This document shows, piece after piece, positions 1 to 64,000 of a stretch of DNA of 64,000 nt. How positions within the stretch are numbered: the first letter of the stretch is position 1; each line of letters starts with the position of its first letter. The DNA comes from Parcubacteria bacterium C7867-005 (lineage in GTDB: Bacteria > Patescibacteriota > Minisyncoccia > Phycocordibacterales > Zambryskibacteraceae). The translations under genes and the position numbers were made by a program. The notes under the pieces are model-generated. The model saw nothing but the letters and a program-made list of their open reading frames with translations. It was not told where the DNA came from and did no database searches. The stretch covers positions 10,987 to 74,986 of the forward strand of contig LFCO01000001.1 in assembly GCA_001189165.1 (NCBI GenBank), in the 5' to 3' direction.

Positions 1-16
1 ATCTGTTATAAAAAAG

Positions 17-442
17 GTGAAAAGCCGCGGTGGCAATGGGGGTCGGGAGATAAGTACAAAGATAAATAATATGAGCGCACAAAATGAGAAAAATAACATA
101 ATGCGAGATTTGGGGGTTGTGGCTTTGAGTATTGTCATCGCCATCATTCTGGCAAAAACTGGGGCTTTGGCCGGAATTCTGACGAGCACGCAGGAGTGGA
201 CAATCTTGGGAAGCTTAGTTGCTGGAATATTTTTTGTATCTATTTTTACTGCCGCACCAGCTGGCGTAGTGCTCTTTGAACTAGCGGCCGCCAATCCAAT
301 ATGGGAAGTTGCATTGTTTGGCGGAATCGGCGCACTCATCGGCGATCTGCTTATCTTCCGCTTCATCAAAGACAGTATTTCGGCAGACATTCCAGAAGAG
401 GAGCGTATCGAAATCTCTCAAGTAGTATTTGTTTTGGAATGA
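17..442 (+). CDS. hypothetical membrane protein (2-3 TM helices); true start may be an internal Met
   Basis: ORF track; hydrophobic segments VVALSIVIAIILA and ILGSLVAGIFFVSIF; no recognisable motif. Confidence 0.35.
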   Translation: MKSRGGNGGREISTKINNMSAQNEKNNIMRDLGVVALSIVIAIILAKTGALAGILTSTQEWTILGSLVAGIFFVSIFTAAPAGVVLFELAAANPIWEVALFGGIGALIGDLLIFRFIKDSISADIPEEERIEISQVVFVLE

Positions 443-842
443 GCGGGGCTTGATTGCTCAAGTTGTCTATATTTTAACGGCCCTGCATTTCATAGTCAAC
501 ACAGAAACCAGTATCATTTTTATTTCCTACAACGCAACGAGTTTACATAAAAAGCAAATGGCACACGCTTTTCAAAGTGTGTCATTCATCCGCATCACGA
601 ATCCATCCTTGTGGTGCTTGGTCATTTCAAAATCGATATCTCAAAAACAGCCCTTTTGAAACACCCCCTTTCCGTGTGCTAAGTGTGCCAATTGCGAAAA
701 GAGACCCCTATGCGGGTGCATCGTTTGGGGACTTGGAAAATCTCTCAAGAAGCCTTACACTGCTTGGTATCACCCCGTCCGAGACCTATCGGGGGCACCA
801 GAAGATCGTTGAAATACCGATATATTTTGCTATAATCCTCTG

Positions 843-1088
843 ATGAGTCCTGAAGAAAAAGAGCTTTTAAGGCGTACTCTGAAGTTATCCGAAGACAACA
901 ACAGGATACTTTTGAGGTTACAAAGCTCGGCCCGCTGGCAGGCCTTCTGGAGTCTCATCAAGATTCTTTTCATTGTGTTACCGCTCGTTGTCGGGTATAT
1001 TTTGCTCCAACCTTATTTCGGTTCAGCAAAAGACACCCTTGAACAGGCCAAATCGCTCTTAGATAGTGATCTGATATTGCCGAGATAG
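843..1088 (+). CDS. small hypothetical membrane protein (1 TM)
   Basis: ORF track; TATAAT directly upstream of ATG; TM segment ILFIVLPLVVGYILL. Confidence 0.35.
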   Translation: MSPEEKELLRRTLKLSEDNNRILLRLQSSARWQAFWSLIKILFIVLPLVVGYILLQPYFGSAKDTLEQAKSLLDSDLILPR

Positions 1089-1154
1089 CTCAGTTGGTAG
1101 AGCATTCCCCTGAAGAGGGAAGGGTCCCCAGTTCGAACCTGGGTCTCGGCACCA
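1079..1154 (+). tRNA. tRNA-Phe (anticodon GAA)
   Basis: Hand-folded cloverleaf: acceptor GCCGAGA/TCTCGGC, anticodon stem TTCCC/GGGAA, loop CTGAAGA, T-arm GGGTCCCCAGTTCGAACCTGGG, 3' ACCA encoded. Confidence 0.9.
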
Positions 1155-1158
1155 ATTA

Positions 1159-1190
1159 AAAAACCGTCCTAAATTTAGGACGGTTTTTTA
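1159..1190. terminator. bidirectional rho-independent terminator (aaaaaaccgtcctaaatttaggacggtttttt)
   Basis: Perfect 9-bp stem flanked by A-run and T-run, between tRNA-Phe (+) and hsp20 (-). Confidence 0.6.
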
Positions 1191-1191
1191 A

Positions 1192-1650
1192 TTACTGGCC
1201 TTTGACTTTGAGTTTCGTTAGGCGATGTTTGTCTATCTTTGGTAAGCGGAGTATGAGTAATCCATATTTTTCTACAGCCTCTGATTCCTCGACATCTATT
1301 TCCTCAGGCAAAGGTATAACTCTGGAGAATGATCCCCAGTATAGTTCTCTATGGATATAATCATCTCCGACCAGGGTTCTGTCCTCTTCCCTTTTGCCTC
1401 TTATGGTGACTGAATCTCTGGTGATGGTCACATCGAGGTCTTCTGGTTTAACACCCGCGACCATAGTCTTGATCACGATTTCACTTGGAGTCTGATATAC
1501 ATCAACGGTGAGTTGCCCCTCCTCTTCTTCCTCAAATGCACCTAAACGTGAAGAAGTTTGGCTACTTGGTGTAGGTTCTTCTGTTATTTGTTCATCCTCT
1601 AATCTCACTGCGCCTGTTAGGCGTTCAAAAAAAGATCTTTTGTTGTGCAT
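1192..1650 (-). CDS. small heat-shock protein, Hsp20/alpha-crystallin family
   Basis: 152 aa; alpha-crystallin domain pattern (VDVYQTPSEIVIKTMVAGVKPEDLDVTI...GLLILRLPK). Confidence 0.8.
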   Translation of the reverse strand: MHNKRSFFERLTGAVRLEDEQITEEPTPSSQTSSRLGAFEEEEEGQLTVDVYQTPSEIVIKTMVAGVKPEDLDVTITRDSVTIRGKREEDRTLVGDDYIHRELYWGSFSRVIPLPEEIDVEESEAVEKYGLLILRLPKIDKHRLTKLKVKGQ

Positions 1651-1683
1651 AATGTACTTTTAGACTTTTATTATATCACGCAC

Positions 1684-2436
1684 CTAGATGGTTGTTGAAG
1701 TATTGCCGGTGGATATCGTGTCGCCACTAGCTTGGGGGGACTTGATAGTTTTTACCTTCTCAAATATAAGCAATAATATCGTTATCCCTGCCCACACTGT
1801 GCCGAAAGTGAGGAAAATCCCCACATCTTTTTGGTTGATTATAAACAGATTGAAAACCGTATGGATGATAACTGCCAAAAGGAAAGAGAAGATGCCCCAG
1901 GAGATCTTTTTAAGTTTAGTTTTGTAAAAATTTAAAGAGAGCGCTACTCCGATCGTCGCAGAAGACACTATGTGGAGCAGTGAAGCTCCAATAAATCTCA
2001 TATTGCCCGTGAGCAGGCCCTCCAGGATGTGTTCTCTGACGATCATGTCTTCCTGAAGCAGGGGGTTCATTATAAAGAGCACATTTTCAACAGCCACAAA
2101 CCCAAGTGCCACTACGATCATATACATCATTGGGTCGAGTGGCTCATTATCCTCTCTGCCTCGAATCGCCACATAATATGCTGCCAAGAATTTGAATGCT
2201 TCTTCTGAAAATGCCCAAAAGGTGAAAGCCATCACTCCCATGCCGGGAAATATTCGATCGACCAGTACTTGTACTGGTAGTACTAAAACAACTACCGCGC
2301 CACCAGCTACGAACGTTTTTATTATGAGCCCTATCGGTTCTGGGTTTTGAGCATCCTCACGTAGCCAGAACACAAGCCAAATAATTGCAGGTAGTATCCC
2401 TATAGATAGCGCCAGAAAGATAATAGAGAAATCCAT
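1684..2436 (-). CDS. PrsW-family intramembrane metalloprotease
   Basis: Polytopic membrane protein with EExxK (FSEEAFKF), VENxLF, HxxxxATIG and HTVFN motifs characteristic of PrsW/CAAX-type proteases; start overlaps valS stop (TAATG). Confidence 0.65.
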   Translation of the reverse strand: MDFSIIFLALSIGILPAIIWLVFWLREDAQNPEPIGLIIKTFVAGGAVVVLVLPVQVLVDRIFPGMGVMAFTFWAFSEEAFKFLAAYYVAIRGREDNEPLDPMMYMIVVALGFVAVENVLFIMNPLLQEDMIVREHILEGLLTGNMRFIGASLLHIVSSATIGVALSLNFYKTKLKKISWGIFSFLLAVIIHTVFNLFIINQKDVGIFLTFGTVWAGITILLLIFEKVKTIKSPQASGDTISTGNTSTTI

Positions 2437-4610
2437 TAGTTTTCAAATTTGGGCCAGGACTCAACCATCAACAAGGGCCTATCCTTGGGGTGTGGCATGT
2501 TCTGCCATATTTCTTCGGTCACAAATGGCATGAATGGATGGAGCATCTTTAGGGATGTGCTTAGTATGAAATACAACTTACGCTTCGTTTCCTCATTTGC
2601 TATGTCGCCCTTACTTTCCTCTATGATTTTATCTGCAAATGTATGCCACACATAATGGTAGATTCTCTCAGAGGCATTGTGGATTCTAAAGTTATCAAGT
2701 TCATTTGTTGCTGTAGAGAATTCTTTGTACATCTCCTGTATATCTTCATCTTGGACTTCTGGTGTTTCAAATGAACTGGGTTGATTCGAGAGCACGAATC
2801 GGGTTATGTTCCAAAGCTTGTTGGCAAAATTTTTATAGCCCCGTATCTTGTCTTTGGAGATACTACTGTCTGTGCCCGCAGCTGTCCCAGATATGAGTGC
2901 CATACGACCTGCGTCTGTGCCAAACTCTTTGGCGACATCTATGGGGTCTATGCCGTTTCCCAAGCTCTTTGACATCTTTTGACCCTTGGCATCTCTGACT
3001 GTGCCGTGTAGATAGACAGTGCTGAAGGGAATTTGGCCGAGAACATATCCAGACATGAGCACCATCCGCGCCACCCAGAAAAACAAAATTTCATAACCAG
3101 TCTCAAGCAGGTTTGTTGGGTGATAATCCAGGAGGTCCTTGGTTTTATCTGGCCAACCTAAAGTTGAGAACGTCCAAAGTGCTGAAGAGAACCATGTGTC
3201 CAGAGTATCTGGATCTTGCGTCCAACCATCTTTTTCCCAAGTCTCTGATGGGGGATTTGTATCTACATGAGTTTCTCCGTCTCTATACCATACGGGTATC
3301 CTATGGCCGTACCAGATTTGTCTTGAAATACACCAGTCTCTGAGGTTGTCTATCCAGTGAAAATAAGTTTTATCAAAGTAATCTGGGATTATTTTTATCT
3401 GACCCTGGGACACAGCTTTCTGCATTATTTCTTTTAGGGTTGTTTCGGTTCCTGACTTTATCCCATTTATTTCTGAATGGGGGAGAATGAATGGTTTGTT
3501 CACTGCTACGAACCACTGAGTCATGATCTGTGGTTCTATGATCCCCCCTGTTCTCTCTGCGGTGGCTATGTTGTGGGTATAGTCTTCTGTCTTTACCAAC
3601 AAGCCTTTGGCATCCAGTTTCTCTATGATTTTCTCCCTGGCATCTTTGATCTTCATCATGGCGAATTCACCCGCGATTGGTAGTAATTTGCCGTACTGAT
3701 CGATGATTTTCTCTCTGTCCAACTTGTGTGTTTCTGCGATATCAAAATCTATTTGTGAATGAGCAGGGGTTATGGTCATCACTCCGGTGCCGAATTCCAT
3801 ATCAATCCTCTCATCTTTGATCACCGTTGCTTCGATCGGTCCATTTATCCACTCAACCATCAGTTTTTGTCCGTGGGTATATTCCTTGAACCTACTGTCT
3901 TCTGGATGCATCACTACATACTTGTCTCCGAATTTTGTTTCTGGCCGGGCTGTCCCTATAGTGAATGGCCCATATTTGAGATAATAAAATTTGGTTTTTT
4001 CTTCTACATAGACAACCTCATCGTCTGCGATTGTTGTCTGGCCCTTGGTGTCCCAGTTGACCATCCTCTCTCCACGATAAATTAACCCATCCTCATACAT
4101 CTTCTTGAAGACCGTTTTAACTGCCAAGTTTCTTTTTTCATCTAAGGTAAAGGCTTCTCTGCCCCAGTCACAGCTTGCGCCCATCACTTTTATTTGGGAG
4201 ACGATAGTGTCGTGGCTTTGCTTTGCAAAACTGTCGATCCTTTTTAGGAGTTCTTCACGTCCGATATCGTGCCTGCTTTTCTTTTCTTCTTTTTGAATCT
4301 CTTTCTCGACTTTGGATTGGGTGGCTATGGCCGCATGATCAGTCCCTGGAAGCCACAGGGTGCGTTTGCCGAGCATTCGGTTATACCTTACGAAGATATC
4401 TTCTACGGTGAGCATTAGTGCGTGCCCCATATGTAAAACCCCAGTCACGTTTGGTGGAGGCATGATAACCGTGTAGGTTGGGGCATCCTCTCTTGTAAAC
4501 CCTGATTCTATGGCTTTATTGGGGTTGAAAAATCCACCTTCTTCCCACAGAGAATAGATCCTTGCTTCGGTTTCAGTCGGATTATATGGCTTAAGAAACC
4601 TCTCATTCAT
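2436..4610 (-). CDS. valS: valyl-tRNA synthetase (short form lacking C-terminal coiled coil)
   Basis: Class I aaRS motifs PPPNVTGVLHMGHAL (HIGH variant typical of ValRS) and KMSKSLGNGIDP. Confidence 0.8.
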   Translation of the reverse strand: MNERFLKPYNPTETEARIYSLWEEGGFFNPNKAIESGFTREDAPTYTVIMPPPNVTGVLHMGHALMLTVEDIFVRYNRMLGKRTLWLPGTDHAAIATQSKVEKEIQKEEKKSRHDIGREELLKRIDSFAKQSHDTIVSQIKVMGASCDWGREAFTLDEKRNLAVKTVFKKMYEDGLIYRGERMVNWDTKGQTTIADDEVVYVEEKTKFYYLKYGPFTIGTARPETKFGDKYVVMHPEDSRFKEYTHGQKLMVEWINGPIEATVIKDERIDMEFGTGVMTITPAHSQIDFDIAETHKLDREKIIDQYGKLLPIAGEFAMMKIKDAREKIIEKLDAKGLLVKTEDYTHNIATAERTGGIIEPQIMTQWFVAVNKPFILPHSEINGIKSGTETTLKEIMQKAVSQGQIKIIPDYFDKTYFHWIDNLRDWCISRQIWYGHRIPVWYRDGETHVDTNPPSETWEKDGWTQDPDTLDTWFSSALWTFSTLGWPDKTKDLLDYHPTNLLETGYEILFFWVARMVLMSGYVLGQIPFSTVYLHGTVRDAKGQKMSKSLGNGIDPIDVAKEFGTDAGRMALISGTAAGTDSSISKDKIRGYKNFANKLWNITRFVLSNQPSSFETPEVQDEDIQEMYKEFSTATNELDNFRIHNASERIYHYVWHTFADKIIEESKGDIANEETKRKLYFILSTSLKMLHPFMPFVTEEIWQNMPHPKDRPLLMVESWPKFEN

Positions 4611-4887
4611 GTATTTCTATATTAACACAAGATATTTGGTGATAATTTGTGTTTGTATAGGACAAAATTTACACAGCCGATGCTCTGTTTCTGAGTAAAA
4701 AACAGAACCAGCGAACAGCCCTTATTCTATAGACATTTTTATCAGAATTAAAAATCCATTTAAGAGCATCTTCACCATAAAGGACAAATATGTATTATGT
4801 GTTGATAACAAAGGGTATTATTGCAGTTCTAGATACAAGCGCAACTATTGACAATTTTCTAAAAAAACGTAGGGTAGTGATGCCTGT

Positions 4888-7116
4888 ATGATAAAAGCTT
4901 TGAGACAAAAAACTCTCGTCAAAATCACCACATTTTATATGTTGGTGGCCTTATCTTTAGGAAGTTTCCCCTTTGATGTGTTCGCCGATACCCCTACGAT
5001 CACACTCCTTGCGAATGGACAGAGTTCTCTGACCCTATCTGGTCCAACCGAATCCTTTACGATCACCCTAAGCACTGCGAATCCTGCAGATATTTGTACT
5101 CAAACATCTCCTATAAATTCAGGAATTTCTTCCTCTTCTAGTGAAAACATAGATCCAAGTCATCCATTTTATCCACCTGCTGGTGGCAGTACCACCTTTT
5201 CTGTCACCTGTGATGATGGGGCCGGACTCACTGCTTCTGCGAGTGTCACCGTCTCTCTGCCACCAGCACCGGCTCCACTACCCACAGTAGACCTGACCGT
5301 AAATGGCTCAAATGGACCTGTCACCCTTAACTCTGGAGACACCTATACATATTCTTGGAATTCAACAAACTCCACCTCCTGTGAACAGACTTCACCGGCC
5401 ACTTCCGGCATTGCTCTTTCAGGATCTAGTGCAACGATCGATTCCAGTAATCCTTTCTATCCATCAACCACCACTCCGGTAACTCTCACCATGACCTGTA
5501 CAGATGGCACTAACACAGCGAGCGACTCTGTGACAGTAAACCTCTCAAGCGGAGGAGGCTCTACGCCGACTTCTCCTACAATAGACCTGACCGTAAATGG
5601 CTCAAATGGACCCGTTGTTTTGAGCACCGGCAACACCTATACATATTCATGGAATTCATCTAACGCTACGTCCTGCCGAGAGACCTCTCCACTGTTCTCT
5701 GGAACCTCTCTATTTGGTACCAGTGCGGTTATAGATTCAAGCCACCCTTTCTATCCTTCTGTGGGTTCACCCGTCACCATCACTATCGAATGTACTGACG
5801 GAGCTGTTACTGTAAGTGACTCTGTCGTGGTTAGCCTCTCAAGCGGAGGTGGAAATCCAAATCCAACCACTCCTACTGTGGATATCAAGGCGAATGGTTC
5901 TGACGGTCCGGTCACCCTCAATTCTGGTGATACCTATACATATTCTTGGACATCGGCTAATGCTACTTCTTGTTTACAGACAGCTCCTATAAATGCGGGT
6001 GTTTCTGCTACAGGTACAAGTGCGGTTATAGACTCAAACAATACTGATCTTTATCCATTGGTAAACGCACCAGTCACCCTCACTATCACCTGTACAGATG
6101 GCACTAACACAGCGAGCGACTCTGTGACAGTAAACCTCTCAAGCGGAGGAGGGAATCCAAGTACCCCACCAGGGGATGATGACGACAATGGTGGTGGAGG
6201 AGGGGGAGGCAGACGCAGGTCAACACCCCCTGCGACAGACACACGCTCTTGCTTGTGGTTAAGGGATTATATGAGGATTGATTTTCAGAACGACCAGATA
6301 GAGGTTATGAAGCTCCAGACTTTCCTAAAGGACATGATGGGTTACAGTGGAGTCACCGTCACTGGTACCTTCGATCAGGGAACATTTGATGCTGTATCCG
6401 CTTTCCAGATGCAATATGAGGCAGATATCCTCACTCCATGGGGTCACACAGCTCCAACAGGTTATGTTTATATACTAACCCTCAAGAAGGTTAATGAGAT
6501 TTTCTGCCAGAGAGCCTTCCCTATAACAGACTCACAAGAATTAGAGATAATCGCCTTCAGAGCTCTGCTCCAGAGTCTCAGGGATAGGGGATTTGAGGTC
6601 GGAAATACGCCTGACGGCACGGTCCTCACGCCTCCAGAGGGAGCAACAACCACTCCGCCGGAGATACCGACCGTCGGTCAAGGACAAAATTTACGGAATC
6701 TGGCCTCAGCCATATTCACACTCCCAACAGATCTGGGCGACTTCATGCAGTGCCTATACGAGTGGTTACTCATAGTAATTGTCCTTTATATCTTGGGAAG
6801 TGTCCTTAAAGATGTCCTTTATAAGGATCTCCCAGAGAATAGTCGAAAGAGATTCTTTGTGAAGTGGATAACAATATTAGCTGGCCTCGTCATCTCTATC
6901 GTATTGGCTCTCATATTTGGCGAGCTATGTATTATCTTCCCACTCGCCCTGTCATTCCTAGTGGCACTTATGTGGATTCTCACCAGCAAGAATCATGACT
7001 CGATCAGAGTCTCAGTCAAATCTTGGTACATCGTCCTCATGGCAAGATCTAAGTCTTTCTTCAATAAGGCAAACAGACCAAAGGAGATAGAAGCACCAAA
7101 GATTCCTAAAAACTAA
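4888..7116 (+). CDS. large secreted/cell-surface protein: signal peptide, 4 tandem Ig-like repeats (~95 aa), Gly-rich linker, peptidoglycan-binding (PG_binding_1-like) domain, C-terminal 3-TM anchor
   Basis: Repeated motif TVNGSNGPVTLNSGDTYTYSWNS..SC..TSP x4; PGBD signature LQTFLKDMMGYSGVTVTGTFDQGTFDAVSAFQ; GGGGGGGRRR linker; hydrophobic C-terminus. Confidence 0.7.
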   Translation: MIKALRQKTLVKITTFYMLVALSLGSFPFDVFADTPTITLLANGQSSLTLSGPTESFTITLSTANPADICTQTSPINSGISSSSSENIDPSHPFYPPAGGSTTFSVTCDDGAGLTASASVTVSLPPAPAPLPTVDLTVNGSNGPVTLNSGDTYTYSWNSTNSTSCEQTSPATSGIALSGSSATIDSSNPFYPSTTTPVTLTMTCTDGTNTASDSVTVNLSSGGGSTPTSPTIDLTVNGSNGPVVLSTGNTYTYSWNSSNATSCRETSPLFSGTSLFGTSAVIDSSHPFYPSVGSPVTITIECTDGAVTVSDSVVVSLSSGGGNPNPTTPTVDIKANGSDGPVTLNSGDTYTYSWTSANATSCLQTAPINAGVSATGTSAVIDSNNTDLYPLVNAPVTLTITCTDGTNTASDSVTVNLSSGGGNPSTPPGDDDDNGGGGGGGRRRSTPPATDTRSCLWLRDYMRIDFQNDQIEVMKLQTFLKDMMGYSGVTVTGTFDQGTFDAVSAFQMQYEADILTPWGHTAPTGYVYILTLKKVNEIFCQRAFPITDSQELEIIAFRALLQSLRDRGFEVGNTPDGTVLTPPEGATTTPPEIPTVGQGQNLRNLASAIFTLPTDLGDFMQCLYEWLLIVIVLYILGSVLKDVLYKDLPENSRKRFFVKWITILAGLVISIVLALIFGELCIIFPLALSFLVALMWILTSKNHDSIRVSVKSWYIVLMARSKSFFNKANRPKEIEAPKIPKN
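5290..6170 (+). repeat. DNA-level tandem repeats (~290-bp period) inside the surface protein gene
   Basis: Near-identical stretches e.g. gtaaatggctcaaatggacc (5301, 5592) and gcgagcgactctgtgacagtaaacctctcaagcggagga (5518, 6112). Confidence 0.65.
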
Positions 7117-8272
7117 GATTTCCGTTCGCCTTTAGCCGTTCTGGATTACCTGTGGATAACTTGTTGATTACTTTACCGCCAGAAATCTGGATATAGGCTG
7201 AAATACCTATCATCACTGCATTGTCTGTTGTCAAGGATTTCTCTGGTAGAAGTAGGTCGAGCCCAGAGAATTTGTCCGCGAGCTTGTGTAGCTCTCTTTG
7301 TAGATGGATGTTTTGAGATACTCCACCAGCGACAATCAGAGTTTTAGTATCGTATTTTTCTAAGGCTTGTTCGGTTTTGCTAATAAGTACTTCTACGGCC
7401 GAGTCCTCGAATTCATGAGACATCTCTTCTCGGATGTTTTCATTCACACCAGTTTCTTTTAATTTATATAAAACAGAAGTTTTCAGTCCAGAAAAAGAAA
7501 AGTCCAGATCTTTTGAATTGATCATCGGACGGGGTAAGGAAAAGGTTGGGACGAGGTTCTTGGATCGATGAAGTTCTGCAAGGGCAGAGACCTTTGGTCC
7601 GCCTGGATAAGGGAGGTCCAGTAAGCGAGCGACCTTGTCGAAAGCTTCGCCTACTGCATCATCTCTGGTCTTGCCTACGATCTTATATTCACCAAAGTTT
7701 TTGATATATACGAGTTCGGTGTGTCCTCCGGAAACAAGCAATGCAAGGGCGGGGAATACGAGTTTTTCTTTCAGATTAAGTAATGGGGAATAGATGTGAC
7801 CCTCCATATGATTCACTGGGTATACGGGCAGATCCCACAAAACTCCGAGTGCTTCTGCAAAGACTATACCTACCCACAATGCTGGTTCGAGCCCGGGACC
7901 AGTGGTTACTGCGATAGAGTCTATGTTTGGTTTATCTATCTCTAATATTTCTTTGGAGAACAATTTATATAGATCAGGCTCTTTGGTCAGGATTTTCTCT
8001 ATTTTCTCGATCATCTCTTGTGTTGGTTTTAAGCCGTATTTGGATTCGCCAAAGGCTTGTCTGAGGGTGGTGAGAAGAATGGGGACGAGGTTCTTGGCAT
8101 GTTCCCTGCGAGCGAGATTTGGATAGACCCCACCGAATTCTTTGTGGAGGTCTATCTGAGAGACAAGGGTGTTGCCAAGCACCTTGAATTCAGGGGATTT
8201 TAGCCCTCCTTCGGCCTCAAGTATGGCTATGGCTGTCTCATCACAGCTAGTTTCTATGGCTAAAATTTTCAT
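7106..8272 (-). CDS. tsaD: tRNA N6-adenosine threonylcarbamoyltransferase TsaD (Kae1/Gcp)
   Basis: MKILAIETSCDETAIAIL N-terminus, HMEGH metal-binding motif, GGVSQN. Confidence 0.85.
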   Translation of the reverse strand: MKILAIETSCDETAIAILEAEGGLKSPEFKVLGNTLVSQIDLHKEFGGVYPNLARREHAKNLVPILLTTLRQAFGESKYGLKPTQEMIEKIEKILTKEPDLYKLFSKEILEIDKPNIDSIAVTTGPGLEPALWVGIVFAEALGVLWDLPVYPVNHMEGHIYSPLLNLKEKLVFPALALLVSGGHTELVYIKNFGEYKIVGKTRDDAVGEAFDKVARLLDLPYPGGPKVSALAELHRSKNLVPTFSLPRPMINSKDLDFSFSGLKTSVLYKLKETGVNENIREEMSHEFEDSAVEVLISKTEQALEKYDTKTLIVAGGVSQNIHLQRELHKLADKFSGLDLLLPEKSLTTDNAVMIGISAYIQISGGKVINKLSTGNPERLKANGNLSF

Positions 8273-8364
8273 TTGGCAATTATAGCTTATTTGTTGTATT
8301 AAATTTTTGAATTCATATAAAAGCGAAGCCCCCTTTCCAACCGAAGTTGAATTGGGGGCATGGT

Positions 8365-8562
8365 CTAGGTGTCGCTATTTTCTTCGAGTTCGAGCATATA
8401 GCAGACGCAGTTCTGTTCGAGCTGATCGCATTTGTCACAGACATATGCGCCTGGGTCTAGCCTGATAGCACAATTGCGACAAATTGGTTCGCTGCCGATC
8501 CAGCCGTGCTTCGTCGTGGAATTAATTTCCTTCTCGCAGATATCGCAGATCACCTTAGACAT
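8365..8562 (-). CDS. small zinc-ribbon protein (8 Cys in CxxC pairs)
   Basis: 65 aa; CDIC...CRNC...CDKC...CVC; strong RBS AAGGAGATGTAATG. Confidence 0.5.
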   Translation of the reverse strand: MSKVICDICEKEINSTTKHGWIGSEPICRNCAIRLDPGAYVCDKCDQLEQNCVCYMLELEENSDT

Positions 8563-8728
8563 TACATCTCCTTGTGGGGGTTAGCCTACAAAGAGTTCTC
8601 GCATCCGCTTGCTCCCGAAGGAGGGGTGAAGGAGGCGAAACCTTACTTGCCCTGTATCCCTGATTACCCGTAGGGGATTACAAGTCGACTTTCGTCATTC
8701 AGGTCTTCTACACGCAATATTAGCACAT

Positions 8729-9313
8729 TTAAATCCTTATGTCAAGTCTGATGGTTTTAAACCATTCGTAGGCTTCCAACTCTAATTGATTTAGAAATGC
8801 AGTCTTGGCTTCTCTGTATGCGGGATAATCATTTGGATAAAGTTCTACGTTTCTCTGCTTCAAGTCAGAGTAATCTCTGGCTTTTTCTGGATGAGTTCTT
8901 AGGTAATCCCTCATGATAATAAACTGACGAGCTTTAGCCGACTCTATTTCACAGACATGAATATTTTCTAGCTTTTCACCATCAGGACCTAATTTAAAGA
9001 AAAGAAGAGTGTTGGGTGCTATATAGTTTTCTCCCCATTCGTATCCGGCTTCAACTATAGCCTGTTTCTCTTTGTCAAAAGCTTCCACTTTCTCTACAGC
9101 CACTAAAACATCTATCAGTGGTTTTGCTTTCATCCCTTCAATCGAAGTACTCCCAACATGCTCGATTTTTGTTGCTTTATTTCCAAATATATTTGTAAGG
9201 AAGTTTTCGATAGAAGAAAATTGAGCTTTCCAATTTGGATCGTATTCTGAAAACGAATATTTTCTCTTTATATTTTTATCAAGTTCTTTCATGTGACGAA
9301 TATAATTATACAA
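8729..9313 (-). CDS. GrpB-family (UPF0157) nucleotidyltransferase-fold protein
   Basis: IEHVGSTSIEGMKAKPLIDVLVAV motif typical of GrpB. Confidence 0.7.
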   Translation of the reverse strand: MYNYIRHMKELDKNIKRKYSFSEYDPNWKAQFSSIENFLTNIFGNKATKIEHVGSTSIEGMKAKPLIDVLVAVEKVEAFDKEKQAIVEAGYEWGENYIAPNTLLFFKLGPDGEKLENIHVCEIESAKARQFIIMRDYLRTHPEKARDYSDLKQRNVELYPNDYPAYREAKTAFLNQLELEAYEWFKTIRLDIRI

Positions 9314-9407
9314 AATTAGAAGAGTGTTTGTGGGTATTTAACTTTTTTTCAAATATAAACAATGAACCCGCCTCCGACAGAGACGGGTGTCTTGTCGGGG
9401 CGGGCGG

Positions 9408-9731
9408 CTATTCATGCTTGAAGCAGATGGGGATATCGTCGTCGCGGAGGGCTCGGGCGATCGCGAGTCTTGCCCTGGGTACATTTGAGGCAAACACTCG
9501 CAGTTCTTGTACGGAGCGAGACTGACGAACCTTGAGGATTATGCCTCCTGCAAAGTCGCCAATCTTGACCTTCCGCATACCACCGGCGACGCCCTTGCCC
9601 TGCTGGATCAGACCCGGAGAGACTCCATCGACCTCAGCCAGTTTGCAGATGATGTCGGTGACATCAGCTGCAAGATCAGTGAAGGTGGTGTGAGTGCCAC
9701 GGATCTTCTTTCCATCTCGATGGTGTGGCAT
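9408..9731 (-). CDS. GC-rich ORF with weak resemblance to ribosomal protein bL27 (MPHHRDGKK..., ...GGIILKVRQ..., ...NVPRARLAIA...IPICF); alternative weak resemblance to the MazF/PemK C-terminal half
   Basis: 107 aa; ~60% GC versus ~38% for the flanks; similarity judged by eye only. Confidence 0.3.
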   Translation of the reverse strand: MPHHRDGKKIRGTHTTFTDLAADVTDIICKLAEVDGVSPGLIQQGKGVAGGMRKVKIGDFAGGIILKVRQSRSVQELRVFASNVPRARLAIARALRDDDIPICFKHE

Positions 9732-9801
9732 CGGTCACCTGGTTATGGAGTGGGGGTTCTACCTATAACAATAGCATGTTATCATAACAAAGTCAAATCT
9801 G

Positions 9802-9873
9802 TGACCCTACCGGGAGTCGAACCCGGCTTTAAAGCTTGAAAAGCTTTCGTCCTAACCGATAGACGATAGGGCC
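9802..9873 (-). tRNA. tRNA-Glu (anticodon TTC)
   Basis: Minus-strand cloverleaf: acceptor GGCCCTA/TAGGGTC (one GU), anticodon stem AAAGC/GCTTT, loop TTTTCAA, T-arm CCGGGTTCGACTCCCGG. Confidence 0.85.
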
Positions 9874-9944
9874 ATAAATGCCGAAATATAGTAACATTTT
9901 TGGCCAAAAAGGCAAAAAATGCTATAGTCCACCGAGGTTTGTAT

Positions 9945-10031
9945 GGAAGAGTGGCTGAGTGGTTGAAGGCACCGGTTTCGAAAACCGGCAGGCTCGTAAG
10001 GGTCTCGAGAGTTCAAATCTCTCCTCTTCCG
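9945..10031 (+). tRNA. tRNA-Ser (anticodon CGA), class II with long variable arm
   Basis: Acceptor GGAAGAG/CTCTTCC, anticodon stem-loop CCGGT-TTCGAAA-ACCGG, T-arm GAGAGTTCAAATCTCTC, discriminator G. Confidence 0.85.
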
Positions 10032-10033
10032 CA

Positions 10034-10160
10034 TTCAGAGAGATTTGAACTTGGAGGGGGTCGGGGAACCAAAAGGTTCTCCGTGGCGGGATCATTCAAA
10101 CCGAGGGGTTTGAAAGCGCAGGCGGAGCCGAGCAGTGAGGTTCTCTCCTCTTCCGCCAGG
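10034..10160 (+). other. tRNA-like remnant: duplicate of the tRNA-Ser 3' end (tctctcctcttccgc + CA) preceded by ~105 nt of hairpin-rich sequence; no full cloverleaf could be folded
   Basis: 15-nt identity between 10016-10030 and 10143-10157; hairpins GGAACCAAAAGGTTCC and CAAACCGAGGGGTTTG. Confidence 0.3.
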
Positions 10161-10188
10161 ATGTATTTTGTTATAAAGTAGCCGTATT

Positions 10189-10261
10189 GCGCGGTTAGCT
10201 CAGTTGGTAGAGCATCTCATTGACGTTGAGAGGGTCACAGGTTCGAATCCTGTATCGCGCA
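10189..10261 (+). tRNA. tRNA-Val (anticodon GAC)
   Basis: Acceptor GCGCGGT/ATCGCGC, anticodon stem TCTCA/TGAGA, loop TTGACGT, T-arm ACAGGTTCGAATCCTGT. Confidence 0.9.
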
Positions 10262-10302
10262 CAAATTTTGGAGGGTTTCGGTCGTCCTATATACTGTAGA
10301 TA

Positions 10303-11193
10303 ATGTTTTTTGTACGAAAGAATATTTGGTGGATTGTTTTACTTCTACTCGCATCTGGTGCGTATGTTTTGAGGCCCGAGCCTTGTACAGAACCGATCAG
10401 TTATCAGATAGGTAAGTTCGACCCGAAGTTCGGCATCAGTGAAGAAACATTTCTGAAAGTGATCGAAGAGGCGAGTCTGGTTTGGGAGAAGTCTATAAAC
10501 AAAGACTTGTTCGTGTATGACAGCGAGGGAGAAATAGTGGTGAACCTCATCTATGATGAAAGACAGGCCACGTCAGACAAGAATCAAGAGCTCGAGTCTC
10601 ATGTTGAAGAGAGTAAACAAACCGCAGAAGAAGTGAAGGCCAAATTTCTCGCTCTGGAAGACGAGTATCAAGAAGCAGATGAAGAGTATAAACAGATGCT
10701 TGAAAGTTTTCAAAAAGACCATGATCAGTACAACGCCGAAGTCGAATATTATAACCAGAGAGGCGGTGCTCCAAAGAACGAGTACGACAGATTAGTGCGT
10801 GAGAAAGCCCGCCTCGCAGTCATGAACAAAGAGATGGAGTCAAAGAGGCTCGAGGTTAATGCGCTGGCCGAGGAAGTGAATTCTTTTGTGGCTGAGTACA
10901 ACGACATCATCAGGAACGTAAATTCGAAAATCAACACCATAAATGAATCTGCAGGTAAAGAATTTAGTGAAGGGGAGTACGTGAGAGATAGGGATGGTAG
11001 GAGGATCAATATATATGAATTCGATTCGCTCGCGAAGCTCCGTAGGGTACTTGCCCATGAGTTCGGACACGCCCTCGACCTCGAACATAACCCAAACCCA
11101 GACTCGATCATGTACTACCTAAACAACAGTTTGAATATGGCCCCGACCACAGAAGAGAAAGGGGATCTGGCCAAGGTATGTAAGCTCTCCTAA
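10303..11193 (+). CDS. membrane-anchored metzincin/matrixin-like zinc metalloprotease with a ~130-aa coiled-coil insertion
   Basis: N-terminal TM; HEFGHALDLEH (HExxHxxxxxH) followed by Met-turn SIMYY; heptad-rich EESKQTAEEVKAKFLALEDEYQEADEEYKQ... segment. Confidence 0.65.
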   Translation: MFFVRKNIWWIVLLLLASGAYVLRPEPCTEPISYQIGKFDPKFGISEETFLKVIEEASLVWEKSINKDLFVYDSEGEIVVNLIYDERQATSDKNQELESHVEESKQTAEEVKAKFLALEDEYQEADEEYKQMLESFQKDHDQYNAEVEYYNQRGGAPKNEYDRLVREKARLAVMNKEMESKRLEVNALAEEVNSFVAEYNDIIRNVNSKINTINESAGKEFSEGEYVRDRDGRRINIYEFDSLAKLRRVLAHEFGHALDLEHNPNPDSIMYYLNNSLNMAPTTEEKGDLAKVCKLS

Positions 11194-11283
11194 GGTCCTT
11201 TACAGGATGGTTTTAATGTGATAGAATTTGTTCAGGCTCTTTTTTGATACACACACAACGCCACACAACGATAGGAGCTCCAC

Positions 11284-12003
11284 ATGCAGATCAGTTGGAA
11301 GTCAGTCCTCATCTACCTCGCGCTCTTCATGGGTCTCGGTGCCTCAGAGCTTGGGGCCCAGCAGATGCCCCAGAGCGCTCTCCAGCGTGGCCGGATGGCT
11401 GTGCCGAACAACGCGGAGATCGACAAGTATCCGCTCAAGGATACGGTCCTCACCCAAGCGGAGATGTCTTCGCTTGGGGTGCGCGCGGACACGCTCGAGG
11501 CCGACTGGACCGGATACAACTGGTTCAGGAACGTCAGGCGGTTCGCTTACGAGACGCTCCCCAAGGGGACCATCGTACTCGTGGACGGCGCCGGCAAGGT
11601 TCGGTACAAGGCAGACTGTGGTAACCGCCTCGTCGAGAAGGAGCAGATCCTGAACGCGATGGTGGCCACGAACACGATGCCGGATTCGTTGATCCGTCTC
11701 CTGCTCGCGAATAACTCGGCGCGGGTCACACCTGAGCTGATCAAGGAGATCATCCTTCGAGGCACAGTCACGTTGAACCACGAGTTCTCGGCGGAGTTCT
11801 TCCAGACTCTCGCTGCGGCCATCGTGGCTGCAGGGCAACCCGCACAGCCGGTACCACCGTTCCGTCCATCAGACGGTCGGAGCTACTGGTCCAAGCACAA
11901 GCCGGGGATCATCATCGGGGGCGTCCTGCTCGCTGGAGGTCTCGTCGCTCTGGCACAGAACGACTGGTGCTTGGTGTGCAACATCACGAACGTGTATCGA
12001 TAG
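11284..12003 (+). CDS. GC-rich secreted hypothetical protein (signal peptide and C-terminal TM)
   Basis: SP LIYLALFMGLGASELGAQ; C-terminal GIIIGGVLLAGGLVALA; GC-rich hairpin terminator gggcgggtgcatcactgcacccgccc downstream. Confidence 0.5.
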   Translation: MQISWKSVLIYLALFMGLGASELGAQQMPQSALQRGRMAVPNNAEIDKYPLKDTVLTQAEMSSLGVRADTLEADWTGYNWFRNVRRFAYETLPKGTIVLVDGAGKVRYKADCGNRLVEKEQILNAMVATNTMPDSLIRLLLANNSARVTPELIKEIILRGTVTLNHEFSAEFFQTLAAAIVAAGQPAQPVPPFRPSDGRSYWSKHKPGIIIGGVLLAGGLVALAQNDWCLVCNITNVYR

Positions 12004-12059
12004 TACCGATTCGTTCGGTACTCGGGCGGGTGCATCACTGCACCCGCCCTTCTTCATAT

Positions 12060-12992
12060 CTAATTTTTCTGATTGTGAACGTATAGATAAATATCTTCGA
12101 GTGCTTTGACCGCATCACCGGAAGCAATGTTGTTTTGGTGGAAGAGTCCATCAGTACAGTCTCCAGCGGCCCAAAGTCCATCAGTTTTTGTTCGTTGGTT
12201 TTTTGGATCTACTACGATTTGTTTATATGTATTCAGTTCGGTGACACCTTCGTCCACAAATCCAGTAGTAGGTACCAATCCGATTTCTACGAAGATACCA
12301 GTCGCCTTTAGTTCTTTATCTTCTCCGGTAGTTTGATCTGTATAGATGAGGGAAGTGACGAATTTATCTCCGATAACTTCTTTGGGTATAGCGTTTTTGA
12401 TAAGTTTGGCTTTTGGATTTTTTAATACACTCTCTACTGTCATCTCATCTGCTTTTAGGATATCTGATCTGTTCAAGATAGTGACCGAGTTTGCATAAGC
12501 GAGTAGCTGTGCAGCAGATTCAAACCCAGCATTGCCTCCGCCGATGACTACAACATCAGCTCCGGCGAAGAGCGGTCCATCACAAGACGCGCAGTAAGTG
12601 ATACCCTTGTTCTCGAATTCTTTGGCGCCTGGTATCTCCAATTTCCTACGTGTTGAACCAGTGGCGACGAGGACTGTCTTGGCTTCATAAGTTTCTTTTG
12701 GGGTTTCTACTACGAACAACCCATCTTTTTTTGAAAGCTTGGTTACTCTGTATCCGAGCTTTATGTCTACTGTGTTTTCTGCATACGCCCTCAGATGCTG
12801 TTCGAGGGTTTTACTCAGATCTATGCCGGATATCTTGATCGTACCAATCCAGTTTTCTACACCAGCGGATTCAGTAGATTGTCCGCCAACAGACTCGGCG
12901 ACGAGCACTGTCCTCAGTCTTTTCCTTGCAGCATAGACTCCTGCAGAAATACCTGCAGGTCCGCCACCGATAATCGCAAGGTCATAAATCAT
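12060..12992 (-). CDS. trxB: thioredoxin-disulfide reductase
   Basis: MIYDLAIIGGGPAG FAD motif, redox-active CASCDG, second GxGxxG for NADPH; the ORF-track start at 13034 is probably an upstream extension. Confidence 0.85.
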   Translation of the reverse strand: MIYDLAIIGGGPAGISAGVYAARKRLRTVLVAESVGGQSTESAGVENWIGTIKISGIDLSKTLEQHLRAYAENTVDIKLGYRVTKLSKKDGLFVVETPKETYEAKTVLVATGSTRRKLEIPGAKEFENKGITYCASCDGPLFAGADVVVIGGGNAGFESAAQLLAYANSVTILNRSDILKADEMTVESVLKNPKAKLIKNAIPKEVIGDKFVTSLIYTDQTTGEDKELKATGIFVEIGLVPTTGFVDEGVTELNTYKQIVVDPKNQRTKTDGLWAAGDCTDGLFHQNNIASGDAVKALEDIYLYVHNQKN

Positions 12993-13058
12993 GTTTGATA
13001 AGAATATCAGAAAATTTCGGAGATACAAAACCACCCGATCGCTCGGGTGGTTTATGTT

Positions 13059-14222
13059 TTATTTTAATTTTGAACGGCGGAGGAAAGCGGGTACAGCACC
13101 CCAATCATCATCAGGATCATCCAGATGTTTGTCCGGAGTTTCCTTTTTTTCTTCCGCTGGTTTCTCTACAGGTTTAGGGAAGACGGGCATGCTGTTAAAT
13201 ATTTTGTCCTTGGTTATGTCCTCTCCAGGAGTTGATTGAAATAGGGAAGTGGCCTTGCGTTGAACACTCTCAGGGAAGCTTGAGGCGATAACAGTGATCT
13301 TGACCTCGCCCTTCTTAAGCTTCTCGTCTCTGACCGTACCGAAGATGATCTTGGCATTTGGATCCACAGATTCGGTGATAACTTTGGCTGCGTCTTGGAT
13401 CTCGAACATGGTGAGGTCGTCTCCACCAGCGATAGAGAAGAGCACACCCTTGGCACCGTTGATAGAGACTTCGAGGAGTGGTGAAGAGATAGCAAGTCGT
13501 GCTGCTTCTTCTGCACGTTTTTCACCAGAAGCATGTCCGATACCCATGAGGGCCGCGCCAGCATTTTCCATCACTGCGCGAATGTCTGCGAAGTCGATGT
13601 TGATGATACCCGGGGTAGTGATGAGGTCAGAGATACCTTCTACGGCTTGTTTCAATATATTGTCGCAGGTAGCAAAGGCATTCTTGGCAGTAGTATCTTT
13701 ATCTATAGTAGCGAGCAATCTGTCGTTAGGGATGATGATGATGGCGTCTACTGCCTGTTTGAGCTCTTCTATGGCCGCTTCTGCGATCTTCATACGTTGT
13801 GTTCCTTCAAAAAAGAAAGGTTTGGTGACCACTCCGACAGTCAGACAACCGGCTTCTTTGGCTGTACGAGCGAGCACCGGGGCTGCTCCAGAACCAGTAC
13901 CACCACCCATACCACAAGCGATGAACACCATATCTGCTCCCTTGATCGCTTCTTGGATTTCTTCTTTTGTTTCTTCAACCGCACGTTTGCCGAGGTCGGG
14001 GTTCATGCCTGTACCCAAACCACGAGTGAGGTTTTTGCCTATATGAATTTTTCTTTTGGCGAGTGAGTGGTGGAGGTCTTGTGCGTCAGTGTTTACAGAA
14101 ATAAAGTCCACTCCCTTAACTTTAGAGTTGATCATATGATTCACTGCATTTTTTCCTGAACCACCAACACCGATCACTTTGATCCGGGCGAATGCTTCTA
14201 CTTCTGGTTTGATTTGTGGCAT
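13059..14222 (-). CDS. ftsZ: cell division GTPase FtsZ
   Basis: IKVIGVGGSGKNAVNHM and tubulin signature GGGTGSGAAPV. Confidence 0.95.
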   Translation of the reverse strand: MPQIKPEVEAFARIKVIGVGGSGKNAVNHMINSKVKGVDFISVNTDAQDLHHSLAKRKIHIGKNLTRGLGTGMNPDLGKRAVEETKEEIQEAIKGADMVFIACGMGGGTGSGAAPVLARTAKEAGCLTVGVVTKPFFFEGTQRMKIAEAAIEELKQAVDAIIIIPNDRLLATIDKDTTAKNAFATCDNILKQAVEGISDLITTPGIINIDFADIRAVMENAGAALMGIGHASGEKRAEEAARLAISSPLLEVSINGAKGVLFSIAGGDDLTMFEIQDAAKVITESVDPNAKIIFGTVRDEKLKKGEVKITVIASSFPESVQRKATSLFQSTPGEDITKDKIFNSMPVFPKPVEKPAEEKKETPDKHLDDPDDDWGAVPAFLRRSKLK

Positions 14223-14345
14223 GTTTTTCTGTTTTGGCCGGCCCGTCCTCTGTAGGCTAGTCTTTGACTGTTAATGATGGCCATATACTACAGAAAGCCA
14301 CTATAAAAGAAAACCCGTTGACATTTATCTTTAAAGTTTTATTAT

Positions 14346-14942
14346 TTGCGAGGATTTCTGAACAAAAACCTGAGCCATGAGGCTACCTTGAAATACTTCG
14401 CGATCGTGAGAAACGGTGTCGTGCGAGCCGGTCCGAACGGCGGACCTCCTCGCCTCATCAGTCCGGATGGAGAGGGTCAGATGAGGCGAATCGGTCGGAT
14501 TCTCCAGCCACTCCTTACGGGGATCGACCACATCGCCCTTTCACTCTGCGCTGGCTCGGAGAGCTACCTCAGCCTTTCGGCCCAGAAGCTCCGAGAGGGC
14601 ATCCATTGGCCAGACAAGGTCAGATCGGAGACGCATACGTGCCTCGACCGATCGGATGACGGTCCGACTGTGGTGGCGGAGTGTCTGCGCCTGTTCAGTC
14701 GTATGAACCGGTGGTGTGACAAGGGTACGATCATCTTCGTCACCGGGGAGAAGCTCTCGATGGCCATCCCCAATGCGTACCTTGAGCGGATCGGTGTCAG
14801 GAACGAAGGTTTCAGCATGCCGCTCGAATACGCTTCGGCCCTCGTCATCGACGCGACCAAGCTCCACCGCTTCAGGGTCTTCGACCACCAGGAGCCGGAC
14901 AACGCAGTGTCGAAGTGGCTTGCCACGCCACTGGAGAAATAA
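14346..14942 (+). CDS. GC-rich hypothetical protein, opposite strand between ftsZ and ftsA; faint histidine-phosphatase-fold resemblance (RNG in place of RHG)
   Basis: 198 aa; GC-rich with overlapping antisense ORFs (14541-14950) that I regard as compositional artefacts. Confidence 0.35.
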   Translation: MRGFLNKNLSHEATLKYFAIVRNGVVRAGPNGGPPRLISPDGEGQMRRIGRILQPLLTGIDHIALSLCAGSESYLSLSAQKLREGIHWPDKVRSETHTCLDRSDDGPTVVAECLRLFSRMNRWCDKGTIIFVTGEKLSMAIPNAYLERIGVRNEGFSMPLEYASALVIDATKLHRFRVFDHQEPDNAVSKWLATPLEK

Positions 14943-14988
14943 CCGCTCATCGAGCGGTTATCTTATTATCAAAAATTAAACACAGTTA

Positions 14989-16191
14989 CTACGGGAGGAA
15001 TTGTCCAAACCATTTACCCAGAGAGTTTAATCCAGGCTTGAGGGCACTTGATATGGCTTTCATTGGACTTGGTCCGGTGATGTTTTGTTCACCGTCTACA
15101 TTGAAACCGAAAATCGAGAGCCCATAAGCCACTGCCCAAGCCTGGTCCCTAGTCTTTGTTTTCAGTTCTTCACCGAAATGTATCTCGGCTATTTTGGACG
15201 GAAGCTTTAGAGTATTTTCGGCCAATGTTTTTATGTTTACGATACTTGACCCTCCACCGGTGATCACTATCCCAGCTGGCAACAATGCATTTCGACCGAT
15301 CCTTTTAAGATGGGTTTCAATGAGTTCGAACATGTCTGTCAATCGAGCCGTCACTATCTCTTCCAGTTTTTTCTTTGAGATATTTGAGCTGGTTACTGAT
15401 CCAAGTTTTATAGACTCGGCTTCTTCGAGTGACACCTTTAATCCGAGGGCGATGTCGTTTGTTATGTCGTTCCCGCCGATGGGGAATACTTCGAGTGATA
15501 CAGGATTCGAATTCTCGAAGACGACTATTGAAAGAGTCTCTGCGCCGATGTTTGCAAGTACGCACCCAGCCTTTTTCTGATTTTTGGAAAGGGTAGAGAA
15601 ACTCGCAGCTATGGGTGCGGCTACGACGTCGATCACTTCTATGTCTGCTGATTCAACTGCCTGGATCAGGTCTTGGATATGATGTTCTAAGCACATGATG
15701 AAGAGGACCTTGGCATCGACTTTTTGTGCCTTCAGTCCCAGTACTCGACCCCACGCTACCTTACCATCGGTCTTGTATTCGATCGGTATGGTGTTGATTA
15801 TTTTTTTATTCAAAGCAACTGCGTGGGGGATAGCAGTCTCTGCACCTTCCTGTGCTTTTTCCAAATCAAGTTTAGTGATCTCCAAATCTGCACGAGAGAC
15901 GATCGCAGAGCCGGTGGTGGTTACCCCAGATAATCCGATCCCTCCGACAGAGATGAATGCACGTTTGACATAAATCTTGGCGAACTTCTCTGCTTCCTTG
16001 ACAGCGCTCATAATACTGCGAGTCGCCTCGTGTTGATTGGTGATATAGCCGTGGTGGAGACCCTTGGATTCTGCAGAACCCATCCCTATGATCTTGTGGA
16101 CAGATTTTCCTCCTTCAAGAGTTTCTTCTGCGATAACCACCCGCACTTCCCGCGTGCCTATATCAATGCCGGTTATGATCTGGCGTGCCAT
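14989..16191 (-). CDS. ftsA: cell division protein FtsA
   Basis: MARQIITGIDIGTREVRVVIAEE actin-fold N-terminus; SHS2 insert; full length 400 aa. Confidence 0.9.
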   Translation of the reverse strand: MARQIITGIDIGTREVRVVIAEETLEGGKSVHKIIGMGSAESKGLHHGYITNQHEATRSIMSAVKEAEKFAKIYVKRAFISVGGIGLSGVTTTGSAIVSRADLEITKLDLEKAQEGAETAIPHAVALNKKIINTIPIEYKTDGKVAWGRVLGLKAQKVDAKVLFIMCLEHHIQDLIQAVESADIEVIDVVAAPIAASFSTLSKNQKKAGCVLANIGAETLSIVVFENSNPVSLEVFPIGGNDITNDIALGLKVSLEEAESIKLGSVTSSNISKKKLEEIVTARLTDMFELIETHLKRIGRNALLPAGIVITGGGSSIVNIKTLAENTLKLPSKIAEIHFGEELKTKTRDQAWAVAYGLSIFGFNVDGEQNITGPSPMKAISSALKPGLNSLGKWFGQFLP

Positions 16192-16216
16192 GAAAATTTA
16201 TAATAAAGAAAAAGTA

Positions 16217-16606
16217 CTAGATCCCGAATTTCTTGCGTAAGAAACTTTCCCTTTTCTCCATTGTATCCCCATGGTCGAATCCTTTCAAATGAAAAAGGCC
16301 GTGGATAAAGAGAAATCCTATGAAGTTGTCGAATTTCCTATCGAAATTTTTCGCTTGTTTTTTGGAGAGTCGTAGGTTGATGAAAATCTCACCGCTTGAT
16401 TTAGAAAGTGAAAACGAAAGTATATTTGTTGGTTTGTTTTTATCTCTGTACGTTCGATTCAGGTTTTGTGATTTTTTGTCACCGATGAAAACCAAAGAAA
16501 GTTCGTATTTTTTGCCGAGCACAGCATCTTTCATCTTCTGATATGGCAAAGAAGGGAATCTTCCCTTGGTGGTGTTAGATATGGATAGTTCTAGAGATTC
16601 AGACAC
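16217..16606 (-). CDS. ybeY: rRNA maturation endoribonuclease YbeY
   Basis: IHGLFHLKGFDHGDTME = HxxxHxxGxxH zinc motif of YbeY. Confidence 0.85.
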   Translation of the reverse strand: MSESLELSISNTTKGRFPSLPYQKMKDAVLGKKYELSLVFIGDKKSQNLNRTYRDKNKPTNILSFSLSKSSGEIFINLRLSKKQAKNFDRKFDNFIGFLFIHGLFHLKGFDHGDTMEKRESFLRKKFGI

Positions 16607-16654
16607 TAGAGTTTTTGGCGTTTAATCCCTTGGTTTATCGCTTGCGTCTTTTTC

Positions 16655-16906
16655 CTATCGCTTGCGCTTTGTGAACTTAGAAACTTCCTGCATTTTGCCG
16701 AGTTTGATCAATTCTGTAGTAACTTCTTTCTTTTTGAGGTAAGCAAGGGTCTTCGCGCGTTTGACGTTCTCTGACTTCACTCGTTCGTGGTATCTCTTTG
16801 AGCGAACTCGTGGTAGGAGGCCTGCACCCTGAACACGCTTCTGGAATCTGCGTAGGACAGAAAGGTTATTTTCACTAGAGCCTTTGGTGACTTCGATATT
16901 TATCAT
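16655..16906 (-). CDS. rpsU: 30S ribosomal protein S21
   Basis: LRRFQKRVQGAGLLPRVRSKRYHERVKSENVKRAK matches bS21 pattern (LRRFKR..AG...RR..YEKP...RKR). Confidence 0.8.
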   Translation of the reverse strand: MINIEVTKGSSENNLSVLRRFQKRVQGAGLLPRVRSKRYHERVKSENVKRAKTLAYLKKKEVTTELIKLGKMQEVSKFTKRKR

Positions 16907-17009
16907 GTGGGGGTTACTTTAGCACACCAACGGAGCCTCGGCAAGCATGAAGAAACCCCCGCCACCAGATACTTTGGTGTGCGGGGGGGGGTGGCTGAGG
17001 ACCGAGTCC

Positions 17010-17324
17010 TCAGCAGAGTAGGATCGGCGTGGCTCGGGTGGTGAGGGCCTGCATGACCGAGAGCCTGATCAGGGAGTTGACCCCGTTGAGGCTGGACTCG
17101 GACGATGAGAGCTCGATGGCGGAGAGGAACGCATCCTTCTCCGACCGTTCGATTCGACCCTCCTCGGCGAGCGCCATGACGAGTCCCTTCGCGACCTCGA
17201 GGGAGCCGAAGCCGTGCCTCGAGAGGTCGCTGAGCTGGACATGGCCTTCCTGGCCACAGAACTTGCAGATATGCAGACTTGCCTTGCGACGCATGCGAAT
17301 CTCCCCGGAAAGACGGTGAACCAT
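17010..17324 (-). CDS. GC-rich hypothetical protein with an incomplete CCHC knuckle (CKFCGQEGH)
   Basis: 104 aa; GC-rich; followed on the minus strand by tandem hairpins (16925-17008); frame uncertain because 17029..17319(+) overlaps. Confidence 0.25.
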   Translation of the reverse strand: MVHRLSGEIRMRRKASLHICKFCGQEGHVQLSDLSRHGFGSLEVAKGLVMALAEEGRIERSEKDAFLSAIELSSSESSLNGVNSLIRLSVMQALTTRATPILLC

Positions 17325-17376
17325 CGGTGTACATCAGACCCTACTATAGCACACGTATTATTTAAAAGTCAAGTGG

Positions 17377-18576
17377 CTACAGGGCGATGTTTTTGAGGTA
17401 GTCAGGGAGGATAGTTATCTTGATCGTGTCTTGCGCTCGGGTACTCATATTCCTGACTGTCACTGTGTGGTCTAAGGCTTCTTTCTGGCCGACTATTAAT
17501 AAGTATGGGACACGCAGTTTCTCTGCATTTTCGAGCTGTATGGTCAGCTTATCTTTACCCAGGAAGCTGTAGACAGGGATTCGGTTTACACGTAGCAGTT
17601 CGATCAAAGATAGTGACTGCATTTTGGCTTCTTGGCCGAGCTGGATCAAATAAAACTTTGGCTTAGGCAAATCTTTATAAACTTTTTTCGAGACATCTTT
17701 TTGTTCTTCGATTTCTCTGGCGAAGATAGTGGCAGAAACTGCCGGCATTTCTTTTTTGAAACCAATGCGTTTTGAGAGCCTAGAATATCTTGATCCCAAG
17801 GCCAATAGACGTTCATCTTGTTTGTTTCTGATAGCAAAGATAGTCTGTGATGAGTAGTGTTTATTGCCCACCAGTTTATGAGAAAGTCTGAACTCTACAT
17901 TTAGGTGTTCGACGCATTCGAGCATTTCTTTAAAGTGGTTTCTCGCAGGTGCAGATAGAGAAGCGATCGAAGGAGGTAGCCCCATAGATATATTTTCTGG
18001 TAGTTCAATACGAAGCAACTCAAAGATATCGTCTTTTAATCTTTTTTTATATTCAGGAGATATGTCGCAAGAGATTTTCTTGGCGTAGTGGTGCAGCTCT
18101 CTTTCATAAGAGCTTATAGAATCTTTATCTCCAATACTGTTCAGTTCTACCACAGTATTCTCAAATCCATGTTCAGAGAGTACAGAGAGTGCTGTACGGA
18201 TGAGGATAGCTTCAGCCATAGCAGAAGGGAATCCTAAAATATGCATACAATAGTCGTGGCTCTTTTTGCTTGGCTCTGGTCTCTTGTACACAACCTGGAG
18301 TGGATGAGAAAGGTTATTAAGCTCTTGTTCCAGATAGTGTCTTAGAAAAGAAGCTTTTTCTGCGGCGTCGTGTATTGCTCTCAGGCTCTTCTTGTCATTT
18401 GGATCTTCGAAGACCCTATATTCCTCTGTTAGCTTTAAATCCTTGTCGTTTATTTTTGGGCACTCTATCGGGGTAAATCCAAAATGTGTTGCGAGGTATA
18501 TTGGTTTATCGAACTCGCGGAGCAGATATGATGGGCGGTTGCTAATTTGTTTTGACATTGTCGGTAACTTCATCAT
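17377..18576 (-). CDS. hisS: class II aminoacyl-tRNA synthetase, HisRS-like (catalytic core and HGTP anticodon-binding domain)
   Basis: C-terminal VPYLLIVGQKEALDHTVTVRNM anticodon-binding pattern; N-terminal HFGFTPIECP (motif-1-like); canonical HisRS motif 2 not obvious. Confidence 0.55.
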   Translation of the reverse strand: MMKLPTMSKQISNRPSYLLREFDKPIYLATHFGFTPIECPKINDKDLKLTEEYRVFEDPNDKKSLRAIHDAAEKASFLRHYLEQELNNLSHPLQVVYKRPEPSKKSHDYCMHILGFPSAMAEAILIRTALSVLSEHGFENTVVELNSIGDKDSISSYERELHHYAKKISCDISPEYKKRLKDDIFELLRIELPENISMGLPPSIASLSAPARNHFKEMLECVEHLNVEFRLSHKLVGNKHYSSQTIFAIRNKQDERLLALGSRYSRLSKRIGFKKEMPAVSATIFAREIEEQKDVSKKVYKDLPKPKFYLIQLGQEAKMQSLSLIELLRVNRIPVYSFLGKDKLTIQLENAEKLRVPYLLIVGQKEALDHTVTVRNMSTRAQDTIKITILPDYLKNIAL

Positions 18577-19159
18577 TTAAGAAAGTTTCCTTGCCGGGCC
18601 AGAGGGTTGGTGGCCAGAACCTCACTATTGGTCGTCCGATGATGTTTGCTTCTGGTACCGGTCCCCAGATACGTGAGTCAGCACTGCCGAGTCTGTTGTC
18701 GCCCATGACAAAGTATTCTCCGGCGCCGAGTGTATAGCTCATGTTGTCAGATTTTTCGAACTGTATGTATGGCTCGTCCAAGACGAAACCCTCTTTATCT
18801 TTAGGGCTAGTGATTGTAACCTCTCCATTCTTGATCGACACTGTTTCCAAAGGTAGTCCGATCACTCTTTTTATAAAGTATTTAGAAGGGTTTTTGGGGT
18901 ATTTGAATATCATGACAGAGCCCCGGAGAGGCGTAGTGAACTTATAAGAGAGTTCATCTACGATCAGATACTGTCCTGTATAAAAAGTTGGGTCCATGGA
19001 CGCTCCATCCACTATGAACGGTTGAGCAACAAACATCCTGAAGGGGATTACTACAAATACTGCGATCAAAAGCAGCTTGCCGAGTTCGAACCAGAAGGTG
19101 AACTTGCTCTCTTCTCTTTCCGGTGTGATGTTTGGTGGCAAAATGTTCATGATTTTCAA
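18542..19159 (-). CDS. lepB: signal peptidase I
   Basis: Catalytic GASMDPT (Ser), KRVIGLP (Lys), GDNRLGSADSR box. Confidence 0.85.
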   Translation of the reverse strand: MKIMNILPPNITPEREESKFTFWFELGKLLLIAVFVVIPFRMFVAQPFIVDGASMDPTFYTGQYLIVDELSYKFTTPLRGSVMIFKYPKNPSKYFIKRVIGLPLETVSIKNGEVTITSPKDKEGFVLDEPYIQFEKSDNMSYTLGAGEYFVMGDNRLGSADSRIWGPVPEANIIGRPIVRFWPPTLWPGKETFLNDEVTDNVKTN

Positions 19160-19198
19160 TGCATTGTATTATCTAAGTTCGTTTGACACAATAGTCAT

Positions 19199-19729
19199 AT
19201 GTATATTGTTGTAGGTTTAGGAAACCCAGGAGAAGAATACAAAGAGACACGTCACAATACAGGACGTATGGTGATGGATTTTCTTACAAAAAAAGACATT
19301 TTGAACACGAAATTTGTTCATCTGGATACTTTTATGAACAAGTCCGGAGCCGGAGTAGCCAAAGTAGTCAAATCCAAAAAATCTGCAGAAAAACTGGTGG
19401 TTGTTTATGACGATTTGGATTTACCTATCGGTACCATGAAAGTTTCTTATGATCGGAGTTCGGGTGGTCACCGCGGAGTAGAGTCCATCATAAGGGCTCT
19501 AAAGACACAAGCCTTCATCCGCATCAGGGTTGGTATTTCTCCAAGTACCCCATCAGGTAAGCTTAAAAAACCACAGGGTGAAAAAGATGTTGAGAAGTTT
19601 ATCATGGGCAAGTTTGGCCCCAAAGAAAAAGAAATGCTAAAAAAGGTTTTTAAGCACATACCAGAGACACTAGAGGCGCTCGCCACAGACGGTCTACAGA
19701 GGGCGATGACAGTCGGTAATACCAAATAA
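19199..19729 (+). CDS. pth: peptidyl-tRNA hydrolase
   Basis: MYIVVGLGNPGEEYKETRHNTG and DDLDLPIGTMKV signatures. Confidence 0.9.
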   Translation: MYIVVGLGNPGEEYKETRHNTGRMVMDFLTKKDILNTKFVHLDTFMNKSGAGVAKVVKSKKSAEKLVVVYDDLDLPIGTMKVSYDRSSGGHRGVESIIRALKTQAFIRIRVGISPSTPSGKLKKPQGEKDVEKFIMGKFGPKEKEMLKKVFKHIPETLEALATDGLQRAMTVGNTK

Positions 19730-19765
19730 CAAAAACCCCGAGGGTCGCTCGGGGTTTTTGTTATT

Positions 19766-21013
19766 TTATTTCTTTTCTTTGTCGATGAACGAGAGTGCCA
19801 TCTTCTGTTCTTTTGGATCGAAGAGACTTATCTTGAAGCTATAGGTTTTGCCCATCTCCAACTTTTCGCGGAGCTTGTCTTCACCACCGAATTCACTAAC
19901 ATGGACGAGTCCAGCGACTCCTTCTTCTATAGAAGCCAATGCACCGTGTTTATTGAATTTGATGATCACTCCTTCGACTACATCATCTTTCTTATATTTC
20001 TTCTCTGCTTCTTTCCAAGGATTTTCCTTGAGTGCTTTGATAGAGAGTGAGATCTTGTCATCCTTTATCTCTATGATCTTGACCTTGACCTTTTCGCCGA
20101 TTTTGAACATCGCTTTTGGATTTTCTACTAGACCCCAGTCTATTTCAGAAATATGTACCAGTCCTTCGAGTCCTTCTTCGAGCTTCACGAAGACACCAAA
20201 GTCTACGAGGCCAGTGACTTCACCCTTGAGCTCGTCTCCGAGAGTGTAGTGAGCGATGATGGATTCTTTGTTTTTATTTTCTGGAGATTTCTCAGAGAAG
20301 ATGAGTTTACCTTCTTTTGGATTCGCACCGATGATAGTGACAGAAAGTTTTGTGCCGATAAGCTTCTTCAGTTCTTCGAGGATTTTATCTTTATCTCCAT
20401 CAGATACGCGTGGATAGTGTTCAGGTTTGAGTTGTGATGCGGGGAGGAACCCAGAGAGACCTTGCCAGTTTATGATAAGCCCACCCTTGTTTGCTTCTGT
20501 GATAGGGAGTTCATAAACACGCTTCTCGTTGATAGCTGTTTCTGCTTCGCTCCATATAAGCGCTTGTCTAGCTTCTTTGAGAGAGATTTCTATATAACCT
20601 TCTTTACCTCCGATACCCACAACCTTACCAGCAACAGTGTCGCCGATGTTGATCTTCTTTATGATATCGCGGGCATTTATAAACTCGCGTCCGTAGATGA
20701 TACCAGTACCGAATGGGTGGAGGTCTATATATACAGCACCTTTGTCTATGTTGATCACCGGACCTTCTATGACGTCATCTATAGAAGGGGGAGTAGCAGT
20801 CGCCGAGACGATCTGACCCATGAGCGAAGTGTCTTCGACCACAGGAACTTTCTCTTTCTTTATTTTTTCTTTTTTCAAATTATTGTGGCCAACCGCGGTC
20901 CTTGGCTCTCTCGAGTGTTTGCCTAGAGACAAGGGGATAACGAAGTTGGGGACTAATAAACTACCTCTGTAGTTGGACATCAAAATAGCAGAAAAACCAA
21001 ATTTTGTAAACAA
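19766..21013 (-). CDS. rpsA: 30S ribosomal protein S1 (short, 4 S1 domains)
   Basis: Repeated S1 OB-fold motifs (GDTVAGKVVGI, GEVTGLVDFGVFVKL, GVIIKFNKHGALASI); real start possibly internal. Confidence 0.8.
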   Translation of the reverse strand: MFTKFGFSAILMSNYRGSLLVPNFVIPLSLGKHSREPRTAVGHNNLKKEKIKKEKVPVVEDTSLMGQIVSATATPPSIDDVIEGPVINIDKGAVYIDLHPFGTGIIYGREFINARDIIKKINIGDTVAGKVVGIGGKEGYIEISLKEARQALIWSEAETAINEKRVYELPITEANKGGLIINWQGLSGFLPASQLKPEHYPRVSDGDKDKILEELKKLIGTKLSVTIIGANPKEGKLIFSEKSPENKNKESIIAHYTLGDELKGEVTGLVDFGVFVKLEEGLEGLVHISEIDWGLVENPKAMFKIGEKVKVKIIEIKDDKISLSIKALKENPWKEAEKKYKKDDVVEGVIIKFNKHGALASIEEGVAGLVHVSEFGGEDKLREKLEMGKTYSFKISLFDPKEQKMALSFIDKEKK

Positions 21014-21473
21014 AAAGGCAGTCCGAGTTGGACTGCATCGCTTTGGTAAGTGCTATTGCTTGAGGGTAACCGGCAGTCCCGACTGGCGTAGTCGTCCGGG
21101 ACTGCCGGCCCCATTTGGTGGCATCTCGAGAAGTGTCTTAGCCCAGTTTTCGACCGGGACATTAACACTTACGCGTGCGAGAAGGTGGCTTTGGTTACCA
21201 CGACCCCACCTATGCTTTACCTTCGGAGCATTCGTCGTCCTCCATGACGGTGGCTGGGCCTGGGCAACGATGCCGGTGGAGACCCATGTTCATGATGCGC
21301 GATTCGTTCGCGCGGGATCGGCCGCGGGCTTCGGACCGCGGCGACGTATAGCGGACTTGATACTCAGCAACAGCTTGTATATGTACTGCAAGGAGGGAAA
21401 ACTCACTCCCGAATATTCTGTCTTAATCATATCATACCCAAATCTTTTGTCAAGCGGTTTGGGTTTACCGCTT

Positions 21474-21508
21474 CCCCCCGTGTCAACCTGCCAGGTTGAC
21501 ACGGGGGG
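21474..21508. repeat. 35-bp perfect palindrome ccccccgtgtcaacctg-c-caggttgacacgggggg (copy 1)
   Basis: Arms exactly reverse-complementary; core gtgtcaacctgScaggttgacac shared with the copy at 42911-42947. Confidence 0.75.
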
Positions 21509-21543
21509 ATGAAGACAGCCCCCAAAGCGCGGGGCTTTGGGGG

Positions 21544-21819
21544 CTAGGGGTGGATCTCGACGCTGTCCTGGAGGAACTCGGGGTCGCTCTTGCAGAAGGG
21601 ATGATCCTTCGGTAGAGGGCACCCGAGTTGGACATCTTGCGGGGCGATGGGGGATATCAGACCCAATTCCTCGATCTCCTCTGGGGTCATGCTGCGGTAT
21701 CCTCTGGTCTCATCTGGCCATAGGCTTGGCATCTGTATAGCATCTGCAACCGCTGATGCTAGGACGAGAGCAACCAACACCATGAAAGCTTTCAGCGCCT
21801 TGCGTACTGAGATGGGCAC
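21544..21819 (-). CDS. GC-rich small secreted protein (signal peptide MVLVALVLASAVADA)
   Basis: 91 aa; GC-rich; GC hairpin cccccaaagcgcggggctttggggg immediately downstream. Confidence 0.4.
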   Translation of the reverse strand: MPISVRKALKAFMVLVALVLASAVADAIQMPSLWPDETRGYRSMTPEEIEELGLISPIAPQDVQLGCPLPKDHPFCKSDPEFLQDSVEIHP

Positions 21820-21927
21820 GAGTCATTCCCCGGAGATTGGATCGTGATACAGCGTGAACTTCTAGAGATGATTATACTGGTTATAGAGCTTTTGTCAATA
21901 TATGGCTATGGCAAGCGTGTGTCGAAT

Positions 21928-22578
21928 ATGGTAAAATACCCACATATGGTTATCAGCTACCAAGGCATCGAGTCATTCAAAGTCACACAAGGTGACCTCA
22001 CTATCGCTCTTAACCCTGTTTCTAAGAGCTCTAAACACAAATCTATAAATTTCGGATCGGATATCACTATCATCAGCGCCAACCATCCAGATCTGAATGG
22101 CCAAGACAACACCTCGCGCGGCGAGAAGGAATCTTTTGTTATATCTGGCCCAGGTGAATACGAAGTCAAAGACGTTGTTATCAAAGGTTTCCTCTCAGAA
22201 AGTGAATACGGTGGTAAAAAGTTCAATACCGTCTATCAGCTGTCTCTTGAAGGTATGAACCTTTGTTTCCTTGGGGCATTATCGAATCCAGTTTTATCTC
22301 CAGAAACATTAGAATCTTTGGAGGACATAGACATTCTATTCGTTCCCATCGGTGGAGATGGAGTTCTCGATCCAGCATCTGCATATAAACTTGCGGTGTC
22401 ACTTGAACCAGGGATCATTATCCCCATGCATTTTGGCGAAGTTGGAGAAAAGAAAGCCTTAGAGGTTTTCCTCAAAGAAGGAGGTGAAGACAAATCAGAG
22501 TCCATAGATAAATTGGTGATCAAGAAAAAGGACTTAGAAGGCAAAGAAGGAGAAATTGTCGTACTAAAAGAAGAATAA
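21928..22578 (+). CDS. MBL-fold metal-dependent hydrolase (UPF0173-like)
   Basis: IISANHPDLNG...DILFVPIGGDGVLD...IIPMHF pattern; likely start MVKYPH at 21928 (the ORF track begins at 21844). Confidence 0.6.
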   Translation: MVKYPHMVISYQGIESFKVTQGDLTIALNPVSKSSKHKSINFGSDITIISANHPDLNGQDNTSRGEKESFVISGPGEYEVKDVVIKGFLSESEYGGKKFNTVYQLSLEGMNLCFLGALSNPVLSPETLESLEDIDILFVPIGGDGVLDPASAYKLAVSLEPGIIIPMHFGEVGEKKALEVFLKEGGEDKSESIDKLVIKKKDLEGKEGEIVVLKEE

Positions 22579-22579
22579 T

Positions 22580-22945
22580 ATGAGGCAATACTTGAAAACT
22601 ATTCATACGAGGTCAACAGAACACAAAAGACGCTTTGCTTTTGTCGTCTCTGCGTCACTCACTCTACTTATATTCGGAGTCTGGTCTTTTGTGACATTCC
22701 CAACATTTAAGGACTCCGGCATTGTGGTGAATCAAAACAAGATTATCTTGAATGCGGATGATAGCATTGCGTCAAAGCAAAATGTTGCTCCTTTCGATAA
22801 CCTCAAATCCGGTCTCGCTTCTTCTTTTCAAGCATTGAAAGGTCAATTCGTTAATTTAAAAGAAGGTGTTGAGAAAATTGAAGAAACAAATGAATATGAG
22901 AAGATAAAGGACCAAGCCCTCTTTACCGACACCAATGGCCAATAA
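22580..22945 (+). CDS. hypothetical membrane-anchored protein
   Basis: N-terminal [22 protein letters not shown]; overlaps gyrA start by 11 nt. Confidence 0.35.
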
Positions 22946-25403
22946 AGACGACCAGAATAAAATTGTAGAAAATAACGTCCGCGAAAGTGCGGTCGTTTCT
23001 CGCTCCATAGTCACAGAGATGAAAGAGTCATTCATCGACTATGCGATGTCGGTGATCACTGACCGTGCCCTACCAGATGTCAGAGACGGATTGAAGCCAG
23101 TACACAGACGCATTCTGTTCTCTATGAACGAGAAGGGTCTGACCGCTAGTGCCAAGAGTCGTAAATCCGCGACAGTAGTCGGAGATGTGCTCGGATCGTA
23201 TCACCCACATGGCGACGCGTCTGTTTATGATGCGATGGTCAAACTCGCTCAAGATTTCTCTACCAGGTACCCACTCATTATCGGACAAGGTAACTTCGGT
23301 TCTATAGACGGAGACGGTGCTGCTGCTTATAGATATACAGAGGCCAAGATGAGTCGTGTTGCTTCGGAGCTACTGAATGACATAGACAAAAACACCGTAG
23401 ATTTTAAGGCGAACTATGACGGTACCAAGAAAGAGCCAGTAGTCCTCCCCGCCGGTCTGCCAAACTTGTTGTTGAATGGAACACTCGGTATCGCAGTGGG
23501 TATGGCAACCAACATCCCTCCGCACAACCTGACCGAAGTAGCAGATGCGGTGATCAAGCTCATAGACAATCCAGAATCAACAACTGAGGACCTGCTCGAA
23601 TCAGTCAAGGGTCCAGACTTTCCAACTGGAGGAATAATTTTTAATCAAAAAGAAATACACCACGCTTATGCCACTGGACGTGGAGGCATCGTCGCTCGTG
23701 GAGTGGCTGACATCGTGGAGAATAAAGCGGGGAATTTCCAAATCATCATCACCGAGATACCTTATCGTGTAAACAAGTCAGCTCTGATAGAAAAAATAGC
23801 AGATCTAGTCAGAGAAAAGAAATTAGAAGGTATAAAAGGTTTGAGAGACGAATCTACAAAAGACATCCGTATCGCTATAGACCTCAAGGCTGGTTCTCAG
23901 CCACAGAAAATACTTAACTCACTCTACAAACACACTCAACTCGAGGATACTTTCCATGTGAACATGGTCGCACTCGTAGACGGAGTACCACAGACGCTCT
24001 CTCTCAAGTCGATGCTCCAGGAGTTTATTAAACACAGACAGATTGTCGTTAAACGTAGAGCAGAATTCGATCTAGACAAGGCGCTTGCTCGTGAACATAT
24101 CCTACTCGGTTTATCCAAAGCCCTCGACCACATCGAAGCGATTATCAAAACTATCCGAGCATCAAAGACAGTAGAGGAAGCCAAGGTCAACCTGATGAAA
24201 GAATTCAAATTCTCTGATCTACAAGCCTCTGCGATCCTCGAGATGCGTCTGCAGAAACTCGCAGGATTAGAGAGAAAGAAGATAGAAGAAGAGTTGAAGG
24301 AAGTTCAGAGCCTCATCAAATTCCTCAAAGACTTGCTTTCATCTGCAAAGAAAATGCTCGCTGTGGTCAAGGACGAACTTATCGCTGCGCGAGACAAGTA
24401 TGGAGACGATCGCCGCACTAAAGTGATCAAGGGTGGTGCCAAGATTCTGTCTGTCGAAGACATGATAGCTGAAGAAGAAAATGCGCTCGTCCTCACTTCT
24501 GGTGGATATATCAAGCGCACCAATCCAGACGAATACAAAAAACAGAAACGAGGAGGAGTTGGTGTGGTTGACCTTGATACCAAAGAAGAAGACTTTGTCA
24601 CCCATTTCCTCACTGCTTCTACTCACTCAGATCTACTTTTCTTTACGGATAAAGGCAAGGCCTATCAGATCAAGATGTATGACATCCCAGAAGGTAAGCG
24701 GGCGACAAGAGGCAAGTCAATTATGAATTTCATCTCTCTTTCAGATGATGAAAAGATCACATCCATACTCCCTATGTCCAAGGAATCCAAGAACATCAAG
24801 GGGGCACTCCTTATGGTCACTGAAGATGGTACTGCGAAGACAGTTGATGCCAAATCATTCTTCGATGTTCGTTCATCAGGCATTATTGCTATCAAACTTG
24901 CACCTGGCGACAGACTAGTATCTGTATCACTGGTTTACGAGGATGATGATGCGACTATCGTCACCAAAGAGGGTCAGTCAATCAGATTTAAGGCCAAGGA
25001 TATAAGAGAGATGGGTCGAGGAGCCGCTGGCGTAAGGGGTATTAAATTGGCTAAGGGAGATAAAGTAATCGGTGCCCATGAGATCAAAAAATCTTGGAAA
25101 TCTGCCCATCTTTTGGTTATCTCTGCGAATGGTTATGGCAAGAGAACAGATCTATCCGAATACAAATGCCAAGGTCGCGGTGGATCAGGCATCCTCACAT
25201 CCAAGGTCACAGATAAAACCGGTAAAGTCATGGCTTCGCAGATTGTGACCGAAGAAAGCGAAGAGGTGGTGGCTATATCAAAGAAAAGTCAGGTAGTCCG
25301 TGTAGACATAAAAGAAATTCCTGTACTCGGCAGACAAACTCAAGGCGTCCGTATCATGAAGCTCCGAGACGGTGACTCCCTCGCATCTCTCATCTGTTTG
25401 TAG
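22935..25403 (+). CDS. gyrA: DNA gyrase subunit A
   Basis: [17 protein letters not shown], active-site Tyr region [11 protein letters not shown]-terminal beta-pinwheel repeats; ends with TAG. Confidence 0.95.
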
Positions 25404-25472
25404 AATATTTTAAATATAAAAAGATAGGCCCCGGCAGTACTACTGCTAGGGCCTGAGTCGGCGCCTCGCCGA

Positions 25473-25916
25473 CTACCGGCGCGTGATGACCATGTTCTGC
25501 GTGACGAGCTCGTCCCTCCCGCCGTTGCAGGAGATGACGATCCTCGTCTGCTTGCTCGCGGCCGAGGGGTACCACCGATGCGACGGACCGATCTCGATCG
25601 GCTTCATGTCGGTCGGGACCTTGAAGGTGTCGCCGCCGGCGTTGATCCAGCATTCGTACGCGTACTCGGTCACGAGACCGATCACGAAGGTCTTGCCCTC
25701 CGCGACCTTGTAGAACTTCTCCTCGTTGCCCATCTCGTCCCGGACCGCGTTCGGCGCGATCGGATTCGCATCGGTGTCGATGGTGAGACCCTCGGAGGTC
25801 ACGGTCATCTTGAGGATGGTGACGCTCTCCGTCTGCGCGGCGACCGTGTTCATGATCGGCGCGAAGAGGAAGGTCGCGAGGAGGACGAGGAACTGTCCGA
25901 ACCGGCGGGTGTGCAT
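25473..25916 (-). CDS. GC-rich secreted hypothetical protein (signal peptide)
   Basis: MHTRRFGQFLVLLATFLFAPIMNTVAAQ SP; balanced composition, unlike the overlapping Arg/Asp-rich ORFs in other frames. Confidence 0.5.
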   Translation of the reverse strand: MHTRRFGQFLVLLATFLFAPIMNTVAAQTESVTILKMTVTSEGLTIDTDANPIAPNAVRDEMGNEEKFYKVAEGKTFVIGLVTEYAYECWINAGGDTFKVPTDMKPIEIGPSHRWYPSAASKQTRIVISCNGGRDELVTQNMVITRR

Positions 25917-26050
25917 GGAGCCTCCGTTCTGGTGGGTGGGAGCAGGAGTCTGCCGAGGAGTTCAGCAAACTTCTGGTAAGTAAATTACAAAAATATTAAA
26001 GATTTGTCAAACACCATAATTCGTTGTCTTTATTTTGCTATACTTAGTAC

Positions 26051-26584
26051 ATGATAAGTTCTCCAGAGAAGAATGTTTCTGAGTTTGGTTTTATGCCCGG
26101 TCAGAAAGTTGCTGATTTTGGTTCGGGTGCCGGCCACTATGTCTTTGTATTATCCAAAGTACTTGGGCCAACTGGCAGGGTCTATGCAGTAGATTTAAAC
26201 GAAGATTTATTAGTTCGCCTGGTCAAGGAAGCAGACAGTATGAGCGCAGACAATGTCCGGGTTATAGAAGGGGATGTTGAAACTGTGCGTGGCACTGAAT
26301 TGAAAGATGAGATACTAGATGGGGTTCTGTTCTCGAATATGCTCTCGAGCCTCTCATCTATAGATGCTGCGCTCACGGAGGCAGTGAGGATACTAAAGAA
26401 AGGGGGGAGGGTGTGTGTGGTGGATTGGAAAGACTCGGGTTTGTTTGAGGCCGAACAGTCCAAAACTAAACGCAAGATGGTCACAGAGTCAGATGCCAGA
26501 AACCTCTTAGCCAAAGCCGGTCTTATGTTTGTAAAATCTTTTGATACTGGGGATCACCACTACGGTCTTATTTTTAAAAAATAG
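26051..26584 (+). CDS. class I SAM-dependent methyltransferase
   Basis: VADFGSGAGHY glycine-rich SAM motif I; YAVDLNEDLL motif II. Confidence 0.75.
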   Translation: MISSPEKNVSEFGFMPGQKVADFGSGAGHYVFVLSKVLGPTGRVYAVDLNEDLLVRLVKEADSMSADNVRVIEGDVETVRGTELKDEILDGVLFSNMLSSLSSIDAALTEAVRILKKGGRVCVVDWKDSGLFEAEQSKTKRKMVTESDARNLLAKAGLMFVKSFDTGDHHYGLIFKK

Positions 26585-26598
26585 TATACTTTATACAA

Positions 26599-27882
26599 AT
26601 GTCTAAATTCCAAATCATCCTGCTCTCCGTTTTCGGAATTTTTATAGTAGCCGCGGTACTTCTGTTTTCTCTATCCAGAGGTTCTGACCAAACAAATGCC
26701 AAAATAGTTGTTTGGGGCAGTATCCCCACATACGATTTTGATAATTTCTTGAATACGTCAGGGATCACAGAGAACAAAACAATCTCCATAGATTATGTAG
26801 AGAAGTCCAAGGATTCTTTTGATACACAACTTACAGAGGCGCTTGCGGTCGGCGGCGGTCCGGATCTAGTCATCTTGCCTGTATCCAAAATTTGGAAAAA
26901 CAGAAATAAACTAATCCTCATACCTAAAGAGAGTGTCAGCCCACAAGTATTCACTCAGACATTTATAGAAGAAGGGGAATTGTTGATGACCGATGCGGGT
27001 GCCTATGCTCTCCCCATCCTGGTCGACCCACTTGTTTTGTATTGGAACAGAGATATTTTTTCTGGAGAAGCTTTGGTTGCTCCGCCAGTGTATTGGGATG
27101 AGATCTACTCCTATGCAGAGAGGTTTTTGAAAAAAGATAATGCAGGGAATATCCAGCAAAGCGCGATTGCTTTAGGAGAAACCAAAAATATCCCTAATGC
27201 CAAAAGTATTTTGTCTCTGCTGTTGCTCCAGGCAGGTACAGATATAACTGGATTTGTCGGCGGAGAACTGCGTTCAGTGCTCGGGCAAGGGTTTAATCTA
27301 CCCCTCGTACCCTCACATGCAGCTTTGGACTTCTATACTCAGTTCTCTAATCCCGCCAAACCATTCTATTCATGGAATCAATCTTTGCTTTCTGCACAGA
27401 CAACCTTCACCTCTGGGGATAGTGCGATGTACCTCGGTTTCGCAAGCGAACTCCCATTGATAAAAGCTAAAAGTCCAACTCTAAATCTGGGTATCTCTAA
27501 AGTTTTGCAGTCCAGGGTATCTGGTAAGACGATCACTTTTGGTGACATGTATGCGGTTGCTATAGTTAGAAATACTAGAAATCCACAAGCGTCGCTCGCA
27601 GGCGCCTTCTCTCTTATATCCAAAGAAAATGCCTTAGAGCTCTCAAAGATCATGGGCCTTGCCCCCGCTCGAAGAGATCTGCTCGCAGAGAAACCAACAG
27701 ACGAAAGTTTATCTGTGTTTTATGACGCAGCGATACAATCGAGAGGGTGGGTCGATCCAGATGACAGGCGTTCTAGTGAGATTTTTATTGATATGATAGA
27801 AGCAGTAACTTCTGGTAGGGCGAGGACGCAAGAGGCAGTAAATAAGGCAAACGACGAACTCGAGGCTCTAATAAATCAATGA
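26599..27882 (+). CDS. membrane-anchored extracellular solute-binding-protein-like protein
   Basis: N-terminal TM then a ~400-aa periplasmic-type domain with a GGGPDLV-type motif; resemblance to ABC SBP family 1 judged by eye. Confidence 0.45.
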   Translation: MSKFQIILLSVFGIFIVAAVLLFSLSRGSDQTNAKIVVWGSIPTYDFDNFLNTSGITENKTISIDYVEKSKDSFDTQLTEALAVGGGPDLVILPVSKIWKNRNKLILIPKESVSPQVFTQTFIEEGELLMTDAGAYALPILVDPLVLYWNRDIFSGEALVAPPVYWDEIYSYAERFLKKDNAGNIQQSAIALGETKNIPNAKSILSLLLLQAGTDITGFVGGELRSVLGQGFNLPLVPSHAALDFYTQFSNPAKPFYSWNQSLLSAQTTFTSGDSAMYLGFASELPLIKAKSPTLNLGISKVLQSRVSGKTITFGDMYAVAIVRNTRNPQASLAGAFSLISKENALELSKIMGLAPARRDLLAEKPTDESLSVFYDAAIQSRGWVDPDDRRSSEIFIDMIEAVTSGRARTQEAVNKANDELEALINQ

Positions 27883-28271
27883 AAAAACTCAGTACGCACA
27901 TACTAGCTTTGTTTTTGATCCTCAGTGTTTTTGCTATCCCCGCTGTCTCATTCGCACAGAATGACTTGGTCCCATGTGGGAATCCAGGACAGGCTGAATG
28001 TGGATTCAATGATCTGATCAAGTTGGTGATAAATATTATCAACACATTGATCACTTACTCTACTTATATTGCTGTAGCTGTCTTCTGTTATGCGGGGATT
28101 ATGCTCATGACCGCTGGAGGAGACAAGGGCGCCTTGGACAAGGCCAAGAAGATACTGGGCAGTGTGGTCAAGGGGTATGTGTGGATACTCATCGCTTGGG
28201 TAGTGGTTTATACTATTATGAACACCCTCATAGACGGTGAAGGGTTCTCCCTACTTGGGGATCCTCAATAA
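27879..28271 (+). CDS. TrbC/VirB2-like 'pilin' family protein (SP + 2 TM), paralog 1
   Basis: SP with AQ cleavage site, two hydrophobic helices flanking GGDKGALDKAKK; architecture shared with the five downstream genes. Confidence 0.55.
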   Translation: MKKLSTHILALFLILSVFAIPAVSFAQNDLVPCGNPGQAECGFNDLIKLVINIINTLITYSTYIAVAVFCYAGIMLMTAGGDKGALDKAKKILGSVVKGYVWILIAWVVVYTIMNTLIDGEGFSLLGDPQ

Positions 28272-28272
28272 A

Positions 28273-28749
28273 ATGAAAAAAATATTCACAAACTCTCTTT
28301 CTATAGTATTTCTTGCAGTAATCGTTTTTGCACCAACTTATTTAGCCTTAGCCCAAGCCACGGCACCAACCAACACCACGACTGCCCCTGCACCCACAAA
28401 CACAACAACAGCACCAAGACCAACCAACACTACCACCGTGCCACCACGACCTACTAGCGCTACCGGGGGAGAGATTAATATACCCAACCCATTTGGCAGA
28501 AGTGGGGGATCACTCACTGAACTTTTTGAAACTATAGTTAACAGCATTATCTTACCTATCGGTGGGGTGCTCGCTGTGCTGGCTTTCGTTTATTCTGGTT
28601 TTCTGTATGTCACCGCCCAAGGTAATCCGGGCAAGATTGAGGAAGCAAACAGAGCCCTACTCTATTCGGCCATAGGTACCGCAGTGCTCCTGGGCTCGTG
28701 GGTGATAGCCAATGTGATCGGAGGCACGATCGATCAGCTGAAATCCTAA
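28273..28749 (+). CDS. TrbC/VirB2-like pilin family protein, paralog 2, with Thr-rich APTNTTTAP x3 spacer
   Basis: Same SP + 2-TM architecture; low-complexity T/P repeat; start MKKIF at 28273. Confidence 0.55.
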   Translation: MKKIFTNSLSIVFLAVIVFAPTYLALAQATAPTNTTTAPAPTNTTTAPRPTNTTTVPPRPTSATGGEINIPNPFGRSGGSLTELFETIVNSIILPIGGVLAVLAFVYSGFLYVTAQGNPGKIEEANRALLYSAIGTAVLLGSWVIANVIGGTIDQLKS

Positions 28750-28758
28750 AACAAACCA

Positions 28759-29040
28759 ATGCCAGAAAATTTTGCAGAACTTGTAGCCATTTTCATAAAT
28801 CTAATTCTGACTGCCATACCAGTACTCATCGCTCTGGCATTCATGGTGTTTCTTTATGGTCTGGTTCAGTTTATTTCGAAGGCCGGTGATGAAAAAAGTC
28901 ATGGTGAGGGTAAAAATATCATGAAACTCGGGCTGATAGGGTTATTCGTGATGATGTCTTTCTTCGGGATAGTTGAATTCTTTGTAAGGGATTTCGGTGC
29001 CACGAGTTTTGGTATTCCATTGTTACCACCAGAAAGATAG
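28759..29040 (+). CDS. TrbC/VirB2-like pilin family protein, paralog 3
   Basis: 2 TM; motif FISKAGDEKSHGEGKNIMKLGLIGLFVMMSF shared with paralog 4. Confidence 0.55.
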   Translation: MPENFAELVAIFINLILTAIPVLIALAFMVFLYGLVQFISKAGDEKSHGEGKNIMKLGLIGLFVMMSFFGIVEFFVRDFGATSFGIPLLPPER

Positions 29041-29058
29041 GATAAAATAAATATAAAT

Positions 29059-29460
29059 ATGAAAAAATATAAACAATTCGTACTCATTTCCCTTATCCTC
29101 CTATCACCATCAATCGCCCTTGCTCAGTTTGACGGAGTGAATGGTTTGATCAGGGGTGTCGGAGGGATCATAGAGAGCCTCACCCTCTTGGCTTCGGGCC
29201 TCGCTCTACTCTATTTCTTCTTTGGTCTGGCCAAATTTATCTCCAAGTCGGGTGATGAAAAGAGTCATAGTGAGGGCAAAAATATCATGCAATGGGGTCT
29301 ACTTGCTCTGTTTGTGATGATGTCTGTATGGGGTATCATCGCTTTCTTTCAAAGAGATCTAGGACTACCAGTAACGGTTCCCAATAATACCGCAAATCAA
29401 GAGCCAATCGTTATTACTCCAGAAATGATGAACGCTTTTAGAGATCCGGCTTTCAGATAA
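29059..29460 (+). CDS. TrbC/VirB2-like pilin family protein, paralog 4
   Basis: SP ...SIALAQ; FISKSGDEKSHSEGKNIMQWGLLALFVMMSVWG. Confidence 0.55.
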   Translation: MKKYKQFVLISLILLSPSIALAQFDGVNGLIRGVGGIIESLTLLASGLALLYFFFGLAKFISKSGDEKSHSEGKNIMQWGLLALFVMMSVWGIIAFFQRDLGLPVTVPNNTANQEPIVITPEMMNAFRDPAFR

Positions 29461-29565
29461 GCACAAGATTCAACAACCCCTATACACTATTGTTTTCCTC
29501 TGTGGTCGGGTATTATTAATATGTACCAACCATAGGTATATTAAAATTAACGCTTACAAAGTTAA

Positions 29566-29913
29566 ATGAAAAAGTTAATACTTTTAGCAGTCGCTTTTGT
29601 TCCTTCTTTTGCATTCGCACAGTCTCTAGGTAACGTAGAGACATTTATCCGTTCGATCGGTAGATTGGTTAACCTAGCATTGCCTATCGTCGTGGCACTT
29701 GCTCTCCTCGGTTTCTTCTACGGTTTGATGAAGTTCATATTCGCAGCTGACGATGAAGATGCTCGCAAATCTGCCAAGGACATCATGATCTACGGCGTCA
29801 TCGCTCTATTCGTGATGGTGTCTGTTTGGGGTTTGGTAGGATTCGTCGGGAACGCACTCGGTATCCAGCAAGGCCAGAACAGTGGAAACATCCCTCGGGT
29901 TCAGGGCCTATAA
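29566..29913 (+). CDS. TrbC/VirB2-like pilin family protein, paralog 5
   Basis: SP ...AFAQS; FIFAADDEDARKSAKDIMIYGVIALFVMVSVWG. Confidence 0.55.
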   Translation: MKKLILLAVAFVPSFAFAQSLGNVETFIRSIGRLVNLALPIVVALALLGFFYGLMKFIFAADDEDARKSAKDIMIYGVIALFVMVSVWGLVGFVGNALGIQQGQNSGNIPRVQGL

Positions 29914-29930
29914 TCTCGGTCTAGTCTCTG

Positions 29931-30197
29931 ATGATTACCGAATTTCTCGACAAGATAAATCAGTTCGTACTTAACCCGATCATCACACTTCTGTTCGCTG
30001 TTGCTTTCATCGTCTTTCTGTTCGGAGTGTTTCAGTTCGTCAAGGATGCCAAAGATGGTGATACAAAGGGTGAGGGCAAAAAAAAGATTATGTACGGATT
30101 ATTTGGTATGTTCATCATGTTCAGTGCCTATGGTCTCATTAGAATTGTCTTAGATACTTTTGGGATAGATAACCCACAAGATTACATCTCTCTCTAG
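29931..30197 (+). CDS. TrbC/VirB2-like pilin family protein, paralog 6
   Basis: 2 TM; FVKDAKDGDTKGEGKKKIMYGLFGMFIMFSAYG. Confidence 0.5.
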   Translation: MITEFLDKINQFVLNPIITLLFAVAFIVFLFGVFQFVKDAKDGDTKGEGKKKIMYGLFGMFIMFSAYGLIRIVLDTFGIDNPQDYISL

Positions 30198-30290
30198 ATA
30201 AAAAGAAAATCACTCCGAGCAAATGCGAGGGGTGACTTTTTTGTACAAGAAAGGGCGAGAGGGGATACCTCTCGCCCTGTCCACCAAAGC

Positions 30291-31214
30291 TCACTTCACC
30301 TCGAAGAGGTGGAGCTTGAGTGGAGCACTTTCCACACCTTCTCTGGTCTTGAACGACAGGAGCTTGCCCCGGTGATTCTCCACCGAGTCGATCGTGACCT
30401 TTGCGGTGTCGAACCACTGTTCGAGAGAGTACCCGTGTGGAACCTGCACCACCTTCGGACTGCCTGTCCTTAGGGTGCCGGTGCTGGTGAATTCCTCCAC
30501 GACCGGTTCGCGGTGAGCAACGACGGACGCGGTGGTACTTACACCAAAACCCCCGATGAGCTTCACCCACGGTCTCCAGAGGAAGGAGAAGAAGAAGAGT
30601 ACGAAGGTGAGCCACATCAGGTTTCTCGCCTTCTTGAACGACGGGCTCAGGTTGCTGTTCACGACCACCGTGAAGGCGATGAGCACGTGCCCGACCCAGA
30701 ACAGGGTGTTGCCCCGGAGCCACTTGTAGGCTTCCGGACTGCCCCAGCTCGCGATCCAGTGGAACGCAATCACGAATCCGAGGACGATCAGGTACACGGT
30801 CCATTGGGGCTTCCAGGTGAGTCCACCCGTGCCCCTCTTGTCCCATACCTTCTTGATTCCCCAGGTGATGAGTGCCAACCCAGCGAGTCCTGCAAGAACT
30901 GAGAGGCTGATCCAGAGCCACTTGAATGAGCCGAGGCTGATGCCCTCGCCGATCGCAGAGCTCATCATCCATGCGATGATGATCACTGCGAGTACGAGCA
31001 AGGCCAGGAAGACCCTGACCCTGCCCTTGGTCCAGCGAACCTTCTTCGGGGAAGCGCTCGTTGTCGGAGCACTGCCTGCGGCAGCGCGATTCCTGAATTT
31101 GTTCACAGTCCATTCGACCATGAGCTTCACTTCTGCATACCTGTTCCCGAACCACTGTCCGACCTTCGTCGAACCGGTGTTTCTGTTGGTGTACCACTGT
31201 CCGATCTTTCCCAT
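30291..31214 (-). CDS. GC-rich hypothetical polytopic membrane protein (4-5 TM)
   Basis: 307 aa; GC-rich; Trp-rich TM helices; no motif recognised. Confidence 0.4.
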   Translation of the reverse strand: MGKIGQWYTNRNTGSTKVGQWFGNRYAEVKLMVEWTVNKFRNRAAAGSAPTTSASPKKVRWTKGRVRVFLALLVLAVIIIAWMMSSAIGEGISLGSFKWLWISLSVLAGLAGLALITWGIKKVWDKRGTGGLTWKPQWTVYLIVLGFVIAFHWIASWGSPEAYKWLRGNTLFWVGHVLIAFTVVVNSNLSPSFKKARNLMWLTFVLFFFSFLWRPWVKLIGGFGVSTTASVVAHREPVVEEFTSTGTLRTGSPKVVQVPHGYSLEQWFDTAKVTIDSVENHRGKLLSFKTREGVESAPLKLHLFEVK

Positions 31215-31343
31215 GGGTATAACCTCGGTGGTGTGTGTTCAAATCAATGTGCAGGTTTGTCTTATTATATCATATAAATATCACTTTTGTCAAGTATAAA
31301 AATAGGGCCAAGCGACTTGTCGTTTGGCCCTTCCCACAATGCA

Positions 31344-32387
31344 TTACTTCGTACCACCGACCACCGGGAGCGCACCACTGCCGTAGACGACGGTGGTTGC
31401 CACTCCGTTCTTCTCGTGTGCGGTTGCCCACCTGTTGGCAGGCTCGTTCGCGAGCTTCATGGTTGGCTCAGTCACACGAGTGTACAGATCAGCCGCTGCG
31501 TCGTTCAGGAGCATCTTCTCCTTCTTCTCAGCTTCAGCGTTGGTGATTCTGACCCTCGCCTGCGCCTCGGCTTGCACCTGCAGTTCGAGGATCGCTTCTT
31601 GCTTCGGATCCATCGTTGGTGACAGCATGCTCATCGACTTGATCTTGAGACCCAGCTGTTCAAGGGCCTCTGCGTGGAAAGCATCATTCTTCATGATTGC
31701 ATCCACAAGGTCCTGCTTGAGCTTGCCAGAGTTGGCACCACCACGATAGTCTGCGGCGTTGTTCCCACCGACGATGTTACTCACGATGCTCTCGATCATC
31801 CCCTCGAGGTACGCGAGTGGGTTTGACACCCGCAACACAGATCGAATGGGGAAGACCCGCTCGAAGATCAAGTTGAACCTGAATCCGAGCTTGAGCTGGT
31901 CCTTGGTCTCGAGGCCTTCAAGATTGGCGACGAGATCCCCGGAGTAGTAGATGAACTTCGGGAGTTGGTCGCTGTTCTCGACAACCCGGTTCCCGTCCGC
32001 ATCCCTTTTGTTGCTGAAGCGGAGGTGAACGTCCGAGTTAGTCCGCACGCTGGGGAACAAACTGATCCACTCGACGCCGAGCAGTTTATACAGAAGCTTG
32101 TCGTGTCTAGGATCGACCTCCATCCCATCGGGCAGATCCTTAACCTCCCAGTTCATCGGATCTGGGTCAGTCTTGTCGATGAACTTGCCGGGGATGGCAT
32201 GTCGGAGGTCGACAATGGCACCACCACCCTGGGTGGTCTTGCCGTCCTCCTTGTCGTCACTGACGATCAGAGCCAAGGCGTTGGCCGAGGTGATCAGCCA
32301 GAGACGGCCGATCCTGCCGAACGACCTGATACCCACGGCAATGCCGAGGATGATCAGGAAGAGGATGAAAATGATGGCGCCGAACAT
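31344..32387 (-). CDS. SPFH/band-7 (prohibitin/flotillin-like) membrane protein
   Basis: N-terminal TM and SPFH core; C-terminal Ala/Glu-rich coiled coil ILELQVQAEAQARVRITNAEAEKKEK; start at MFGAIIF (32387) supported by RBS AAGGAG 7 nt upstream. Confidence 0.65.
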   Translation of the reverse strand: MFGAIIFILFLIILGIAVGIRSFGRIGRLWLITSANALALIVSDDKEDGKTTQGGGAIVDLRHAIPGKFIDKTDPDPMNWEVKDLPDGMEVDPRHDKLLYKLLGVEWISLFPSVRTNSDVHLRFSNKRDADGNRVVENSDQLPKFIYYSGDLVANLEGLETKDQLKLGFRFNLIFERVFPIRSVLRVSNPLAYLEGMIESIVSNIVGGNNAADYRGGANSGKLKQDLVDAIMKNDAFHAEALEQLGLKIKSMSMLSPTMDPKQEAILELQVQAEAQARVRITNAEAEKKEKMLLNDAAADLYTRVTEPTMKLANEPANRWATAHEKNGVATTVVYGSGALPVVGGTK

Positions 32388-32503
32388 CCGATGTCTCCTT
32401 GTGGCAAAGCCACGAGAGTAGTAATGCAATCAACGAGCATCTAGTTCTGGCGGAATTTTATCACAAAACGACACAGAAGTCAAGTTGGAATTGAGCTTAG
32501 TTT

Positions 32504-32587
32504 TGGTGCCGGGGAGAGGACTTGAACCTCCATGAGTTGCCTCGCTAGTTCCTAAAACTAGTGCGTCTACCATTTCGCCACCCCGGC
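32504..32587 (-). tRNA. tRNA-Leu (anticodon TAG), class II
   Basis: Minus-strand fold: acceptor GCCGGGG/CCCCGGC, anticodon stem-loop CTAGT-TTTAGGA-ACTAG, long variable arm, T-arm GGAGGTTCAAGTCCTCT, ACCA encoded. Confidence 0.85.
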
Positions 32588-32615
32588 ATATATTTATTAT
32601 AACCTCGCAAACCTG

Positions 32616-32688
32616 TGCGCCCAGTAGGAGTCGAACCTACGACCATCTCCTTAAGAGGGAGCTGCTCTACCAGCTGAGCTATGGGCGC
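32616..32688 (-). tRNA. tRNA-Lys (anticodon CTT)
   Basis: Acceptor GCGCCCA/TGGGCGC, anticodon loop CTCTTAA, T-arm GTAGGTTCGACTCCTAC. Confidence 0.8.
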
Positions 32689-32813
32689 GTGTTCCTCTAT
32701 TGTTTAATGCGGAGGAGGACGCAAGGTACAGTATTCCAAAGAAAAGCTTCTTTTTCAATCTTTTAGAGTGGCGTATACTTAAATAAGCACTTTTTAAACA
32801 TTCAAAACTTTTT

Positions 32814-34409
32814 ATGAGAAAAAAGCTTTTCATGAAAGTCGTGGTTCTTTCGGTCGTTTATTTTTCTACTGCTTGGGCAGGACTTCAGCTTGGGGCTGTG
32901 AGTGGTTTTGCTACATTCGTTTGGCCACCTACGGGGATCGCTCTTGCTGCTCTTTTGATCTTTGGCTATCGTCTATGGCCGGGCATTTTCCTTGCCGCCT
33001 TTCTTGTGAACCTGGTGACAGGTGCTCCGGTATTTGTCGCTCTAGCTATCGGTGCGGGTAACACGCTAGAGGCAGTTTTTGGAAAATTCATATTGCACAA
33101 GGTTGGTTTTGATGTCAGCCTCGAACACCGAAGAGATGTTCTTGCTTATATCATCTACGGTGCACTGCTGAGTACTATCGTAAGCGCTTCGATCGGCAGC
33201 GGTGTACTTTGGTCGAGTAGCATTGTCTCATCAGTGGATCTACTCCCAACATGGATTGCTTGGTGGGTGGGGGATATTCTGGGTGCACTGATTATAGGGA
33301 GCTTCATCCTCTCTTTTAGGAAGATGTTTGTCTCCAGGCAGATAATATTTCCAAGCAGAAGGAGGGTCATCGAAGCGGTTCTCCTTTGTGTTGCTCTGAT
33401 CATCTTTAACTCTTTTGTGTTTTTCAATGACGGAACCTTTTCTCAATCAAATGCGTCTCTTGTCTATCTTATATTTCCACTACTCATTTGGGCGGCTTTG
33501 AGGTTCGAGGTCGCTGGTGCCACTATCGCTGTTTTTATCACTTCGGCTCTGGCCATCTGGGGGACGGTGTCGGGCACTGGTCCGTTTGTGACCGATTCGA
33601 TCAGCAGCAGCCTTTTCTCTTTACAGGTATTCATGGGTTCGGTGAGTGTGACTATCCTGGTGTTGTCAGCGATTGTGGAAGAGAGTGCCAGAGCTTACAG
33701 AGCTCTGGAGAAAGCAGATAAATCCAAATCAGAGTTTGTCTCCATTGCATCACACCAGCTCCGTACGCCACTCTCTACCGTGAAGTGGTATGTCCGAACC
33801 TTGCTTGATAGTAAGTTGGGCAAGGTTTCTGATAAACAAAATGAGTATCTTTCTGAACTTAATAATGCTAACGAACGCATGATCAAGCTAGTGAACACTC
33901 TTTTGGATGTTTCCAAAATAGAGCTGGGTATGTTCAAGGTCAAACCAATGTTTTCTGTCGTAGTTAGGAAAATAGTGGATGAAGTTGTCGATGAATTTCA
34001 ACCACAAATCACCAAGAAAAAACTACGGCTGGAAAAAGCATACCCCCCAGAAACCTTTTTTGTTAATGCAGATCCATCATTGGTAAAAATTATCTTTCAG
34101 AACTTATTTTCAAACGCCGTAAAGTACTCTTATAAAGGTGGAACCATAAAAGTAACTTTGAAAAACAATACCAAGGAGTGGTTCCTAGAGGTCTCTGACC
34201 AGGGTTGTGGTGTGCCGCAGAGTGATCAGGACAAGATTTTTAATAAATTATTTAGAGGGGAAAATGCTCGCAGTATGGATCCCGAAGGCGGCGGCCTGGG
34301 GTTGTATTTGGTCAGATCGATCACCAAGCAGGTTAACGGGAGGATTTGGTTTGAGTCTGAACTAAACAAAGGTAGCACCTTCCATGTGGCCTTTCATATA
34401 CGCGGGTAG
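32814..34409 (+). CDS. sensor histidine kinase with N-terminal MASE1-like membrane sensor domain
   Basis: ~8 TM N-terminus; HisKA H-box SIASHQLRTPLSTV; HATPase N/G boxes (NLFSNAVKYS, DQGCGVP, GGGLGLYLV). Confidence 0.8.
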   Translation: MRKKLFMKVVVLSVVYFSTAWAGLQLGAVSGFATFVWPPTGIALAALLIFGYRLWPGIFLAAFLVNLVTGAPVFVALAIGAGNTLEAVFGKFILHKVGFDVSLEHRRDVLAYIIYGALLSTIVSASIGSGVLWSSSIVSSVDLLPTWIAWWVGDILGALIIGSFILSFRKMFVSRQIIFPSRRRVIEAVLLCVALIIFNSFVFFNDGTFSQSNASLVYLIFPLLIWAALRFEVAGATIAVFITSALAIWGTVSGTGPFVTDSISSSLFSLQVFMGSVSVTILVLSAIVEESARAYRALEKADKSKSEFVSIASHQLRTPLSTVKWYVRTLLDSKLGKVSDKQNEYLSELNNANERMIKLVNTLLDVSKIELGMFKVKPMFSVVVRKIVDEVVDEFQPQITKKKLRLEKAYPPETFFVNADPSLVKIIFQNLFSNAVKYSYKGGTIKVTLKNNTKEWFLEVSDQGCGVPQSDQDKIFNKLFRGENARSMDPEGGGLGLYLVRSITKQVNGRIWFESELNKGSTFHVAFHIRG

Positions 34410-34428
34410 TATAATTTATATTAATTAC

Positions 34429-34833
34429 ATGCAAGAACCAAAAAAGAAAATTTTGATTATTGAAGACGAGGCGCCCATGCTCCGTGCTCTAGAAGAAGGT
34501 TTTCGCAGAGATGGTTTTGAGACGATATCAGCAGATGAGGGTGGGGCGGGGTTCTCTCTTGCCATAGAAAACAAGCCAGATTTAATTATTTTAGATATTC
34601 TACTTCCGGGCATAGATGGTTTGGCGATGATCAAGAAACTAAGGAGGGACGGAGGTTCTTATGGCAGAGGAGTGCCTGTTATTATCCTGACGAACCTAAG
34701 TCCAGACAGTGAAGAGGTGAATCAGACTATTGCAGCCACTTCTCCCACTTTTTATTTAGTAAAGGCCGATTGGACCGTCGAGGATGTTATCGAAAAGGTA
34801 AAAGCCAGACTCAATCAACCCGCCATACTTTAG
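34429..34833 (+). CDS. single-domain response regulator (CheY-like receiver)
   Basis: KKILIIEDE...DLIILDILLPGIDG (phospho-acceptor Asp)...K; start MQEPKKK at 34429. Confidence 0.75.
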   Translation: MQEPKKKILIIEDEAPMLRALEEGFRRDGFETISADEGGAGFSLAIENKPDLIILDILLPGIDGLAMIKKLRRDGGSYGRGVPVIILTNLSPDSEEVNQTIAATSPTFYLVKADWTVEDVIEKVKARLNQPAIL

Positions 34834-34904
34834 TTATAGATGATAATTTCTATTATGCCGTAGATGCGTTTTTGGCTTCGGGTATGATAAGGTAGACACT
34901 GTTC

Positions 34905-34975
34905 GGCCTAGTAGCCAAGTGGTAAGGCGCGGCTCTGCAAAAGCTTCATCGGCGGTTCGATTCCGCCCTAGGCCT
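34905..34975 (+). tRNA. tRNA-Cys (anticodon GCA); weak anticodon stem
   Basis: Acceptor GGCCTAG/CTAGGCC, loop CTGCAAA, T-arm GGCGGTTCGATTCCGCC, discriminator U (typical of Cys). Confidence 0.7.
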
Positions 34976-35013
34976 CACTAAAAGTTTTTTGTAATATAAT
35001 TTCTTTTAGTTAT

Positions 35014-35099
35014 GCCCGGGTGGTGGAATGGTATACACGGAGGACTTAAAATCCTCTGGTCGCAAGACCTTGTGGGTTCGAGTCCCACCCCGGGCACCA
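35014..35099 (+). tRNA. tRNA-Leu (anticodon TAA), class II
   Basis: Acceptor GCCCGGG/CCCGGGC, anticodon stem-loop GAGGA-CTTAAAA-TCCTC, long variable arm, ACCA encoded. Confidence 0.85.
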
Positions 35100-35132
35100 A
35101 GTCCTCCTTTGCCAATGCTTCGGATGGACGAA

Positions 35133-35203
35133 GCGAGATTAGTTTAGTGGTAGAACTGGTGCTTCCCAAGCATCGGGCGCCGGTTCGATTCCGGCATCTC
35201 GCA
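35133..35203 (+). tRNA. tRNA-Gly (anticodon CCC)
   Basis: Acceptor GCGAGAT/ATCTCGC, anticodon loop TTCCCAA, T-arm GCCGGTTCGATTCCGGC. Confidence 0.85.
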
Positions 35204-35210
35204 CACTGAG

Positions 35211-35549
35211 CTACTTAGACTCTTCCATTTCTTGAGTGATCTCATCAAGTCTCTGTCGGTTTCTCTCTCCGTAGTCGATTCTCCATGTGAGGTGTGGGAC
35301 AATGCCGATTTTGGATTTCTTTTTTACAAAATCATTTAGTTCTCCACCTTTACGCATCAGAAACTTGAGTGCAGTGTCTTCCTGGTTCTCTGGCAGGGTA
35401 GTGAAGAAAAGCTGTGCAGCTTTTCCGGTCTCAGATAATTCCACTCGAGTGACAGTGATGAGTGATGCAGGCGTTGCCTCTCTTAGTACAAAATCAGCGG
35501 TTAGTTTGCGGAGTATTTCTTCTGTCTTTTCTTTTTTTAATGCTTGCAT
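35211..35549 (-). CDS. rbfA: ribosome-binding factor A
   Basis: KH-like RbfA pattern (VTRVELSETGKAAQLFFT ... IGIVPHLTWRIDYG). Confidence 0.8.
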   Translation of the reverse strand: MQALKKEKTEEILRKLTADFVLREATPASLITVTRVELSETGKAAQLFFTTLPENQEDTALKFLMRKGGELNDFVKKKSKIGIVPHLTWRIDYGERNRQRLDEITQEMEESK

Positions 35550-35550
35550 G

Positions 35551-37056
35551 TTATTTGGTTACTCTGGTTACTGCTTCGAAAATATCTCCAGGCGCTATCT
35601 CCACTTTGGATTCGATCATCGCACCAAACTCTCCACCTTCATTTACTTTATCGGCAGCGATTTTATTTTGTTGAAGTTCTTTTATCTTACCCTTACCGAT
35701 TTCCGCTTCTCTGCGGAGGATTCTTACTTGTGACCCAACTTCGATAATCCCAGAGATTGCTCGTGCTCCTAATACTTGTTTATCTTTGGTGGCACCAAAC
35801 ACTCGAAGAACCTTGGCTTGTCCCGTCACTTCATCAACCTCTACTTTTGGTTCTCTTTCTTTTAGGATCTCCATCACTCTTTCAGTCAGTTTGTATATGA
35901 CATCGAAGCTTTCTATTGTTATCCCTGATCTTTCGGCTAAGGGTCCGGCCTGGGGATCTATTTTTGTATTGAAAGAAAAGATCAGAGTTCCAGGTGTCGC
36001 AAGGGATGATTTGACGTCATTCTCACTAACCGTCCCTATACCAGAGAGAACAACTTTTATTTGTATTCTTTCTCTTGGAAGTTTGTTTAATTCATACACT
36101 ATAGCCTCGAGGCTCCCAGTGGTATCTGCTTTGATGATGATCGGCAAGGCCAGGACATTCTCGTTGATGACACTCTCGCTTTTTTTCTTTTTATTTTTTA
36201 CCGCTTCGCTTTCTGCATAGAATTCCGCCGCTTTCTTATCATCAAAAAGTTCGAACACATCACCAACAGGGGGCATATCATCCCAACCTACGAGCTGTAT
36301 GGGGCTCGAGAAGGAAAGCTTGTCTATCTGCTTACCATCCATGTCGAGGATATAGCGTAGTGGCGCCGTTGTTCCAGTAGATGCGACGGTCATACCCTTT
36401 TTCACCGTACCATCTTTGATGATACCCACAGCAGTAATGCCAACCTTCGCGTCGAGTCTGGATTCGATGATGATGCCGGTGCCCCACTTGGATTTGTCTC
36501 CAGTAAAGTTCTCGAGTTCTGCCATGAGGAAGATCATATCTAAGAGTTCCTTCACACCCTCACCAGTTTTAGAGGAGATAGGCACTACGGGTACACTACC
36601 GCCATAGCCCTCTACATATACATCACTCTCTGCGAGGCTTTGCTTTGCACGGTCTATGTTTGCGCTGGGCTTATCTATCTTAGTGATGGCGACGATGAAG
36701 GGAAGTTTGCATTCTTTTATACGTGCATAAGCTTCGAGGGTCTGTGGCTTCACTCCATCTTCAGCAGAAACCACGAGTATTCCTATGTCAGCACACGTAG
36801 CTCCTCTCGCACGAATACCAGCGAAGGCTTCGTGGCCGGGGGTGTCTAGGAAAGTTATTTTGCCCATCTCTCCATTTTCTTTTTGATGAGTGACCTCATA
36901 GGCACTGACATGTTGGGTGATACCTCCAGCCTCTTTATCTGTGGTGTTTGACTTTCTGATGTAGTCCAAAAGAGTCGACTTGCCGTGGTCTATATGGCCC
37001 ATGACCGCCACCACTGGTGGACGCTTGACTCTTGTTTGTGTTTCTAGTATTCCCAT
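35551..37056 (-). CDS. infB: translation initiation factor IF-2 (short form, G domain to C-terminus)
   Basis: [18 protein letters not shown]-loop, [13 protein letters not shown]; probable start MGILETQ at 37056 with GAGG RBS (the ORF track extends to 37224). Confidence 0.9.
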
Positions 37057-37116
37057 AATGAGCCTCAGATTAGCATATTGTTGTCCTAAAAACACGGTCC
37101 ATACTACAATATCTCT

Positions 37117-38289
37117 ATGAAGATATTTGGGCCCAAAAGAATATATTTGGATTATGCGTCCACTACTCCAGTATTGCCTGCTGTGAAAAAGGAGATGGAT
37201 CGATTTTTTATTGATAGTTTTCATAATCCATCTTCGATTTATAAAGAGGGAGTAGAGGCCAAAAAATTTTTAGAGAACTTTCGTACAAAGGTCGCACGGA
37301 TTATCGGTGTGAGTCAAAGAGACATAGTTTTCACCGCGAGTGGCACTGAGTCGATCAACCTCGCGCTACTCGGTATATTCGAGGAATCAAAAAAAACGAT
37401 AAACAAACCACACATCATCATCTCTGCCATAGAACATCCCGCGGTCAAAGAGTCAGCCAAAGAAGCTGTCCGAAGAGGAGCAGAAGTTAGTATCGTCCCA
37501 GTTGATGCGAGTGGTCTGGTCTCCATAGATGAGATAAGCAAAATTATCAGACCAGAGACCGTCCTCGTCTCGGTCATGCTTGCGAATAACGAGATAGGGG
37601 TTATCGAACCTGTCTCCAGGATTTCTCGTATGGTTCATGAATACAGAAAGAAAAATAATTCCAAATTTCCTTATATTCACACAGATGCGAGTCAGGCAGG
37701 TAATTATATAAAGATTAATCTACCTGCACTCGGCGTTGACCTTTTAACCTTGGATGGATCCAAGATTTATGGACCAAAGGGAGTGGGAGTACTTGTAGTC
37801 AGACCAGATGTTTCTTTGTCACCCATTGTTTTTGGTGGTGGCCAAGAAAGAGGATTAAGATCAGGCACAGAGAACCTAGCTGTTATCGCTGGTTTTACCA
37901 AAGCCTTTGAACTTGCTGATCTAGACAGAGGTAAAGAAGTAGAGAGGTTGAATAAAATTAAGCTTTATTTCATTGATCGTATAAAATCGAGTCTGCCGAA
38001 AGCAACCGTCAACACACCAGAAGAAAATAGTTTGCCAAACATAGTCAGTGTTTCTATGGTGGGCATGCTCGCAGAATTTGTGGCTATCAAACTCGATCTT
38101 ATGGGGATTATGGTCTCAACCGGGAGTTCTTGCGGTAACGTCAAGGGCTCTGGGGGCACAGAGACCGTGGTGGCCCTAGGTCAAGGTGAGCTAAGAGACT
38201 CCACTATTCGTTTTTCTTTTGGAAGAAGTACCACTAAAGCTCTTGTTGAAAAAGCCTTAACTAGCTTCATAAAAATAGTAGAGAAATAA
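37117..38289 (+). CDS. cysteine desulfurase (IscS/NifS-like class V aminotransferase)
   Basis: LDYASTTP, SAIEHPAV, PLP-Lys region TLDGSKIYGPKGVGVL, active-site loop SSGSSCG. Confidence 0.85.
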   Translation: MKIFGPKRIYLDYASTTPVLPAVKKEMDRFFIDSFHNPSSIYKEGVEAKKFLENFRTKVARIIGVSQRDIVFTASGTESINLALLGIFEESKKTINKPHIIISAIEHPAVKESAKEAVRRGAEVSIVPVDASGLVSIDEISKIIRPETVLVSVMLANNEIGVIEPVSRISRMVHEYRKKNNSKFPYIHTDASQAGNYIKINLPALGVDLLTLDGSKIYGPKGVGVLVVRPDVSLSPIVFGGGQERGLRSGTENLAVIAGFTKAFELADLDRGKEVERLNKIKLYFIDRIKSSLPKATVNTPEENSLPNIVSVSMVGMLAEFVAIKLDLMGIMVSTGSSCGNVKGSGGTETVVALGQGELRDSTIRFSFGRSTTKALVEKALTSFIKIVEK

Positions 38290-38313
38290 TATTTTTGTGT
38301 TATAATACCCTCC

Positions 38314-39132
38314 ATGGCGAACATGGAAGACCTCACAAAAACGCAGATGGTCCTTCTCACGCTTCTCGTGAGTTTTGTTACCTCTATTGCGACGGGGATA
38401 ATCACCGTGTCACTTCTGGCCGAGGCACCCGCGAGTGTTACTCAGACCATTAATCGTGTTGTAGAGAGGACTATAGAAAAGGTTACTCCAACTAATCCAA
38501 CCAGTTCAGGGGTTAAGGAGGTAACCATAGTCAAAGAAGAAGACGCGATAATCAGCGCCATAGACAAATCAGTCAGAGCGATAGTTCGCATCAAGACACC
38601 AGTTGATCCATACGGTACTCAGAACTTTTATGCCCTGGGCGTTGTGGTGTCCAAAGATGGTCTGGTCCTCTCAGACAAAAGAACACTGGTCTTAAATGGC
38701 ATTTACGATATCGTCTTGGCGGATGGCACGGTTTTGCAAGCAAACATCGTTCGTATGAGCGAAGAAGATAACCTCGCGCTCTTTAGGATAACTCCAGATA
38801 TTGCTCATACGAATAATTTTGACTTCATTTCTGTTTCAGATAGCGAACTCAAGTTAGGTCAAACAGCGATCGCTATACAGGGTATGGAAAAGAATACAAT
38901 CGGCATCGGACGCATTATGTCTGTCAACTATAGAAACGAAGCGGACACAAAAACTCTCTACAGTGTCGATACGGATATCAGTTCTATAAATGAAATCCAG
39001 GGCAGTCCATTGTTTAATCTCTCTGGTGAACTGGTAGGCATCAAGACATCCTACGATGATCTCAGTGTGCCTAGGGGTGCATACACCACATCAGTACCGA
39101 TGTCGGCGATAGTGGAGTTAGCACAACAGTAG
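38314..39132 (+). CDS. membrane-anchored trypsin-like (S1C/HtrA-like) peptidase-domain protein with degenerate GSPL in place of the GNSGGPL catalytic motif
   Basis: N-terminal TM; IQGSPLFNLSGELVGI aligns with the HtrA catalytic Ser region. Confidence 0.45.
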   Translation: MANMEDLTKTQMVLLTLLVSFVTSIATGIITVSLLAEAPASVTQTINRVVERTIEKVTPTNPTSSGVKEVTIVKEEDAIISAIDKSVRAIVRIKTPVDPYGTQNFYALGVVVSKDGLVLSDKRTLVLNGIYDIVLADGTVLQANIVRMSEEDNLALFRITPDIAHTNNFDFISVSDSELKLGQTAIAIQGMEKNTIGIGRIMSVNYRNEADTKTLYSVDTDISSINEIQGSPLFNLSGELVGIKTSYDDLSVPRGAYTTSVPMSAIVELAQQ

Positions 39133-39164
39133 GGGAGGTTTAGAAATTTGTTTTAAGAAATACC

Positions 39165-41840
39165 ATGCCACCAAATCATTTCACTACTAAAGCCAAAGAA
39201 GCGATACGTAAAGCTCACGAGCTGGCAATTGAGCGTGGACAAAATCACGTTAACCCGATGCATCTTTTGACATCACTGGTGGTTCAAGAAGAGAGCATTG
39301 TCATCTCAATCCTGGAGAAAATGGAGATCGACACACTTTTACTAACTGATTCTGTTTTAGAAGCCATAGAGAATGTCGAAACTTCACAAACACTTGCGCC
39401 TTCGTATCAGATATACCTAACTCCGGAGCTTGCTCATACAATAGAATCTAGCACCAAGGTCGCACAGTCACTCGGAGACGAATTTGTTTCTACAGAACAC
39501 TTATTCCTATCCATCCTAGATGTTCCTGGGGAAGCTAGGGATTTATTACAAAAATTCAAAATCGATCGCAATACTGTTGTGAAGGTTATCGAAGAGTTAA
39601 AAAAATCTAGCGCAGTTGAGCCCAAGACAGAAAAGAAATTTAAATCATTGTCCAAGTACACACGCTCGCTTACAAAGCTCGCTAAACTGAATAAACTTGA
39701 CCCAGTCATAGGGAGGGATGAAGAGATCTCTCGCATGGTTCAGATTCTCTCTAGGCGTACCAAGAACAATCCGATTCTTATTGGTGAAGCCGGAGTAGGC
39801 AAGACAGCGATTGCAGAGGGTTTGGCTATCAAGATGGCGAACGGTAACGTACCAGAATCATTGAAGGACAAAGAACTCGTCTCACTTGACCTCGGTTTGC
39901 TTATCGCAGGGACAAAGTACAGAGGGGAATTCGAAGAACGTCTAAAAAACATAATCAAAGAGATAGAAAAATCCGAAGGCAAAATAATCTTGTTTATAGA
40001 CGAGATCCACACTATCGTCGGTGCTGGTGCTGCAGAGGGTTCTATGGATGCATCTAATATGCTCAAGCCACCACTTGCCAGGGGGGAACTCCGAGCCATA
40101 GGTGCTACGACACTCAGAGAATATCAAAAGCACATCGAAAAAGATCCTGCCCTGACACGCAGGTTTCAGCCGGTCTATGTTAATGAACCGTCGGTCGAAG
40201 ATGCCATCACTATATTGCGTGGTCTCAAGGAGCGCTACGAGCTTTACCACGGTGTTCATATAACAGATGATGCTATTCGTTCTGCTGTCACCCTCTCATC
40301 TCGTTACATCACCGACAGATTCCTCCCAGATAAAGCAGTCGACCTCATCGACGAGGCCAGTTCTTATCTGAAAATCTCACTCGAAAATATGCCTCCAATT
40401 TTGGAAGAAACTCATTCTAAGATCATGAAGCTTGAGATAGAAAAAGAAGCATTAAAAAAAGAAACCAAGAATACGAAGGCCAAGGCCCGTATCAAGGTTA
40501 TAGAAAGAGAGATCGCTGATTTCAGAGAGAAAACTTCTGAGATTGAACTCAAATGGAAGAATGAGAAGGAGACCGTCCAGGGGATAAAAGAAATAAAGAA
40601 AAATTTGGAGATATTCCGTCTGGAGGCAGAAGCCGCAGAGGCTCGTGCAGATCTTTCTCGTGCAGCAGAATTACGCTACGGTAAAATACCAACCCTTGAA
40701 AAAGATCTTGATGCCAAGGCCAAGAGACTAAAAAAACTACAAAGTTCGAGGAGGATATTGAAAGAAGAAATAACCGAGGCAGACATCGCAGAGATAGTTA
40801 GCCGTTGGACATCTATCCCTGTTTCCAGAATGCTTGAAGAAGAAGTAGAAAAACTTACTCGAATGGAAGAGTTTTTGAAGAAGCGAATTGTTGGACAGGA
40901 TGAGGCGGTCAAGAAAATATCTGACACCGTGAAGAGGTCTCGTGCGGGTATATCCGATCCGAATAGACCGATCGGGTCCTTCATGTTCCTTGGCCCAACC
41001 GGCGTTGGTAAAACCGAGCTCACTAAGGCACTCGCTGAATTTATGTTTGATGATGAGAAGGCTCTGATCAGAGTTGATATGTCCGAGTACATGGAAAAGC
41101 ATTCAGTCTCTAAACTCATCGGAGCACCTCCGGGTTATGTTGGGTATGACGAAGGTTCACAGTTTACAGAGACAGTCAGACACAGACCATATTCAGTCAT
41201 ATTGTTTGATGAAATAGAAAAGGCTCACCCAGAAGTTTTCAACATCTTACTGCAGGTTCTTGATAACGGTCGACTGACAGATACCAAGGGACGAGTAGTG
41301 AATTTCAAGAACACCATTATCATCCTCACTTCAAATGTCGGCGCAGAACACATAGATAAAATGCAGTCTATCGGTTTTTCTAAGGGCGGCGAAAAAGAAA
41401 ATTATGAGAGTATCAAAGAGAAACTTCTGGACACTTTGAAAAATCACTTCAGGCCAGAATTCTTGAACAGACTCGATGACATTGTGGTCTTCGACGTCCT
41501 CACTAGGGAGACAATAAAATCGATCGTCTCTATCCAGATTGATGAGATAAAGAAGCGTCTCCAAGAGAAAGAAATCGAACTGGTAGTGGCAGATGATGTT
41601 TTCGAGCTACTGGCCGAAGAGGGGTACAACCCACAATACGGTGCGAGACCTCTGAAGCGTCTAATCCAAACCAAGATTTTGAACACGGTTGCTACCATGA
41701 TGATAGGGAACAAGGTTTTGACCGGAGGCACAGTGATGGTCGGAAGATCAGGCGACGAACTGACTTTTGAAGTGGTCAAAGGTAAAAGGTCGGGGAGTGT
41801 CAGCACCCTTACATCCAAGCCGGTGAAGTCTTCAAAGTGA
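39165..41840 (+). CDS. clpB: ATP-dependent chaperone ClpB
   Basis: Two AAA+ modules ([15 protein letters not shown]; [15 protein letters not shown]), long coiled-coil middle domain, 891 aa; ends TGA. Confidence 0.9.
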
Positions 41841-41879
41841 ATTGACGAATAAGGGAAAACCGATACAATACCATCTATC

Positions 41880-41965
41880 GCGTCGGTGGCGGAGTGGTCA
41901 ATCGCACTAGACTGTAAATCTGGCGCCTTCGGGCTTCGAAGGTTCGAATCCTTCCCGGCGCACCA
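41880..41965 (+). tRNA. tRNA-Tyr (anticodon GTA), long variable arm
   Basis: Acceptor GCGTCGG/CCGGCGC (one GU), anticodon stem-loop CTAGA-CTGTAAA-TCTGG, T-arm GAAGGTTCGAATCCTTC, ACCA encoded. Confidence 0.85.
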
Positions 41966-41970
41966 AATAT

Positions 41971-42267
41971 ATGAAACATGAGCAAACTCCTGGTCTAAGT
42001 GGAGGAGAAAGATTCTTGGCCTACAAAGATAAATTCACTTCGGTAGTTTTGAGTGATACTGTAGACCACGATAAACTCGAGCAATTAATGAAGGATATTC
42101 AGACTAGGGTGAGTCGTCTGCGAGTAAAATATGGTGACCTTATCTATGAAAACGCTTGGTACCATATGATTGTAGGAAGTTCGCCTATTCCTGGAAGAGC
42201 TTTAACTTATGAAGATTTTCCTGAAGAAGACTCCATAGCAGGTTTTATAGACAGCTTGCAAGTTTAG
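41971..42267 (+). CDS. hypothetical protein
   Basis: 98-aa ORF starting 6 nt after tRNA-Tyr; no motif recognised. Confidence 0.35.
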   Translation: MKHEQTPGLSGGERFLAYKDKFTSVVLSDTVDHDKLEQLMKDIQTRVSRLRVKYGDLIYENAWYHMIVGSSPIPGRALTYEDFPEEDSIAGFIDSLQV

Positions 42268-42292
42268 GGGTTTTTCGGTAATCTAATAACCT

Positions 42293-42466
42293 ATGTCACA
42301 GGATCATCTTATAAAACTTGTCTCCGTCGGAGATGAAAAGGGGGTAGGCAAGGGCCACACCTATTATTCGACCAAGAACAAGAAGTCAGTCGAGCGCAAA
42401 ATCGAGGTCAAGAAATACAATCCATTAGCCAAAAAGCATACGGTTTATAAGGAAAAGAAAGCCTAA
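42293..42466 (+). CDS. rpmG: 50S ribosomal protein L33 (57 aa; below the ORF-track length cutoff)
   Basis: Manual translation MSQDHLIKLVSVGDEKGVGKGHTYYSTKNKKSVERKIEVKKYNPLAKKHTVYKEKKA matches bL33 (KLVSSAGTGHFYTTTKNKR...KFDP...H..YKE). Confidence 0.8.
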   Translation: MSQDHLIKLVSVGDEKGVGKGHTYYSTKNKKSVERKIEVKKYNPLAKKHTVYKEKKA

Positions 42467-42470
42467 CAAA

Positions 42471-42498
42471 AACTCCGCCTCTGGCGGAGTTTTCATTT
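42471..42498. terminator. bidirectional rho-independent terminator (aaaactccgcctctggcggagttttcattt)
   Basis: 8-bp stem ctccgcc/ggcggag flanked by A4 and T4; lies between rpmG (+) and tRNA-Trp (-). Confidence 0.65.
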
Positions 42499-42500
42499 GG

Positions 42501-42571
42501 CGGGCCCACGAGGATTCGAACCTCGGTCAATCGTTTTGGAGACGATTATTCTACCACTGAACTATAGGCCC
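42501..42571 (-). tRNA. tRNA-Trp (anticodon CCA)
   Basis: Acceptor GGGCCTA/TGGGCCC, anticodon stem-loop ATCGT-CTCCAAA-ACGAT, T-arm CGAGGTTCGAATCCTCG. Confidence 0.85.
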
Positions 42572-43459
42572 TTAGAGGGCTATCCTAACATATTTCTCTA
42601 TTTCTTTGGATGCCCCAGATTCAAACCATTTTATGGACTTGTTCCTTTTAAACCAAGTCATTTGGCGTTTTGAATACTGTTTTATTTCTGTATAGAGTCT
42701 CTCTCTCATCTCCTGTCTGTCGATCTTATCCTGGAGAAACATAGCGATATATTTATATTCTAGTCCTAGGCTCTGCATACGCTTCCAAGTAAGTCCACGA
42801 TCATGCAACCTCTTACCCTCCTTAATCATCGGTTCCATGCGTTTGAGCAATCGTCTGTATATTTTTTCTTCAAGGTCTTTTTGCTCGGGTCTGATACCGA
42901 TGAATACGGTCTCCCACTGTGTCAACCTGGCAGGTTGACACAGTGGGACATGACCCAAGGCAGATACTATTTCAAGTGCTCGGATTAGGCGAACCTTGTT
43001 TTTAGAATCTATAGATTTCGCTCGAACAGGATCTTTCTTTTGAAGCATCATATACAACTCGTGAGCATCTTTTCTCTCCAGTCTTTCCCTCAGCACTTTA
43101 TTTGGTGGGACTTCAGGTAGATTAGTTTCTCCTATGAGGATGTCTATGTAAAACCCCGTACCACCGACGATAATCGGTGTTTTATTCCTTTCGAGGATAT
43201 CTATCAATATTTTTTCTCCGAGCACCTTGTAGTCAGAAGCAGAGAATGATTTCTTTGGATCTGCCACATCAAGCATGTGGTGAGGTATGTTGAGCATCTC
43301 TTTCTTGGTGATTTTTCCTGCACCTATGTTCAAACCTTTATAGACCTGTCTAGAATCAGCAGAAATAATCTCGCCATTAAATTTCTTGGCGAGGGAAACC
43401 GCAAGGGAACTTTTGCCCGATGCTGTTGGGCCGACTATGATTAAAACCTTGGGCTTCAT
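42572..43459 (-). CDS. miaA: tRNA dimethylallyltransferase
   Basis: VLIIVGPTASGKSSLAVSLA P-loop, ISADSRQVYKGLNIGAGK. Confidence 0.9.
   Translation of the reverse strand: MKPKVLIIVGPTASGKSSLAVSLAKKFNGEIISADSRQVYKGLNIGAGKITKKEMLNIPHHMLDVADPKKSFSASDYKVLGEKILIDILERNKTPIIVGGTGFYIDILIGETNLPEVPPNKVLRERLERKDAHELYMMLQKKDPVRAKSIDSKNKVRLIRALEIVSALGHVPLCQPARLTQWETVFIGIRPEQKDLEEKIYRRLLKRMEPMIKEGKRLHDRGLTWKRMQSLGLEYKYIAMFLQDKIDRQEMRERLYTEIKQYSKRQMTWFKRNKSIKWFESGASKEIEKYVRIAL
42911..42947. repeat. 37-bp perfect palindrome tcccactgtgtcaacctg-g-caggttgacacagtggga inside miaA (copy 2, encodes ...PLCQPARLTQWE...)
   Basis: Exact inverted arms; 23-bp core identical to the 21474-21508 copy except for the complementary centre base (the same element in the opposite orientation). 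Confidence 0.75.
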
Positions 43460-43463
43460 TTTG

Positions 43464-43544
43464 TGCCGGAGAAAGGACTCGAACCTTCACCCCTTGCGAG
43501 ACACGATTTTGAGTCGTGCGCGTCTACCATTCCGCCACTCCGGC
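43464..43544 (-). tRNA. tRNA-Leu (anticodon CAA), class II
   Basis: Acceptor GCCGGAG/TCTCCGGC, anticodon stem-loop CACGA-CTCAAAA-TCGTG, long variable arm, T-arm AAGGTTCGAGTCCTT. Confidence 0.85.
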
Positions 43545-43588
43545 ATTAACCCATACAACTTACAATAAACTCATGCTAAAATCTACTT

Positions 43589-44602
43589 ATGTCACAGTTT
43601 TATAACGACTCCATTTTCTGGATAGAGGTAGAGAAGATTCACCCAAACCCATATCAACCAAGAAAAGAATTTGATCAGGCGCATCTACAGAGTTTAGCCG
43701 ATTCTATGCGCCAGTATGGGGTTTTGCAGGCTTTGGTGGTTACTAGGACTGAAGTAGAGAAGCCGGATGGAGGCCTCGCTGTCGAATACGAACTCATCGC
43801 CGGAGAGCGTCGTTTACGTGCTGCTAAGCTTGCTGGCCTTACGCAAGTGCCAGTGCTTATTCGTACTGGAGCAGAAAACGATTTGACCAAACTTGAATTA
43901 GCGATTATCGAAAATATTCAGCGTGAGGATTTGAATCCAGTCGATAGGGCCAAAGCATTTGACCGACTCGCCAAAGAGTTTGGATTCAAGCATGCAGAAA
44001 TTGCCAAGAAAGTCGGCAAGAGTAGAGAGTACGTTTCTAATACCATGAGGTTGCTGATGCTCCCAGATCACATCCTTCAAGCACTTGCAGAAGGCAAAAT
44101 CACCGAAGGTCACACTCGTCCACTGATGATGCTCACAGATCGTAAAGAAGAGCAGGAAACGTTGTTTAAAGAAATTGTTTACAAAAAACTGAACGTACGT
44201 GAAGCAGAAGGCATTGCCAGGAGGATTGCCTTTGAGCGAGCAAGAAAATTAGTAGACCCAGAGTTGATAGATATAGAGGAAAAGCTCAAAGAATCATTAG
44301 GCACGAGGGTGCGTATAGAAAAGAAAGAGGAGGGAGGCAAGATCACTATAGACTTCTTTTCAAACGAAGATTTGCGTACGCTCTTTGACATACTGACCGC
44401 CCAAAAAGGGAATAAAGACGGGGATGCGATGCTCAAGAGATATATCGCCACCAAAGAAGCCGAAGGCTTGTCCGTAGAAAAAGCAGAACCACTGACTGTA
44501 GAAGAAAAACTAGAGCTCGATGACGAAGGCGATAAAGTGATGGAAAAACCCTTGGATGATGACGAAGAAGATCTCTATTCGATAAAAGATTTTACTGTTT
44601 AG
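43589..44602 (+). CDS. parB: ParB/Spo0J-family partition protein with a C-terminal acidic extension
   Basis: ParB box ELIAGERRLRAAKLAGLTQVPVLIR, HTH region, KITIDFFSNEDLRTL dimerisation-like C-terminus. Confidence 0.8.
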   Translation: MSQFYNDSIFWIEVEKIHPNPYQPRKEFDQAHLQSLADSMRQYGVLQALVVTRTEVEKPDGGLAVEYELIAGERRLRAAKLAGLTQVPVLIRTGAENDLTKLELAIIENIQREDLNPVDRAKAFDRLAKEFGFKHAEIAKKVGKSREYVSNTMRLLMLPDHILQALAEGKITEGHTRPLMMLTDRKEEQETLFKEIVYKKLNVREAEGIARRIAFERARKLVDPELIDIEEKLKESLGTRVRIEKKEEGGKITIDFFSNEDLRTLFDILTAQKGNKDGDAMLKRYIATKEAEGLSVEKAEPLTVEEKLELDDEGDKVMEKPLDDDEEDLYSIKDFTV

Positions 44603-46106
44603 TTTTTTGTCTCTTGGATAGTTCAATACGGATATGTCTTTTGGCTGTTGATGTTTTGCACATGTCTATCCACTTTTGATTAGCCTTGGCAGACGGACGG
44701 GTCATGATATCCACGATATCCCCGTTCTGTAGTTTTGTATCAAGGGAAGCGAGTTTGCCGTTCACCTTGGCCCCTAACATATGATTCCCTATGTCTGAGT
44801 GAATCGTATAAGCAAAATCAATCGGAGTTGAATCTATAGGGAGATCAACCACATCACCCTTTGGTGAGAAGGCGAATATTCTCTTACTAAAGAAGTCATT
44901 CTTTAGATGATCATCAAAGCTTGTCGCTTCACTCGAGTTTTCTTGGTACGTTACTAACTCCTGGATGAAACTAGGAATATCTTTGGAAGCGTTTAGAGTT
45001 GTGCGTATACCCTCTGTGTTTTTATTTTTAGGTAGTAGAGATCTGATCCAGCCTATAGTCTCTTCATCCTTACCAACCTTATCTTTTTTATAAGATATAT
45101 GGGATGCCACTCCATATTCTGAGTATGTGTGCATCTCATTGGTTTTAATTTGAACCTCTACAATATTGCCGTCTCCTGTAAAGATAGTCGTGTGTATTCC
45201 TTGGTAGCCATTTAATTTGGGGAAGGCTATGTAGTCCTTGATTCGTCCTGGTAAGGGCCTCCAGGTTGCATGAACAACACCCAGGGCCCTGTAGCAATCC
45301 TGAGTTGTTTCTACTATCATCCTGACCGCATTGATGTCATAGATCTTCTCTATATCTTTTTTCTGTAGAAGTTTTTTGTATAAGCTGTAGAGACCCTTAA
45401 CCCGATAATCAGTTTTTACTTTTATCAGACCTTCTTTGGCCAGAGCTTTTTTCACAGATTGGATAAATTTCTCCAGAGAATCATGTCTTTCTCTTTGCCC
45501 TTCTTTCATCAAATTTTTTAAATCCTCGTATTCCTTAGGATAAACATAAGGGAAGGCGAGATCTTCTAATTCTCTGTTGAGTTTTCTTATGCCCAACCTA
45601 TATGCGATAGGAGCGTAAATCTCCAGTGTCTCTGTTGCTATGCGTAGTTGTTTTTCTTTGGGCACATACGAAAGAGTTCTCATATTGTGTAAACGATCAG
45701 ACAGCTTGATCATAAGTACCCTGATATCTTCAGACATGGCCACAAAGAGTTTGCGCAAACTTTCATTATGCCTATCAGCACCACGGTACTTTACATTACC
45801 CAGTTTGGTTACTCCGTCTACCAGGAAAGCTATTTCTTTGCCAAACTCTTTTTCAATAGTCTCCAGACTCACACCACAATCTTCTACTACATCGTGCAAG
45901 AGTCCTGCAGAAACTGTGACAGCCCCCATACCCAGCTCTGCGAGAATTTTGGCCGTCTCAAAAACGTGTAGAAAATATTTTTCACCAGAGTGTCTTTTTT
46001 GCCCCTCGTGGGATTTTTCTGCGAACAAATAGGATTTATTGATGAGCGCCACTTCATCATTCGTTACTCCATCTATGAGCCGTATGATGTCTTGTGGATT
46101 GGTCAT
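44592..46106 (-). CDS. rel: RelA/SpoT-family (p)ppGpp synthetase/hydrolase (short: HD + synthetase + TGS)
   Basis: HD motif GLLHDVVED, synthetase region RIKDYIAFPKLNGYQGIHTT, C-terminal TGS IFAFSPKGDVVDLP. Confidence 0.85.
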   Translation of the reverse strand: MTNPQDIIRLIDGVTNDEVALINKSYLFAEKSHEGQKRHSGEKYFLHVFETAKILAELGMGAVTVSAGLLHDVVEDCGVSLETIEKEFGKEIAFLVDGVTKLGNVKYRGADRHNESLRKLFVAMSEDIRVLMIKLSDRLHNMRTLSYVPKEKQLRIATETLEIYAPIAYRLGIRKLNRELEDLAFPYVYPKEYEDLKNLMKEGQRERHDSLEKFIQSVKKALAKEGLIKVKTDYRVKGLYSLYKKLLQKKDIEKIYDINAVRMIVETTQDCYRALGVVHATWRPLPGRIKDYIAFPKLNGYQGIHTTIFTGDGNIVEVQIKTNEMHTYSEYGVASHISYKKDKVGKDEETIGWIRSLLPKNKNTEGIRTTLNASKDIPSFIQELVTYQENSSEATSFDDHLKNDFFSKRIFAFSPKGDVVDLPIDSTPIDFAYTIHSDIGNHMLGAKVNGKLASLDTKLQNGDIVDIMTRPSAKANQKWIDMCKTSTAKRHIRIELSKRQKTKQ

Positions 46107-46108
46107 GT

Positions 46109-48280
46109 TTATTCTGGTTTATTGAGTTTGTGGGGGTTGTGGTTTGGGCAAGCTTTGTCTGAACATCTTTCTGGTATGGTCTTTGTACCTTCCATCATAA
46201 GGGATCCACACATTTTGCAAATATTACCTGTTGGTTTGGCTTTGATCGCATATTTGCAGTCAGGGTAATTTTGGCACGAATAGAAAACTCCGAATCGGCC
46301 ACGACGTTCTGCCATGTATCCTGTTTTGCAGACTGGGCACTGTATACCTGTAGAATTGGCCTTTTCTTGCTCTGGGTCTTTCTCTATATACTTACATTTT
46401 GGAAATCTGGCACAGGCAGTGAACATCCCAAACTTACCCTCACGGGTTACCAGATTACCCTTGTTACACTTTGGGCATGGTCTGCCTGTATCTTTGGGCC
46501 CCTCCAGTGCTTTACCTTCTATAGTTCGAGCACCGTTACAGTCGGGGAACTTGGCACAAGAAAGGAATTTACCCCCTTTGCCTAATTTGATGATCATCTC
46601 ACCGTTGCATATTGGGCAGAGTACACCATCCGGTCCTTTGCCTAGGTTGGTGATTTTCTCTATTTTGTCTTTGGCTTTCACATCTTTCTGAAACGGTCCG
46701 TAGAAGTCAGTGAGAACTTTTTTATATGTATGCTTGCCACCAGCGATGTCATCCAATTTGTTTTCCATATCTGCGGTGAATGAGTCACTGATGTAGTTCT
46801 CGAAATTGCCTTCTAGGAAAGTAGATACTACTTCTCCTGTATCTGTGGGGTGAAGGGCTTTTTGGATTTTTTCTACATAGCCACGCTCGTCGAGTGTTTT
46901 GATGATGGATGCATATGTGGATGGTCTGCCTATACCTCTTTTTTCGAGCTCTTTGATAAGACCGGCTTCAGAGTATCTGGCTGGTGGTTCTGTTTGTTTT
47001 TCTTCTGAACCCATGGCTAGTAGTTTAAGATCATCGCCAACTTTTATTTGCGGGAGGATGACATCTTCACCCTGTGCTGCTGGATCTGCTTTGGTCCAAC
47101 CATCAAAAAGTATTCGAGAACCGTTGAGCCAGAAATCAGGCACTGAAGGTCCAGAGATATTCGATACTACTTTAGTACGCATGACTTTGGCATCTCTCAT
47201 TTGGCTGGCTATTGTCCTCTGCCAGATCAGTCTGTAAAGTTTTTTCTGTTCATCATTACCACCTGCAATCTCTGTATCCATATGTGTCGGTCTGATTGCT
47301 TCGTGAGCCTCTTGAGCATTTTTGGATTTTTTGGCAAAGGAATGGGCCTCAAAATAAGTTGCTCCATAATTTTTTTCTATCACTCTTTTTATTTCAGCCT
47401 TGGCTTGTACTCCTAGGTTAGTAGAGTCAGTACGCATATAAGTGATGTGTCCGGCTTCGTATAATCTCTGTGCGACCTGCATAGTACGAGAGGGGGCAAA
47501 GCCGAGCCTCGATGATGCGGTTTGTTGGAGTGTAGAGGTGATGAATGGGGCCTTTGGTGCTCTTGAGACTTCGGTTTCTTTTATGTCTGTTACCTTCCAA
47601 GAACCTTTTTTACCTTCGGCTAGTATCCTGTCTACTTCTTTTTTGTCTGTAGGTTCTTCTGAGCAAGCAAAATTTAATTCGTTCTTTTTGTTGTCTTGTA
47701 GCAGTGCATTGATGGTCCAGAAGGTTACCGGGTTAAAGGCACGTATCTCTCGCTCTCTTTCCATGATTATCCTCAGTGCGGGGGATTGGACTCTGCCTGC
47801 AGAGAGGCCATATCTGACTTTTTTCCAAATCAAACCAGATAGATCGTAACCAACCAAGCGGTCCAGGACTCTACGGGCCTCCTGCGCCTCCTTAAGGTCT
47901 TCATCGATTTTTCTTGGATGTTTGATGGCTTCTTCGACTGCTTCTTTGGTGATTTCGTGAAAGACAATACGTTTTGGATTTTTTAAACCGACAGCCTCCT
48001 TGATGTGCCAAGCGATAGCTTCTCCCTCACGGTCGGGGTCTGTGGCCAACAACACTTCGTCCGCCTTCTTAGCGAGTTTTTTGATATCGGCAATTATATT
48101 TTCTTTACCCTTCACAACTTCGTAGTGCGGTATAAAGCCACCAGCTACATCTATGGCTACCTTGTTGGATTTTGGTAAATCTCTAATATGGCCCACACTT
48201 GCGACCACACGATAATCTTTACCGAGATATTTCTCGATTGTTTTTGCTTTGGACGGGGACTCGACGATTAGTAGTCTCAT
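46109..48280 (-). CDS. topA: DNA topoisomerase I
   Basis: TOPRIM MRLLIVESPSKAKTIEKYLG; active-site Tyr region; C-terminal multiple C4 zinc ribbons. Confidence 0.95.
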   Translation of the reverse strand: MRLLIVESPSKAKTIEKYLGKDYRVVASVGHIRDLPKSNKVAIDVAGGFIPHYEVVKGKENIIADIKKLAKKADEVLLATDPDREGEAIAWHIKEAVGLKNPKRIVFHEITKEAVEEAIKHPRKIDEDLKEAQEARRVLDRLVGYDLSGLIWKKVRYGLSAGRVQSPALRIIMEREREIRAFNPVTFWTINALLQDNKKNELNFACSEEPTDKKEVDRILAEGKKGSWKVTDIKETEVSRAPKAPFITSTLQQTASSRLGFAPSRTMQVAQRLYEAGHITYMRTDSTNLGVQAKAEIKRVIEKNYGATYFEAHSFAKKSKNAQEAHEAIRPTHMDTEIAGGNDEQKKLYRLIWQRTIASQMRDAKVMRTKVVSNISGPSVPDFWLNGSRILFDGWTKADPAAQGEDVILPQIKVGDDLKLLAMGSEEKQTEPPARYSEAGLIKELEKRGIGRPSTYASIIKTLDERGYVEKIQKALHPTDTGEVVSTFLEGNFENYISDSFTADMENKLDDIAGGKHTYKKVLTDFYGPFQKDVKAKDKIEKITNLGKGPDGVLCPICNGEMIIKLGKGGKFLSCAKFPDCNGARTIEGKALEGPKDTGRPCPKCNKGNLVTREGKFGMFTACARFPKCKYIEKDPEQEKANSTGIQCPVCKTGYMAERRGRFGVFYSCQNYPDCKYAIKAKPTGNICKMCGSLMMEGTKTIPERCSDKACPNHNPHKLNKPE

Positions 48281-48327
48281 GGCCTAACAAATACTATAGA
48301 TACGTTTTTTGTGCAAATTATGTCTCG

Positions 48328-49188
48328 TCAGAAAGCTTTCCTTACTTCACCAAGCTCTTCAAAGATTAATCCCTTTATTTCAAGTAATGAGAGTACTGCA
48401 TTCGCTTTACCGATATCCAGTTTTGATTTTCTGATGAGTTCATCTCTACCTCTGGGGATATCGAGTAGTTCTATAAAAAGTTTTTCCTCAGTACCCAAAT
48501 CATTCATATCAAAAAGTGTTTGACCTTCGTCTTTTCGTTTTATACCGAGTAGCTCGAGCACATCGTTCGCATCTCTGATGAGGGCAGACCCTAACCTGAT
48601 GAGCATGTGGGGACCATCTGAAGTGGGCGAGGTAGTTGGACCAGGGACTGCCCCTACTTCGCGGTTGTATTCTGTGGCCAGGCGAGAAGTTATGAGAGTA
48701 CCAGATTTTTTCTCTGCTTCTATGACAAGGGTCGCATGACACATCCCTGCCATGATTCTGTTTCTTTGGGGGAATGTATAGTATTGGGCTTTCATATCAT
48801 CATCAAACTCAGACAATAATCCACCGCCGGATTCTATGATCTCATTTGCTAGGCCTACATGTGCTTGCGGATGCAGAATTTTTCTGGACAATCCAGAGCC
48901 GGGGACAGCGATAGTTTGTAACCCAGCGTTGATAGCAGCGCGATGCGCGATCGAATCTATGCCCAGTGCGAGTCCGGAGACAATGGTGATCGGATAACCA
49001 GAGAGTCCAGCGATGATCGACTCACAAATTTCTCTACCATAGGCTGAGTACTTCCTCGAACCAACAACTGCTAGGAGCTTGTTGTTTTCTCTGGGCAACT
49101 CTCCCTCATACCTCAGGTTTTTGGCTTTGTCGTTGATCTCCTTTAATAGAATGGGGAATTCCCCAGGTAGGAGATCTCTAATGGTCAT
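48328..49188 (-). CDS. dprA: DNA-processing protein DprA/Smf
   Basis: Rossmann-like core LLAVVGSRKYSAYGREI...TIVSGLALGIDSIAHRAAINAGLQTIAV. Confidence 0.8.
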   Translation of the reverse strand: MTIRDLLPGEFPILLKEINDKAKNLRYEGELPRENNKLLAVVGSRKYSAYGREICESIIAGLSGYPITIVSGLALGIDSIAHRAAINAGLQTIAVPGSGLSRKILHPQAHVGLANEIIESGGGLLSEFDDDMKAQYYTFPQRNRIMAGMCHATLVIEAEKKSGTLITSRLATEYNREVGAVPGPTTSPTSDGPHMLIRLGSALIRDANDVLELLGIKRKDEGQTLFDMNDLGTEEKLFIELLDIPRGRDELIRKSKLDIGKANAVLSLLEIKGLIFEELGEVRKAF

Positions 49189-49224
49189 TTTATCTATAGT
49201 AGCACTTCTGCTATCATGTTTTAT

Positions 49225-50490
49225 ATGCTTGATATCAAATTTATAAGAGAAAATAAGGATTTAGTGGCCAAGGCTGCAGAGATCAAACGTATAAAATTTG
49301 ATGTAAACGCCCTCCTTGAGGTAGATGATCAGCGAAGAGTTTTACAGGCACAGATTGAAGAAAAGCGCTCCGAACAAAACAAAGCTTCTATAGAGATAGT
49401 CAAAGTGCTCGGTCCAGAGAAGGCAAACATCCTGGAAAAGATGAAGTTTCTCAAAGAAGAGTTGGGTGGCTTCGAAGAAAAACAAAAGGAAGTGATGCAT
49501 ACATGGCAGAAGCTGATGCTTGAAGTGCCGAATATTCCTGATATCTCTGTCCCTCAGGGTGAAAGTGATCAGGATAATAAAGAAGTAAAGAAATGGGGCG
49601 AGATGCCAAAGTTTGATTTCCAACCAAAAACTCATATAGAGATAATGGAAAATTTAGGAATGCTCGATTTGGAACGAGGAACCAAGGTTTCTGGTTTTCG
49701 TGGATATTTCTTGAAAGGTGGTGGTGCGAGACTTTCTTTCGCTATCTGGAATTATGCGATGGATTTTTTTACCAAGAAAGATTTTGTGCCCTACATCGTT
49801 CCCTCGCTCGTTCGCAAAGAATCACTCATAGGCACAGGGATGCTCCCACAAAGTGAAGAAGATTTGTACAAGACTCAGGACGGGGATTACCTCGCCGGTA
49901 CAGCAGAAGTGGCTACCATGGGGTATCATCAGGATGAAGTTCTGACCAAAGAAGAATTACCAAAAAAGTTTCTTTCTTTTTCTCCATGTTTTAGAAGAGA
50001 GGCAGGTAGCCACTCCAAGGATATAAAAGGCCTGATTCGAGTTCATGAATTTTATAAAGTTGAACAGGTTGTCTTATGTGAGGCTTCGCACGAAGAATCT
50101 GTCAGACAGCATGAGGCCATAAACAGGAATACAGAAGAATTCATAGAGTCGATGAATATTCCTTACCATACAGTGTTGAACTGCGGTGCTGACCTCGGAC
50201 TCGGTCAGGTAAAGAAATACGATATAGAACTCTGGGTACCGCTCGAAGACACATATAGAGAGATCAGCTCCGCATCATACTTCCACGACTTCCAAACTCG
50301 CAGATTGAATATCAAATATAAGGATACAGACGGTAAAACCAAATACGTGCACTCACTCAACTCTACAGCGATTCCTACACCACGTATCCTTGTGTCATTA
50401 GTAGAGAATTTTCAACAGGCTGATGGTTCGATCAGAATCCCAGACGTGCTCGTGCCATATATGGGCGGTAAAACCGTTATAGCCAAATAA
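49225..50490 (+). CDS. serS: seryl-tRNA synthetase
   Basis: MLDIKFIREN N-terminal coiled-coil arm; class II motifs (FRRE..GS.SKDIKGLIRVHEF; GLGQ). Confidence 0.9.
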   Translation: MLDIKFIRENKDLVAKAAEIKRIKFDVNALLEVDDQRRVLQAQIEEKRSEQNKASIEIVKVLGPEKANILEKMKFLKEELGGFEEKQKEVMHTWQKLMLEVPNIPDISVPQGESDQDNKEVKKWGEMPKFDFQPKTHIEIMENLGMLDLERGTKVSGFRGYFLKGGGARLSFAIWNYAMDFFTKKDFVPYIVPSLVRKESLIGTGMLPQSEEDLYKTQDGDYLAGTAEVATMGYHQDEVLTKEELPKKFLSFSPCFRREAGSHSKDIKGLIRVHEFYKVEQVVLCEASHEESVRQHEAINRNTEEFIESMNIPYHTVLNCGADLGLGQVKKYDIELWVPLEDTYREISSASYFHDFQTRRLNIKYKDTDGKTKYVHSLNSTAIPTPRILVSLVENFQQADGSIRIPDVLVPYMGGKTVIAK

Positions 50491-50494
50491 ACCC

Positions 50495-51331
50495 ATGCTC
50501 ATAGGCAAGGATAGGGGAATACGTACTCCAGAATTCCACAAGAAAAAAGAGCGAGAGAAATGGATTCGTACTGCTTGGTATATCATCTTGTCCGTTATTA
50601 TCATCGGCTCACCTATATATATATTTAGGCACGAGTACATCCAAGTAGAGGACATCTTGGTATCTGGAAATTCGATTACCACGAATAAAGAAGTAGAGGA
50701 AATAGTGTCTCGTCATCTATCTGGTAAGTATCTTTGGGTTATACCAAAATCAAATGCATTGTTTTATCCAAATGATTCTATAGAAGAGGATTTGCTTCTG
50801 GCTGTACCTCGACTGAGTTTGGTCAAAGCCGAATTAACAGACTCGAGGACACTACAAGTTTCTATTGTGGAAAGAGAGCCTTCTGCTCTGTACTGCACCG
50901 ATACATCAACCGTTTCTTCACCAAAAAATTGTTATTTTATGGACGAGGACGGATATATTTATTCTGAAGCACCTACATTCTCTGGTGGTGTTTATGTGGT
51001 CTACTCTTCGTTACCTGTGTTGAGTGAACCACTGCGGAAGGTGTTTTTGGACAAGAATCTTTTTTCATTGACGATGGCGTTTGTAAAGAGCTTGGAGAGT
51101 TTTGGTTTTGAACCAAAAGTTTTTATCAAAAAAGATGAGGAGTACCAAGTCATTTTGGAAAATGGTGGTTCTATCATGTGGAAAGTCGATGCAGATCTAG
51201 ACAGGGTTGCTTCTAGTGTAGAATCTCTGGTTTCTGATTCAGTTTTCAAAAAAGAAAAGAACGTGTTTGGGAGGATACTATACATCGACCTACGTTTTGG
51301 AAACAAAATTTTCTATAAATTTCAAGATTAA
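50495..51331 (+). CDS. ftsQ: cell division protein FtsQ/DivIB (TM and POTRA)
   Basis: Single TM then POTRA-like IEDILVSGNSITTNKEVEEI...LQVSIVEREPSALY. Confidence 0.6.
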   Translation: MLIGKDRGIRTPEFHKKKEREKWIRTAWYIILSVIIIGSPIYIFRHEYIQVEDILVSGNSITTNKEVEEIVSRHLSGKYLWVIPKSNALFYPNDSIEEDLLLAVPRLSLVKAELTDSRTLQVSIVEREPSALYCTDTSTVSSPKNCYFMDEDGYIYSEAPTFSGGVYVVYSSLPVLSEPLRKVFLDKNLFSLTMAFVKSLESFGFEPKVFIKKDEEYQVILENGGSIMWKVDADLDRVASSVESLVSDSVFKKEKNVFGRILYIDLRFGNKIFYKFQD

Positions 51332-51664
51332 ACAGGAATTGCACAAGACTTGACTTATTCTTCTGAGGGTGTATAGTGTGTGCAGATTCAGTACAAAGGC
51401 TGATCAGAGTGACTTACAGGAAGATTCGTAAGGGCAACTCTGGTGGCAGGGGAATACACCAGCGTAAGAGCAGGTGCACCGAACGCGTAGTATCCCACGT
51501 TCCGCGTCGCGCCGGTTGGCTGTATTCTTGGGAGACACTCTGCACCACTTGGAGTCTATACCCCTTCACCTGCTGTGGATTTACAAATCCCCAGCCCCGC
51601 CCTACGCGCCCCCACACTTCTGTGTGCGGGCGCGGTTTCATTTAGATTTTTATACAATACTCTT

Positions 51665-52621
51665 ATGAGTCAAGGTTTCTGGAACAAATTAAAAAAACCA
51701 ATCATGGTTCTCGCGCCGATGGCAGATGTCACTGATCCGGCCTTTCGACGTATTATCGCTCGGCATGGTAAACCAGACGTCACTTGGACCGAGTTCGTTT
51801 CTGCTGATGGTCTTGTCCTCGCACCAGAAGAGGGTAGGAAGAAACTCTTGAAAGATTTGGAATACTCTGAATCCGAGCGTCCAATCGTCGCTCAATTCTT
51901 CACCTCATCTCCAGAAAATATGGAGAAGGCAGCTAGACTCGCACGTGAGCTTGGGTTTGATGGCATAGATATAAATATGGGTTGTCCAGACAAGAGCATA
52001 GAGAAGCAGTGTGCTGGTGCTGCGCTCATCAAGAATCCAAAGCTCGCTCGGGAGTTAATTCGTTCTGCTAAACTCGGTGCGGGGGATCTGCCTGTATCTG
52101 TGAAAACCCGTGTTGGGTACAACAAAGAAGAACTCGATATATGGATAAAAGAGATACTCAGTGAATCCCCAGCCGTGCTCACGGTCCATGCGCGTACGAG
52201 GAAGGAGATGTCCAAAGTCCCCGCACGTTGGGAGCTAGTGAAGAGAGTGGTAGAGATGAGGGATGAGCTCGGTGTAGACACTTTGATACTGGGGAATGGT
52301 GATGTAGTAGATATTGATGATGGCAGGAGGAAATGCGAAGAGACTGGCGCAGATGGGGTGATGCTCGGCAGGGCGATATTTGGTAACCCGTGGTTATTTG
52401 CAGAACATATACCCACCACTAGAGAGAAATTATTAGTGATGGTAGAGCATACAAAACTATTTGAAAAATTACTCGGCGAATACAAAAATTTCGCCATTAT
52501 GAAGAAACACTATAAGGCGTATGTGAACGGGTTTGAAGGAGCAGGGGAGCTTCGTGGTCAACTGATGCTGGCTGTAGATGCAAGGGGGGTCGAAGAAGTA
52601 GTCCACAACTATCTGAAATAG
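51665..52621 (+). CDS. dus: tRNA-dihydrouridine synthase
   Basis: MVLAPMADVTDPAFRRI, DGIDINMGCP (catalytic Cys), TVHART; start MSQGF at 51665 (the ORF track extends to 51575 into a GC-rich leader). Confidence 0.85.
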   Translation: MSQGFWNKLKKPIMVLAPMADVTDPAFRRIIARHGKPDVTWTEFVSADGLVLAPEEGRKKLLKDLEYSESERPIVAQFFTSSPENMEKAARLARELGFDGIDINMGCPDKSIEKQCAGAALIKNPKLARELIRSAKLGAGDLPVSVKTRVGYNKEELDIWIKEILSESPAVLTVHARTRKEMSKVPARWELVKRVVEMRDELGVDTLILGNGDVVDIDDGRRKCEETGADGVMLGRAIFGNPWLFAEHIPTTREKLLVMVEHTKLFEKLLGEYKNFAIMKKHYKAYVNGFEGAGELRGQLMLAVDARGVEEVVHNYLK

Positions 52622-53157
52622 TGTTTTGACAGTCATCTTGCATATAGTATATTTAGATTTCTGGTGCTAAGCGGTAGCGGACAGACGTGTCTCTACGGAG
52701 CCCAGATCCTGCACCCTCAGTTCCATTCACCCCAGGAGGTTCACGGTGCCCCGACGTAACGCCCCGTCGTTCCACCTGAAGATCGCCCAGACCGCGTACC
52801 AGCAGGCGAAGGCCGGGATCCTCACCGGCAAGAGCGCGACCGATCCGCAGTACACCGACGGCGATTCCGCCGCGGCCATCCGCGCCTAGCACAAGGCGAA
52901 GAGCGCAACGCGCGGACACGAGGTACACCGACGCAAGACACACATCAGCGCCGGTGCGACCCAGATCGTCTTCCTGAAGTGAACACAACCGTCCGCAAGG
53001 ACACCTACCCGCACCGATTTCCATCGGTGCGAATCTTTTTATATAGGCTATTGACTTTATTTTGTATATATGCTAGGGTTAACTTGTTGAGGTCGAGCGA
53101 CAGGGAATCACCCTGTGAGGCCACAACAAGCACACTCCACTCGTTCGGAGGATCCAC

Positions 53158-53313
53158 ATGATCAGCCGCTCCCTCGCTCCGCCGTCCGTCGCGCTCCTCT
53201 CGGCCACCCACACGGGGGCCCGTATGAACACCATGGTCCATCGCGGCGCGAACATCGTCGGCATCGGCATCCACGGCTCGGGCGCGTCGCCCGCCGCCGG
53301 CTCCCGCGACTAG
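53158..53313 (+). CDS. candidate GC-rich mini-ORF (51 aa, MISRSLAPPSVALLSATHTGARMNTMVHRGANIVGIGIHGSGASPAAGSRD) with RBS GGAGG; coding status uncertain
   Basis: AT-rich promoter-like block (TTGACT..TATATA) at 53045-53075, GGAGG 6 nt before ATG, two downstream hairpins; ends at TAG. Confidence 0.25.
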   Translation: MISRSLAPPSVALLSATHTGARMNTMVHRGANIVGIGIHGSGASPAAGSRD

Positions 53314-53613
53314 CACGGCCGCGGCGCCGATCACTGTCATTCGACAGAAGGCATCAGCCCTTCGGTTGAACTGACGGCAACCTCTCGTGCTTCTCTGTAC
53401 GAGTAGGACTTCGTTCGAGTACGACTCGGGAGTGCCGACGGGGTGGATCGTTTGAATCCATCGCCGTCGGCACGACCCGACCCCCCGCGCACCCTAACCC
53501 GGTGCGTTTAACTTTTATAAAATTTCCCTGTGCGTGTATAATAAGATTCTGGTTGGGGATGCAGTTTGCAAACTCTAACCAGATGTTCTCACATCCTTCC
53601 ACGGAGTCCTGCC

Positions 53614-53736
53614 ATGAAAGACCGGCACTCGAGCACCAGACACCCGCGTATGGGAGTCACTCTCGAGACCAAGGGCCAGATGCGAAGCAAGACCGGCGGA
53701 TCCATCCGCTACATGTGGCCAACCCCAGGAGGCTGA
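53614..53736 (+). CDS. candidate GC-rich mini-ORF (40 aa) in the second promoter-terminator unit; may instead be an sRNA
   Basis: Extended -10-like gtgTATAAT at ~53540, GGAG 7 nt before ATG, hairpin gagcgactcatgtgagtcgctc + T-rich at 53766-53795. Confidence 0.2.
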   Translation: MKDRHSSTRHPRMGVTLETKGQMRSKTGGSIRYMWPTPGG

Positions 53737-53799
53737 TCCATGGAATACGGTGCGTGAACACCCCCGAGCGACTCATGTGAGTCGCTCTCTTTAATACAG

Positions 53800-53828
53800 T
53801 TGACAAAAATACGTATTGGGTTTATAAT
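53800..53828 (+). promoter_or_regulatory. consensus sigma70-type promoter TTGACA-17-TATAAT driving a ~150-nt GC-rich transcript that ends at hairpin 53979-54000
   Basis: Exact TTGACA (53800-53805), 17-nt spacer, exact TATAAT (53823-53828); downstream hairpin cggaccc-ttcg-gggtcc + tttgtg. Confidence 0.5.
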
Positions 53829-54136
53829 GGTCGTTAGAGAAGTGAACAGTATGGCAGAGAATAGATGGAAGCCGGGGCGCGATCCGTGGTGAGTCGTCGG
53901 GGCCCGGAATCCCCGCCGTTCCACTCGGGTCCGCCTCGGCCCCGTCTGCCCATCCTTCGTTTACTCGTTCCATTTACACGGACCCTTCGGGGTCCTTTGT
54001 GCTATATAAATTTTCAAAACAAACACCCCTTTACAAACCAAATTTTTTATGATAAGAAGATGTAAGAGGAAAGTGGTACCAAACTACTTTCGACTCAATC
54101 CGCCCTTTCAGTCTTCACGTTTCTCTAGGAGATCCC

Positions 54137-55009
54137 ATGCATCGCGCTCGGCTGTATCTCTTGCTTGCGGTGGGGATATTCCTCACCGCCTGCAGGAATG
54201 AGACCAACGTCTTCGGCCCCGGCAACGGTCCGAACGGACCGAATAACGGACCAGACGGTGGACGATCGGCGTTCGCATCGGCAGGCTTCAGGCCCGCTGA
54301 CACGACCATCGTGGTGAGCACCCGCTACCACGCTCTGGGCCAGATCTTCGTCGAGCAGGGTCGGTCACCGAACCTGCTCATCCGTACGAGGCAGTGCGTC
54401 CAGTACGTGGGCTCACCGCTCATCACCTGGACCGGCCAGTCTGGCTGGTACAACGTGGACGTCACCCTCCAGGGTGTGGCTACGTGCAGGGATTCGATCG
54501 TGTTCAAGTTCGCGCACGATACGACCATCACCACGTTCATCCGTGCGACGGTCGTCTCCGCTCCTGGTGGCCCCGGCATCCCCACGATGACGGTGACACC
54601 TCCGGGCGGTAGTGGTCCGGTCGGTACTGGTTCGCAGTCGAATTGCATCATCACTGGTGTCACTGACACGCGGTGCTGGGCATACTCGACGGATCCTTCA
54701 CGGATCGCTGTGGTTCAGAAGGATACAACCTTCGCAACCGCGACGAACCCGTGGACGGCCGGATCACATCTGTCCGGTGAGATCCGATTCATGTTCGCAG
54801 GTTCGGCGAATATCTGCAGGTACTGGGTCGTTGACCCACGAGTGGCACAGTGCCATCAGTGGAATGCGACGGTCCCGAGCCTGCAGTCGTCCGACATGAT
54901 GTCGGCGAGCTACGGACTTCGTGATGCGAAGCTGTCCGAAGAGGGCGGCCGTCTTTACGAGGTCGTCCTCGATCGGATGAAGCAGAACGGGGAGAAAATC
55001 CACCGGTAG
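54137..55009 (+). CDS. GC-rich lipoprotein (lipobox LTAC), hypothetical
   Basis: MHRARLYLLLAVGIFLTAC signal and lipobox; RBS TAGGAGATCCCATG; GC-rich. Confidence 0.5.
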   Translation: MHRARLYLLLAVGIFLTACRNETNVFGPGNGPNGPNNGPDGGRSAFASAGFRPADTTIVVSTRYHALGQIFVEQGRSPNLLIRTRQCVQYVGSPLITWTGQSGWYNVDVTLQGVATCRDSIVFKFAHDTTITTFIRATVVSAPGGPGIPTMTVTPPGGSGPVGTGSQSNCIITGVTDTRCWAYSTDPSRIAVVQKDTTFATATNPWTAGSHLSGEIRFMFAGSANICRYWVVDPRVAQCHQWNATVPSLQSSDMMSASYGLRDAKLSEEGGRLYEVVLDRMKQNGEKIHR

Positions 55010-55096
55010 CAAAAGACCCCAAAGGGGCGCCCAGCGATTAAGTTCGCTGGGCTTCTTATTTATATGAGTCTACAAATCGTTTGCTATACTAGACCC

Positions 55097-56140
55097 ATGA
55101 AAAAAGTAGAGAAACAGGAACAAGTTTTTTACAGAAAATATCGTCCACAGATTTTCAAAGAGGTGATCGGCGAAGATCATATAGTCAAAGTATTGGAGGG
55201 AGCGATCAAGCTTGGTAACATTTCTCATGCATATCTTTTCTCTGGTGCGCGAGGTACAGGTAAAACTTCTGTGGCGAGGATCCTCTCGCGTGAGTTGGGT
55301 ACGAATGCTTCAGATCTATACGAGATGGACGCCGCCTCTAACAGGGGGATAGATGATATCCGCAGTATCCGAGAATCTGTCTCCACACTTCCTTTTGAAT
55401 CCAAGTTCAAAGTTTATATCATCGACGAAGTTCACATGCTCACCAAAGATGCGTGGAATGCATTTTTGAAAACCCTTGAGGAACCACCAGCACACGTTGT
55501 CTTTATACTTGCGACTACAGAGATAGAGAAAGTTCCGGAGACGGTCGTCTCTCGTTGTCAGACATTTGTATTCAGAGCTCCGAATCAAAAAGTGTTGAAA
55601 GAATTTGTAGTTAATATCGCCAAGAAAGAAGGGTTCGTCCTGGCACCAGATGCTGTAGAACTCGTCGCCATACTCGGGGATGGGTCGTTCAGAGATACTC
55701 ATGGGATACTCGAGAAGGTTCTATCTTCGACAACAGATAAAAAGATCACTAGAGAAGAAGTAGAAGCGGTCACCGGTGCACCAAAGTCCAAACTTGTGAA
55801 GGATATCTTGGAGTCGGTGGTACTGCAAGATTTGCCCAAGGGTCTCTCTGCGGTGGGGCAGGCGAGTACATCGAATGCAGATATGAAGCTCTTTACCAAA
55901 CTTATCCTCGAGCGTTTGCGGTTTCTTTTTCTTCTGCGTCTGAAGACAGGTATGGATGAACATATCAAAGAAGAAGTGTCTGAGGATGATTTTGAATTCC
56001 TCACAGACCTCGCAAGTAAAGCTGGTCAGAGTATGACTGGTTCGGTGCTCCTCCGTTTTATTCAAGCATACGAAGATACAGGTCGAACAACTATCCCCGA
56101 ACTTGCCCTCGAGCTCGCACTAACTGATGTCATTAAATAA
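55097..56140 (+). CDS. dnaX: DNA polymerase III subunit gamma/tau (short form)
   Basis: AAA+ clamp-loader motifs LFSGARGTGKTSVARIL, DEVHMLT, SRC motif VSRCQTF; start MKKVEK at 55097. Confidence 0.85.
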   Translation: MKKVEKQEQVFYRKYRPQIFKEVIGEDHIVKVLEGAIKLGNISHAYLFSGARGTGKTSVARILSRELGTNASDLYEMDAASNRGIDDIRSIRESVSTLPFESKFKVYIIDEVHMLTKDAWNAFLKTLEEPPAHVVFILATTEIEKVPETVVSRCQTFVFRAPNQKVLKEFVVNIAKKEGFVLAPDAVELVAILGDGSFRDTHGILEKVLSSTTDKKITREEVEAVTGAPKSKLVKDILESVVLQDLPKGLSAVGQASTSNADMKLFTKLILERLRFLFLLRLKTGMDEHIKEEVSEDDFEFLTDLASKAGQSMTGSVLLRFIQAYEDTGRTTIPELALELALTDVIK

Positions 56141-56155
56141 TTAAAGAAGCCACCT

Positions 56156-56662
56156 CTACGAGGTGGCCTGCTTGGTGGGGGATCCAGTCCACCAAGAACG
56201 GATCTGTTCCACGAACCCGATGAAGTAGCCGATGATACAGAAGATGATCATCACGGCGACGGCCACTGGTCCGAGGATGAAGGACACAGTTTCCATAATC
56301 CAGAAATGGAAGTGCCCTCTGTTCATCTCGAAGTACACTTCTTCGTGGAGACCCTTCTCTCGGATCTCTTTGAAGGAGTAGTTCCGCTTGCTTCCGCCGA
56401 AGAACCCATCATCCCACACGGCCATCATGATCTCGATGTCGTTGAAACGATGTACCTTGCCACCCGGGAGGTGGCAGAGCATGTCATCGGTAAAGCACTT
56501 CAGGATGTCTGTCCAGGAATCGACCTCTCCGCCGTTCACGACGAAGGAGAGGAAGCTCAGGATGTACCATCCGAAGAGCGAGACGCCGAGCCAGCCGAGC
56601 ACGAAGAGGATCTGGAGCCAGAGCGACCAGCTGACGAAGGTGTCGAGCATGTTCGAGAGCAC
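56156..56662 (-). CDS. GC-rich hypothetical membrane protein (3 TM)
   Basis: 168 aa; N-terminal and C-terminal hydrophobic helices. Confidence 0.4.
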   Translation of the reverse strand: MLSNMLDTFVSWSLWLQILFVLGWLGVSLFGWYILSFLSFVVNGGEVDSWTDILKCFTDDMLCHLPGGKVHRFNDIEIMMAVWDDGFFGGSKRNYSFKEIREKGLHEEVYFEMNRGHFHFWIMETVSFILGPVAVAVMIIFCIIGYFIGFVEQIRSWWTGSPTKQATS

Positions 56663-56794
56663 GGGGTCTCCGTTTGTGGAGGGAGGGGGAACTCAAGTCC
56701 TATCTGAAATTACCTTATATATAACAAGTGGTCAATATTAAATAACTTAGTCAAGTTTATTGACTATTCAAGACGGAGGAGTAATATACTCGAC

Positions 56795-57142
56795 TAGGCA
56801 GTACGTTTGGGGTAACTGGTCATACTTGCCGCTAAGAGAGAGGCTGGAGCTAAGCTTAACGAGGGCACTTCCCAGTTAACCCTAGTTGAGCTAACTCGAT
56901 TCCCAGAAGGGGGAAATTCCGGAGAATGCTCCTACGGACCCCGACGCAAGTTAAGGTGGTTGTGAACTGAGGCTTTACCACCGAAGACGACGCGAGCGAT
57001 GTTCTATCGCTCAGGGACAAGTCACCAAAAGCTGGATGACGCCATCGCAAGTGGCAAACATCAATGAGGGGTAGCGCCCTTACCAGCATAGACTAAAAGC
57101 GACCAGACCCACCTGGGGCACACCGAAACATTGGTGTGCCCC
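56795..57142 (+). ncRNA. candidate structured ncRNA (~350 nt), class unknown; partial resemblance to the RNase P RNA P4/P5 region (GGGGAAATTCCGGAGAATGCTCCTACGG vs GGAAAGUCCauGCUCgcACGG)
   Basis: No ORF >77 aa; promoter TTGACT-17-AATATA (56760-56788) overlapped by inverted repeat tagtcaa-gttta-ttgacta; several internal hairpins; strong terminator ggggcacacc-gaaacat-tggtgtgcccc + T-rich (57105-57142). Confidence 0.35.
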
Positions 57143-57229
57143 TTGAACTTTTATATAAGTCCATCTTTTGTTGTTTTTGGAATAATACGTGATTGAATTG
57201 AGGCCAGAATTAAAGTATTCTGGCTACAT

Positions 57230-57300
57230 TGGGGGATCGTCTAATGGTAGGACAGAAGCCTTTGAAGCTTCTAATCTTGGTTCGATTCCAAGTCCCCCAG
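57230..57300 (+). tRNA. tRNA-Gln (anticodon TTG)
   Basis: U1-A72 acceptor TGGGGGA/TCCCCCA typical of bacterial tRNA-Gln, anticodon stem-loop GAAGC-CTTTGAA-GCTTC, T-arm CTTGGTTCGATTCCAAG. Confidence 0.85.
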
Positions 57301-57347
57301 CCAGTTTGAGGTAGGTTCAGAGTTCGAGGAGCATATAAATAACTAAT

Positions 57348-58064
57348 ATGAAAGAGATCCAAGAAGATATAAATAAATTTAAAGAATTTGAATCAAAGGA
57401 AGTTAATGCTGCCATTAAGGAATTAGAAGGCATTACAACTGAATCAAACAGGAAACATTTGCAAAGACTTGTTTATGTTAACTTGGTTAACCGCTTCGAT
57501 GCTCTTGTTGATAATTTGTTGCTTAAGTTTTCAATACTTGACGGCCTATTTAAAGTAAAGGTCTTGCAAGAGACAAAGGGTGAAGAAGTATTTCTCAAGG
57601 ATATTTATGAAATTTTGCTATCTGAAAATCCAAAAAATGCCGTACAACAACGAGTAGAAAATGTAGCTAGAGGTAAATTTTTAAGCCAAAGACACTCTTT
57701 AAAACTAAGAACCCTTTTATTTTTTTGCTTTTCTTGGCCAGAGACTGATCTTGATAGGCCGAGAGTTTTCACTAATAATGGATCAATCTTTGTCGACAAT
57801 AAAAGATTAAAACCTTATCAAATACCAGACACTGTAATTGGGTATGCTGATTGGTTGTATGCTAGACGTAACGCACTTGTGCATGGCGATGGAAAAAAAC
57901 TAGCTTCAAAAGATCTGGGATTTATGCAACAAAAGTTTGGTGCGAAACCCGCCTCTACGATAAGTTTGAAAATATCTTCAATTAAATCTGCTGTTCGGTT
58001 TTATAATGATCTATGCGAAGCTCTTTCAGTGCCCCAAGACTTAGTCCGAGGTGCATTAGAATGA
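57348..58064 (+). CDS. hypothetical protein with HEPN-like Rx4H motif (LYARRNALVHGDG); possible HEPN-family RNase / Abi-like protein
   Basis: 238 aa; AT-rich; all-alpha-like composition; RNxxxH motif near the C-terminus; 48 nt downstream of tRNA-Gln. Confidence 0.4.
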   Translation: MKEIQEDINKFKEFESKEVNAAIKELEGITTESNRKHLQRLVYVNLVNRFDALVDNLLLKFSILDGLFKVKVLQETKGEEVFLKDIYEILLSENPKNAVQQRVENVARGKFLSQRHSLKLRTLLFFCFSWPETDLDRPRVFTNNGSIFVDNKRLKPYQIPDTVIGYADWLYARRNALVHGDGKKLASKDLGFMQQKFGAKPASTISLKISSIKSAVRFYNDLCEALSVPQDLVRGALE

Positions 58065-58156
58065 TTAAATATTTAATTGATAAAAGCCTTATAGGGTCTC
58101 ATTGGAAAATTAACGAACCCGAGGAGGCAGCCAAGTTTTGATCTATAATTGATTCT

Positions 58157-58696
58157 ATGAACTTTTATGTGGCAATTGAGATTATTGGTTCTCTTGTTTA
58201 CTTAACACAAAAGATTCTTCTAAGTTTTAGTAAGAGAGTTGGCTGGGTATTGGGGATCATGGGTTCTGCTGCTTTTGCGACTGTAACTTTCCATAAAGGT
58301 TCTTATGCATACGGAATACTTGAAGTTACAAGTGGTATAATTTTTTTCTTTGGATTGATTTTATGGGGTAAGTCTGGCGCGAAAGAAAAATGGATGACGT
58401 TTGCAATGAGTACTGTAGCCATACTCGGTATTATTTTGGTGTCAGTTCTCAATCTTGGATCTCCAAATTGGATACTTGAGACTTTAGTGGTGATACTTTT
58501 TGCAATTGGGGCGATTTTTCTTGTTCTCAAAAAACCAATAGGTTGGTTCCTATATGGACTAGGACATCTAGTACTAACCATATACGCTTACCAACTTGGG
58601 ACTTACTACATTATGATCTTGCAGGTAGTGTCTTTACCCTTTGCTTTTATCGGTTATAGGAGGTTTGGGTTGGTTAATCTGGTCCGATATTATTAG
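58157..58696 (+). CDS. PnuC-like nicotinamide riboside transporter family membrane protein (6-7 TM)
   Basis: 179 aa polytopic protein; N-terminal IEIIGSLVYLTQKILLSFSKRVGWVLGI resembles the PnuC helix-1/2 pattern (IEAVGTIAGLL..WLAS.EKISNYFFGLI); by-eye only. Confidence 0.4.
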   Translation: MNFYVAIEIIGSLVYLTQKILLSFSKRVGWVLGIMGSAAFATVTFHKGSYAYGILEVTSGIIFFFGLILWGKSGAKEKWMTFAMSTVAILGIILVSVLNLGSPNWILETLVVILFAIGAIFLVLKKPIGWFLYGLGHLVLTIYAYQLGTYYIMILQVVSLPFAFIGYRRFGLVNLVRYY

Positions 58697-58711
58697 TGTT
58701 AATATGACGAC

Positions 58712-58951
58712 ATGAGCGATATTGAAATTTGTCCAATTTGTAGGAAGTCGTACTCTTCCAGAAACCCAAGAGTTCAGTATCATCTCCAATACAAACCAAC
58801 CGGAGAATGGATTTATGCATGTAGGCTATGTAATTATGCTGAGCATCTTTCTAGACCGAGAAATTGGAAAGGGTGGTATAAACCATGGATCTGGTCTCGT
58901 ATAAAATTGACTAGAGAGTTCGCTAAAGCCAGTCCACATTTAACTTATTAG
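58712..58951 (+). CDS. small zinc-ribbon protein (CPIC...CRLC)
   Basis: 79 aa; two CxxC pairs; Trp/Lys-rich C-terminus. Confidence 0.35.
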   Translation: MSDIEICPICRKSYSSRNPRVQYHLQYKPTGEWIYACRLCNYAEHLSRPRNWKGWYKPWIWSRIKLTREFAKASPHLTY

Positions 58952-59086
58952 ATAGACGCATTAGATATGTGGCTTAAGGTGCTGAAATTTAGCTAGTCCC
59001 GTCAAGTGGGGCTTGGTCCACTGGGGGTTCTAGCTCGAGACGGCTAGCAAATACTTGAAGTTTTAACTTTTGGTATAGTTAGTCAC

Positions 59087-59557
59087 ATGGCAAAAGTATG
59101 TGACCATACAAGTGTTGGAATGCTCGTTTGGAAAGAGGGGAAACTCCTTCTCATCGAAAGGAGGAAGTTTCCCTTTGGTTTTGCTATACCTGCAGGCCAC
59201 GTTGATGAAGACACAAGCTTTGAAAATGCAGCGATACGAGAGCTCAAAGAAGAAGTTGGGCTTGATGCAATAGATCTAGAACTAGTCATAGAAGGCAGAA
59301 AAGAAAATTTATGCAGGCGAGAAGACGGCTCTTGGCATTTCTGGAAAATATATAAAGTTGATAACAAAGGAGAACTAGAGCCAAGTTCTGAGGAGACAAA
59401 AAGAACGGGTTGGTACTCAAGTGAAGAGATCCAGAAATTAGGAGAGCGTACAGAAAAGTATCTGGCCGGGGAGATTTCTGATGAAGAGTGGGAGGGTGAT
59501 CCAGGGCTCGAACCAGTGATGTATAATTGGTTTAAAGAACTAAACATAATACGATGA
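59087..59557 (+). CDS. Nudix hydrolase
   Basis: Nudix box AGHVDEDTSFENAAIRELKEEVGL (REUxEExGU). Confidence 0.8.
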   Translation: MAKVCDHTSVGMLVWKEGKLLLIERRKFPFGFAIPAGHVDEDTSFENAAIRELKEEVGLDAIDLELVIEGRKENLCRREDGSWHFWKIYKVDNKGELEPSSEETKRTGWYSSEEIQKLGERTEKYLAGEISDEEWEGDPGLEPVMYNWFKELNIIR

Positions 59558-59964
59558 TGAAAATAACAATTTGTGGATCCATGAAATTTAATGACAAGTT
59601 CCTTGAACTAAAGAGCGAGCTGGAAGCTGTTGGCCACGAAGTCCTCATGCCGGTGGCCGTGAGCGGTCTAGATTATTGGGAGGATGATGGTACGAAACGT
59701 ATTGAGGCGAAGAAGGGTCTCGGACTCGTCGGGAAACATTTAGACAAAATTACCGAATCTGAAGCTATTCTGGTGGCAAATTATACTAAGGGAGACATTG
59801 AAAACTATATTGGGGCCAATACTTTTCTTGAGATGGGTTATGCAAAATATAAAGATAAAAAGATCTTTACTATCAATCCTTTACCTAACCAAAAATATAT
59901 TGATGATGAGTTGTTATCTTTTGAACCTGTTGTTTTGAATGGAGATATTTCTAAGATTGTATAA
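59554..59964 (+). CDS. nucleoside 2-deoxyribosyltransferase-like (Rcl/NDT family) protein
   Basis: MKITICGSMKF Rossmann-like start and GANTFLEMGYAKYKDKKIF matching the NDT catalytic-Glu region (G.AFE.GYA...KP); 4-nt overlap with the Nudix gene. Confidence 0.55.
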   Translation: MMKITICGSMKFNDKFLELKSELEAVGHEVLMPVAVSGLDYWEDDGTKRIEAKKGLGLVGKHLDKITESEAILVANYTKGDIENYIGANTFLEMGYAKYKDKKIFTINPLPNQKYIDDELLSFEPVVLNGDISKIV

Positions 59965-60058
59965 CCTAAATTAGCATGTCATCAATTGGGGGCTATCTGA
60001 CTGGCTAAATAAGTTAATTTAAAAAATCCAACTTCTGCATTGACTAATTATTTTATAA

Positions 60059-60622
60059 TTGTATAGTCGGAGGTGTAGCGAGCTCATCCTGAGAGAGCTA
60101 CAAAACCTTAAGGAGGGTGACCCTATGGGGAGCCTTGTCAGTGAGACACCTTTCTCTGAAGTTTCCGCGACCATGGAGCTCCTTGCCAAGCATGGAGTCG
60201 AGAGGGAGGATCTGGTGTTCTTTCGTAGGTACCACAATGGGTTCGCGCCCAGCGTGGCGAATATGATCAAGAGCGGTCGAATGCTGTTCGCCCAGGCCAT
60301 GGGTCCTAACGAAGAAGCGGGGCTGTCTGCTGTCGCTCAAATAGTGGATCGTCGAATTCTCTACGACATCGCGATGTATCCCGACAGTCTCACTTCTGTA
60401 AGGATCGCTGCTGTGGGCAAACTTCCGCAGTCCGAGCTCTACGACGTGGCCCGGATCACCTGGGAAGCAGAAGTTGCAGAAGCGGCAATGCTCCACCTCG
60501 ATGCCGGATACCTCAGTATGTTGTGGGGGTGCGACTCGATCGGAGCTGGGCTCAATCGAGGTGTGATCCACAGGCGATGGGAGGAGCTAGAAAATCAGCG
60601 TCTTCAGAAAGGTCGTCGCTGA
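60059..60622 (+). CDS. GC-rich hypothetical protein
   Basis: 187 aa; no motif; followed by terminator agtccggatc...gatccggact + tttt (60641-60700). Confidence 0.35.
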   Translation: MYSRRCSELILRELQNLKEGDPMGSLVSETPFSEVSATMELLAKHGVEREDLVFFRRYHNGFAPSVANMIKSGRMLFAQAMGPNEEAGLSAVAQIVDRRILYDIAMYPDSLTSVRIAAVGKLPQSELYDVARITWEAEVAEAAMLHLDAGYLSMLWGCDSIGAGLNRGVIHRRWEELENQRLQKGRR

Positions 60623-60815
60623 GTAGGTTCCATGTAGTCGGTTGTTATCTCAGTCCGGATCCCACATAACACTTGTGGTGATCCGGACTTTTTGTATAAA
60701 CATATAAGCCTATATCACAGTAGGGCGGGCAACTTGACTTTTACAATTCGACGAGACATAATAAAAAAGTTCCTTTCAATTCATTATTCACATTCATTAT
60801 TTAATTTAGTTCACA

Positions 60816-61130
60816 ATGCCACACAAATCTAGCGATAAAATAATCGGTATTTGGAAATTTTCCCACAAAGTCAGCCCAGAGACTCTGGCTGAAGTAGCAG
60901 AAAAATGGGCAACAGAGGATTCTAGGTACGAACACCTGTATGTCAGACAGGTATCCAAGGATCAGCACGGTATAGGTTTCGAATATCGAGCATACGAAGG
61001 GATAGATTCTGAGAATCACAAACAGAGTTACGACGAGTACTTCGAAAAAACAACAGACAAACTTAAGAGAGAATTCGGTAATGATTTGGCTGGTTGGGAC
61101 ATCTCTTCCAGCTCATACGTTATCAAGTAG
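60816..61130 (+). CDS. hypothetical protein
   Basis: 104 aa; promoter TTGACT-17-CATAAT upstream (~60745-60775); terminator aaataccccgcaaggggtatttt downstream. Confidence 0.4.
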   Translation: MPHKSSDKIIGIWKFSHKVSPETLAEVAEKWATEDSRYEHLYVRQVSKDQHGIGFEYRAYEGIDSENHKQSYDEYFEKTTDKLKREFGNDLAGWDISSSSYVIK

Positions 61131-61249
61131 TAGTTTAAATAATTGAAAGGAATCAAAATACCCCGCAAGGGGTATTTTGTTTTGGTTGTTTTATTTGCTA
61201 CAGCATTCATTTCCTAGCAATAAAATAAATTTGACTCAGTGGCATATTC

Positions 61250-61588
61250 GTGATTTTATTGCGAAAGAAGTATAAACCCACCGCGACGAGGTGTCGGATG
61301 CCGGACAGTAAGCAGGACATCAAGACGTTCGTGAATCATAGCGGGACGTGGTCGCACGACGGTCCCTTCTCGGTGGAGCTCACCCCAGATGCAAACAAGC
61401 TCATCGCTCCACCCGGAGCACGGATCGAGGGAGACACCCTCCACTTCCGTAGTGGGCGAGTGAGTCAGTCCGTTGGTGGTATCCAATTCTTCTCAAGCGG
61501 GAAGCACTTCTACTGGGGGTACAAGTTCCTCAAGGTCATCCGGGACGGGGCCGGCAACCTCCTTTGGGTGAACGATAATTACCGGTGA
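61250..61588 (+). CDS. GC-rich hypothetical protein
   Basis: 112 aa; likely start MPDSKQ at 61298; followed by repeat-terminator copy 1. Confidence 0.3.
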   Translation: MILLRKKYKPTATRCRMPDSKQDIKTFVNHSGTWSHDGPFSVELTPDANKLIAPPGARIEGDTLHFRSGRVSQSVGGIQFFSSGKHFYWGYKFLKVIRDGAGNLLWVNDNYR

Positions 61589-61605
61589 CCTCGATTCGAA
61601 GTGTC

Positions 61606-61638
61606 TAAGCCGATCCTAACAGATCGGCTTTCTTGTAT
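61606..61638 (+). repeat. terminator-hairpin repeat, copy 1 (taagccgatcctaacagatcggctttcttgtat)
   Basis: 31/33 identical to the 62510-62541 copy; 9-bp stem aagccgatc/gatcggctt + T-rich. Confidence 0.7.
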
Positions 61639-61755
61639 ATAAATCCAACGGATATTCATGAGATGTGAGTAATTGACAATGTATCTTAAGCATGTTATTT
61701 TTTTGAATAGACGTAGTTATCTTGATACAACACCACTTCACCCGAGGACCGCTCC

Positions 61756-62508
61756 ATGCTTTCCGTATTGGTCGTTCTCCTGTTTGGTTGGCTCGTCTCT
61801 GCGGTGGCCGTCAAGCAGGCCAGCTACATCCTCATCCACGGTTCGATCTTCGAATCGCTGAGGAACTGGATCGAAGATGGCATGCACAGAGAGTGGTTCG
61901 GGTTCGAAAAGCTCAGAGAGCTTTTCACCTGCCAACTCTGCATGACCACGCAGGTGAGCATCTGGTTGGTGGCGATACCGCTCCTACTCTCGGGGAGGGT
62001 CCCAGCTGTCGGATTCGTCGAGACTGTCGCCGGTTTCGCCGTGACGGTTTTCGCGGTCTCTGGACTTGCGATCTGGTTCTGGAATCTGTCCGAGTCCGGG
62101 CCCAAGAGGCTCGAGGCTGATCGTAAACGCTACGACCAGATCATCATCTCGCTACGTAAGGAGATCTCCTCTGGCGCCCCGCCCGAGCAGACATCGGCCC
62201 CGTCGAGTTACATGGATCGAGAGATGTTCGGTCGTTTGCTCGACCACATCGAATCAGCATGCAAGGGGCATGGGTGTGGCTATAGCCGAAGGGATTGCCG
62301 ACGCGAAGAAGCACGCCAATTCACTGTCAACCAGATGCGCTTGGGCATGCTCGCTCAACGCTTCGGAGTTGAAGTGCTTCTCGGCGCCCTCGACGAGACG
62401 CTCCCGGAGTACTTCAGGTTGAGGTGGCGCAACAAGAGCAGTTCGTCCCACCTGAATTCATTCAGGGATAAGGTCTTCGCCAGACTCACCGCGATCACCA
62501 CCCCATAA
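61756..62508 (+). CDS. GC-rich membrane protein with N-terminal DUF1360-like domain (FTCQLCMTTQVSIW) and Cys-rich cytoplasmic tail
   Basis: 3 TM; CxxC between TM helices resembling DUF1360 SCPFCxGxW; bracketed by near-identical terminator hairpins. Confidence 0.45.
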   Translation: MLSVLVVLLFGWLVSAVAVKQASYILIHGSIFESLRNWIEDGMHREWFGFEKLRELFTCQLCMTTQVSIWLVAIPLLLSGRVPAVGFVETVAGFAVTVFAVSGLAIWFWNLSESGPKRLEADRKRYDQIIISLRKEISSGAPPEQTSAPSSYMDREMFGRLLDHIESACKGHGCGYSRRDCRREEARQFTVNQMRLGMLAQRFGVEVLLGALDETLPEYFRLRWRNKSSSSHLNSFRDKVFARLTAITTP

Positions 62509-62509
62509 C

Positions 62510-62541
62510 AAGCCGATCCTAACCGATCGGCTTTCTTGTAT
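62510..62541 (+). repeat. terminator-hairpin repeat, copy 2 (aagccgatcctaaccgatcggctttcttgtat)
   Basis: See copy 1. Confidence 0.7.
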
Positions 62542-62575
62542 GGAAATTTAAACACGCTAGTGCTAGTGTGTTTAT

Positions 62576-63520
62576 GTGAAATTTGACCCCAACCTATTCA
62601 TTAAGACGACCTGCACTAGCCTACAGGAGTTCAAGGGGGGAACAGTTTTGGTGACTGTTTCTGGTGGTGTGGACTCTTCCACTTCAGCAGCCCTAATTCA
62701 AGAGGCGGGGATAGATAGTAAATTAGTTTTTATCGATACAGGATTTTTAAGAACTAATGAAGCTGAATCAGTAAAAAGATATTTTGGAAGCAAGTTAATC
62801 GTCCTTAATAAAAGTAAGCTCTTCTATAAGGCACTTAAAAATTGTCATAATTCTGAAGAAAAAAGAGAAGTATTCAGACATCTATATTTTAAGATCATTA
62901 AGGAGTACGTGTTGAAAAATAATATTCCTGCGATTGTTCAGGGCACACAATTTCATAAAACAAGCACCAAGCGCTATCACAACTCGCCAACGAAAGATTT
63001 TTTAACTCTTCCAATAAAAGTTATAGAACCAGTGAGGGGATTATCCAAACCTCAGATAAGGCTCTTAGCAAAGAAGTTAGGACTGCCTGATGAAGTAGTG
63101 AACAGACGCCCCTTCCCGGGTCCGGGTTTACTTATAAGGTTCGGTGGTAATTACACTCCTAGAAAATTAGACTTAATTAGAAAAGCTACGGGTATTATCG
63201 ATAAGTTGATAGAAAAAGATAAAAATAAATACAAAAGATGCTACCAGATATTTCCTTATATTTGTGAGGAGCTGGCCCCATATGTAAACAAAGAATCCAG
63301 AGGGGCAAAAGGACACATCGTATTGATTAGAGCCTTAGAAGCAAAAGATTTAGATGGGGAAATTATTTACACACCTTTTATACTACCTGGGTCTACACAA
63401 GAGGAAATTGTAGGTTTACTGATGAAGATAGATGGTATAAGTAGGGTGTGTTTCGACATGACGCCTAAACTTGGTTCAGGTAAAAAAGTAAAACCCGGTG
63501 GTACCATTGAATATGCATAG
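62576..63520 (+). CDS. PP-loop ATP pyrophosphatase, GMP-synthase-C-terminal-domain-like (GuaA subunit-B-type)
   Basis: SGGVDSS PP-loop; C-terminus ...KPGGTIEYA resembles the GMP synthase dimerisation tail (...PGTIEWE); AT-rich. Confidence 0.55.
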   Translation: MKFDPNLFIKTTCTSLQEFKGGTVLVTVSGGVDSSTSAALIQEAGIDSKLVFIDTGFLRTNEAESVKRYFGSKLIVLNKSKLFYKALKNCHNSEEKREVFRHLYFKIIKEYVLKNNIPAIVQGTQFHKTSTKRYHNSPTKDFLTLPIKVIEPVRGLSKPQIRLLAKKLGLPDEVVNRRPFPGPGLLIRFGGNYTPRKLDLIRKATGIIDKLIEKDKNKYKRCYQIFPYICEELAPYVNKESRGAKGHIVLIRALEAKDLDGEIIYTPFILPGSTQEEIVGLLMKIDGISRVCFDMTPKLGSGKKVKPGGTIEYA

Positions 63521-63536
63521 CTCTTCAAACGTTTTA

Positions 63537-64000
63537 TGGTTATTTCAAGTGATATACAAGAAAAGTTTATACAATGGGCCAAAACAACTCTTGGGAGTGA
63601 AATTGTTGTGTTGAAAGAACCCCACGGCTATGAGGGTGTTGTTTATGAATTAAAGACAAATACCGAAAATTATTTTTTAAAAATGGGTTCAGGTTTTGCA
63701 AGAGAACGAGCTCGTCTTGGCTGGTTTCAAGATAAGGTACCTGTTCCTAAGGTTGTTGATTTTTTAATTGAAGGAGACAAGGAGGCCATGATTCTCACCG
63801 CTGTTAAAGGAAAGAATCTAAAGGTTTATAGTCAAGAGTGGTCAGTAGAAAAAATGACAGATAAATTAGCTGACGTTCTTCACCAGTTTCATTCAGTCAG
63901 CACGATTGGTTGGCCGTTCGATGCGCCTGATGCGGGTAAGGTACTTGTCCATGGAGATGCTTGCCTGCCCAACTTTATTTTTTCAGAGGACTCATTCTCT
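63537..64000 (+). CDS. aminoglycoside phosphotransferase (APH)-family kinase, partial (runs off window)
   Basis: Manual translation MVISSDIQEKF...VLVHGDACLPNFIF: the HGDxxxxN catalytic loop typical of APH/streptomycin phosphotransferases; no stop before the window end. Confidence 0.55.

What the first reader, a model, noticed from the sequence alone, without database searches (positions are those of the whole stretch)
4888..7116. 742-aa surface protein with four Ig-like tandem repeats, poly-Gly linker, peptidoglycan-binding domain and C-terminal 3-TM anchor
Four ~95-aa repeats (consensus ...VDLTVNGSNGPVTLNSGDTYTYSWNS.N.TSC..TSP...SGTSA.IDSS.PFYPS...PVTLT.TCTDGTNTASDSVTVNLSSGGG) are also repeated at DNA level (~290-bp period, long identical stretches), indicating recent expansion or homogenisation. 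They are followed by GGGGGGGRRR, a PG_binding_1-type module (LQTFLKDMMGYSGVTVTGTFDQGTFDAVSAFQ) and three C-terminal TM helices. Combining adhesin-like Ig repeats with a PG-binding domain and a C-terminal membrane anchor is atypical. The protein is a candidate cell-cell attachment or S-layer-like protein whose repeat number is likely variable.
Basis: partly seen in the sequence, partly recalled or inferred. Interest (0 to 1): 0.5.

Follow-up and report, generated by a model that had tools for sequence, protein, structure and literature searches.

The report
Wall-and-membrane anchored Parcubacteria surface protein
This gene encodes a cell-surface protein of an ultra-small groundwater bacterium in which four Ig-like domains sit on a conserved, previously undescribed peptidoglycan-binding plus three-helix membrane anchor; related species keep the gene at the same chromosomal spot but swap the outer part, which makes it a candidate host-attachment determinant.

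Summary

The repeats are old at DNA level (63-70% identity; R1 only 45-49%). One 65-nt and one 31-nt exact tract point to short gene conversion, not recent expansion.

The protein is already deposited (Parcubacteria bacterium C7867-005) as "T1SS secreted agglutinin RTX". That name is unsupported: no RTX motifs, an N-terminal signal peptide and a membrane-embedded C-terminus.

In 80 species-level genomes the homologue almost always lies between valS and tsaD. Its PG-binding + 3-TM cassette is about as conserved as those housekeeping genes. The ectodomain is often replaced by DUF11, He_PIG, VWA or other Ig-like modules. The 3-TM module has no Pfam, PDB or PHROG counterpart and carries a co-varying Cys pair.

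Best reading (confidence 0.6): a surface display/adhesion protein tethered to the cell's own membrane and wall. It is a new variant of a known kind, of moderate interest.

The parts
4888..7116 (+). Whole gene: 742-aa precursor. The mature protein is ~74 kDa with pI 4.4.
   Evidence: ORF list. 100% identical to P0001 from Parcubacteria bacterium C7867-005. Mass and pI.
4888..4986 (+). Sec-type signal peptide, aa 1-33: n-region with 4 K/R, a hydrophobic core, then VFA|D.
   Evidence: Sequence and charge count. The same pattern is seen in the orthologues read. No dedicated signal-peptide predictor was available.
4990..5271 (+). Repeat R1 (aa 35-128): a divergent, membrane-distal 'cap' Ig-like domain.
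   Evidence: Repeat-HMM hit 3e-19. Its best matches are the R1 domains of orthologues (55-56%), not R2-R4.
5278..5559 (+). Repeat R2 (aa 131-224): Ig/PKD-like beta-sandwich with Cys165/Cys204.
   Evidence: AlphaFold2 pLDDT 95.9, all-beta. Foldseek top hit is the 1l0q PKD domain, TM 0.60. The Cys pair is invariant in 73 repeats.
5572..5853 (+). Repeat R3 (aa 229-322).
   Evidence: Repeat-HMM hit 4.7e-33. 68% aa and 67% nt identity to R2.
5869..6153 (+). Repeat R4 (aa 328-422).
   Evidence: Repeat-HMM hit 8.7e-34. 69% aa and 70% nt identity to R2.
5494..5558 (+). A 65-nt tract identical to 6088-6152 in R4, read as a gene-conversion-like tract.
   Evidence: Longest common substring. Background identity is ~60%.
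6154..6249 (+). Gly/Pro-rich acidic-then-basic linker (aa 423-454), including G435-G441 and RRR.
   Evidence: Sequence. The seven Gly use mixed codons, so this is not a slippage-prone trinucleotide run. Three consecutive Gly columns are >=90% conserved in the family.
6250..6585 (+). PG_binding_1-type domain with an extra helix (aa 455-566), bracketed by invariant Cys455/Cys540.
6586..6687 (+). Beta-hairpin plus Thr/Pro-rich juxtamembrane linker (aa 567-600).
   Evidence: AlphaFold2 secondary structure. This is the least conserved stretch of the C-terminal part, with mean pairwise identity 0.29.
6655..7113 (+). Conserved C-terminal 3-TM module (aa 590-742). It comprises an amphipathic helix (601-609), TM1 (616-644), TM2 (652-677), TM3 (680-700) and a basic cytoplasmic helix/tail (701-742).
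   Evidence: AlphaFold2. Hydropathy. Positive-inside charge counts. A profile search finds only 185 clusters, always C-terminal. Cys622/Cys681 co-vary. No Pfam, PDB or PHROG family matches.
2436..4610 (-). Context: divergently transcribed valS (valyl-tRNA synthetase), the conserved upstream neighbour.
   Evidence: ORF. Same arrangement in L001-L003. Present within 1.5 kb upstream in 49 of 55 assessable loci.
7106..8272 (-). Context: convergent tsaD. Its 3' end overlaps the gene by 11 nt. It is the conserved downstream neighbour.
   Evidence: ORF. tsaD lies downstream on the minus strand in 76 of 80 loci. Similar 3' overlaps occur in L002 and L003.

Best explanation
The gene encodes a Sec-exported surface display/adhesion protein that is fixed to the cell's own envelope at two points.

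**Proposed sequence of events**
1. The signal peptide is cleaved.
2. The C-terminal 3-TM module stays in the cytoplasmic membrane, N-terminus outside and the basic tail inside.
3. The PG_binding_1 domain lies only ~30-50 residues from the membrane and docks non-covalently onto the bacterium's own peptidoglycan.
4. The conserved Gly/Pro-rich linker acts as a thin, flexible wall-spanning hinge.
5. The four disulfide-braced Ig/PKD-like domains project beyond the wall as a stalk, with the distinct R1 domain at the tip.
6. This outer part contacts a partner cell or substrate.

**Family picture**
- Across the clade, the PG-binding + membrane-anchor cassette is a conserved core part.
- It sits at a fixed chromosomal site between valS and tsaD.
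- The outward-facing part is exchanged or resized between lineages.

**Shown**
- Domain anatomy and folds.
- Conservation pattern and synteny.
- Ectodomain replacement.

**Inferred**
- Topology.
- Binding to the cell's own wall.
- The adhesive role.
For: **Anatomy**
- ORF and domains.
- Repeat model pLDDT 95.9, with PKD/Ig-like hits.
- C-terminal model pLDDT 83, with three long TM helices.

**Topology**
- N-terminal signal peptide.
- 6 K/R in the TM1-TM2 loop and 10 in the tail, against 1 before TM1 and 0 in the TM2-TM3 turn.
- Cys622 (start of TM1) and Cys681 (TM2-TM3 turn) are both Cys in 98 of 168 family sequences, both non-Cys in 67, and mixed in only 3. This fits a disulfide on the outer face.

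**The cassette is one unit**
- The 3-TM profile finds only 185 clusters among 1.84 billion representatives, always at the C-terminus.
- 92 of 102 such proteins with enough upstream sequence carry the PG-binding domain, a median of 27 residues upstream.

**Core locus**
- The order PrsW-valS(-) | gene(+) | tsaD(-) is seen in L001-L004.
- tsaD follows in 76 of 80 species loci, and valS precedes in 49 of 55.
- Median identity to the window: ValRS 54%, TsaD 54%, anchor 48%.

**Swapped ectodomain**
- 49 of 80 loci have no BLAST-detectable similarity to this ectodomain, although their anchors are up to 60% identical.
- Those loci carry DUF11 + He_PIG, VWA + Bact_surface_Ig-like, fn3 and similar modules.

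**Supporting literature**
- Peptidoglycan synthesis is part of the Parcubacteria core genome (PMC4508563).
- Highly expressed secreted proteins with PG-binding domains were proposed as attachment factors in three Paceibacteria (PMC10936435).
Against: - No experiment or expression data exist for this family.
- The highly expressed PG-binding protein that could be checked in PMC10936435 (PMX_810_sub_00350) is not at a valS-tsaD locus, so orthology is unverified.
- PG binding is inferred from homology only.
- Ig/PKD-like domains are also used as inert spacers, so adhesion is not shown.
- The 3-TM module is more conserved than a passive anchor needs to be (42% mean pairwise identity, with near-invariant Tyr634, Pro613 and Pro685). 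It may therefore have a further, unknown function.
- The Cys co-variation test is not corrected for phylogeny.
Confidence: 0.6

Rival explanations
1. S-layer or envelope-scaffold protein. The Ig-like array forms, or supports, a regular outer coat, and the PG-binding + TM cassette is its anchor. This would be analogous to archaeal S-layer stalk proteins with C-terminal TM anchors.
For: - The top structural match of the repeat is the PKD domain of a Methanosarcina S-layer protein. The Deinococcus HPI S-layer is ranked 4th.
- The mature protein is acidic, pI 4.4.
- The gene is found once in each locus examined, at a fixed core position, in 80 species-representative genomes.
- S-layer proteins have been predicted in Patescibacteria (bioRxiv 10.1101/2024.05.28.596244).
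Against: - No lattice-forming evidence exists.
- There is no evidence of very high expression; the promoter-like matches do not exceed chance.
- The ectodomain is replaced by unrelated modules, including VWA, in close relatives. That is more typical of adhesins than of a lattice that must self-assemble.
- The PDB matches are generic Ig folds with E > 1e-3.
Confidence: 0.15
2. Host-wall grappling protein. The PG_binding_1 domain binds the peptidoglycan of a bacterial host rather than the cell's own wall.
For: - PG-binding secreted proteins were proposed as host-attachment factors in Paceibacteria (PMC10936435).
- The Parcubacteria lifestyle is inferred to be ectosymbiotic or parasitic (PMC4508563).
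Against: - The PG-binding domain is the membrane-proximal part, a median of 27 residues from the TM module. The repeats lie distal to it. It is therefore placed next to the cell's own wall.
- The organism makes its own peptidoglycan.
- The hosts in the cited study are archaea, which lack peptidoglycan.
Confidence: 0.1
3. Wall-homeostasis or division scaffold. The conserved PG-binding + 3-TM cassette is the functional core, for example positioning or regulating wall enzymes or sensing the state of the wall. The ectodomain is secondary.
For: - The anchor is about as conserved as ValRS and TsaD.
- The 3-TM module has near-invariant residues and a co-varying Cys pair.
- The neighbourhood also holds divIC, ftsZ and ftsA in relatives.
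- PG_binding_1 usually accompanies wall enzymes.
Against: - No catalytic or signalling domain is detected in Pfam or NCBIfam.
- The flanking genes are on the opposite strand, so there is no operon link.
- Large adhesin-type ectodomains of up to 1,700 aa are maintained in every lineage.
Confidence: 0.1
4. The database name is right: a type I-secreted RTX agglutinin.
For: Only the name attached to the deposited record.
Against: - No GGxGxD nonapeptide is present anywhere.
- No T1SS or RTX family appears in NCBIfam or Pfam, even at E <= 10.
- There is an N-terminal Sec signal peptide.
- The C-terminus, where a T1SS signal would sit, is three TM helices.
Confidence: 0.01

Closest known systems
Sortase-anchored Gram-positive adhesins (MSCRAMM / serine-rich repeat proteins such as SraP)
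   Same: - Signal peptide, tandem Ig-like beta-sandwich stalk, low-complexity wall-spanning linker and a C-terminal envelope anchor.
- Relatives at the same locus carry He_PIG modules. These match the SraP 'serine-rich adhesin for platelets' structures 4m03/4m00 (E 1e-8).
   Different: - No LPXTG motif.
- Anchoring would be non-covalent (PG_binding_1) plus a polytopic membrane module, not covalent sortase linkage.
PG_binding_1-bearing wall enzymes (SleB, CtpB, Streptomyces Zn DD-peptidase, phage endolysins KZ144/AP3)
   Different: - No catalytic domain.
- The domain has an added fourth helix and a bracketing invariant Cys pair.
- It is fused to a TM module and to Ig-like repeats.
Archaeal surface-layer proteins with PKD domains and C-terminal membrane anchors (e.g. 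Methanosarcina mazei surface layer protein, PDB 1l0q)
   Same: The best structural match of the repeat (E 1.6e-3, TM 0.60). Both have a beta-sandwich ectodomain. The C-terminal membrane anchoring of archaeal S-layer proteins is cited from general knowledge and was not tested here.
   Different: - A bacterial protein with a PG-binding domain.
- Sequence identity is only 18%.
- No evidence of lattice formation.
Membrane-to-wall tethers such as OmpA-like/Pal/MotB proteins
   Same: The logic is the same: a membrane-embedded segment plus a non-covalent peptidoglycan-binding domain, linking two envelope layers.
   Different: - A different PG-binding fold (PG_binding_1, not OmpA-like).
- A different membrane.
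- A large outward-facing ectodomain.

Membership tests
PG_binding_1 (Pfam PF01471) | Profile score at or above Pfam's gathering threshold | tested here: met
   26.9 bits against 23, aa 472-510, profile positions 4-41 of 57.
PG_binding_1 (Pfam PF01471) | Three-helix bundle fold shared with solved PG-binding domains | tested here: met
PG_binding_1 (Pfam PF01471) | Actual binding to peptidoglycan | not testable with these tools
   Needs a sacculus pull-down with recombinant aa 445-575.
PKD / bacterial Ig-like (Big, CARDB, He_PIG) Pfam families | Profile score at or above the gathering threshold for any of these families | tested here: not met
   K319L-like_PKD 19.9 against 27, and StcE_b-sandwich 24.1 against 27. 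Of 73 repeats scanned singly, at most 6 touch any one family, with a best E-value of ~3e-4. Repeat R2 itself matches none.
PKD / bacterial Ig-like (Big, CARDB, He_PIG) Pfam families | Ig-like beta-sandwich fold | tested here: met
   pLDDT 95.9, eight strands. The best match is the PKD domain of 1l0q (probability 1.00, TM 0.60), followed by titin, Dscam and SorCS2-PKD.
RTX / type I-secreted agglutinins (the name in the database record) | Glycine-rich nonapeptide GGxGxD repeats | tested here: not met
   No match to the motif anywhere in the 742 aa.
RTX / type I-secreted agglutinins (the name in the database record) | No N-terminal signal peptide, and a free C-terminal secretion signal | tested here: not met
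   An N-terminal signal-peptide pattern is present, and the C-terminus is three TM helices. No T1SS/RTX family appears in NCBIfam at E <= 10.
Sortase-dependent LPXTG surface proteins | LPXTG-type sorting motif followed by a single hydrophobic segment and a basic tail | tested here: not met
   No LPx[TSA]G. There are three TM helices, not one.
Bacterial S-layer proteins | A recognised S-layer anchoring or lattice domain (SLH, CWB2, etc.) | tested here: not met
   No such family in Pfam or NCBIfam, even at E <= 10.
Bacterial S-layer proteins | Self-assembly into a 2-D lattice and very high abundance | not testable with these tools
   No expression or imaging data exist for this family. The literature searches found none.
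PG-binding + 3-TM anchor cassette family (defined here) | PG_binding_1-type domain followed within ~30-70 residues by the conserved C-terminal 3-TM module. The gene lies between valS and tsaD. | tested here: met
   The window protein matches the PG-binding HMM (3e-60) and the TM HMM (5e-57). It is flanked by valS(-) and tsaD(-), as are the relatives.

The most novel reading that the evidence does not exclude
The valS-tsaD locus of Paceibacteria/Parcubacteria may encode the lineage's main host-recognition protein.
- The PG-binding + disulfide-braced 3-TM cassette is a new domain, conserved about as well as the flanking housekeeping genes. It would be a universal socket in the envelope.
- Ectodomain cassettes (PKD-like repeats, DUF11, He_PIG, VWA) would be swapped or resized on it, setting partner specificity.
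- The unusually conserved TM module might also relay ligand engagement across the membrane.
Probability: 0.2. Interest if true: 0.65.

Novelty: new variant of a known kind. Interest (0 to 1): 0.42.

Why it matters
Parcubacteria are abundant, uncultured and thought to live attached to other cells, yet the molecules that mediate attachment are unknown. This family offers three things.

- **A concrete candidate.** It is one gene found at a fixed chromosomal position. The envelope-anchoring half is about as conserved as the flanking housekeeping genes, and the outward-facing half is exchanged between species.
- **A simple genomic marker.** The valS | X | tsaD arrangement can be used to pull out the surface determinant from any related genome. 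Ectodomain type can then be compared with co-occurring hosts.
- **A new anchoring solution for a monoderm-like envelope.** PG_binding_1 plus a 3-TM module would replace sortase, SLH or LysM anchoring.

The work also corrects a misleading database name (RTX/T1SS agglutinin).

Tried and rejected
1. **Tandem Repeats Finder** on 4000-8000 found nothing. The repeats are too diverged. The repeat finder and a codon alignment were used instead.
2. **An error of mine, corrected.** My first 'longest identical run' of 44 nt was an artefact: a gap column reset the count. Direct comparison gives 65 nt.
3. **RTX/T1SS reading** rejected: no motif, wrong termini.
4. **LPXTG/sortase anchoring** rejected.
5. 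**Holin- or phage-like origin of the 3-TM + PG-binding module.** PHROGs gave only a weak endolysin PG-binding hit (E 0.008) and nothing for the TM part.
6. **A known family for the TM module.**
   - Pfam scans of 35 members hit 54 different families sporadically, with E-values no better than ~7.5e-4 and no family matching more than 9 of 35 members.
   - The PDB sequence profile gave only phospholamban at E 0.49.
7. **Poly-Gly as a slippage-prone repeat** rejected: it uses mixed codons.
8. **Expression evidence from PMC10936435.** The PG-binding gene that could be traced is at another locus. valS and tsaD are not adjacent in that genome, so the data cannot be transferred.
10. **Genome scan with the TM-only alignment** failed for lack of a sufficiently conserved stretch. 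The scan was redone with A1.
11. **Promoter and terminator scans** did not exceed shuffled expectation.
12. **Literature searches** for this architecture in Parcubacteria found nothing specific.
Full report
**1. What is at the coordinates**

ORF 4888..7116 (+) starts with ATG and encodes 742 aa. It is 100% identical to a deposited protein, 'MAG: T1SS secreted agglutinin RTX [Parcubacteria bacterium C7867-005]' (P0001). That genome is a 564-kb bin from oxic Hanford groundwater (Nelson & Stegen 2015, PMC4508563). The gene stands alone on its strand. valS (2436..4610) is divergent upstream. tsaD (7106..8272) is convergent downstream and overlaps the gene's 3' end by 11 nt. Promoter-like and terminator-like matches around the gene do not exceed shuffled expectation.

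**2. Anatomy of the protein**

| aa | Feature |
|---|---|
| 35-128 | Repeat R1 |
| 131-224 | Repeat R2 |
| 229-322 | Repeat R3 |
| 328-422 | Repeat R4 |
| 423-454 | Linker GGNPSTPPGDDDDNGGGGGGGRRRSTPPATDTRS |
| 455-566 | PG_binding_1-type domain |
| 567-600 | Beta-hairpin and Thr/Pro-rich linker |
| 601-609 | Short amphipathic helix |
| 616-644 | TM1 |
| 652-677 | TM2 |
| 680-700 | TM3 |
| 701-742 | Basic tail, with a predicted helix at 703-728 |

The mature protein is ~74 kDa with pI 4.4.

**3. The repeats**

- An AlphaFold2 model of R2, built on 73 repeat sequences, has mean pLDDT 95.9 and is all-beta.
- Foldseek against the PDB puts the PKD domain of a Methanosarcina surface-layer protein first (1l0q, E 1.6e-3, TM 0.60). 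Other PKD/Ig-like domains follow, including the Deinococcus HPI S-layer, SorCS2 and titin.
- No Pfam Ig, PKD, Big or CARDB model reaches its gathering score, either on the whole protein or on 73 repeats scanned singly.
- The two Cys of each repeat are the only invariant columns.

**4. DNA-level repetition**

- Tandem Repeats Finder reports nothing.
- The repeat finder gives three copies at 294-300-nt spacing, with 64-83% identity over ~115-nt pieces.
- In a codon alignment, R2-R4 are 63-70% identical in DNA and 63-69% in protein.
- R1 is only 45-49% identical in DNA and 37-40% in protein.
- At positions with the same amino acid, 46-55% of codons differ. The duplications are therefore old.
- Two exact tracts stand out against this background: 65 nt (5494-5558 = 6088-6152, R2/R4) and 31 nt (5288-5318 = 5582-5612, R2/R3).
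- A sliding window shows 96-100% identity over ~75 nt for R2/R4, against ~60% elsewhere.
- This mosaic fits short-tract gene conversion, not a recent expansion.
- My earlier figure of 44 nt was a counting artefact.

Across 36 orthologues, internal repeats are more alike within a protein (0.66) than between proteins (0.51). R1 always groups with the R1 of other proteins. One relative (P0026) has two identical repeats. Copy number ranges from 2 to 8. Repeat turnover is therefore a family trait, even though this copy is not recent.

**5. The PG-binding domain**

- Pfam PG_binding_1 scores 26.9 bits against a gathering score of 23.
- The C-terminal 303 aa, modelled on 41 sequences, reach pLDDT 83, with block means of about 90-98 over most of the domain.
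- Foldseek agrees, with CtpB and SltB3.
- Cys455 and Cys540, which bracket the domain, are invariant in the family.
- No catalytic domain is present.

**6. The 3-TM module**

- A profile of the module (A3) searched against 1.84 billion representative proteins finds only 185 clusters at E <= 1e-3. The match is always at the C-terminus.
- Of 102 such proteins with more than 170 residues upstream, 92 carry the family's PG-binding domain, a median of 27 residues before the module.
- The module has no counterpart in Pfam (54 families touched sporadically, E-values no better than ~7.5e-4, none by more than 9 of 35 members).
- It also has none in PDB sequences, PHROGs or solved folds.
- It is better conserved than a passive anchor needs to be: mean pairwise identity is 0.42, against 0.29 for the adjacent linker. 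Pro613, Tyr634 and Pro685 are nearly invariant.
- Cys622 lies at the outer start of TM1 and Cys681 in the TM2-TM3 turn. Both are Cys in 98 sequences, both non-Cys in 67, and mixed in 3. This test is not corrected for phylogeny.
- The charge distribution is 6 K/R in the TM1-TM2 loop and 10 in the tail, against 1 before TM1 and none in the TM2-TM3 turn.
- Together these support an N-out/C-in topology, probably with an extracytoplasmic disulfide.

**7. A conserved locus with a replaceable outer half**

- In three relatives looked up directly, the order is LepA - DivIC - glutaredoxin - ... - HSP20 - PrsW - ValRS(-) | gene(+) | TsaD(-). PrsW is also next to valS in the window.
- A scan of one genome per species (GTDB) found 286 tblastn-confirmed relatives, and the best 80 were kept.
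- tsaD lies just downstream on the opposite strand in 76 of 80 loci. valS lies just upstream in 49 of 55 assessable loci.
- Sixty loci have the 3-TM module by HMM. The other 20 have the PG-binding domain followed by a single hydrophobic segment.
- Median identity to the window is ValRS 54%, TsaD 54% and anchor 48%. In several loci, such as L007-L009, the anchor (56-60%) is as conserved as the flanks.
- Yet 49 of 80 loci have no BLAST-detectable similarity to this ectodomain.
- Those ectodomains are built from DUF11 + He_PIG, VWA + Bact_surface_Ig-like, fn3 and similar modules. Protein sizes run from ~460 to ~1,700 aa.

**8. How it most likely works**

Shown:
- a signal peptide;
- Ig-like repeats;
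- a PG_binding_1 fold next to a polytopic membrane module;
- a family-wide conserved anchor with a variable ectodomain.

Inferred:
- The protein is exported by Sec.
- It is retained by the 3-TM module.
- It is docked onto the cell's own peptidoglycan. The wall-binding domain sits within a few tens of residues of the membrane, and the organism makes peptidoglycan.
- It passes through the wall by the conserved Gly/Pro-rich hinge. Three consecutive Gly columns are >=90% conserved. The Gly run uses mixed codons, so it is selected at the protein level and is not a slippage tract.
- It presents the repeat stalk, with the distinct R1 tip, to the outside.
- The alternative ectodomains are of adhesin types, including VWA. 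This favours attachment over pure spacing. I give this reading 0.6.

**9. Rivals**

- **S-layer or scaffold protein (0.15).** Suggested by the S-layer PKD match and by the single, fixed locus. There is no lattice or abundance evidence, and wholesale ectodomain replacement argues against it.
- **Binding of a host's peptidoglycan (0.1).** The wall-binding domain is on the wrong end of the molecule for this.
- **A wall-homeostasis or division role for the anchor itself (0.1).** The strong conservation of the cassette keeps this open. No enzymatic or signalling domain is present, and the neighbouring genes are on the other strand.
- **The deposited RTX/T1SS name (0.01).** There are no GGxGxD repeats and no such family at E <= 10. 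An N-terminal signal peptide and a membrane-embedded C-terminus contradict it.

**10. Comparison with known systems**

- Functionally the protein resembles Gram-positive wall-associated adhesins, with a signal peptide, Ig-like stalk, wall-spanning linker and C-terminal anchor. It lacks LPXTG. Covalent sortase attachment would be replaced by PG_binding_1 plus a 3-TM module.
- It shares the PG-binding fold with SleB, CtpB and endolysins, but has no enzyme domain.
- It shares the 'membrane segment + wall-binding domain' logic with OmpA/Pal-type tethers, but uses a different fold.
- One study reports highly expressed secreted proteins with PG-binding domains in three archaeon-parasitising Paceibacteria and proposes a role in attachment (PMC10936435).
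- The one gene I could trace from that study lies at a different locus. valS and tsaD are not adjacent in that genome. Orthology is unverified, and no expression data can be transferred.

**11. Novelty and score**

- The protein is already in public databases, under a wrong name. Its relatives are labelled 'peptidoglycan-binding protein' or 'hypothetical'.
- I found no paper describing the family.
- New here are the PG-binding + 3-TM cassette as a unit, the co-varying Cys pair, the fixed valS | X | tsaD position and the ectodomain replacement.
- It is a new variant of a known kind: an envelope-anchored adhesin-like surface protein.
- Interest is moderate (0.42). It is useful to people working on ultra-small symbiotic bacteria. 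It is not startling, and function remains inferred.

**12. Limits**

- No signal-peptide or TM predictor beyond hydropathy and AlphaFold2 was available.
- Record titles of many related genomes read 'uncultured Candidatus Saccharibacteria bacterium' although they share the Parcubacteria-type synteny. I did not verify their taxonomy.

Noticed in passing
window 52500-54900: A GC-rich patch (0.52-0.66, against ~0.45 for the window). About 1.5 kb (52622-54136), between dus and an ORF with no Pfam hit (54137..55009), has no ORF longer than 123 aa and no Rfam match even at E <= 1.
   Followed up: partly
window 30000-32000: A second GC-rich patch (0.54). It holds ORF 30139..31242 (-) with no Pfam hit and a Band_7/SPFH ORF at 31344..32429 (-).
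   Followed up: no
window 25390-25968 (-): A 192-aa ORF with a weak match to the repeat HMM (E 1.4e-4, one domain) and no Pfam hit. It may be a small protein carrying a single related Ig-like domain.
   Followed up: no
window 7106-7116: The gene and the convergent tsaD overlap by 11 nt at their 3' ends. Similar overlaps of 4-11 nt occur in relatives L002 and L003.
   Followed up: partly
L052-L083 (20 of 80 loci), e.g. L073 = Parcubacteria bacterium C7867-006: At the same valS-tsaD position these genomes have the PG-binding domain followed by a single hydrophobic segment ~80-110 residues downstream, in place of the 3-TM module. The 3-TM module may be a clade-specific elaboration of a simpler anchor.
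   Followed up: partly
P0026 (650 aa; found): Two internal repeats are 100% identical in protein over the aligned repeat-HMM columns, which indicates a very recent duplication in that lineage.
   Followed up: no
L035 (3-kb contig) and many CAxx... loci: One contig carrying the anchor and tsaD is titled 'Candidatus Nanoarchaeia archaeon', which probably reflects mis-binning. Dozens of loci titled 'uncultured Candidatus Saccharibacteria bacterium' share the Parcubacteria-type synteny, so the labels look generic.
   Followed up: no
L051 6994-7920: A second, shorter ORF (308 aa) with the PG-binding domain but no TM module lies directly after the main gene and before tsaD.
   Followed up: no
family-wide, aa 435-444 of the window protein: The poly-Gly run is followed by a short basic motif (RRR here; HHH, RH or GRG in relatives) about 10 residues before the first Cys of the PG-binding domain. 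A processing site cannot be excluded.
   Followed up: no
window, whole: There are 13 tRNA genes and no other Rfam family at gathering score.
   Followed up: yes

Follow-up and report, generated by a model that had tools for sequence, protein, structure and literature searches.

In bacterial pangenomes, integration hot spots lie between conserved core genes. The window analysed here, a stretch of 64,000 nucleotides from Parcubacteria bacterium C7867-005, a Zambryskibacteria-like groundwater organism of the Hanford aquifer, resembles such hot spots in that lineage-specific variable cargo occupies the same core-gene junctions in many species. It differs from them in that each slot holds one or two tiny genes and is free of integrases, of att sites linked to tRNA genes and of remnants of phages, and most slots do not adjoin tRNA genes. 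The units also share features with integron cassettes, being compact, with a single ORF followed by a hairpin, and one of them (61645-62547) is flanked by a repeated hairpin. However, they are dispersed, each with its own promoter-like site, and come without an integrase or attI array. Their hairpins are ordinary T-tailed terminators with no common sequence except in one pair. In view of the dispersal, the promoter-like sites and the lack of an attC-like repeat family, we rejected a cassette array.

Horizontal transfer is common in aquifer Patescibacteria, where it amounts to up to 13% of genome length, 83% of the inferred transfers stay within the phylum, and membrane-associated cargo is reported (PMC12455944, mSystems 2025). 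The present islands come from the same phylum and habitat type, and would likewise reflect exchange within Patescibacteria and a sizeable acquired genome fraction. In contrast to the islands of that study, they consist of one gene or less, measure 0.2-1 kb, lack mobility genes and all deviate towards high GC, and no donor-recipient pair was identified for them.

Composition and integrity of the islands

The initial annotation had listed a dozen short GC-rich intervals in an AT-rich background, and the computed composition confirmed them. The window as a whole has a GC content of 45.6%, while the 12 intervals reach 57.1% when pooled (51.4% to 61.7% individually) and the remainder 43.2%. Eleven of them are clear islands (55-62% GC versus ~43% elsewhere) that contain runs of at least 100 nt with a 200-nt smoothed GC above 0.53, and 51340-51670 is the sole marginal case. 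Given a binomial SD of ~0.022 for a 500-nt segment, the island excess of 0.12-0.19 exceeds 5 SD. At third codon positions the separation is complete: mean GC3 is 0.75 in the 13 island ORFs (range 0.60-0.95) and 0.42 in 49 backbone ORFs (range 0.26-0.53), with zero overlap (Mann-Whitney U=637, the highest possible value, p=4e-8). GC1 and GC2 are likewise raised, and island proteins have a GARP/FYMINK ratio of 1.23, compared with 0.80 in the backbone. The ends of the flanking core genes show no spill-over of GC3 (0.431 vs 0.436, p=0.71), so the island boundaries are sharp. Altogether, ~17 sharply bounded GC-rich mini-genes sit among conserved housekeeping genes, with the atypical composition expected of horizontally acquired islets (GC 0.55-0.63 versus 0.43). 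The housekeeping genes, described earlier as uniformly AT-rich, are roughly so (GC 0.35-0.48). The window also contains an AT-rich accessory block (57300-60000).

Overlapping Arg/Asp-rich ORFs in the islands had rightly been regarded as a high-GC artefact. GC1-rich wrong-frame ORFs do exist, and several are called as genes in the public annotation, which has a wrong-frame 143-aa ORF in place of 17010-17324 and an opposite-strand, GC1-rich ORF (56306-56707) in place of 56156-56662. For 14346-14942, the NCBI and JGI annotations disagree on the strand, and the true start probably lies downstream of 14346.

The genome is a MAG, and chimeric contigs mixing in reads of a GC-rich organism would be one explanation for the islands. 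However, a JGI contig (3300001199) and Logan contigs from SRR5324951 and SRR2043728 match the window at 99.99-100% identity over stretches of 6 to 21 kb that take in island junctions, and the islands are single complete transcription units with intact core genes on either side. The agreement of these three independent assemblies effectively refutes an assembly or binning artefact.

Architecture and products of the units

Each island forms a compact transcription unit in which a near-consensus promoter precedes a GC-rich body that ends in a hairpin terminator (Table 1), and the islands that seemingly lack an ORF are made up of several short units of this kind in an array. Tallied over two scan outputs, the best promoter-like matches number 17 (at least 10/12), 12 of them directly upstream of GC-rich units, and 24 terminator-like sites were seen in the 50-64 kb region, against 12.3±3.2 expected.

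Table 1 Coordinates and signals of the GC-rich units in the window. Fractions give matching promoter positions.
Unit	Strand	Description	GC3 (or GC)	Promoter-like site	Terminator-like site
9408-9731	-	DUF2103-like ORF, 107 aa; in island 9360-9740, adjoins tRNA cluster	0.60 (GC 0.56)	9796→9768	hairpin 9388→9366
11284-12003	+	ORF, 239 aa; signal-like N-terminus, C-terminal TM segment; convergent with trxB	0.80	11199-11227	12024-12049
14346-14942	+	ORF between ftsA and ftsZ, opposite strand to them	0.73	14318-14345 (11/12)	14939-14961
17010-17324	-	ORF, 104 aa, between hisS-like gene and h83/ybeY; GC1>GC2	0.81	17372→17343	
21014-21450	-	GC-rich unit without ORF, upstream of rpsA (S1)		21453→21426 (11/12)	hairpin 21036→21018
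21544-21819	-	ORF, 91 aa; signal-like N-terminus; MBL-S1 junction	0.66	21898→21871 (12/12)	hairpins, including 37-nt palindrome 21473-21509
25473-25916	-	ORF, 147 aa, between gyrA and methyltransferase gene; signal peptide, one repeat-domain copy	0.95		
30291-31214	-	Membrane protein, 307 aa, 4 TM; downstream partner of SPFH gene	0.78	TTGACA-17-TATAAT (read by eye)	present (read by eye)
31344-32429	-	SPFH/Band-7-like protein, 347 aa from 32387, N-terminally anchored	0.74		
51350-51635	+	Short, weakly GC-enriched unit upstream of dus; marginal island	(GC 0.514)	51350-51377 (10/12)	51620-51635
52626-53995	+	Array of 3-4 short units: ~52626-53031, 53040-53507, 53514-53787, 53800-53995		11/12, 10/12, 12/12	53010, 53487, 53766, 53980
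54137-55009	+	ORF, 290 aa, lipoprotein-like (…FLTAC); dus-holB junction	0.74		55029-55052
56156-56662	-	ORF, 168 aa, 2 TM	0.82		56169→56147
60059-60622	+	ORF, 165 aa from 60125, cytoplasmic-looking; singleton	0.61	60040-60067	
61250-61588	+	ORF, 96 aa from 61298	0.73		61607-61630
61645-62547	+	Promoter, ORF 61756-62508 (250 aa, 3 TM) and terminator	0.73	61673-61701	present

Upstream of rpsA, the unit at 21014-21450 has no period-3 signal and an MFE z of -3.4, and may represent a structured RNA or a long leader. In the array upstream of the lipoprotein-like ORF, each unit has a body of 150-400 nt that follows a promoter and runs into a hairpin terminator, with GC up to 0.66 and period-3 GC3 of 0.85-0.92 within 52671-52886 and 53119-53310; no homologue was found among the 80 dus-centred loci. 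The Rfam 15 covariance models had no match in ORF-less islands at E<=1, the only hits at the gathering threshold being 13 tRNAs.

Most islands had been said to encode signal-peptide or TM proteins, which holds for 8-9 of the 13 ORFs (seven pass a Kyte-Doolittle threshold, while 11284 counts for its signal-like N-terminus and 54137 for a lipobox-like LTAC). Enrichment over the backbone is a suggestive trend that does not reach significance (7/13 vs 18/49, Fisher p=0.34).

The 9408-9731 protein matches Pfam DUF2103 (PF09876) above the curated cut-off (E=6e-7; 29.7 bits against 22.4), and that of 11284 has a weak DUF6777 match. Residues 53-145 of the 25473 protein match the tandem repeats of 742-aa surface-protein orthologues (phmmer, BLASTP), the repeat domain being ~96 aa long, clade-specific and present here in a single copy; a word-index search with this protein returned only itself. 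The 54137 protein, a singleton cluster at 90% identity, has no family match in Pfam, PHROGs or PADLOC, and the exact sequence of the 56156 protein is missing from the protein collection searched. Across ten island proteins, PADLOC gave no match and PHROGs a single weak one (E=5e-4), of unknown function; phage or defence-system cargo is not supported by these profiles.

Core-gene junctions in related genomes

We compared the window with ~160 related loci, 80 around ftsZ and 80 around dus. Backbone gene order is conserved across them, with backbone genes present in 71-77 of the 80 relatives around ftsZ and 24-58 of the 80 around dus, whereas island ORFs have 0-1 homologues there. Most islands are thus absent from the same junctions although the flanking genes keep their order: the 9408-9731 ORF has no homologue in the 80 syntenic loci, none was found for 14346-14942 in the related-loci searches, and 17010-17324 is missing from 71-75 relatives that retain both of its neighbours. 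In relatives, these junctions carry variable cargo that is almost entirely non-homologous (the dus-holB junction varies in 35 of 48), and non-conserved sequence is enriched in high-GC windows (13.8% vs 3-6%). The 11284 protein has its sole homologue, 36% identical, in the same post-trxB slot of locus L049 (6919-7545), at a GC of 0.55 versus 0.435 for that locus; the closest relative, L010, has a different family in this slot. A homologue of the 61250 protein lies at 1720-1989 of locus L060 (46% identity, E=1e-18).

Mobility signatures were not found: there is no recombinase among the window's gene calls, nor integrases or att sites, and flanking repeats exceed chance in one of 12 units only. 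This unit, 61645-62547, is bounded by a 38-nt terminator-hairpin direct repeat (61607-61644 and 62510-62547, 92% identical) whose 17-nt exact match compares with a null maximum of 10.

The picture of single-gene insertions stands for most islands, which are distinct, sharply bounded and mostly absent in relatives, but not for the SPFH pair at 30200-32440. SPFH/Band-7 proteins with a downstream membrane partner are familiar from stomatin-NfeD operons. Here too, a protein matching Pfam Band_7 (PF01145; E=1.4e-7, 32.2 bits against a curated cut-off of 23.6) is followed by a multi-pass membrane protein. Unlike in those operons, no Pfam family, NfeD included, matches the partner, and the SPFH family is small (84 representative clusters by full HMMER), all members with examined context adjoining a T4SS-pilin cluster in CPR. 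The top homologues, on related CPR contigs, share this gene order. Because SPFH orthologues keep the same order in four relatives, each followed by a membrane-protein gene in the same position, the pair is not a new insertion. The 30291 protein itself has no detectable similarity to the genes at that position.

Origin of the GC-rich units

With about even confidence and doubt, we read the islands as accessory cargo from a gene pool that belongs to other, GC-richer members of the Parcubacteria/CPR or to mobile elements of theirs, and not as genes of an actinobacterial host. Cargo would enter intergenic junctions between syntenic core genes that act as variable slots clade-wide. In each item, a sigma-70-like promoter leads into a short CA-rich leader containing GGAG, followed by a GC-rich body that an intrinsic terminator closes. 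Such bodies encode small lineage-restricted proteins, often secreted or membrane-bound, or possibly small RNAs, and their GC3 of 0.6-0.95, raised GC1/GC2 and GARP-rich proteins would reflect long evolution in a background GC-richer than this 43% genome. We infer transfer, its direction and its route alike: uptake was probably by natural transformation, since dprA is present (48328-49188), and may have been followed by illegitimate insertion, with some items since decayed.

The initial annotation had correctly described distinct, bounded units absent from relatives' junctions, but its proposed donor, a high-GC partner outside the CPR such as an actinobacterial host, appears improbable. Every detectable homologue belongs to related CPR bacteria, several at the same syntenic slot, and the SPFH, 11284, 61250 and 25473 proteins all point to relatives. 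By tblastn, the 13 island proteins had no match at E<=1e-3 in 72,556 plasmids and 50,697 phages, nor did viral contigs yield any; these searches and those of related loci found no donor lineage. The Leu CTC/(CTC+CTG) fraction of 0.74 in islands is higher than in Rhodococcus (0.49), Streptomyces (0.35) or Cupriavidus (0.23), AGG accounts for 24% of Arg codons, and random fragments of host DNA would not come as neat promoter-ORF-terminator units. On the other hand, most island proteins are orphans, GC3 of up to 0.95 and GARP-rich proteins are typical of genomes above 60% GC, and the overall RSCU of islands follows that of Rhodococcus (r=0.82) and Streptomyces (r=0.77) no less closely than that of high-GC CPR (r=0.68).

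The comparison of codon usage with reference high-GC taxa did not discriminate, and other observations also weigh against a CPR pool as the source. Among the 160 related loci, GC does not rise above ~0.55, short of the ~57-68% that donors would need. The lack of integrases, att sites and flanking repeats other than the single terminator duplication, and the synteny of the SPFH gene, do not suit it, and the uniform regulatory architecture would fit a native gene class equally.

Such a native class, raised earlier as "amelioration-resistant", would consist of fast-evolving, autonomously transcribed envelope or small-protein genes kept GC-rich in situ, their GC3 decoupled from the host. Selection acting on the composition of mRNA or codons might supply the force, as might GC-biased gene conversion at hypervariable loci. 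We consider such a class rather unlikely. Most islands are missing from relatives' junctions and so are not old residents, the flanks lack the spill-over expected from regional conversion, and amino-acid composition is shifted as well. Translational selection is unlikely because the genes for S1, IF-2 and ClpB, expected to be highly expressed, are not GC3-rich. In the post-trxB slot, the mean GC3 excess across 47 relatives is ~0.

What speaks for a native class, besides the uniform promoter-leader-terminator layout, is that all 11 homologues compared in other species have a higher GC3 than their hosts (8/8 in GC-rich cargo families plus 3/3 SPFH orthologues; +0.02 to +0.25), in a family test biased by being seeded from GC-rich genes. 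Gene GC3 regressed on host GC3 has a slope of 0.62 and an intercept of 0.37, with all points above the host value. As protein identity is only 30-50%, this excess is awkward for simple recent transfer. Moreover, the strong Leu preference for CTC over CTG is common to islands, backbone and high-GC relatives, and the SPFH gene is syntenic yet GC3-elevated in three of four genomes. A broader and still more doubtful proposition is that autonomously transcribed mini-genes, specifying small envelope proteins and possibly sRNAs, form a class of their own in Parcubacteria, with GC3 held far above the core genome in many species whatever the host GC. If so, a force that raises GC in particular genes of ultra-small symbionts would be implied instead of residual donor composition, for example mRNA-composition selection, or biased gene conversion where surface loci are hypervariable. 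For the SPFH gene itself, the protein groups the window with locus L090 (49%), while GyrA, SBP and pilin93 favour L093, a mild incongruence.

Compositional contrast between islands and core genes

The window has a GC content of 45.6%, with the 12 GC-rich intervals that the initial annotation had listed between positions 9360 and 62510 (the islands) pooling to 57.1% and the rest to 43.2%. The 300-nt GC profile climbs abruptly to 0.55-0.66 at the places where the islands had been located by eye, and runs above 0.53 (200-nt smoother) are present in 11 of the 12, 51340-51670 alone being marginal (0.514). Picking the reading frame of each island by the coding signature GC3 > GC1 > GC2, we compared 13 island ORFs with 49 ORFs of the backbone, the AT-richer core genes between the islands. 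GC3 ranges from 0.60 to 0.95 in the former (mean 0.75) and from 0.26 to 0.53 in the latter (mean 0.42). The two ranges are disjoint (Mann-Whitney p=4e-8), and the islands exceed the backbone in GC1 and GC2 too, which confirms the original observation. In the core genes, the 150 nt next to an island have a GC3 of 0.431, compared with 0.436 in the rest of the same genes (p=0.71), which rules out a spill-over of GC3 into the flanks and indicates that the island boundaries are sharp. The GC-richer cargo makes up ~17% of this 64-kb part of a 564-kb symbiont genome, in units of at most one gene, many of them for predicted surface proteins.

Exact protein matches assign the window to contig DGYO01000004.1 of GCA_002396705.1, and these proteins also carry the name Parcubacteria bacterium C7867-005. 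The genome of Parcubacteria bacterium C7867-005, from the Hanford aquifer (564 kb, 42% GC), was described without mention of GC islands (PMC4508563). Genomes co-assembled from Hanford include two Parcubacteria of 53-56% GC, C7867-001 and C7867-004 (PMC4508563). Three further assemblies (JGI 3300001199, Logan SRR5324951 and SRR2043728) supply contigs that match the window at 99.99-100% identity over 6 to 21 kb each and span many of the island junctions, so that chimerism is excluded, as far as this is possible from assembled contigs rather than reads.

The islands had also been proposed to be enriched in surface proteins. A hydrophobic-segment threshold was passed by 7 of 13 island ORFs and 18 of 49 backbone ORFs (Fisher p=0.34 on the count of seven), and the envelope count in the islands reaches 8-9 of 13 with the signal-like N-terminus of ORF 11284 and the lipobox-like LTAC of ORF 54137 (ORFs are named by their start). 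Transmembrane proteins account for 31% genome-wide (PMC4508563). The enrichment is a trend only and is not established.

Island proteins have a median GARP/FYMINK ratio of 1.23, compared with 0.80 for backbone proteins; their amino-acid make-up thus also reflects a GC-rich history. Genes acquired by bacteria are usually AT-richer than the host genome. The window also contains an AT-rich accessory block (Table), none of whose genes was syntenic in 80 dus-centred loci of relatives, so that accessory DNA here departs from the core GC in both directions.

The Arg/Asp-rich overlapping ORFs of the islands had correctly been regarded as a high-GC artefact. Several of these wrong-frame ORFs are called in the public annotation (Table). 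NCBI and JGI gene calls conflict at 14.4-14.9 kb, and the protein collection lacks 17010-17324(-) and 56156-56662(-), the ORFs that are probably genuine there. Since gene callers mis-frame these GC-rich stretches, small envelope proteins of CPR bacteria are probably under-annotated.

Layout of the island units

Each island gene forms its own transcription unit, with a TTGACA/TTGACT-16/18-TATAAT-like site upstream, a CA-rich leader of 40-60 nt ending in GGAG and a C-rich spacer, and a T-tailed, GC-rich hairpin downstream. By our tally of consensus scans, the 17 best promoter-like matches (at least 10/12) include 12 that immediately precede a GC-rich unit, among them the 12/12 matches at 21898->21871 and 53800-53828. 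Terminator-like sites between 50 and 64 kb number 24, against 12.3±3.2 expected.

The islands that had seemed devoid of ORFs resolve into the same promoter-body-terminator layout. Known RNAs were ruled out here, as Rfam searches at gathering thresholds and at E<=1 returned tRNAs only and nothing in the islands; the GC-rich dus|holB gaps of seven relatives likewise gave no Rfam match. The short units at 52626-53995, of which the two GC3-rich ones have no convincing start codon, may encode small proteins or sRNAs, or be genes in decay. The stretch upstream of rpsA at 21014-21450, which lacks coding periodicity, may be a novel structured RNA or a long S1 leader.

Direct and inverted repeats flanking the units were at chance level in 11 of 12 cases, and the window gene calls include no recombinase gene. 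The exception is the unit 61645-62547, which is bracketed by two copies of a terminator hairpin (Table), the sole possible insertion or duplication scar among the islands.

Separately, two copies of a perfect palindrome of 37 nt, TCCCCCCGTGTCAACCTGCCAGGTTGACACGGGGGGA, were noted in the window; the second, inside a miaA-like ORF, is 89% identical. Two Logan contigs stop exactly at the two copies. Its core, GTGTCAACCTGSCAGGTTGACAC, was also found in other Parcubacteria contigs (L117 556-578; L119 ~13635-13655 and 19419-19439). The palindrome could serve as an operator, or it could be REP-like or a small mobile element.

Table. Coordinates of units, repeats, accessory genes and doubtful gene calls in the window
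Feature	Position	Strand	Observation
742-aa PG_binding-like surface protein gene	4888-7116	+	tandem repeats, 294-300 nt period
Public ORF call	14564-14950		probably wrong frame or strand (GC1-rich or GC2-rich)
Public ORF call	16903-17334	-	as for 14564-14950
GC-rich ~400-nt stretch without ORF	21014-21450	-	11/12 promoter match, terminator-like hairpin, folding z=-3.4
Palindrome copies	21473-21509; 42912-42948		second copy inside ORF 42572-43459
SBP, pilin-like and SPFH locus	26599-32429		SBP gene, six small T4SS-pilin-like (PF18895) genes, SPFH and membrane-protein gene
Weak example of the unit layout	51350-51635		promoter/terminator-like sites
Array of 3-4 very short promoter-body-terminator units	52626-53995	+	two with period-3 GC3 of 0.85-0.92 over 64-72 codons
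Public ORF calls within 52653-53340	52653-53024; 53005-53340	-; -	as for 14564-14950
Public ORF call	56306-56707	+	as for 14564-14950
AT-rich accessory block	57300-60000		GC 0.34-0.42; 238-aa hypothetical, PnuC-like NMN transporter, Nudix protein, 136-aa hypothetical
Terminator-hairpin copies around ORF 61756-62508	61607-61644; 62510-62547		38 nt, 92% identity

Variable junctions and homologues in relatives

Scanning genomes with FtsZ yielded 80 loci of Parcubacteria, Zambryskibacteria-like species among them, and a Dus metagenome scan yielded 80 further loci. The order gyrA-h121-MBL-S1-pth-lepB-hisS-h83-ybeY-ftsA-ftsZ-trxB is kept near ftsZ, with each gene present in 40-77 of 80 loci, and parB-relA-topA-dprA-serS-h278-dus-holB is present in 24-58 of 80 loci near dus. 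The island ORFs have no counterpart in either set, except for 11284, matched by a 208-aa ORF of locus L049 in the same position convergent with trxB (36% identical, GC 0.55 vs 0.435 for the locus), and 61250, matched by an 89-aa ORF in L060.

The gaps between core genes that house the islands are variable slots throughout the clade. The MBL|S1 junction measures at least 300 nt in 27 of 40 relatives and S1|pth at least 300 nt in 37 of 57, while dus|holB exceeds 300 nt in 35 of 48, its cargo being almost wholly non-homologous between species. Across 428 non-conserved segments from 101 loci, cargo GC follows host GC (slope 0.81, SD ~0.06), and only 5% of the segments lie more than 0.10 above the host. 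"High-GC" 150-nt windows make up 13.8% of non-conserved and 3-6% of conserved sequence. C7867-005 thus lies at the GC-rich end of a pattern found across the clade but is not unique. By the same crude measure, the window scores 0.26, and four relatives (L010, L020, L045 and L071) score 0.27-0.43.

Searches with the island proteins gave few matches. Pfam recognized only Band_7 (31344-32429, the SPFH gene) and DUF2103 (9408-9731), apart from sub-threshold matches, and PHROGs and PADLOC profiles gave essentially nothing. No match was obtained by tblastn of all 13 proteins (concatenated) against plasmid and phage collections or in viral-contig scans for 54137, SPFH and 61756. Scanning metagenomes with an alignment of 11284 and its L049 homologue turned up no relatives, and among all ORFs of the 160 loci jackhmmer matched 11284 to L049 alone. 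Seven of ten proteins looked up were in the protein collection, each a singleton at 90% identity. A word-index search returned only the query for both 25473 and SPFH, whereas full HMMER found 84 representative clusters of full-length SPFH homologues (25-50% identity). The blank for SPFH was thus a limit of sensitivity, and the "orphan" status of the other island proteins is provisional, as it partly reflects the same limit.

Four top SPFH homologues were placed on contigs, and all are followed in the same order by a membrane-protein gene, the T4SS-pilin cluster, SBP, a methyltransferase gene (which one contig lacks) and gyrA. Because this arrangement is shared, SPFH in island 30200-32440 is a syntenic orthologue in the CPR clade rather than a recent arrival. 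In relatives, a membrane-protein gene likewise lies downstream, but without detectable similarity. At least four further CPR contigs show the arrangement, which suggests that SPFH and its membrane-protein neighbor are functionally part of a pilin or surface apparatus.

At the extreme of GC3 (0.95), gene 25473-25916 consists of a signal peptide and one copy of a ~96-aa repeat (I.P.H.WYP..S..T...C..G); the 742-aa PG_binding-like surface protein of the clade has this repeat in tandem. The islands with detectable homology thus all point to Parcubacteria and none elsewhere.

Source of the cargo and its GC3 excess across hosts

The initial annotation had read the islands as foreign insertions, possibly from an actinobacterial host. 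This reading is partly right: the units are compositionally foreign, junction-located accessory units and mostly absent from the ~160 loci, but one island contains a syntenic orthologue (SPFH). Island codons mostly end in C or G (ATC 0.89, TTC 0.93, AAG 0.88), with CTC far above CTG among Leu codons (0.56 and 0.20), AGG at 0.24 of Arg codons and GGT at 0.30 of Gly codons. The excess of CTC over CTG is common to islands, backbone and high-GC relatives. We used Thermus, Streptomyces, Cupriavidus and Rhodococcus plasmid stretches and high-GC CPR loci as references, among which the Leu preference is 0.74 in islands, 0.67 in high-GC CPR and 0.61 in Thermus, compared with 0.35 in Streptomyces and 0.23 in Cupriavidus. 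Codon usage looks CPR-like only in its preference for Leu CTC and its use of AGG, while overall codon-usage distances did not separate the islands between the reference high-GC taxa and high-GC CPR. With all detectable homologues in Parcubacteria, the evidence points to accessory units from the Parcubacteria gene pool rather than from an actinobacterial host. Among Patescibacteria of aquifers, genes are often transferred horizontally, mostly within the phylum (PMC12455944), and the C7867-005 islands would be a further case of this known phenomenon.

One real oddity is the steady GC3 excess of the cargo families across hosts. All eight matches of GC-rich families in other species are GC3-richer than their host (+0.03 to +0.25), as are all three SPFH orthologues (+0.02, +0.10 and +0.18); in a set of 20 family members, mean GC3 is 0.66 for the genes and 0.46 for the hosts (slope 0.62). 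With protein identities of only 30-50%, this is hard to fit with simple recent transfer. Either the families circulate in a GC-richer sub-pool of the clade, or a gene-specific force keeps them GC-rich. The absence of most islands from relatives and their sharp boundaries argue against such a force, as do the lack of GC3 richness in S1, IF-2 and ClpB and a mean GC3 excess of ~0 in the post-trxB slot across 47 relatives; moreover, the family test is biased, having been seeded from GC-rich genes. Translational selection was rejected, as window genes expected to be highly expressed are not GC3-rich. If the cargo comes from other CPR, it maps an exchangeable surface-gene pool of unculturable organisms and marks the junctions where exchange happens; if the excess is maintained in place, it would point to an unrecognized force that shapes composition in reduced genomes.

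By SPFH, the window falls with L090, whose GC content is the highest among the four genomes (49% vs 38-40%), whereas GyrA, SBP and pilin93 favor L093, which weakly hints at orthologous replacement. In L093, an IS200/IS605-type Y1 transposase gene (356-1030) directly adjoins the SPFH orthologue. This transposase family acts on DNA hairpins, and its presence there could bear on the movement of hairpin-ended units.

Follow-up and report, generated by a model that had tools for sequence, protein, structure and literature searches.

A GC-rich orphan gene, probably acquired as a single-gene cassette, lies between ftsA and ftsZ in Parcubacteria bacterium C7867-005

Results

Organisation of the ftsA-ftsZ locus

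The window, a 64-kb stretch of the chromosome of Parcubacteria bacterium C7867-005, carries two division genes on its minus strand. The ORF at 13059-14222 is ftsZ (387 aa; Pfam Tubulin, 1.1e-48, and FtsZ_C, 4.6e-32), whose product shares 72-87% identity with the FtsZ proteins of 80 Zambryskibacteria/Paceibacteria relatives. The ORF at 14989-16191 is ftsA (400 aa; Pfam FtsA, 1.3e-24, and also PilM_2 and SHS2_FTSA), with 48-69% identity to relatives. Both belong to a conserved chromosomal synteny with trxB, ybeY, rpsU and hisS. A promoter-like sequence, TTGAAA-17-TACAAT, was found in the 3' end of ybeY, 69 nt before ftsA (16260..16288, minus strand), by its 10 of 12 consensus matches only. The ftsA-ftsZ spacer (14223-14988) is 766 bp long and holds a plus-strand ORF at 14346-14942, which has 198 codons when read from its first TTG. 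The first-pass annotation had placed an oppositely oriented ORF between ftsA and ftsZ; this ORF is real and every coordinate given for it holds. It had also described about 770 bp of foreign-looking DNA. The spacer does have that length, but the foreign-looking part is only ~614 bp (~14349-14962).

This 614-bp segment (14349..14962, plus strand; GC 0.59) comprises leader, ORF and candidate terminator hairpin, and has no counterpart in 77 relatives. The stretch beside ftsZ (14223..14348, minus strand; GC 0.373) is native spacer that was kept, containing the ftsZ leader and promoter region, as judged by alignment to relatives. On the other side, an AT-rich stretch follows directly after the ftsA stop codon (14963..14988, minus strand). 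It is presumably a spacer remnant and native, judging by composition alone (15% GC, resembling native spacers). The GC content therefore steps at both junctions, from 0.59 inside the segment to 0.37 and 0.15 in the flanks.

Comparison with related genomes

Across the 77 relatives the median gap between ftsA and ftsZ was 112 bp, and in 61 of them it was 260 bp or less. In the closest relative (L001; FtsZ 86-87% identical) the gap is 120 bp and contains no ORF. Its empty site aligned seamlessly, and positions 14223-14348 (37% GC) aligned with the entire short spacer of L001 as well as of L014, L009 and L012. No homologue of the ORF was detected by tblastn among 80 related loci. By these comparisons the segment is a lineage-specific insertion relative to the relatives, because the nearest of them have no insert. 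The insertion proposed in the first-pass annotation was thus borne out by synteny, and the same gene was not found as a conserved member of the division cluster in relatives. The timing of the insertion is loose, since even the nearest relative is still distant.

Other small ORFs, unrelated to the one studied here, fill the ftsA-ftsZ slot in 14 of the 77 relatives. They fall into at least three mutually unrelated families plus singletons. The ORF showed no paralogy with these slot occupants, and none was seen among 11 GC-rich ORFs of the window. At the junctions, a search for flanking direct or inverted repeats and for a target-site duplication returned nothing of note, dispersed repeats were likewise not found, and the 64-kb window held no second copy of the cassette. 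The ORF has no transposase domain and no mobility gene marks the junctions, so the segment does not qualify as an IS element or a MITE.

Composition, coding evidence and start codon

The ORF has a GC content of 0.59-0.60 and a GC3 of 0.73-0.75, against 0.428 +/- 0.032 (maximum 0.481; z = 5.2) and 0.426 +/- 0.057 (z = 5.7), respectively, in 48 core ORFs. The GC deviation noted in the first pass is therefore significant (z > 5 vs core). Values of GC1/2/3 were 0.59/0.44/0.73-0.75, with the order GC3>GC1>GC2 as in real genes. The difference GC3-GC2 was 0.30, while none of 2000 dinucleotide shuffles exceeded 0.21. This period-3 composition supports that the segment is coding. Length by itself is weak evidence, as shuffling the 614-bp segment 2000 times gave an equally long open frame in 57 cases (2.9%, p ~0.03). 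Relative synonymous codon usage correlated with that of the other GC-rich ORFs (RSCU r = 0.81) and not with that of the core (r = -0.13).

The maximal frame from TTG 14346 encodes 198 aa, the JGI call begins at TTG 14388 (184 aa) and the NCBI call at GTG 14406 (178 aa). TTG 14346 cannot be the start because it adjoins the predicted -10 box. TTG 14388, preceded by GAGG-N5, is the likely start codon, giving an ORF of most likely 184 aa (14388..14942, plus strand) that agrees with the SD-like motif and the JGI call. No transmembrane or signal-like stretch was seen by eye at the N-terminus of the product.

Predicted expression signals of the insert

The insert's promoter, Shine-Dalgarno (SD) motif and terminator are all predictions from consensus matches. 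A sigma-70-type promoter is predicted at 14318..14345 on the plus strand (-35 TTGACA, 14318-14323; 16-nt spacer; -10 TATTAT, 14340-14345; 11 of 12 consensus matches). Its -35 is the reverse complement of a conserved GTCAAC motif upstream of ftsZ, and the alignment with the spacer of L001 covers it in full from -35 to -10, so the predicted promoter lies in native DNA. An SD-like GAGG (14379..14382, plus strand) stands 5 nt (CTACC) before TTG 14388. The arrangement of GGAG, GAGG or AGGA with a C-rich spacer is common to 6 other GC-rich ORFs in the window. A perfect hairpin with a 10-bp stem and a 3-nt loop, ATAACCGCTC-ATC-GAGCGGTTAT, spans 14939..14961, overlaps the stop codon of the ORF and is U-rich on both sides. 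We infer from this structure a candidate two-way terminator that would serve both the ORF and ftsA, which converge on it. When relatives were looked over by eye, ftsA in the clade was often followed by a hairpin.

A conserved block upstream of ftsZ

A conserved block (14285..14322, minus strand) ends 62 nt before the ftsZ ATG and was recognised from the spacers of relatives. Read on the minus strand, it consists of GTCAAC (14322..14317), GGGTTTTCTTTT (14316..14305), one unspecified nucleotide (N) and an extended -10-like CTGTAGTAT, whose TAGTAT lies at 14290..14285; it may be the ftsZ promoter. The composite motif GTCAAC-GGGTTTTCTTTT-N-CTGTAGTAT was present in 28 of 80 loci vs 0.04 expected in shuffles. 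Upstream of ftsZ, GTCAA occurred in 38 of 80 loci (8.7 expected) and the extended -10-like box in 52 of 80 (12.9 expected). The block occurs a single time in the 64-kb window. It also precedes ftsZ in relatives with a gap of ~100 bp, and because it is conserved in these short-gap relatives the ftsZ promoter region predates the insertion. The earlier proposal that ftsZ now needs its own promoter is accordingly incorrect: the block at 14285-14322 is ancestral. Metagenome contigs were also searched for exact matches to the block, so as to find strain variants carrying or lacking the cassette, and no such variant turned up.

Searches for relatives of the protein

The word-indexed database of 5.8 billion clusters returned only self matches for the ORF protein, and a full HMMER search over 1.84 billion representatives (standing for ~15 billion predicted proteins) found no relative. 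Four weak HMMER matches were rejected as tandem-repeat proteins, in which the score was summed over 5-14 repeats. No relative was found in JGI metagenome contigs, IMG/VR or GenBank phages, and the ORF had no match in PHROGs or PADLOC. Rfam gave nothing in the region, either at the gathering threshold or at E <= 1. The single-sequence AlphaFold2 model of the product was unusable (mean pLDDT 34, pTM 0.23).

GC-rich ORFs in the window and in the clade

The ftsA-ftsZ insert is one of 11 mutually unrelated GC-rich ORFs in the window. These are scattered over the 64 kb, all eleven segments respect gene boundaries, and the ORFs lie 13-20 points above the core in GC, with GC3 of up to 0.95. The core genes are AT-richer and largely SD-less, and many have a leaderless-like -10 box beside the start codon. 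Promoters were predicted for 7/11 GC-rich ORFs vs 4/48 core genes (p = 2.4e-4). SD-like motifs preceded 7/11 and 3/48, respectively (p = 9e-5); because the start of the insert was chosen partly by its SD motif, one of the seven is circular, leaving 6/10, and at that count the contrast should still be significant. Downstream hairpins had energies of -24.8 kcal/mol in the GC-rich class vs -6.9 kcal/mol in the core (p = 2.6e-5). Apart from one neighbouring pair (61607/62510), the cassette ends shared no common sequence and their hairpins differed in sequence.

In related genomes, 29 ORFs exceeded the core median of GC3 by more than 0.15; they lay in 25 loci (about a third). Each was confined to at most 4 loci, and there were 0 such ORFs among 571 conserved ones. 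SD-like motifs preceded 52% of these GC-rich clade ORFs vs 4.8% of the conserved ORFs. GC richness is not a general property of the clade's lineage-specific ORFs: unique ORFs had a median GC3 excess of ~0, and only 11% of them were strongly GC-rich.

When the GC-rich SPFH-domain ORF (31344-32429) was used to look for a donor, the word index of 5.8 billion clusters returned only the ORF itself, and viral scans of two further GC-rich ORFs were empty. A PHROG/PADLOC scan of nine of the other ten GC-rich ORFs (all but 61250-61588) yielded a single weak PHROG match of unknown function, for 61756-62508.

Discussion

The results are best explained if ~14349-14962 is a single-gene, stand-alone cassette that probably entered the ftsA-ftsZ spacer after the split from the nearest sampled relatives. 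Its composition, codon usage, expression signals and synteny point to a foreign origin. The division genes would already have been separate transcription units in the clade before the insertion. The cassette would have landed upstream of the ancestral ftsZ block, leaving it intact beside ftsZ, and the ftsZ expression signals would therefore be unchanged. A near-consensus sigma-70 promoter, whose -35 reuses the native GTCAAC/GTTGAC, would direct transcription towards ftsA and away from ftsZ. Translation from the SD-led TTG 14388 would give an orphan protein of 184 aa, and the transcript would end at the perfect hairpin, which would also close the convergent ftsA transcript. The DNA may derive from an unsampled gene pool with the same codon dialect, and illegitimate recombination could have brought it in, as could homologous recombination in the conserved division genes on either side. 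As ftsZ retains a block found throughout the clade, the 'split operon' would be no regulatory novelty. The ftsA-ftsZ spacer instead appears as a permissive slot, filled by different small genes in different lineages.

As to the nature of the product, the first-pass annotation saw a hint of a histidine phosphatase. The N-terminal 55 residues can indeed be set in register with SixA (IVRNG/IMRHG, RLISPDGEGQ/RPLTTNGCDE, IALS/VLVSP), and the product is SixA-compatible in size and in the way strands and helices are predicted to alternate, though the model behind the latter is of very low confidence. However, Pfam (including His_Phos_1), NCBIfam and PDB sequences gave no match at E <= 10, and a Smith-Waterman comparison with E. 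coli SixA was at chance (z = -0.3). A low-power hhalign comparison with three solved SixA sequences returned a probability of 1.2% (P = 0.042), in a register that pairs RNG with RHG. The ORF reads VRNG where the family has RHG, so that the nucleophile His is Asn. By eye, TGE stands where the second catalytic His is expected, a placement that comes from an alignment unsupported by the tests. Since its SixA-like N-terminal pattern, a weak resemblance, lacks the catalytic histidine, the product is not an active histidine phosphatase, and we rejected that assignment. It is improbable that the product instead has the histidine-phosphatase/SixA fold in a degenerate, catalytically dead form.

The gene might also be ancestral to the division cluster of the clade and lost in most relatives. 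The slot is indeed occupied by ORFs in some relatives, and the nearest sampled one is not very close. But these occupants belong to several unrelated families, none like the present ORF, and short gaps prevail in the relatives, all of the closest included. With no homologue among the 1.84 billion representatives, and with composition and codon usage alien to the core, we consider ancestry about as doubtful as the dead SixA fold, and marginally more so.

A lower rank still goes to the idea that the product is a divergent Hypoth_Ymh (TIGR02391) protein, in which case the cassette would serve in conflict or defence. This family is tied to mobile and defence contexts. A tblastn match to a TIGR02391 gene on a Rothia terrae plasmid (E = 7e-3) speaks for it, and ORF residues 50-112 resemble the C-terminal R-x-x-x-x-H ... 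E.L..FS...RW.D..TI segment of that gene. On the other hand, half of the BLAST alignment extended beyond the stop codon of the subject. A family profile of 30 sequences aligned by hhalign with the last helix only (38 columns, probability 7.8%), and its P of 0.0045 belongs to a comparison chosen after the fact. The family alignment has R203, N204, P205, M207 and H208 as invariants, whereas the ORF has R-x3-H (V-R-S-E-T-H), one residue shorter than the family's I-R-N-P-x-M-H. There was also no match to PF09509 (Pfam), TIGR02391 (NCBIfam), PADLOC or PHROGs. After the family alignment and hhalign the identity was rejected as unsupported, and we regard it as very unlikely.

It is equally hard to credit a structured non-coding RNA gene here, or a segment that works chiefly as RNA, with the ORF incidental. 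A GC-rich island with predicted promoter and terminator in an AT-rich genome would fit such a gene, and a 197-codon open frame in 2.9% of shuffles leaves room for chance. Compared with dinucleotide shuffles, folding is better for the sense strand (z = -2.6 to -3.0) but not for the antisense strand (z = -0.4), and other GC-rich ORFs fold alike (z = -2.3 and -5.0). Against this stand the period-3 signal (0/2000 shuffles), the order GC3>GC1>GC2, codon usage coherent with that of 10 other ORFs, a correctly spaced SD motif, and Rfam without a match even at E <= 1.

Finally, the genome was binned from a metagenome at moderate coverage (PMC4508563) and the GC jump is sharp at both junctions, but a fragment of a GC-rich organism spliced into the contig by the assembler can practically be dismissed, as the 9,164-bp locus is base-for-base identical in three further records (a second NCBI genome, the Logan assembly of SRR5324951 and a JGI metagenome), the segment is exactly one gene with its signals between intact genes, all 11 segments respect gene boundaries, and 25 loci of related genomes hold lineage-specific, GC-rich ORFs that show these features too. 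Because the locus is identical in these three other assembly records, its junctions are not the product of one assembler. These three copies, obtained by protein look-up, revealed no polymorphism.

If the segment is a cassette, as we prefer, its closest analogue would be the phage moron, a concept going back to Hendrix and Juhala and taken here as defined in PMC4378225. Like a moron, the insert is a single ORF placed between genes that are adjacent in related genomes, has a nucleotide composition unlike that of its neighbours and no recognisable recombinase site, and would have its own promoter and factor-independent terminator, both predicted here from sequence matches only. Unlike a moron, it sits in a cellular CPR chromosome with ftsZ, ftsA, tRNAs and aminoacyl-tRNA synthetases, and it is GC-richer rather than AT-richer. 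The eleven cassettes moreover share one codon dialect and are SD-led vs SD-poor host genes, which sets them apart from morons. Residence in a phage or prophage was not indicated, with no PHROG match for the insert and none in phage or viral collections. By this analogy the insert and at least ten other GC-rich ORFs would in effect represent the moron design in a cellular chromosome.

Other known systems fit less completely. Genomic islets are small, lineage-specific and compositionally deviant single-gene insertions in conserved chromosomal backbones. The insert resembles them in its intergenic site, its syntenic backbone and a slot whose cargo differs between relatives. However, acquired or orphan bacterial genes are usually AT-richer than the core, whereas these cassettes are GC-richer; no tRNA, integrase or IS element is associated, and no homologue of the cargo was found among the 1.84 billion representatives. 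Integron cassettes lack promoters, form arrays beside intI and have attC sites as their boundaries. They too are mostly single ORFs, often orphans, of deviant composition, but the cassettes in the window are scattered, have their own predicted promoters and share no end sequence. The dcw clusters of E. coli and Caulobacter have internal ftsZ promoters. As in those clusters, ftsA here directly precedes ftsZ on the same strand and candidate ftsZ promoter elements lie upstream. The differences are a convergent foreign gene between the two and an ftsZ block in the spacer, not inside ftsA.

Our data further allow a suggestion which we make tentatively, holding it for possible and not yet for probable: Zambryskibacteria-type CPR genomes may carry a second gene population, made of cassettes of promoter, SD leader, GC-rich orphan ORF and hairpin, with a codon dialect of their own, in permissive intergenic slots. 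Orphan status was seen in the two members of the class that were searched, the ftsA-ftsZ ORF and the SPFH-domain ORF. No description of GC-rich cassettes in CPR genomes was found in the literature searched, and the source paper does not mention them. If true, phage morons would have a cellular counterpart that extends over the whole chromosome, with an unknown shared gene pool or vector behind it, and accessory and core genes of these episymbionts would possibly differ in their mode of translation. In this genome of ~0.56 Mb, the accessory class differs from the core in each respect examined: composition, codon usage, predicted promoters and terminators, and translation-initiation signals. Should the class be genome- and clade-wide, it would offer a way into studying how lineage-specific proteins, most of them secreted or membrane proteins, are acquired and expressed in ultra-small symbionts, and would raise the question of where the DNA comes from. 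The combination of a GC3 jump, an SD motif and a hairpin would then be a simple signature for finding such genes. On the cassette studied here gene callers disagree, four pipelines having made four different calls, one of them on the wrong strand.

Insertion Between ftsA and ftsZ

In the metagenome-assembled genome of C7867-005 (42% GC, 563,550 bp, 3 scaffolds; PMC4508563), ftsZ (13059-14222, minus strand; Pfam Tubulin 1e-48, FtsZ_C 5e-32) and ftsA (14989-16191, minus strand; Pfam FtsA 1e-24, SHS2_FTSA) were separated by 766 bp, and an ORF (14346-14942) lay between them on the opposite strand. The positions that the first-pass annotation had assigned to these three ORFs were correct when the ORFs and their Pfam matches were rechecked. 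GC content was 0.37 in 14223-14348, 0.59 in 14349-14962 and 0.15 in 14963-14988. The 9,164 bp around ftsZ, including this GC-rich cassette, were identical in a second NCBI assembly (DGYO01000004.1), the Logan assembly of SRR5324951 and JGI 3300001199. Since these assemblies may go back to one sample or to related samples, this identity indicates a reproducible assembly rather than independent populations.

We compared the locus with 80 related loci from Zambryskibacteria/Paceibacteria MAGs (FtsZ 72-87% identical), among which the gene order pth-lepB-hisS-rpsU-ybeY-ftsA-ftsZ-trxB was kept. Both genes were present in 77 loci, whose median ftsA-ftsZ gap was 112 bp (interquartile range 90-240); the gap was ≤ 260 bp in 61 and ≥ 400 bp in 14, and measured 120 bp in the closest relative, L001. 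None of the 80 loci encoded a homologue of the ORF. Given these short gaps and the missing homologues, the cassette is therefore an insertion specific to the C7867-005 lineage, and a conserved division-cluster gene was rejected for the ORF. The 14 long gaps held at least three mutually unrelated families of small ORFs (L008/L017, L023/L033, L032/L064) and singletons, on either strand; thus the spacer is a permissive slot that has been used repeatedly. Pfam gave no domain in these slot ORFs of relatives; the one exception, a long ORF of L032, matched AAA_28 weakly and below the threshold. Small ORFs opposite to the division genes occurred in L016 (5352-5744, minus), L023 (5023-5412, minus), L033 (5333-5998, minus) and L066 (5426-5794, minus), and their C-termini looked helix-turn-helix-like by eye (...TP.Q..V....L.E.....IA..L......V...DV..A....); those of L023 and L033 were homologous (E 2e-16).

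Putative Promoter Region of ftsZ

The part of the spacer next to ftsZ aligned with the short spacers of relatives over their full length. It contains a conserved upstream block, GTCAAC-GGGTTTTCTTTT-N-CTGTAGTAT (14322..14285, minus strand), which lies 62 nt upstream of the ATG and is found once in the window. The composite motif was present in 28/80 relatives vs 0.04 in shuffles, GTCAA in 38 (8.7 in shuffles) and the extended -10-like box in 52 (12.9 in shuffles). In long-gap relatives, e.g., L008, L037, L064 and L066, the block still adjoined ftsZ when the upstream sequences were read by eye. Because the block is common to relatives and stays beside ftsZ in long-gap loci, the putative promoter region of ftsZ is ancestral and predates the insert, which landed upstream of it. 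An earlier reading of the locus held that the division genes had tolerated an insertion and that ftsZ was thereby forced to acquire a promoter; the 77-locus synteny bore out the first part, whereas the second is contradicted by the ancestral block retained next to ftsZ. Just upstream of ftsZ in L016, L023, L033, L044 and L049, the GTCAAC block was replaced by another conserved block.

The same word was contained, as GTCAAC/GTTGAC, in two near-identical perfect palindromes of 37 nt (21473-21509 and 42912-42948; TCCC..GTGTCAACCTG.CAGGTTGACAC..GGGA). One was intergenic, beside a GC-rich ORF, and the other, read in frame within a MiaA-like gene (42572-43459), encodes ...HVPLCQPARLTQWE...; they could be sites for a regulator or copies of a small palindromic element.

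Putative Expression Signals of the Cassette

A near-consensus promoter motif, TTGACA-16-TATTAT (11/12 matches), was located at 14318-14345 on the plus strand. Its -35 hexamer is the reverse complement of the conserved GTCAAC, and the stretch through the -10 aligned with the L001 spacer; the cassette promoter therefore appears to have been built from native DNA. The predicted cassette and ftsZ promoters point away from each other at a distance of about 50 bp. TTG 14346 was ruled out as start codon because the promoter occupies 14318-14345. Further downstream, GAGG (14379-14382, plus strand) is followed by CTACC and then TTG 14388, an arrangement also seen before other GC-rich ORFs, for instance as GGAGGCTCC-ATG and AGGAGATCCC-ATG. 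From identical DNA, four pipelines made four calls: 178 aa (NCBI), 184 aa (JGI) and 153 aa (Logan) on the plus strand, and 128 aa on the opposite strand (second NCBI assembly). The JGI product was exactly the 184-aa form from TTG 14388. Evidently, gene callers are misled when GC-rich cassettes sit in an AT-rich genome. A mini-ORF of four codons (ATG AGG CTA CCT TGA, 14377-14391) overlaps the Shine-Dalgarno-like (SD) motif, and its stop overlaps TTG 14388; it is probably meaningless, though it could provide translational coupling.

At the other end, a perfect hairpin (14939-14961; 10-bp stem, 3-nt loop) embeds the stop codon of the ORF, 27 nt past the stop of the convergent ftsA. Because both sides are U-rich and because of this position, it probably acts as a two-way terminator of the ORF and ftsA. 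We infer that promoter, SD and hairpin are active and that ftsA and ftsZ would be separate transcription units.

Composition and Coding of the ORF

The ORF had a GC content of 0.59-0.60 (z = 5.2) and a GC3 of 0.73-0.75 (z = 5.7) vs the 48 AT-richer core ORFs of the window (GC 0.428 ± 0.032, maximum 0.481; GC3 0.426 ± 0.057). Its codon positions (GC1 0.59, GC2 0.44, GC3 0.73) show the pattern of a real GC-rich gene; GC2 exceeded GC1 in the mirror frame on the opposite strand. The GC3-GC2 difference was 0.30, and 0/2000 dinucleotide shuffles rose above 0.21. The length of the open frame was weakly significant as coding evidence, being matched in 57/2000 shuffles. Rfam gave no family match in the cassette region even at E ≤ 1. 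Relative to dinucleotide shuffles, sense RNA folded more stably, with z = -2.6 (14388-14942), -2.3 (11284-11838) and -5.0 (54137-54691), and the controls had no excess stability (antisense of the ORF, z = -0.4; ftsZ, z = +0.3). The surplus mRNA structure appears to be a property of the GC-rich class.

Search for Relatives of the Product

The product is an orphan. In a word index of 5.8 billion clusters it matched only itself (GenBank AB200_00140), and scanning all 1.84 billion representatives with HMMER added four matches, all tandem-repeat artefacts. Metagenome contigs, IMG/VR and phage records yielded no relative, and searches of Pfam, NCBIfam, PHROGs, PADLOC and PDB sequences were likewise empty. 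No transmembrane segment or signal peptide was seen by eye, and single-sequence AlphaFold2 gave a failed model (pLDDT 34). The ORF could be placed in neither of two candidate families. A tblastn search of plasmids matched it to a Rothia TIGR02391 (Hypoth_Ymh) gene at E = 7e-3; against a 30-sequence family profile the match shrank to 38 columns of the last helix (probability 7.8%), and the family-invariant R-N-P-x-M-H is not preserved. The first-pass annotation had also hinted at a histidine phosphatase. The N-terminal 55 residues aligned with a profile of three solved SixA proteins in the anticipated register, but the probability was 1.2% (P = 0.04). Smith-Waterman comparison with E. coli SixA (sequence verified as PDB 1UJB) was at chance level (z = -0.3), and the catalytic His of the RHG motif is Asn in the ORF; the hint was not sustained.

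A Class of GC-Rich ORFs

The insert alone is a modest curiosity, and the class to which it belongs is the more interesting lead. In the window, at least 11 ORFs reach GC 0.55-0.63 and GC3 0.66-0.95, and all of them lie between core genes: 11284-12003, 14388-14942, 17010-17324, 21544-21819, 25473-25916 (GC3 0.95 against a 43% GC background), 30291-31214, 31344-32429, 54137-55009, 56156-56662, 61250-61588 and 61756-62508. No paralogy was found among these 11, and a database search with the SPFH-domain member returned only itself. By eye, about 8/11 carried signal peptides or membrane segments. RSCU of each ORF correlated with the rest of the class at r 0.66-0.88, except for the 91-codon ORF 21544-21819 (0.40), and with the core at r -0.24 to 0.09; the values for the ftsA-ftsZ ORF were 0.81 and -0.13. 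One codon dialect is thus common to the GC-rich ORFs.

The class was also statistically tied to expression motifs. Promoter motifs of 10/12 matches or better lay no more than 110 nt upstream of 7/11 GC-rich vs 4/48 core ORFs (Fisher p = 2.4e-4), and SD-like motifs at -17..-4, absent from most core genes, preceded 7/11 vs 3/48 (p = 9e-5). Median folding energy of the 58 nt around and after the stop was -24.8 vs -6.9 kcal/mol (p = 2.6e-5). A leaderless-like arrangement, with the end of a -10 box 4-12 nt upstream of the start codon, was seen in 0/11 vs 14/48 (p = 0.05); core examples with TAnnnT ending 4-12 nt before ATG are 7106-8272, 26051-26584, 38314-39132, 46109-48280, 48328-49188 and 59087-59557. 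These patterns suggest leaderless mRNAs for the 14 core genes and would imply two translation-initiation styles within one small genome.

The clade scan covered 75 usable related loci, with GC-rich defined as GC3 > 0.15 above the core of the own locus. It yielded 29 GC-rich ORFs in 25 loci, each present in at most 4 loci, and 0/571 ORFs conserved in at least 6 loci passed this threshold. SD-like motifs preceded 52% of the GC-rich subset vs 4.8% of conserved ORFs, and downstream hairpins were stronger (-17.1 vs -6.9 kcal/mol). GC richness of all lineage-specific ORFs was refuted, the median GC3 excess being zero. L001 has GC-rich, SD-led, hairpin-terminated ORFs of its own in the ftsZ-trxB and trxB-peptidase slots. 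In the latter slot, the window (11284-12003) and L001 (7252-8082) each have a GC-rich ORF; both ORFs point the same way and encode a signal peptide as well as a membrane anchor at the C-terminus. They had no detectable homology except a juxtamembrane RS(Y/H)WS motif (E = 0.27). Either they are positional orthologues that evolve very fast, or the slot was filled independently in the two genomes; L040 has a relative of the window ORF (37% identical).

Possible Origin

An IS element or MITE and an integron cassette were rejected for the insert, and the cassette junctions showed neither repeats nor duplications nor mobility genes. The cassette DNA may have come from an unsampled pool with a common codon dialect, entering by illegitimate recombination or by recombination in conserved flanks. 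By definition, a phage moron consists of one ORF, carries a promoter and a terminator of its own, deviates in composition, lies between genes adjacent in relatives and was acquired by an unknown mechanism (PMC4378225). The design of the cassette fits this definition in all these respects, but the cassette sits in a cellular chromosome. A limited literature search returned no description of such a GC-rich class.

The sole cassette-end sequence in common was a 38-nt hairpin terminator, AAGCCGATCCTAAC.GATCGGCTTTCTTGTAT, at 61607-61644 and 62510-62547 (92% identical), after two adjacent unrelated GC-rich ORFs. Further GC-rich stretches (52626-54136, 21051-21453 and 60040-60622), in which no convincing ORF was settled on, had very strong promoter matches at 52626 (11/12), 53800 (12/12), 21453 (minus strand, 11/12) and 60040 (10/12); these may represent additional or decayed cassettes, or else RNA genes. 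Finally, a large ORF (4888-7116, 742 aa) had an unusually high GC2 of 0.52 and three tandem repeats of about 294-300 bp (64-83% identity), and its product is probably a repetitive surface protein.
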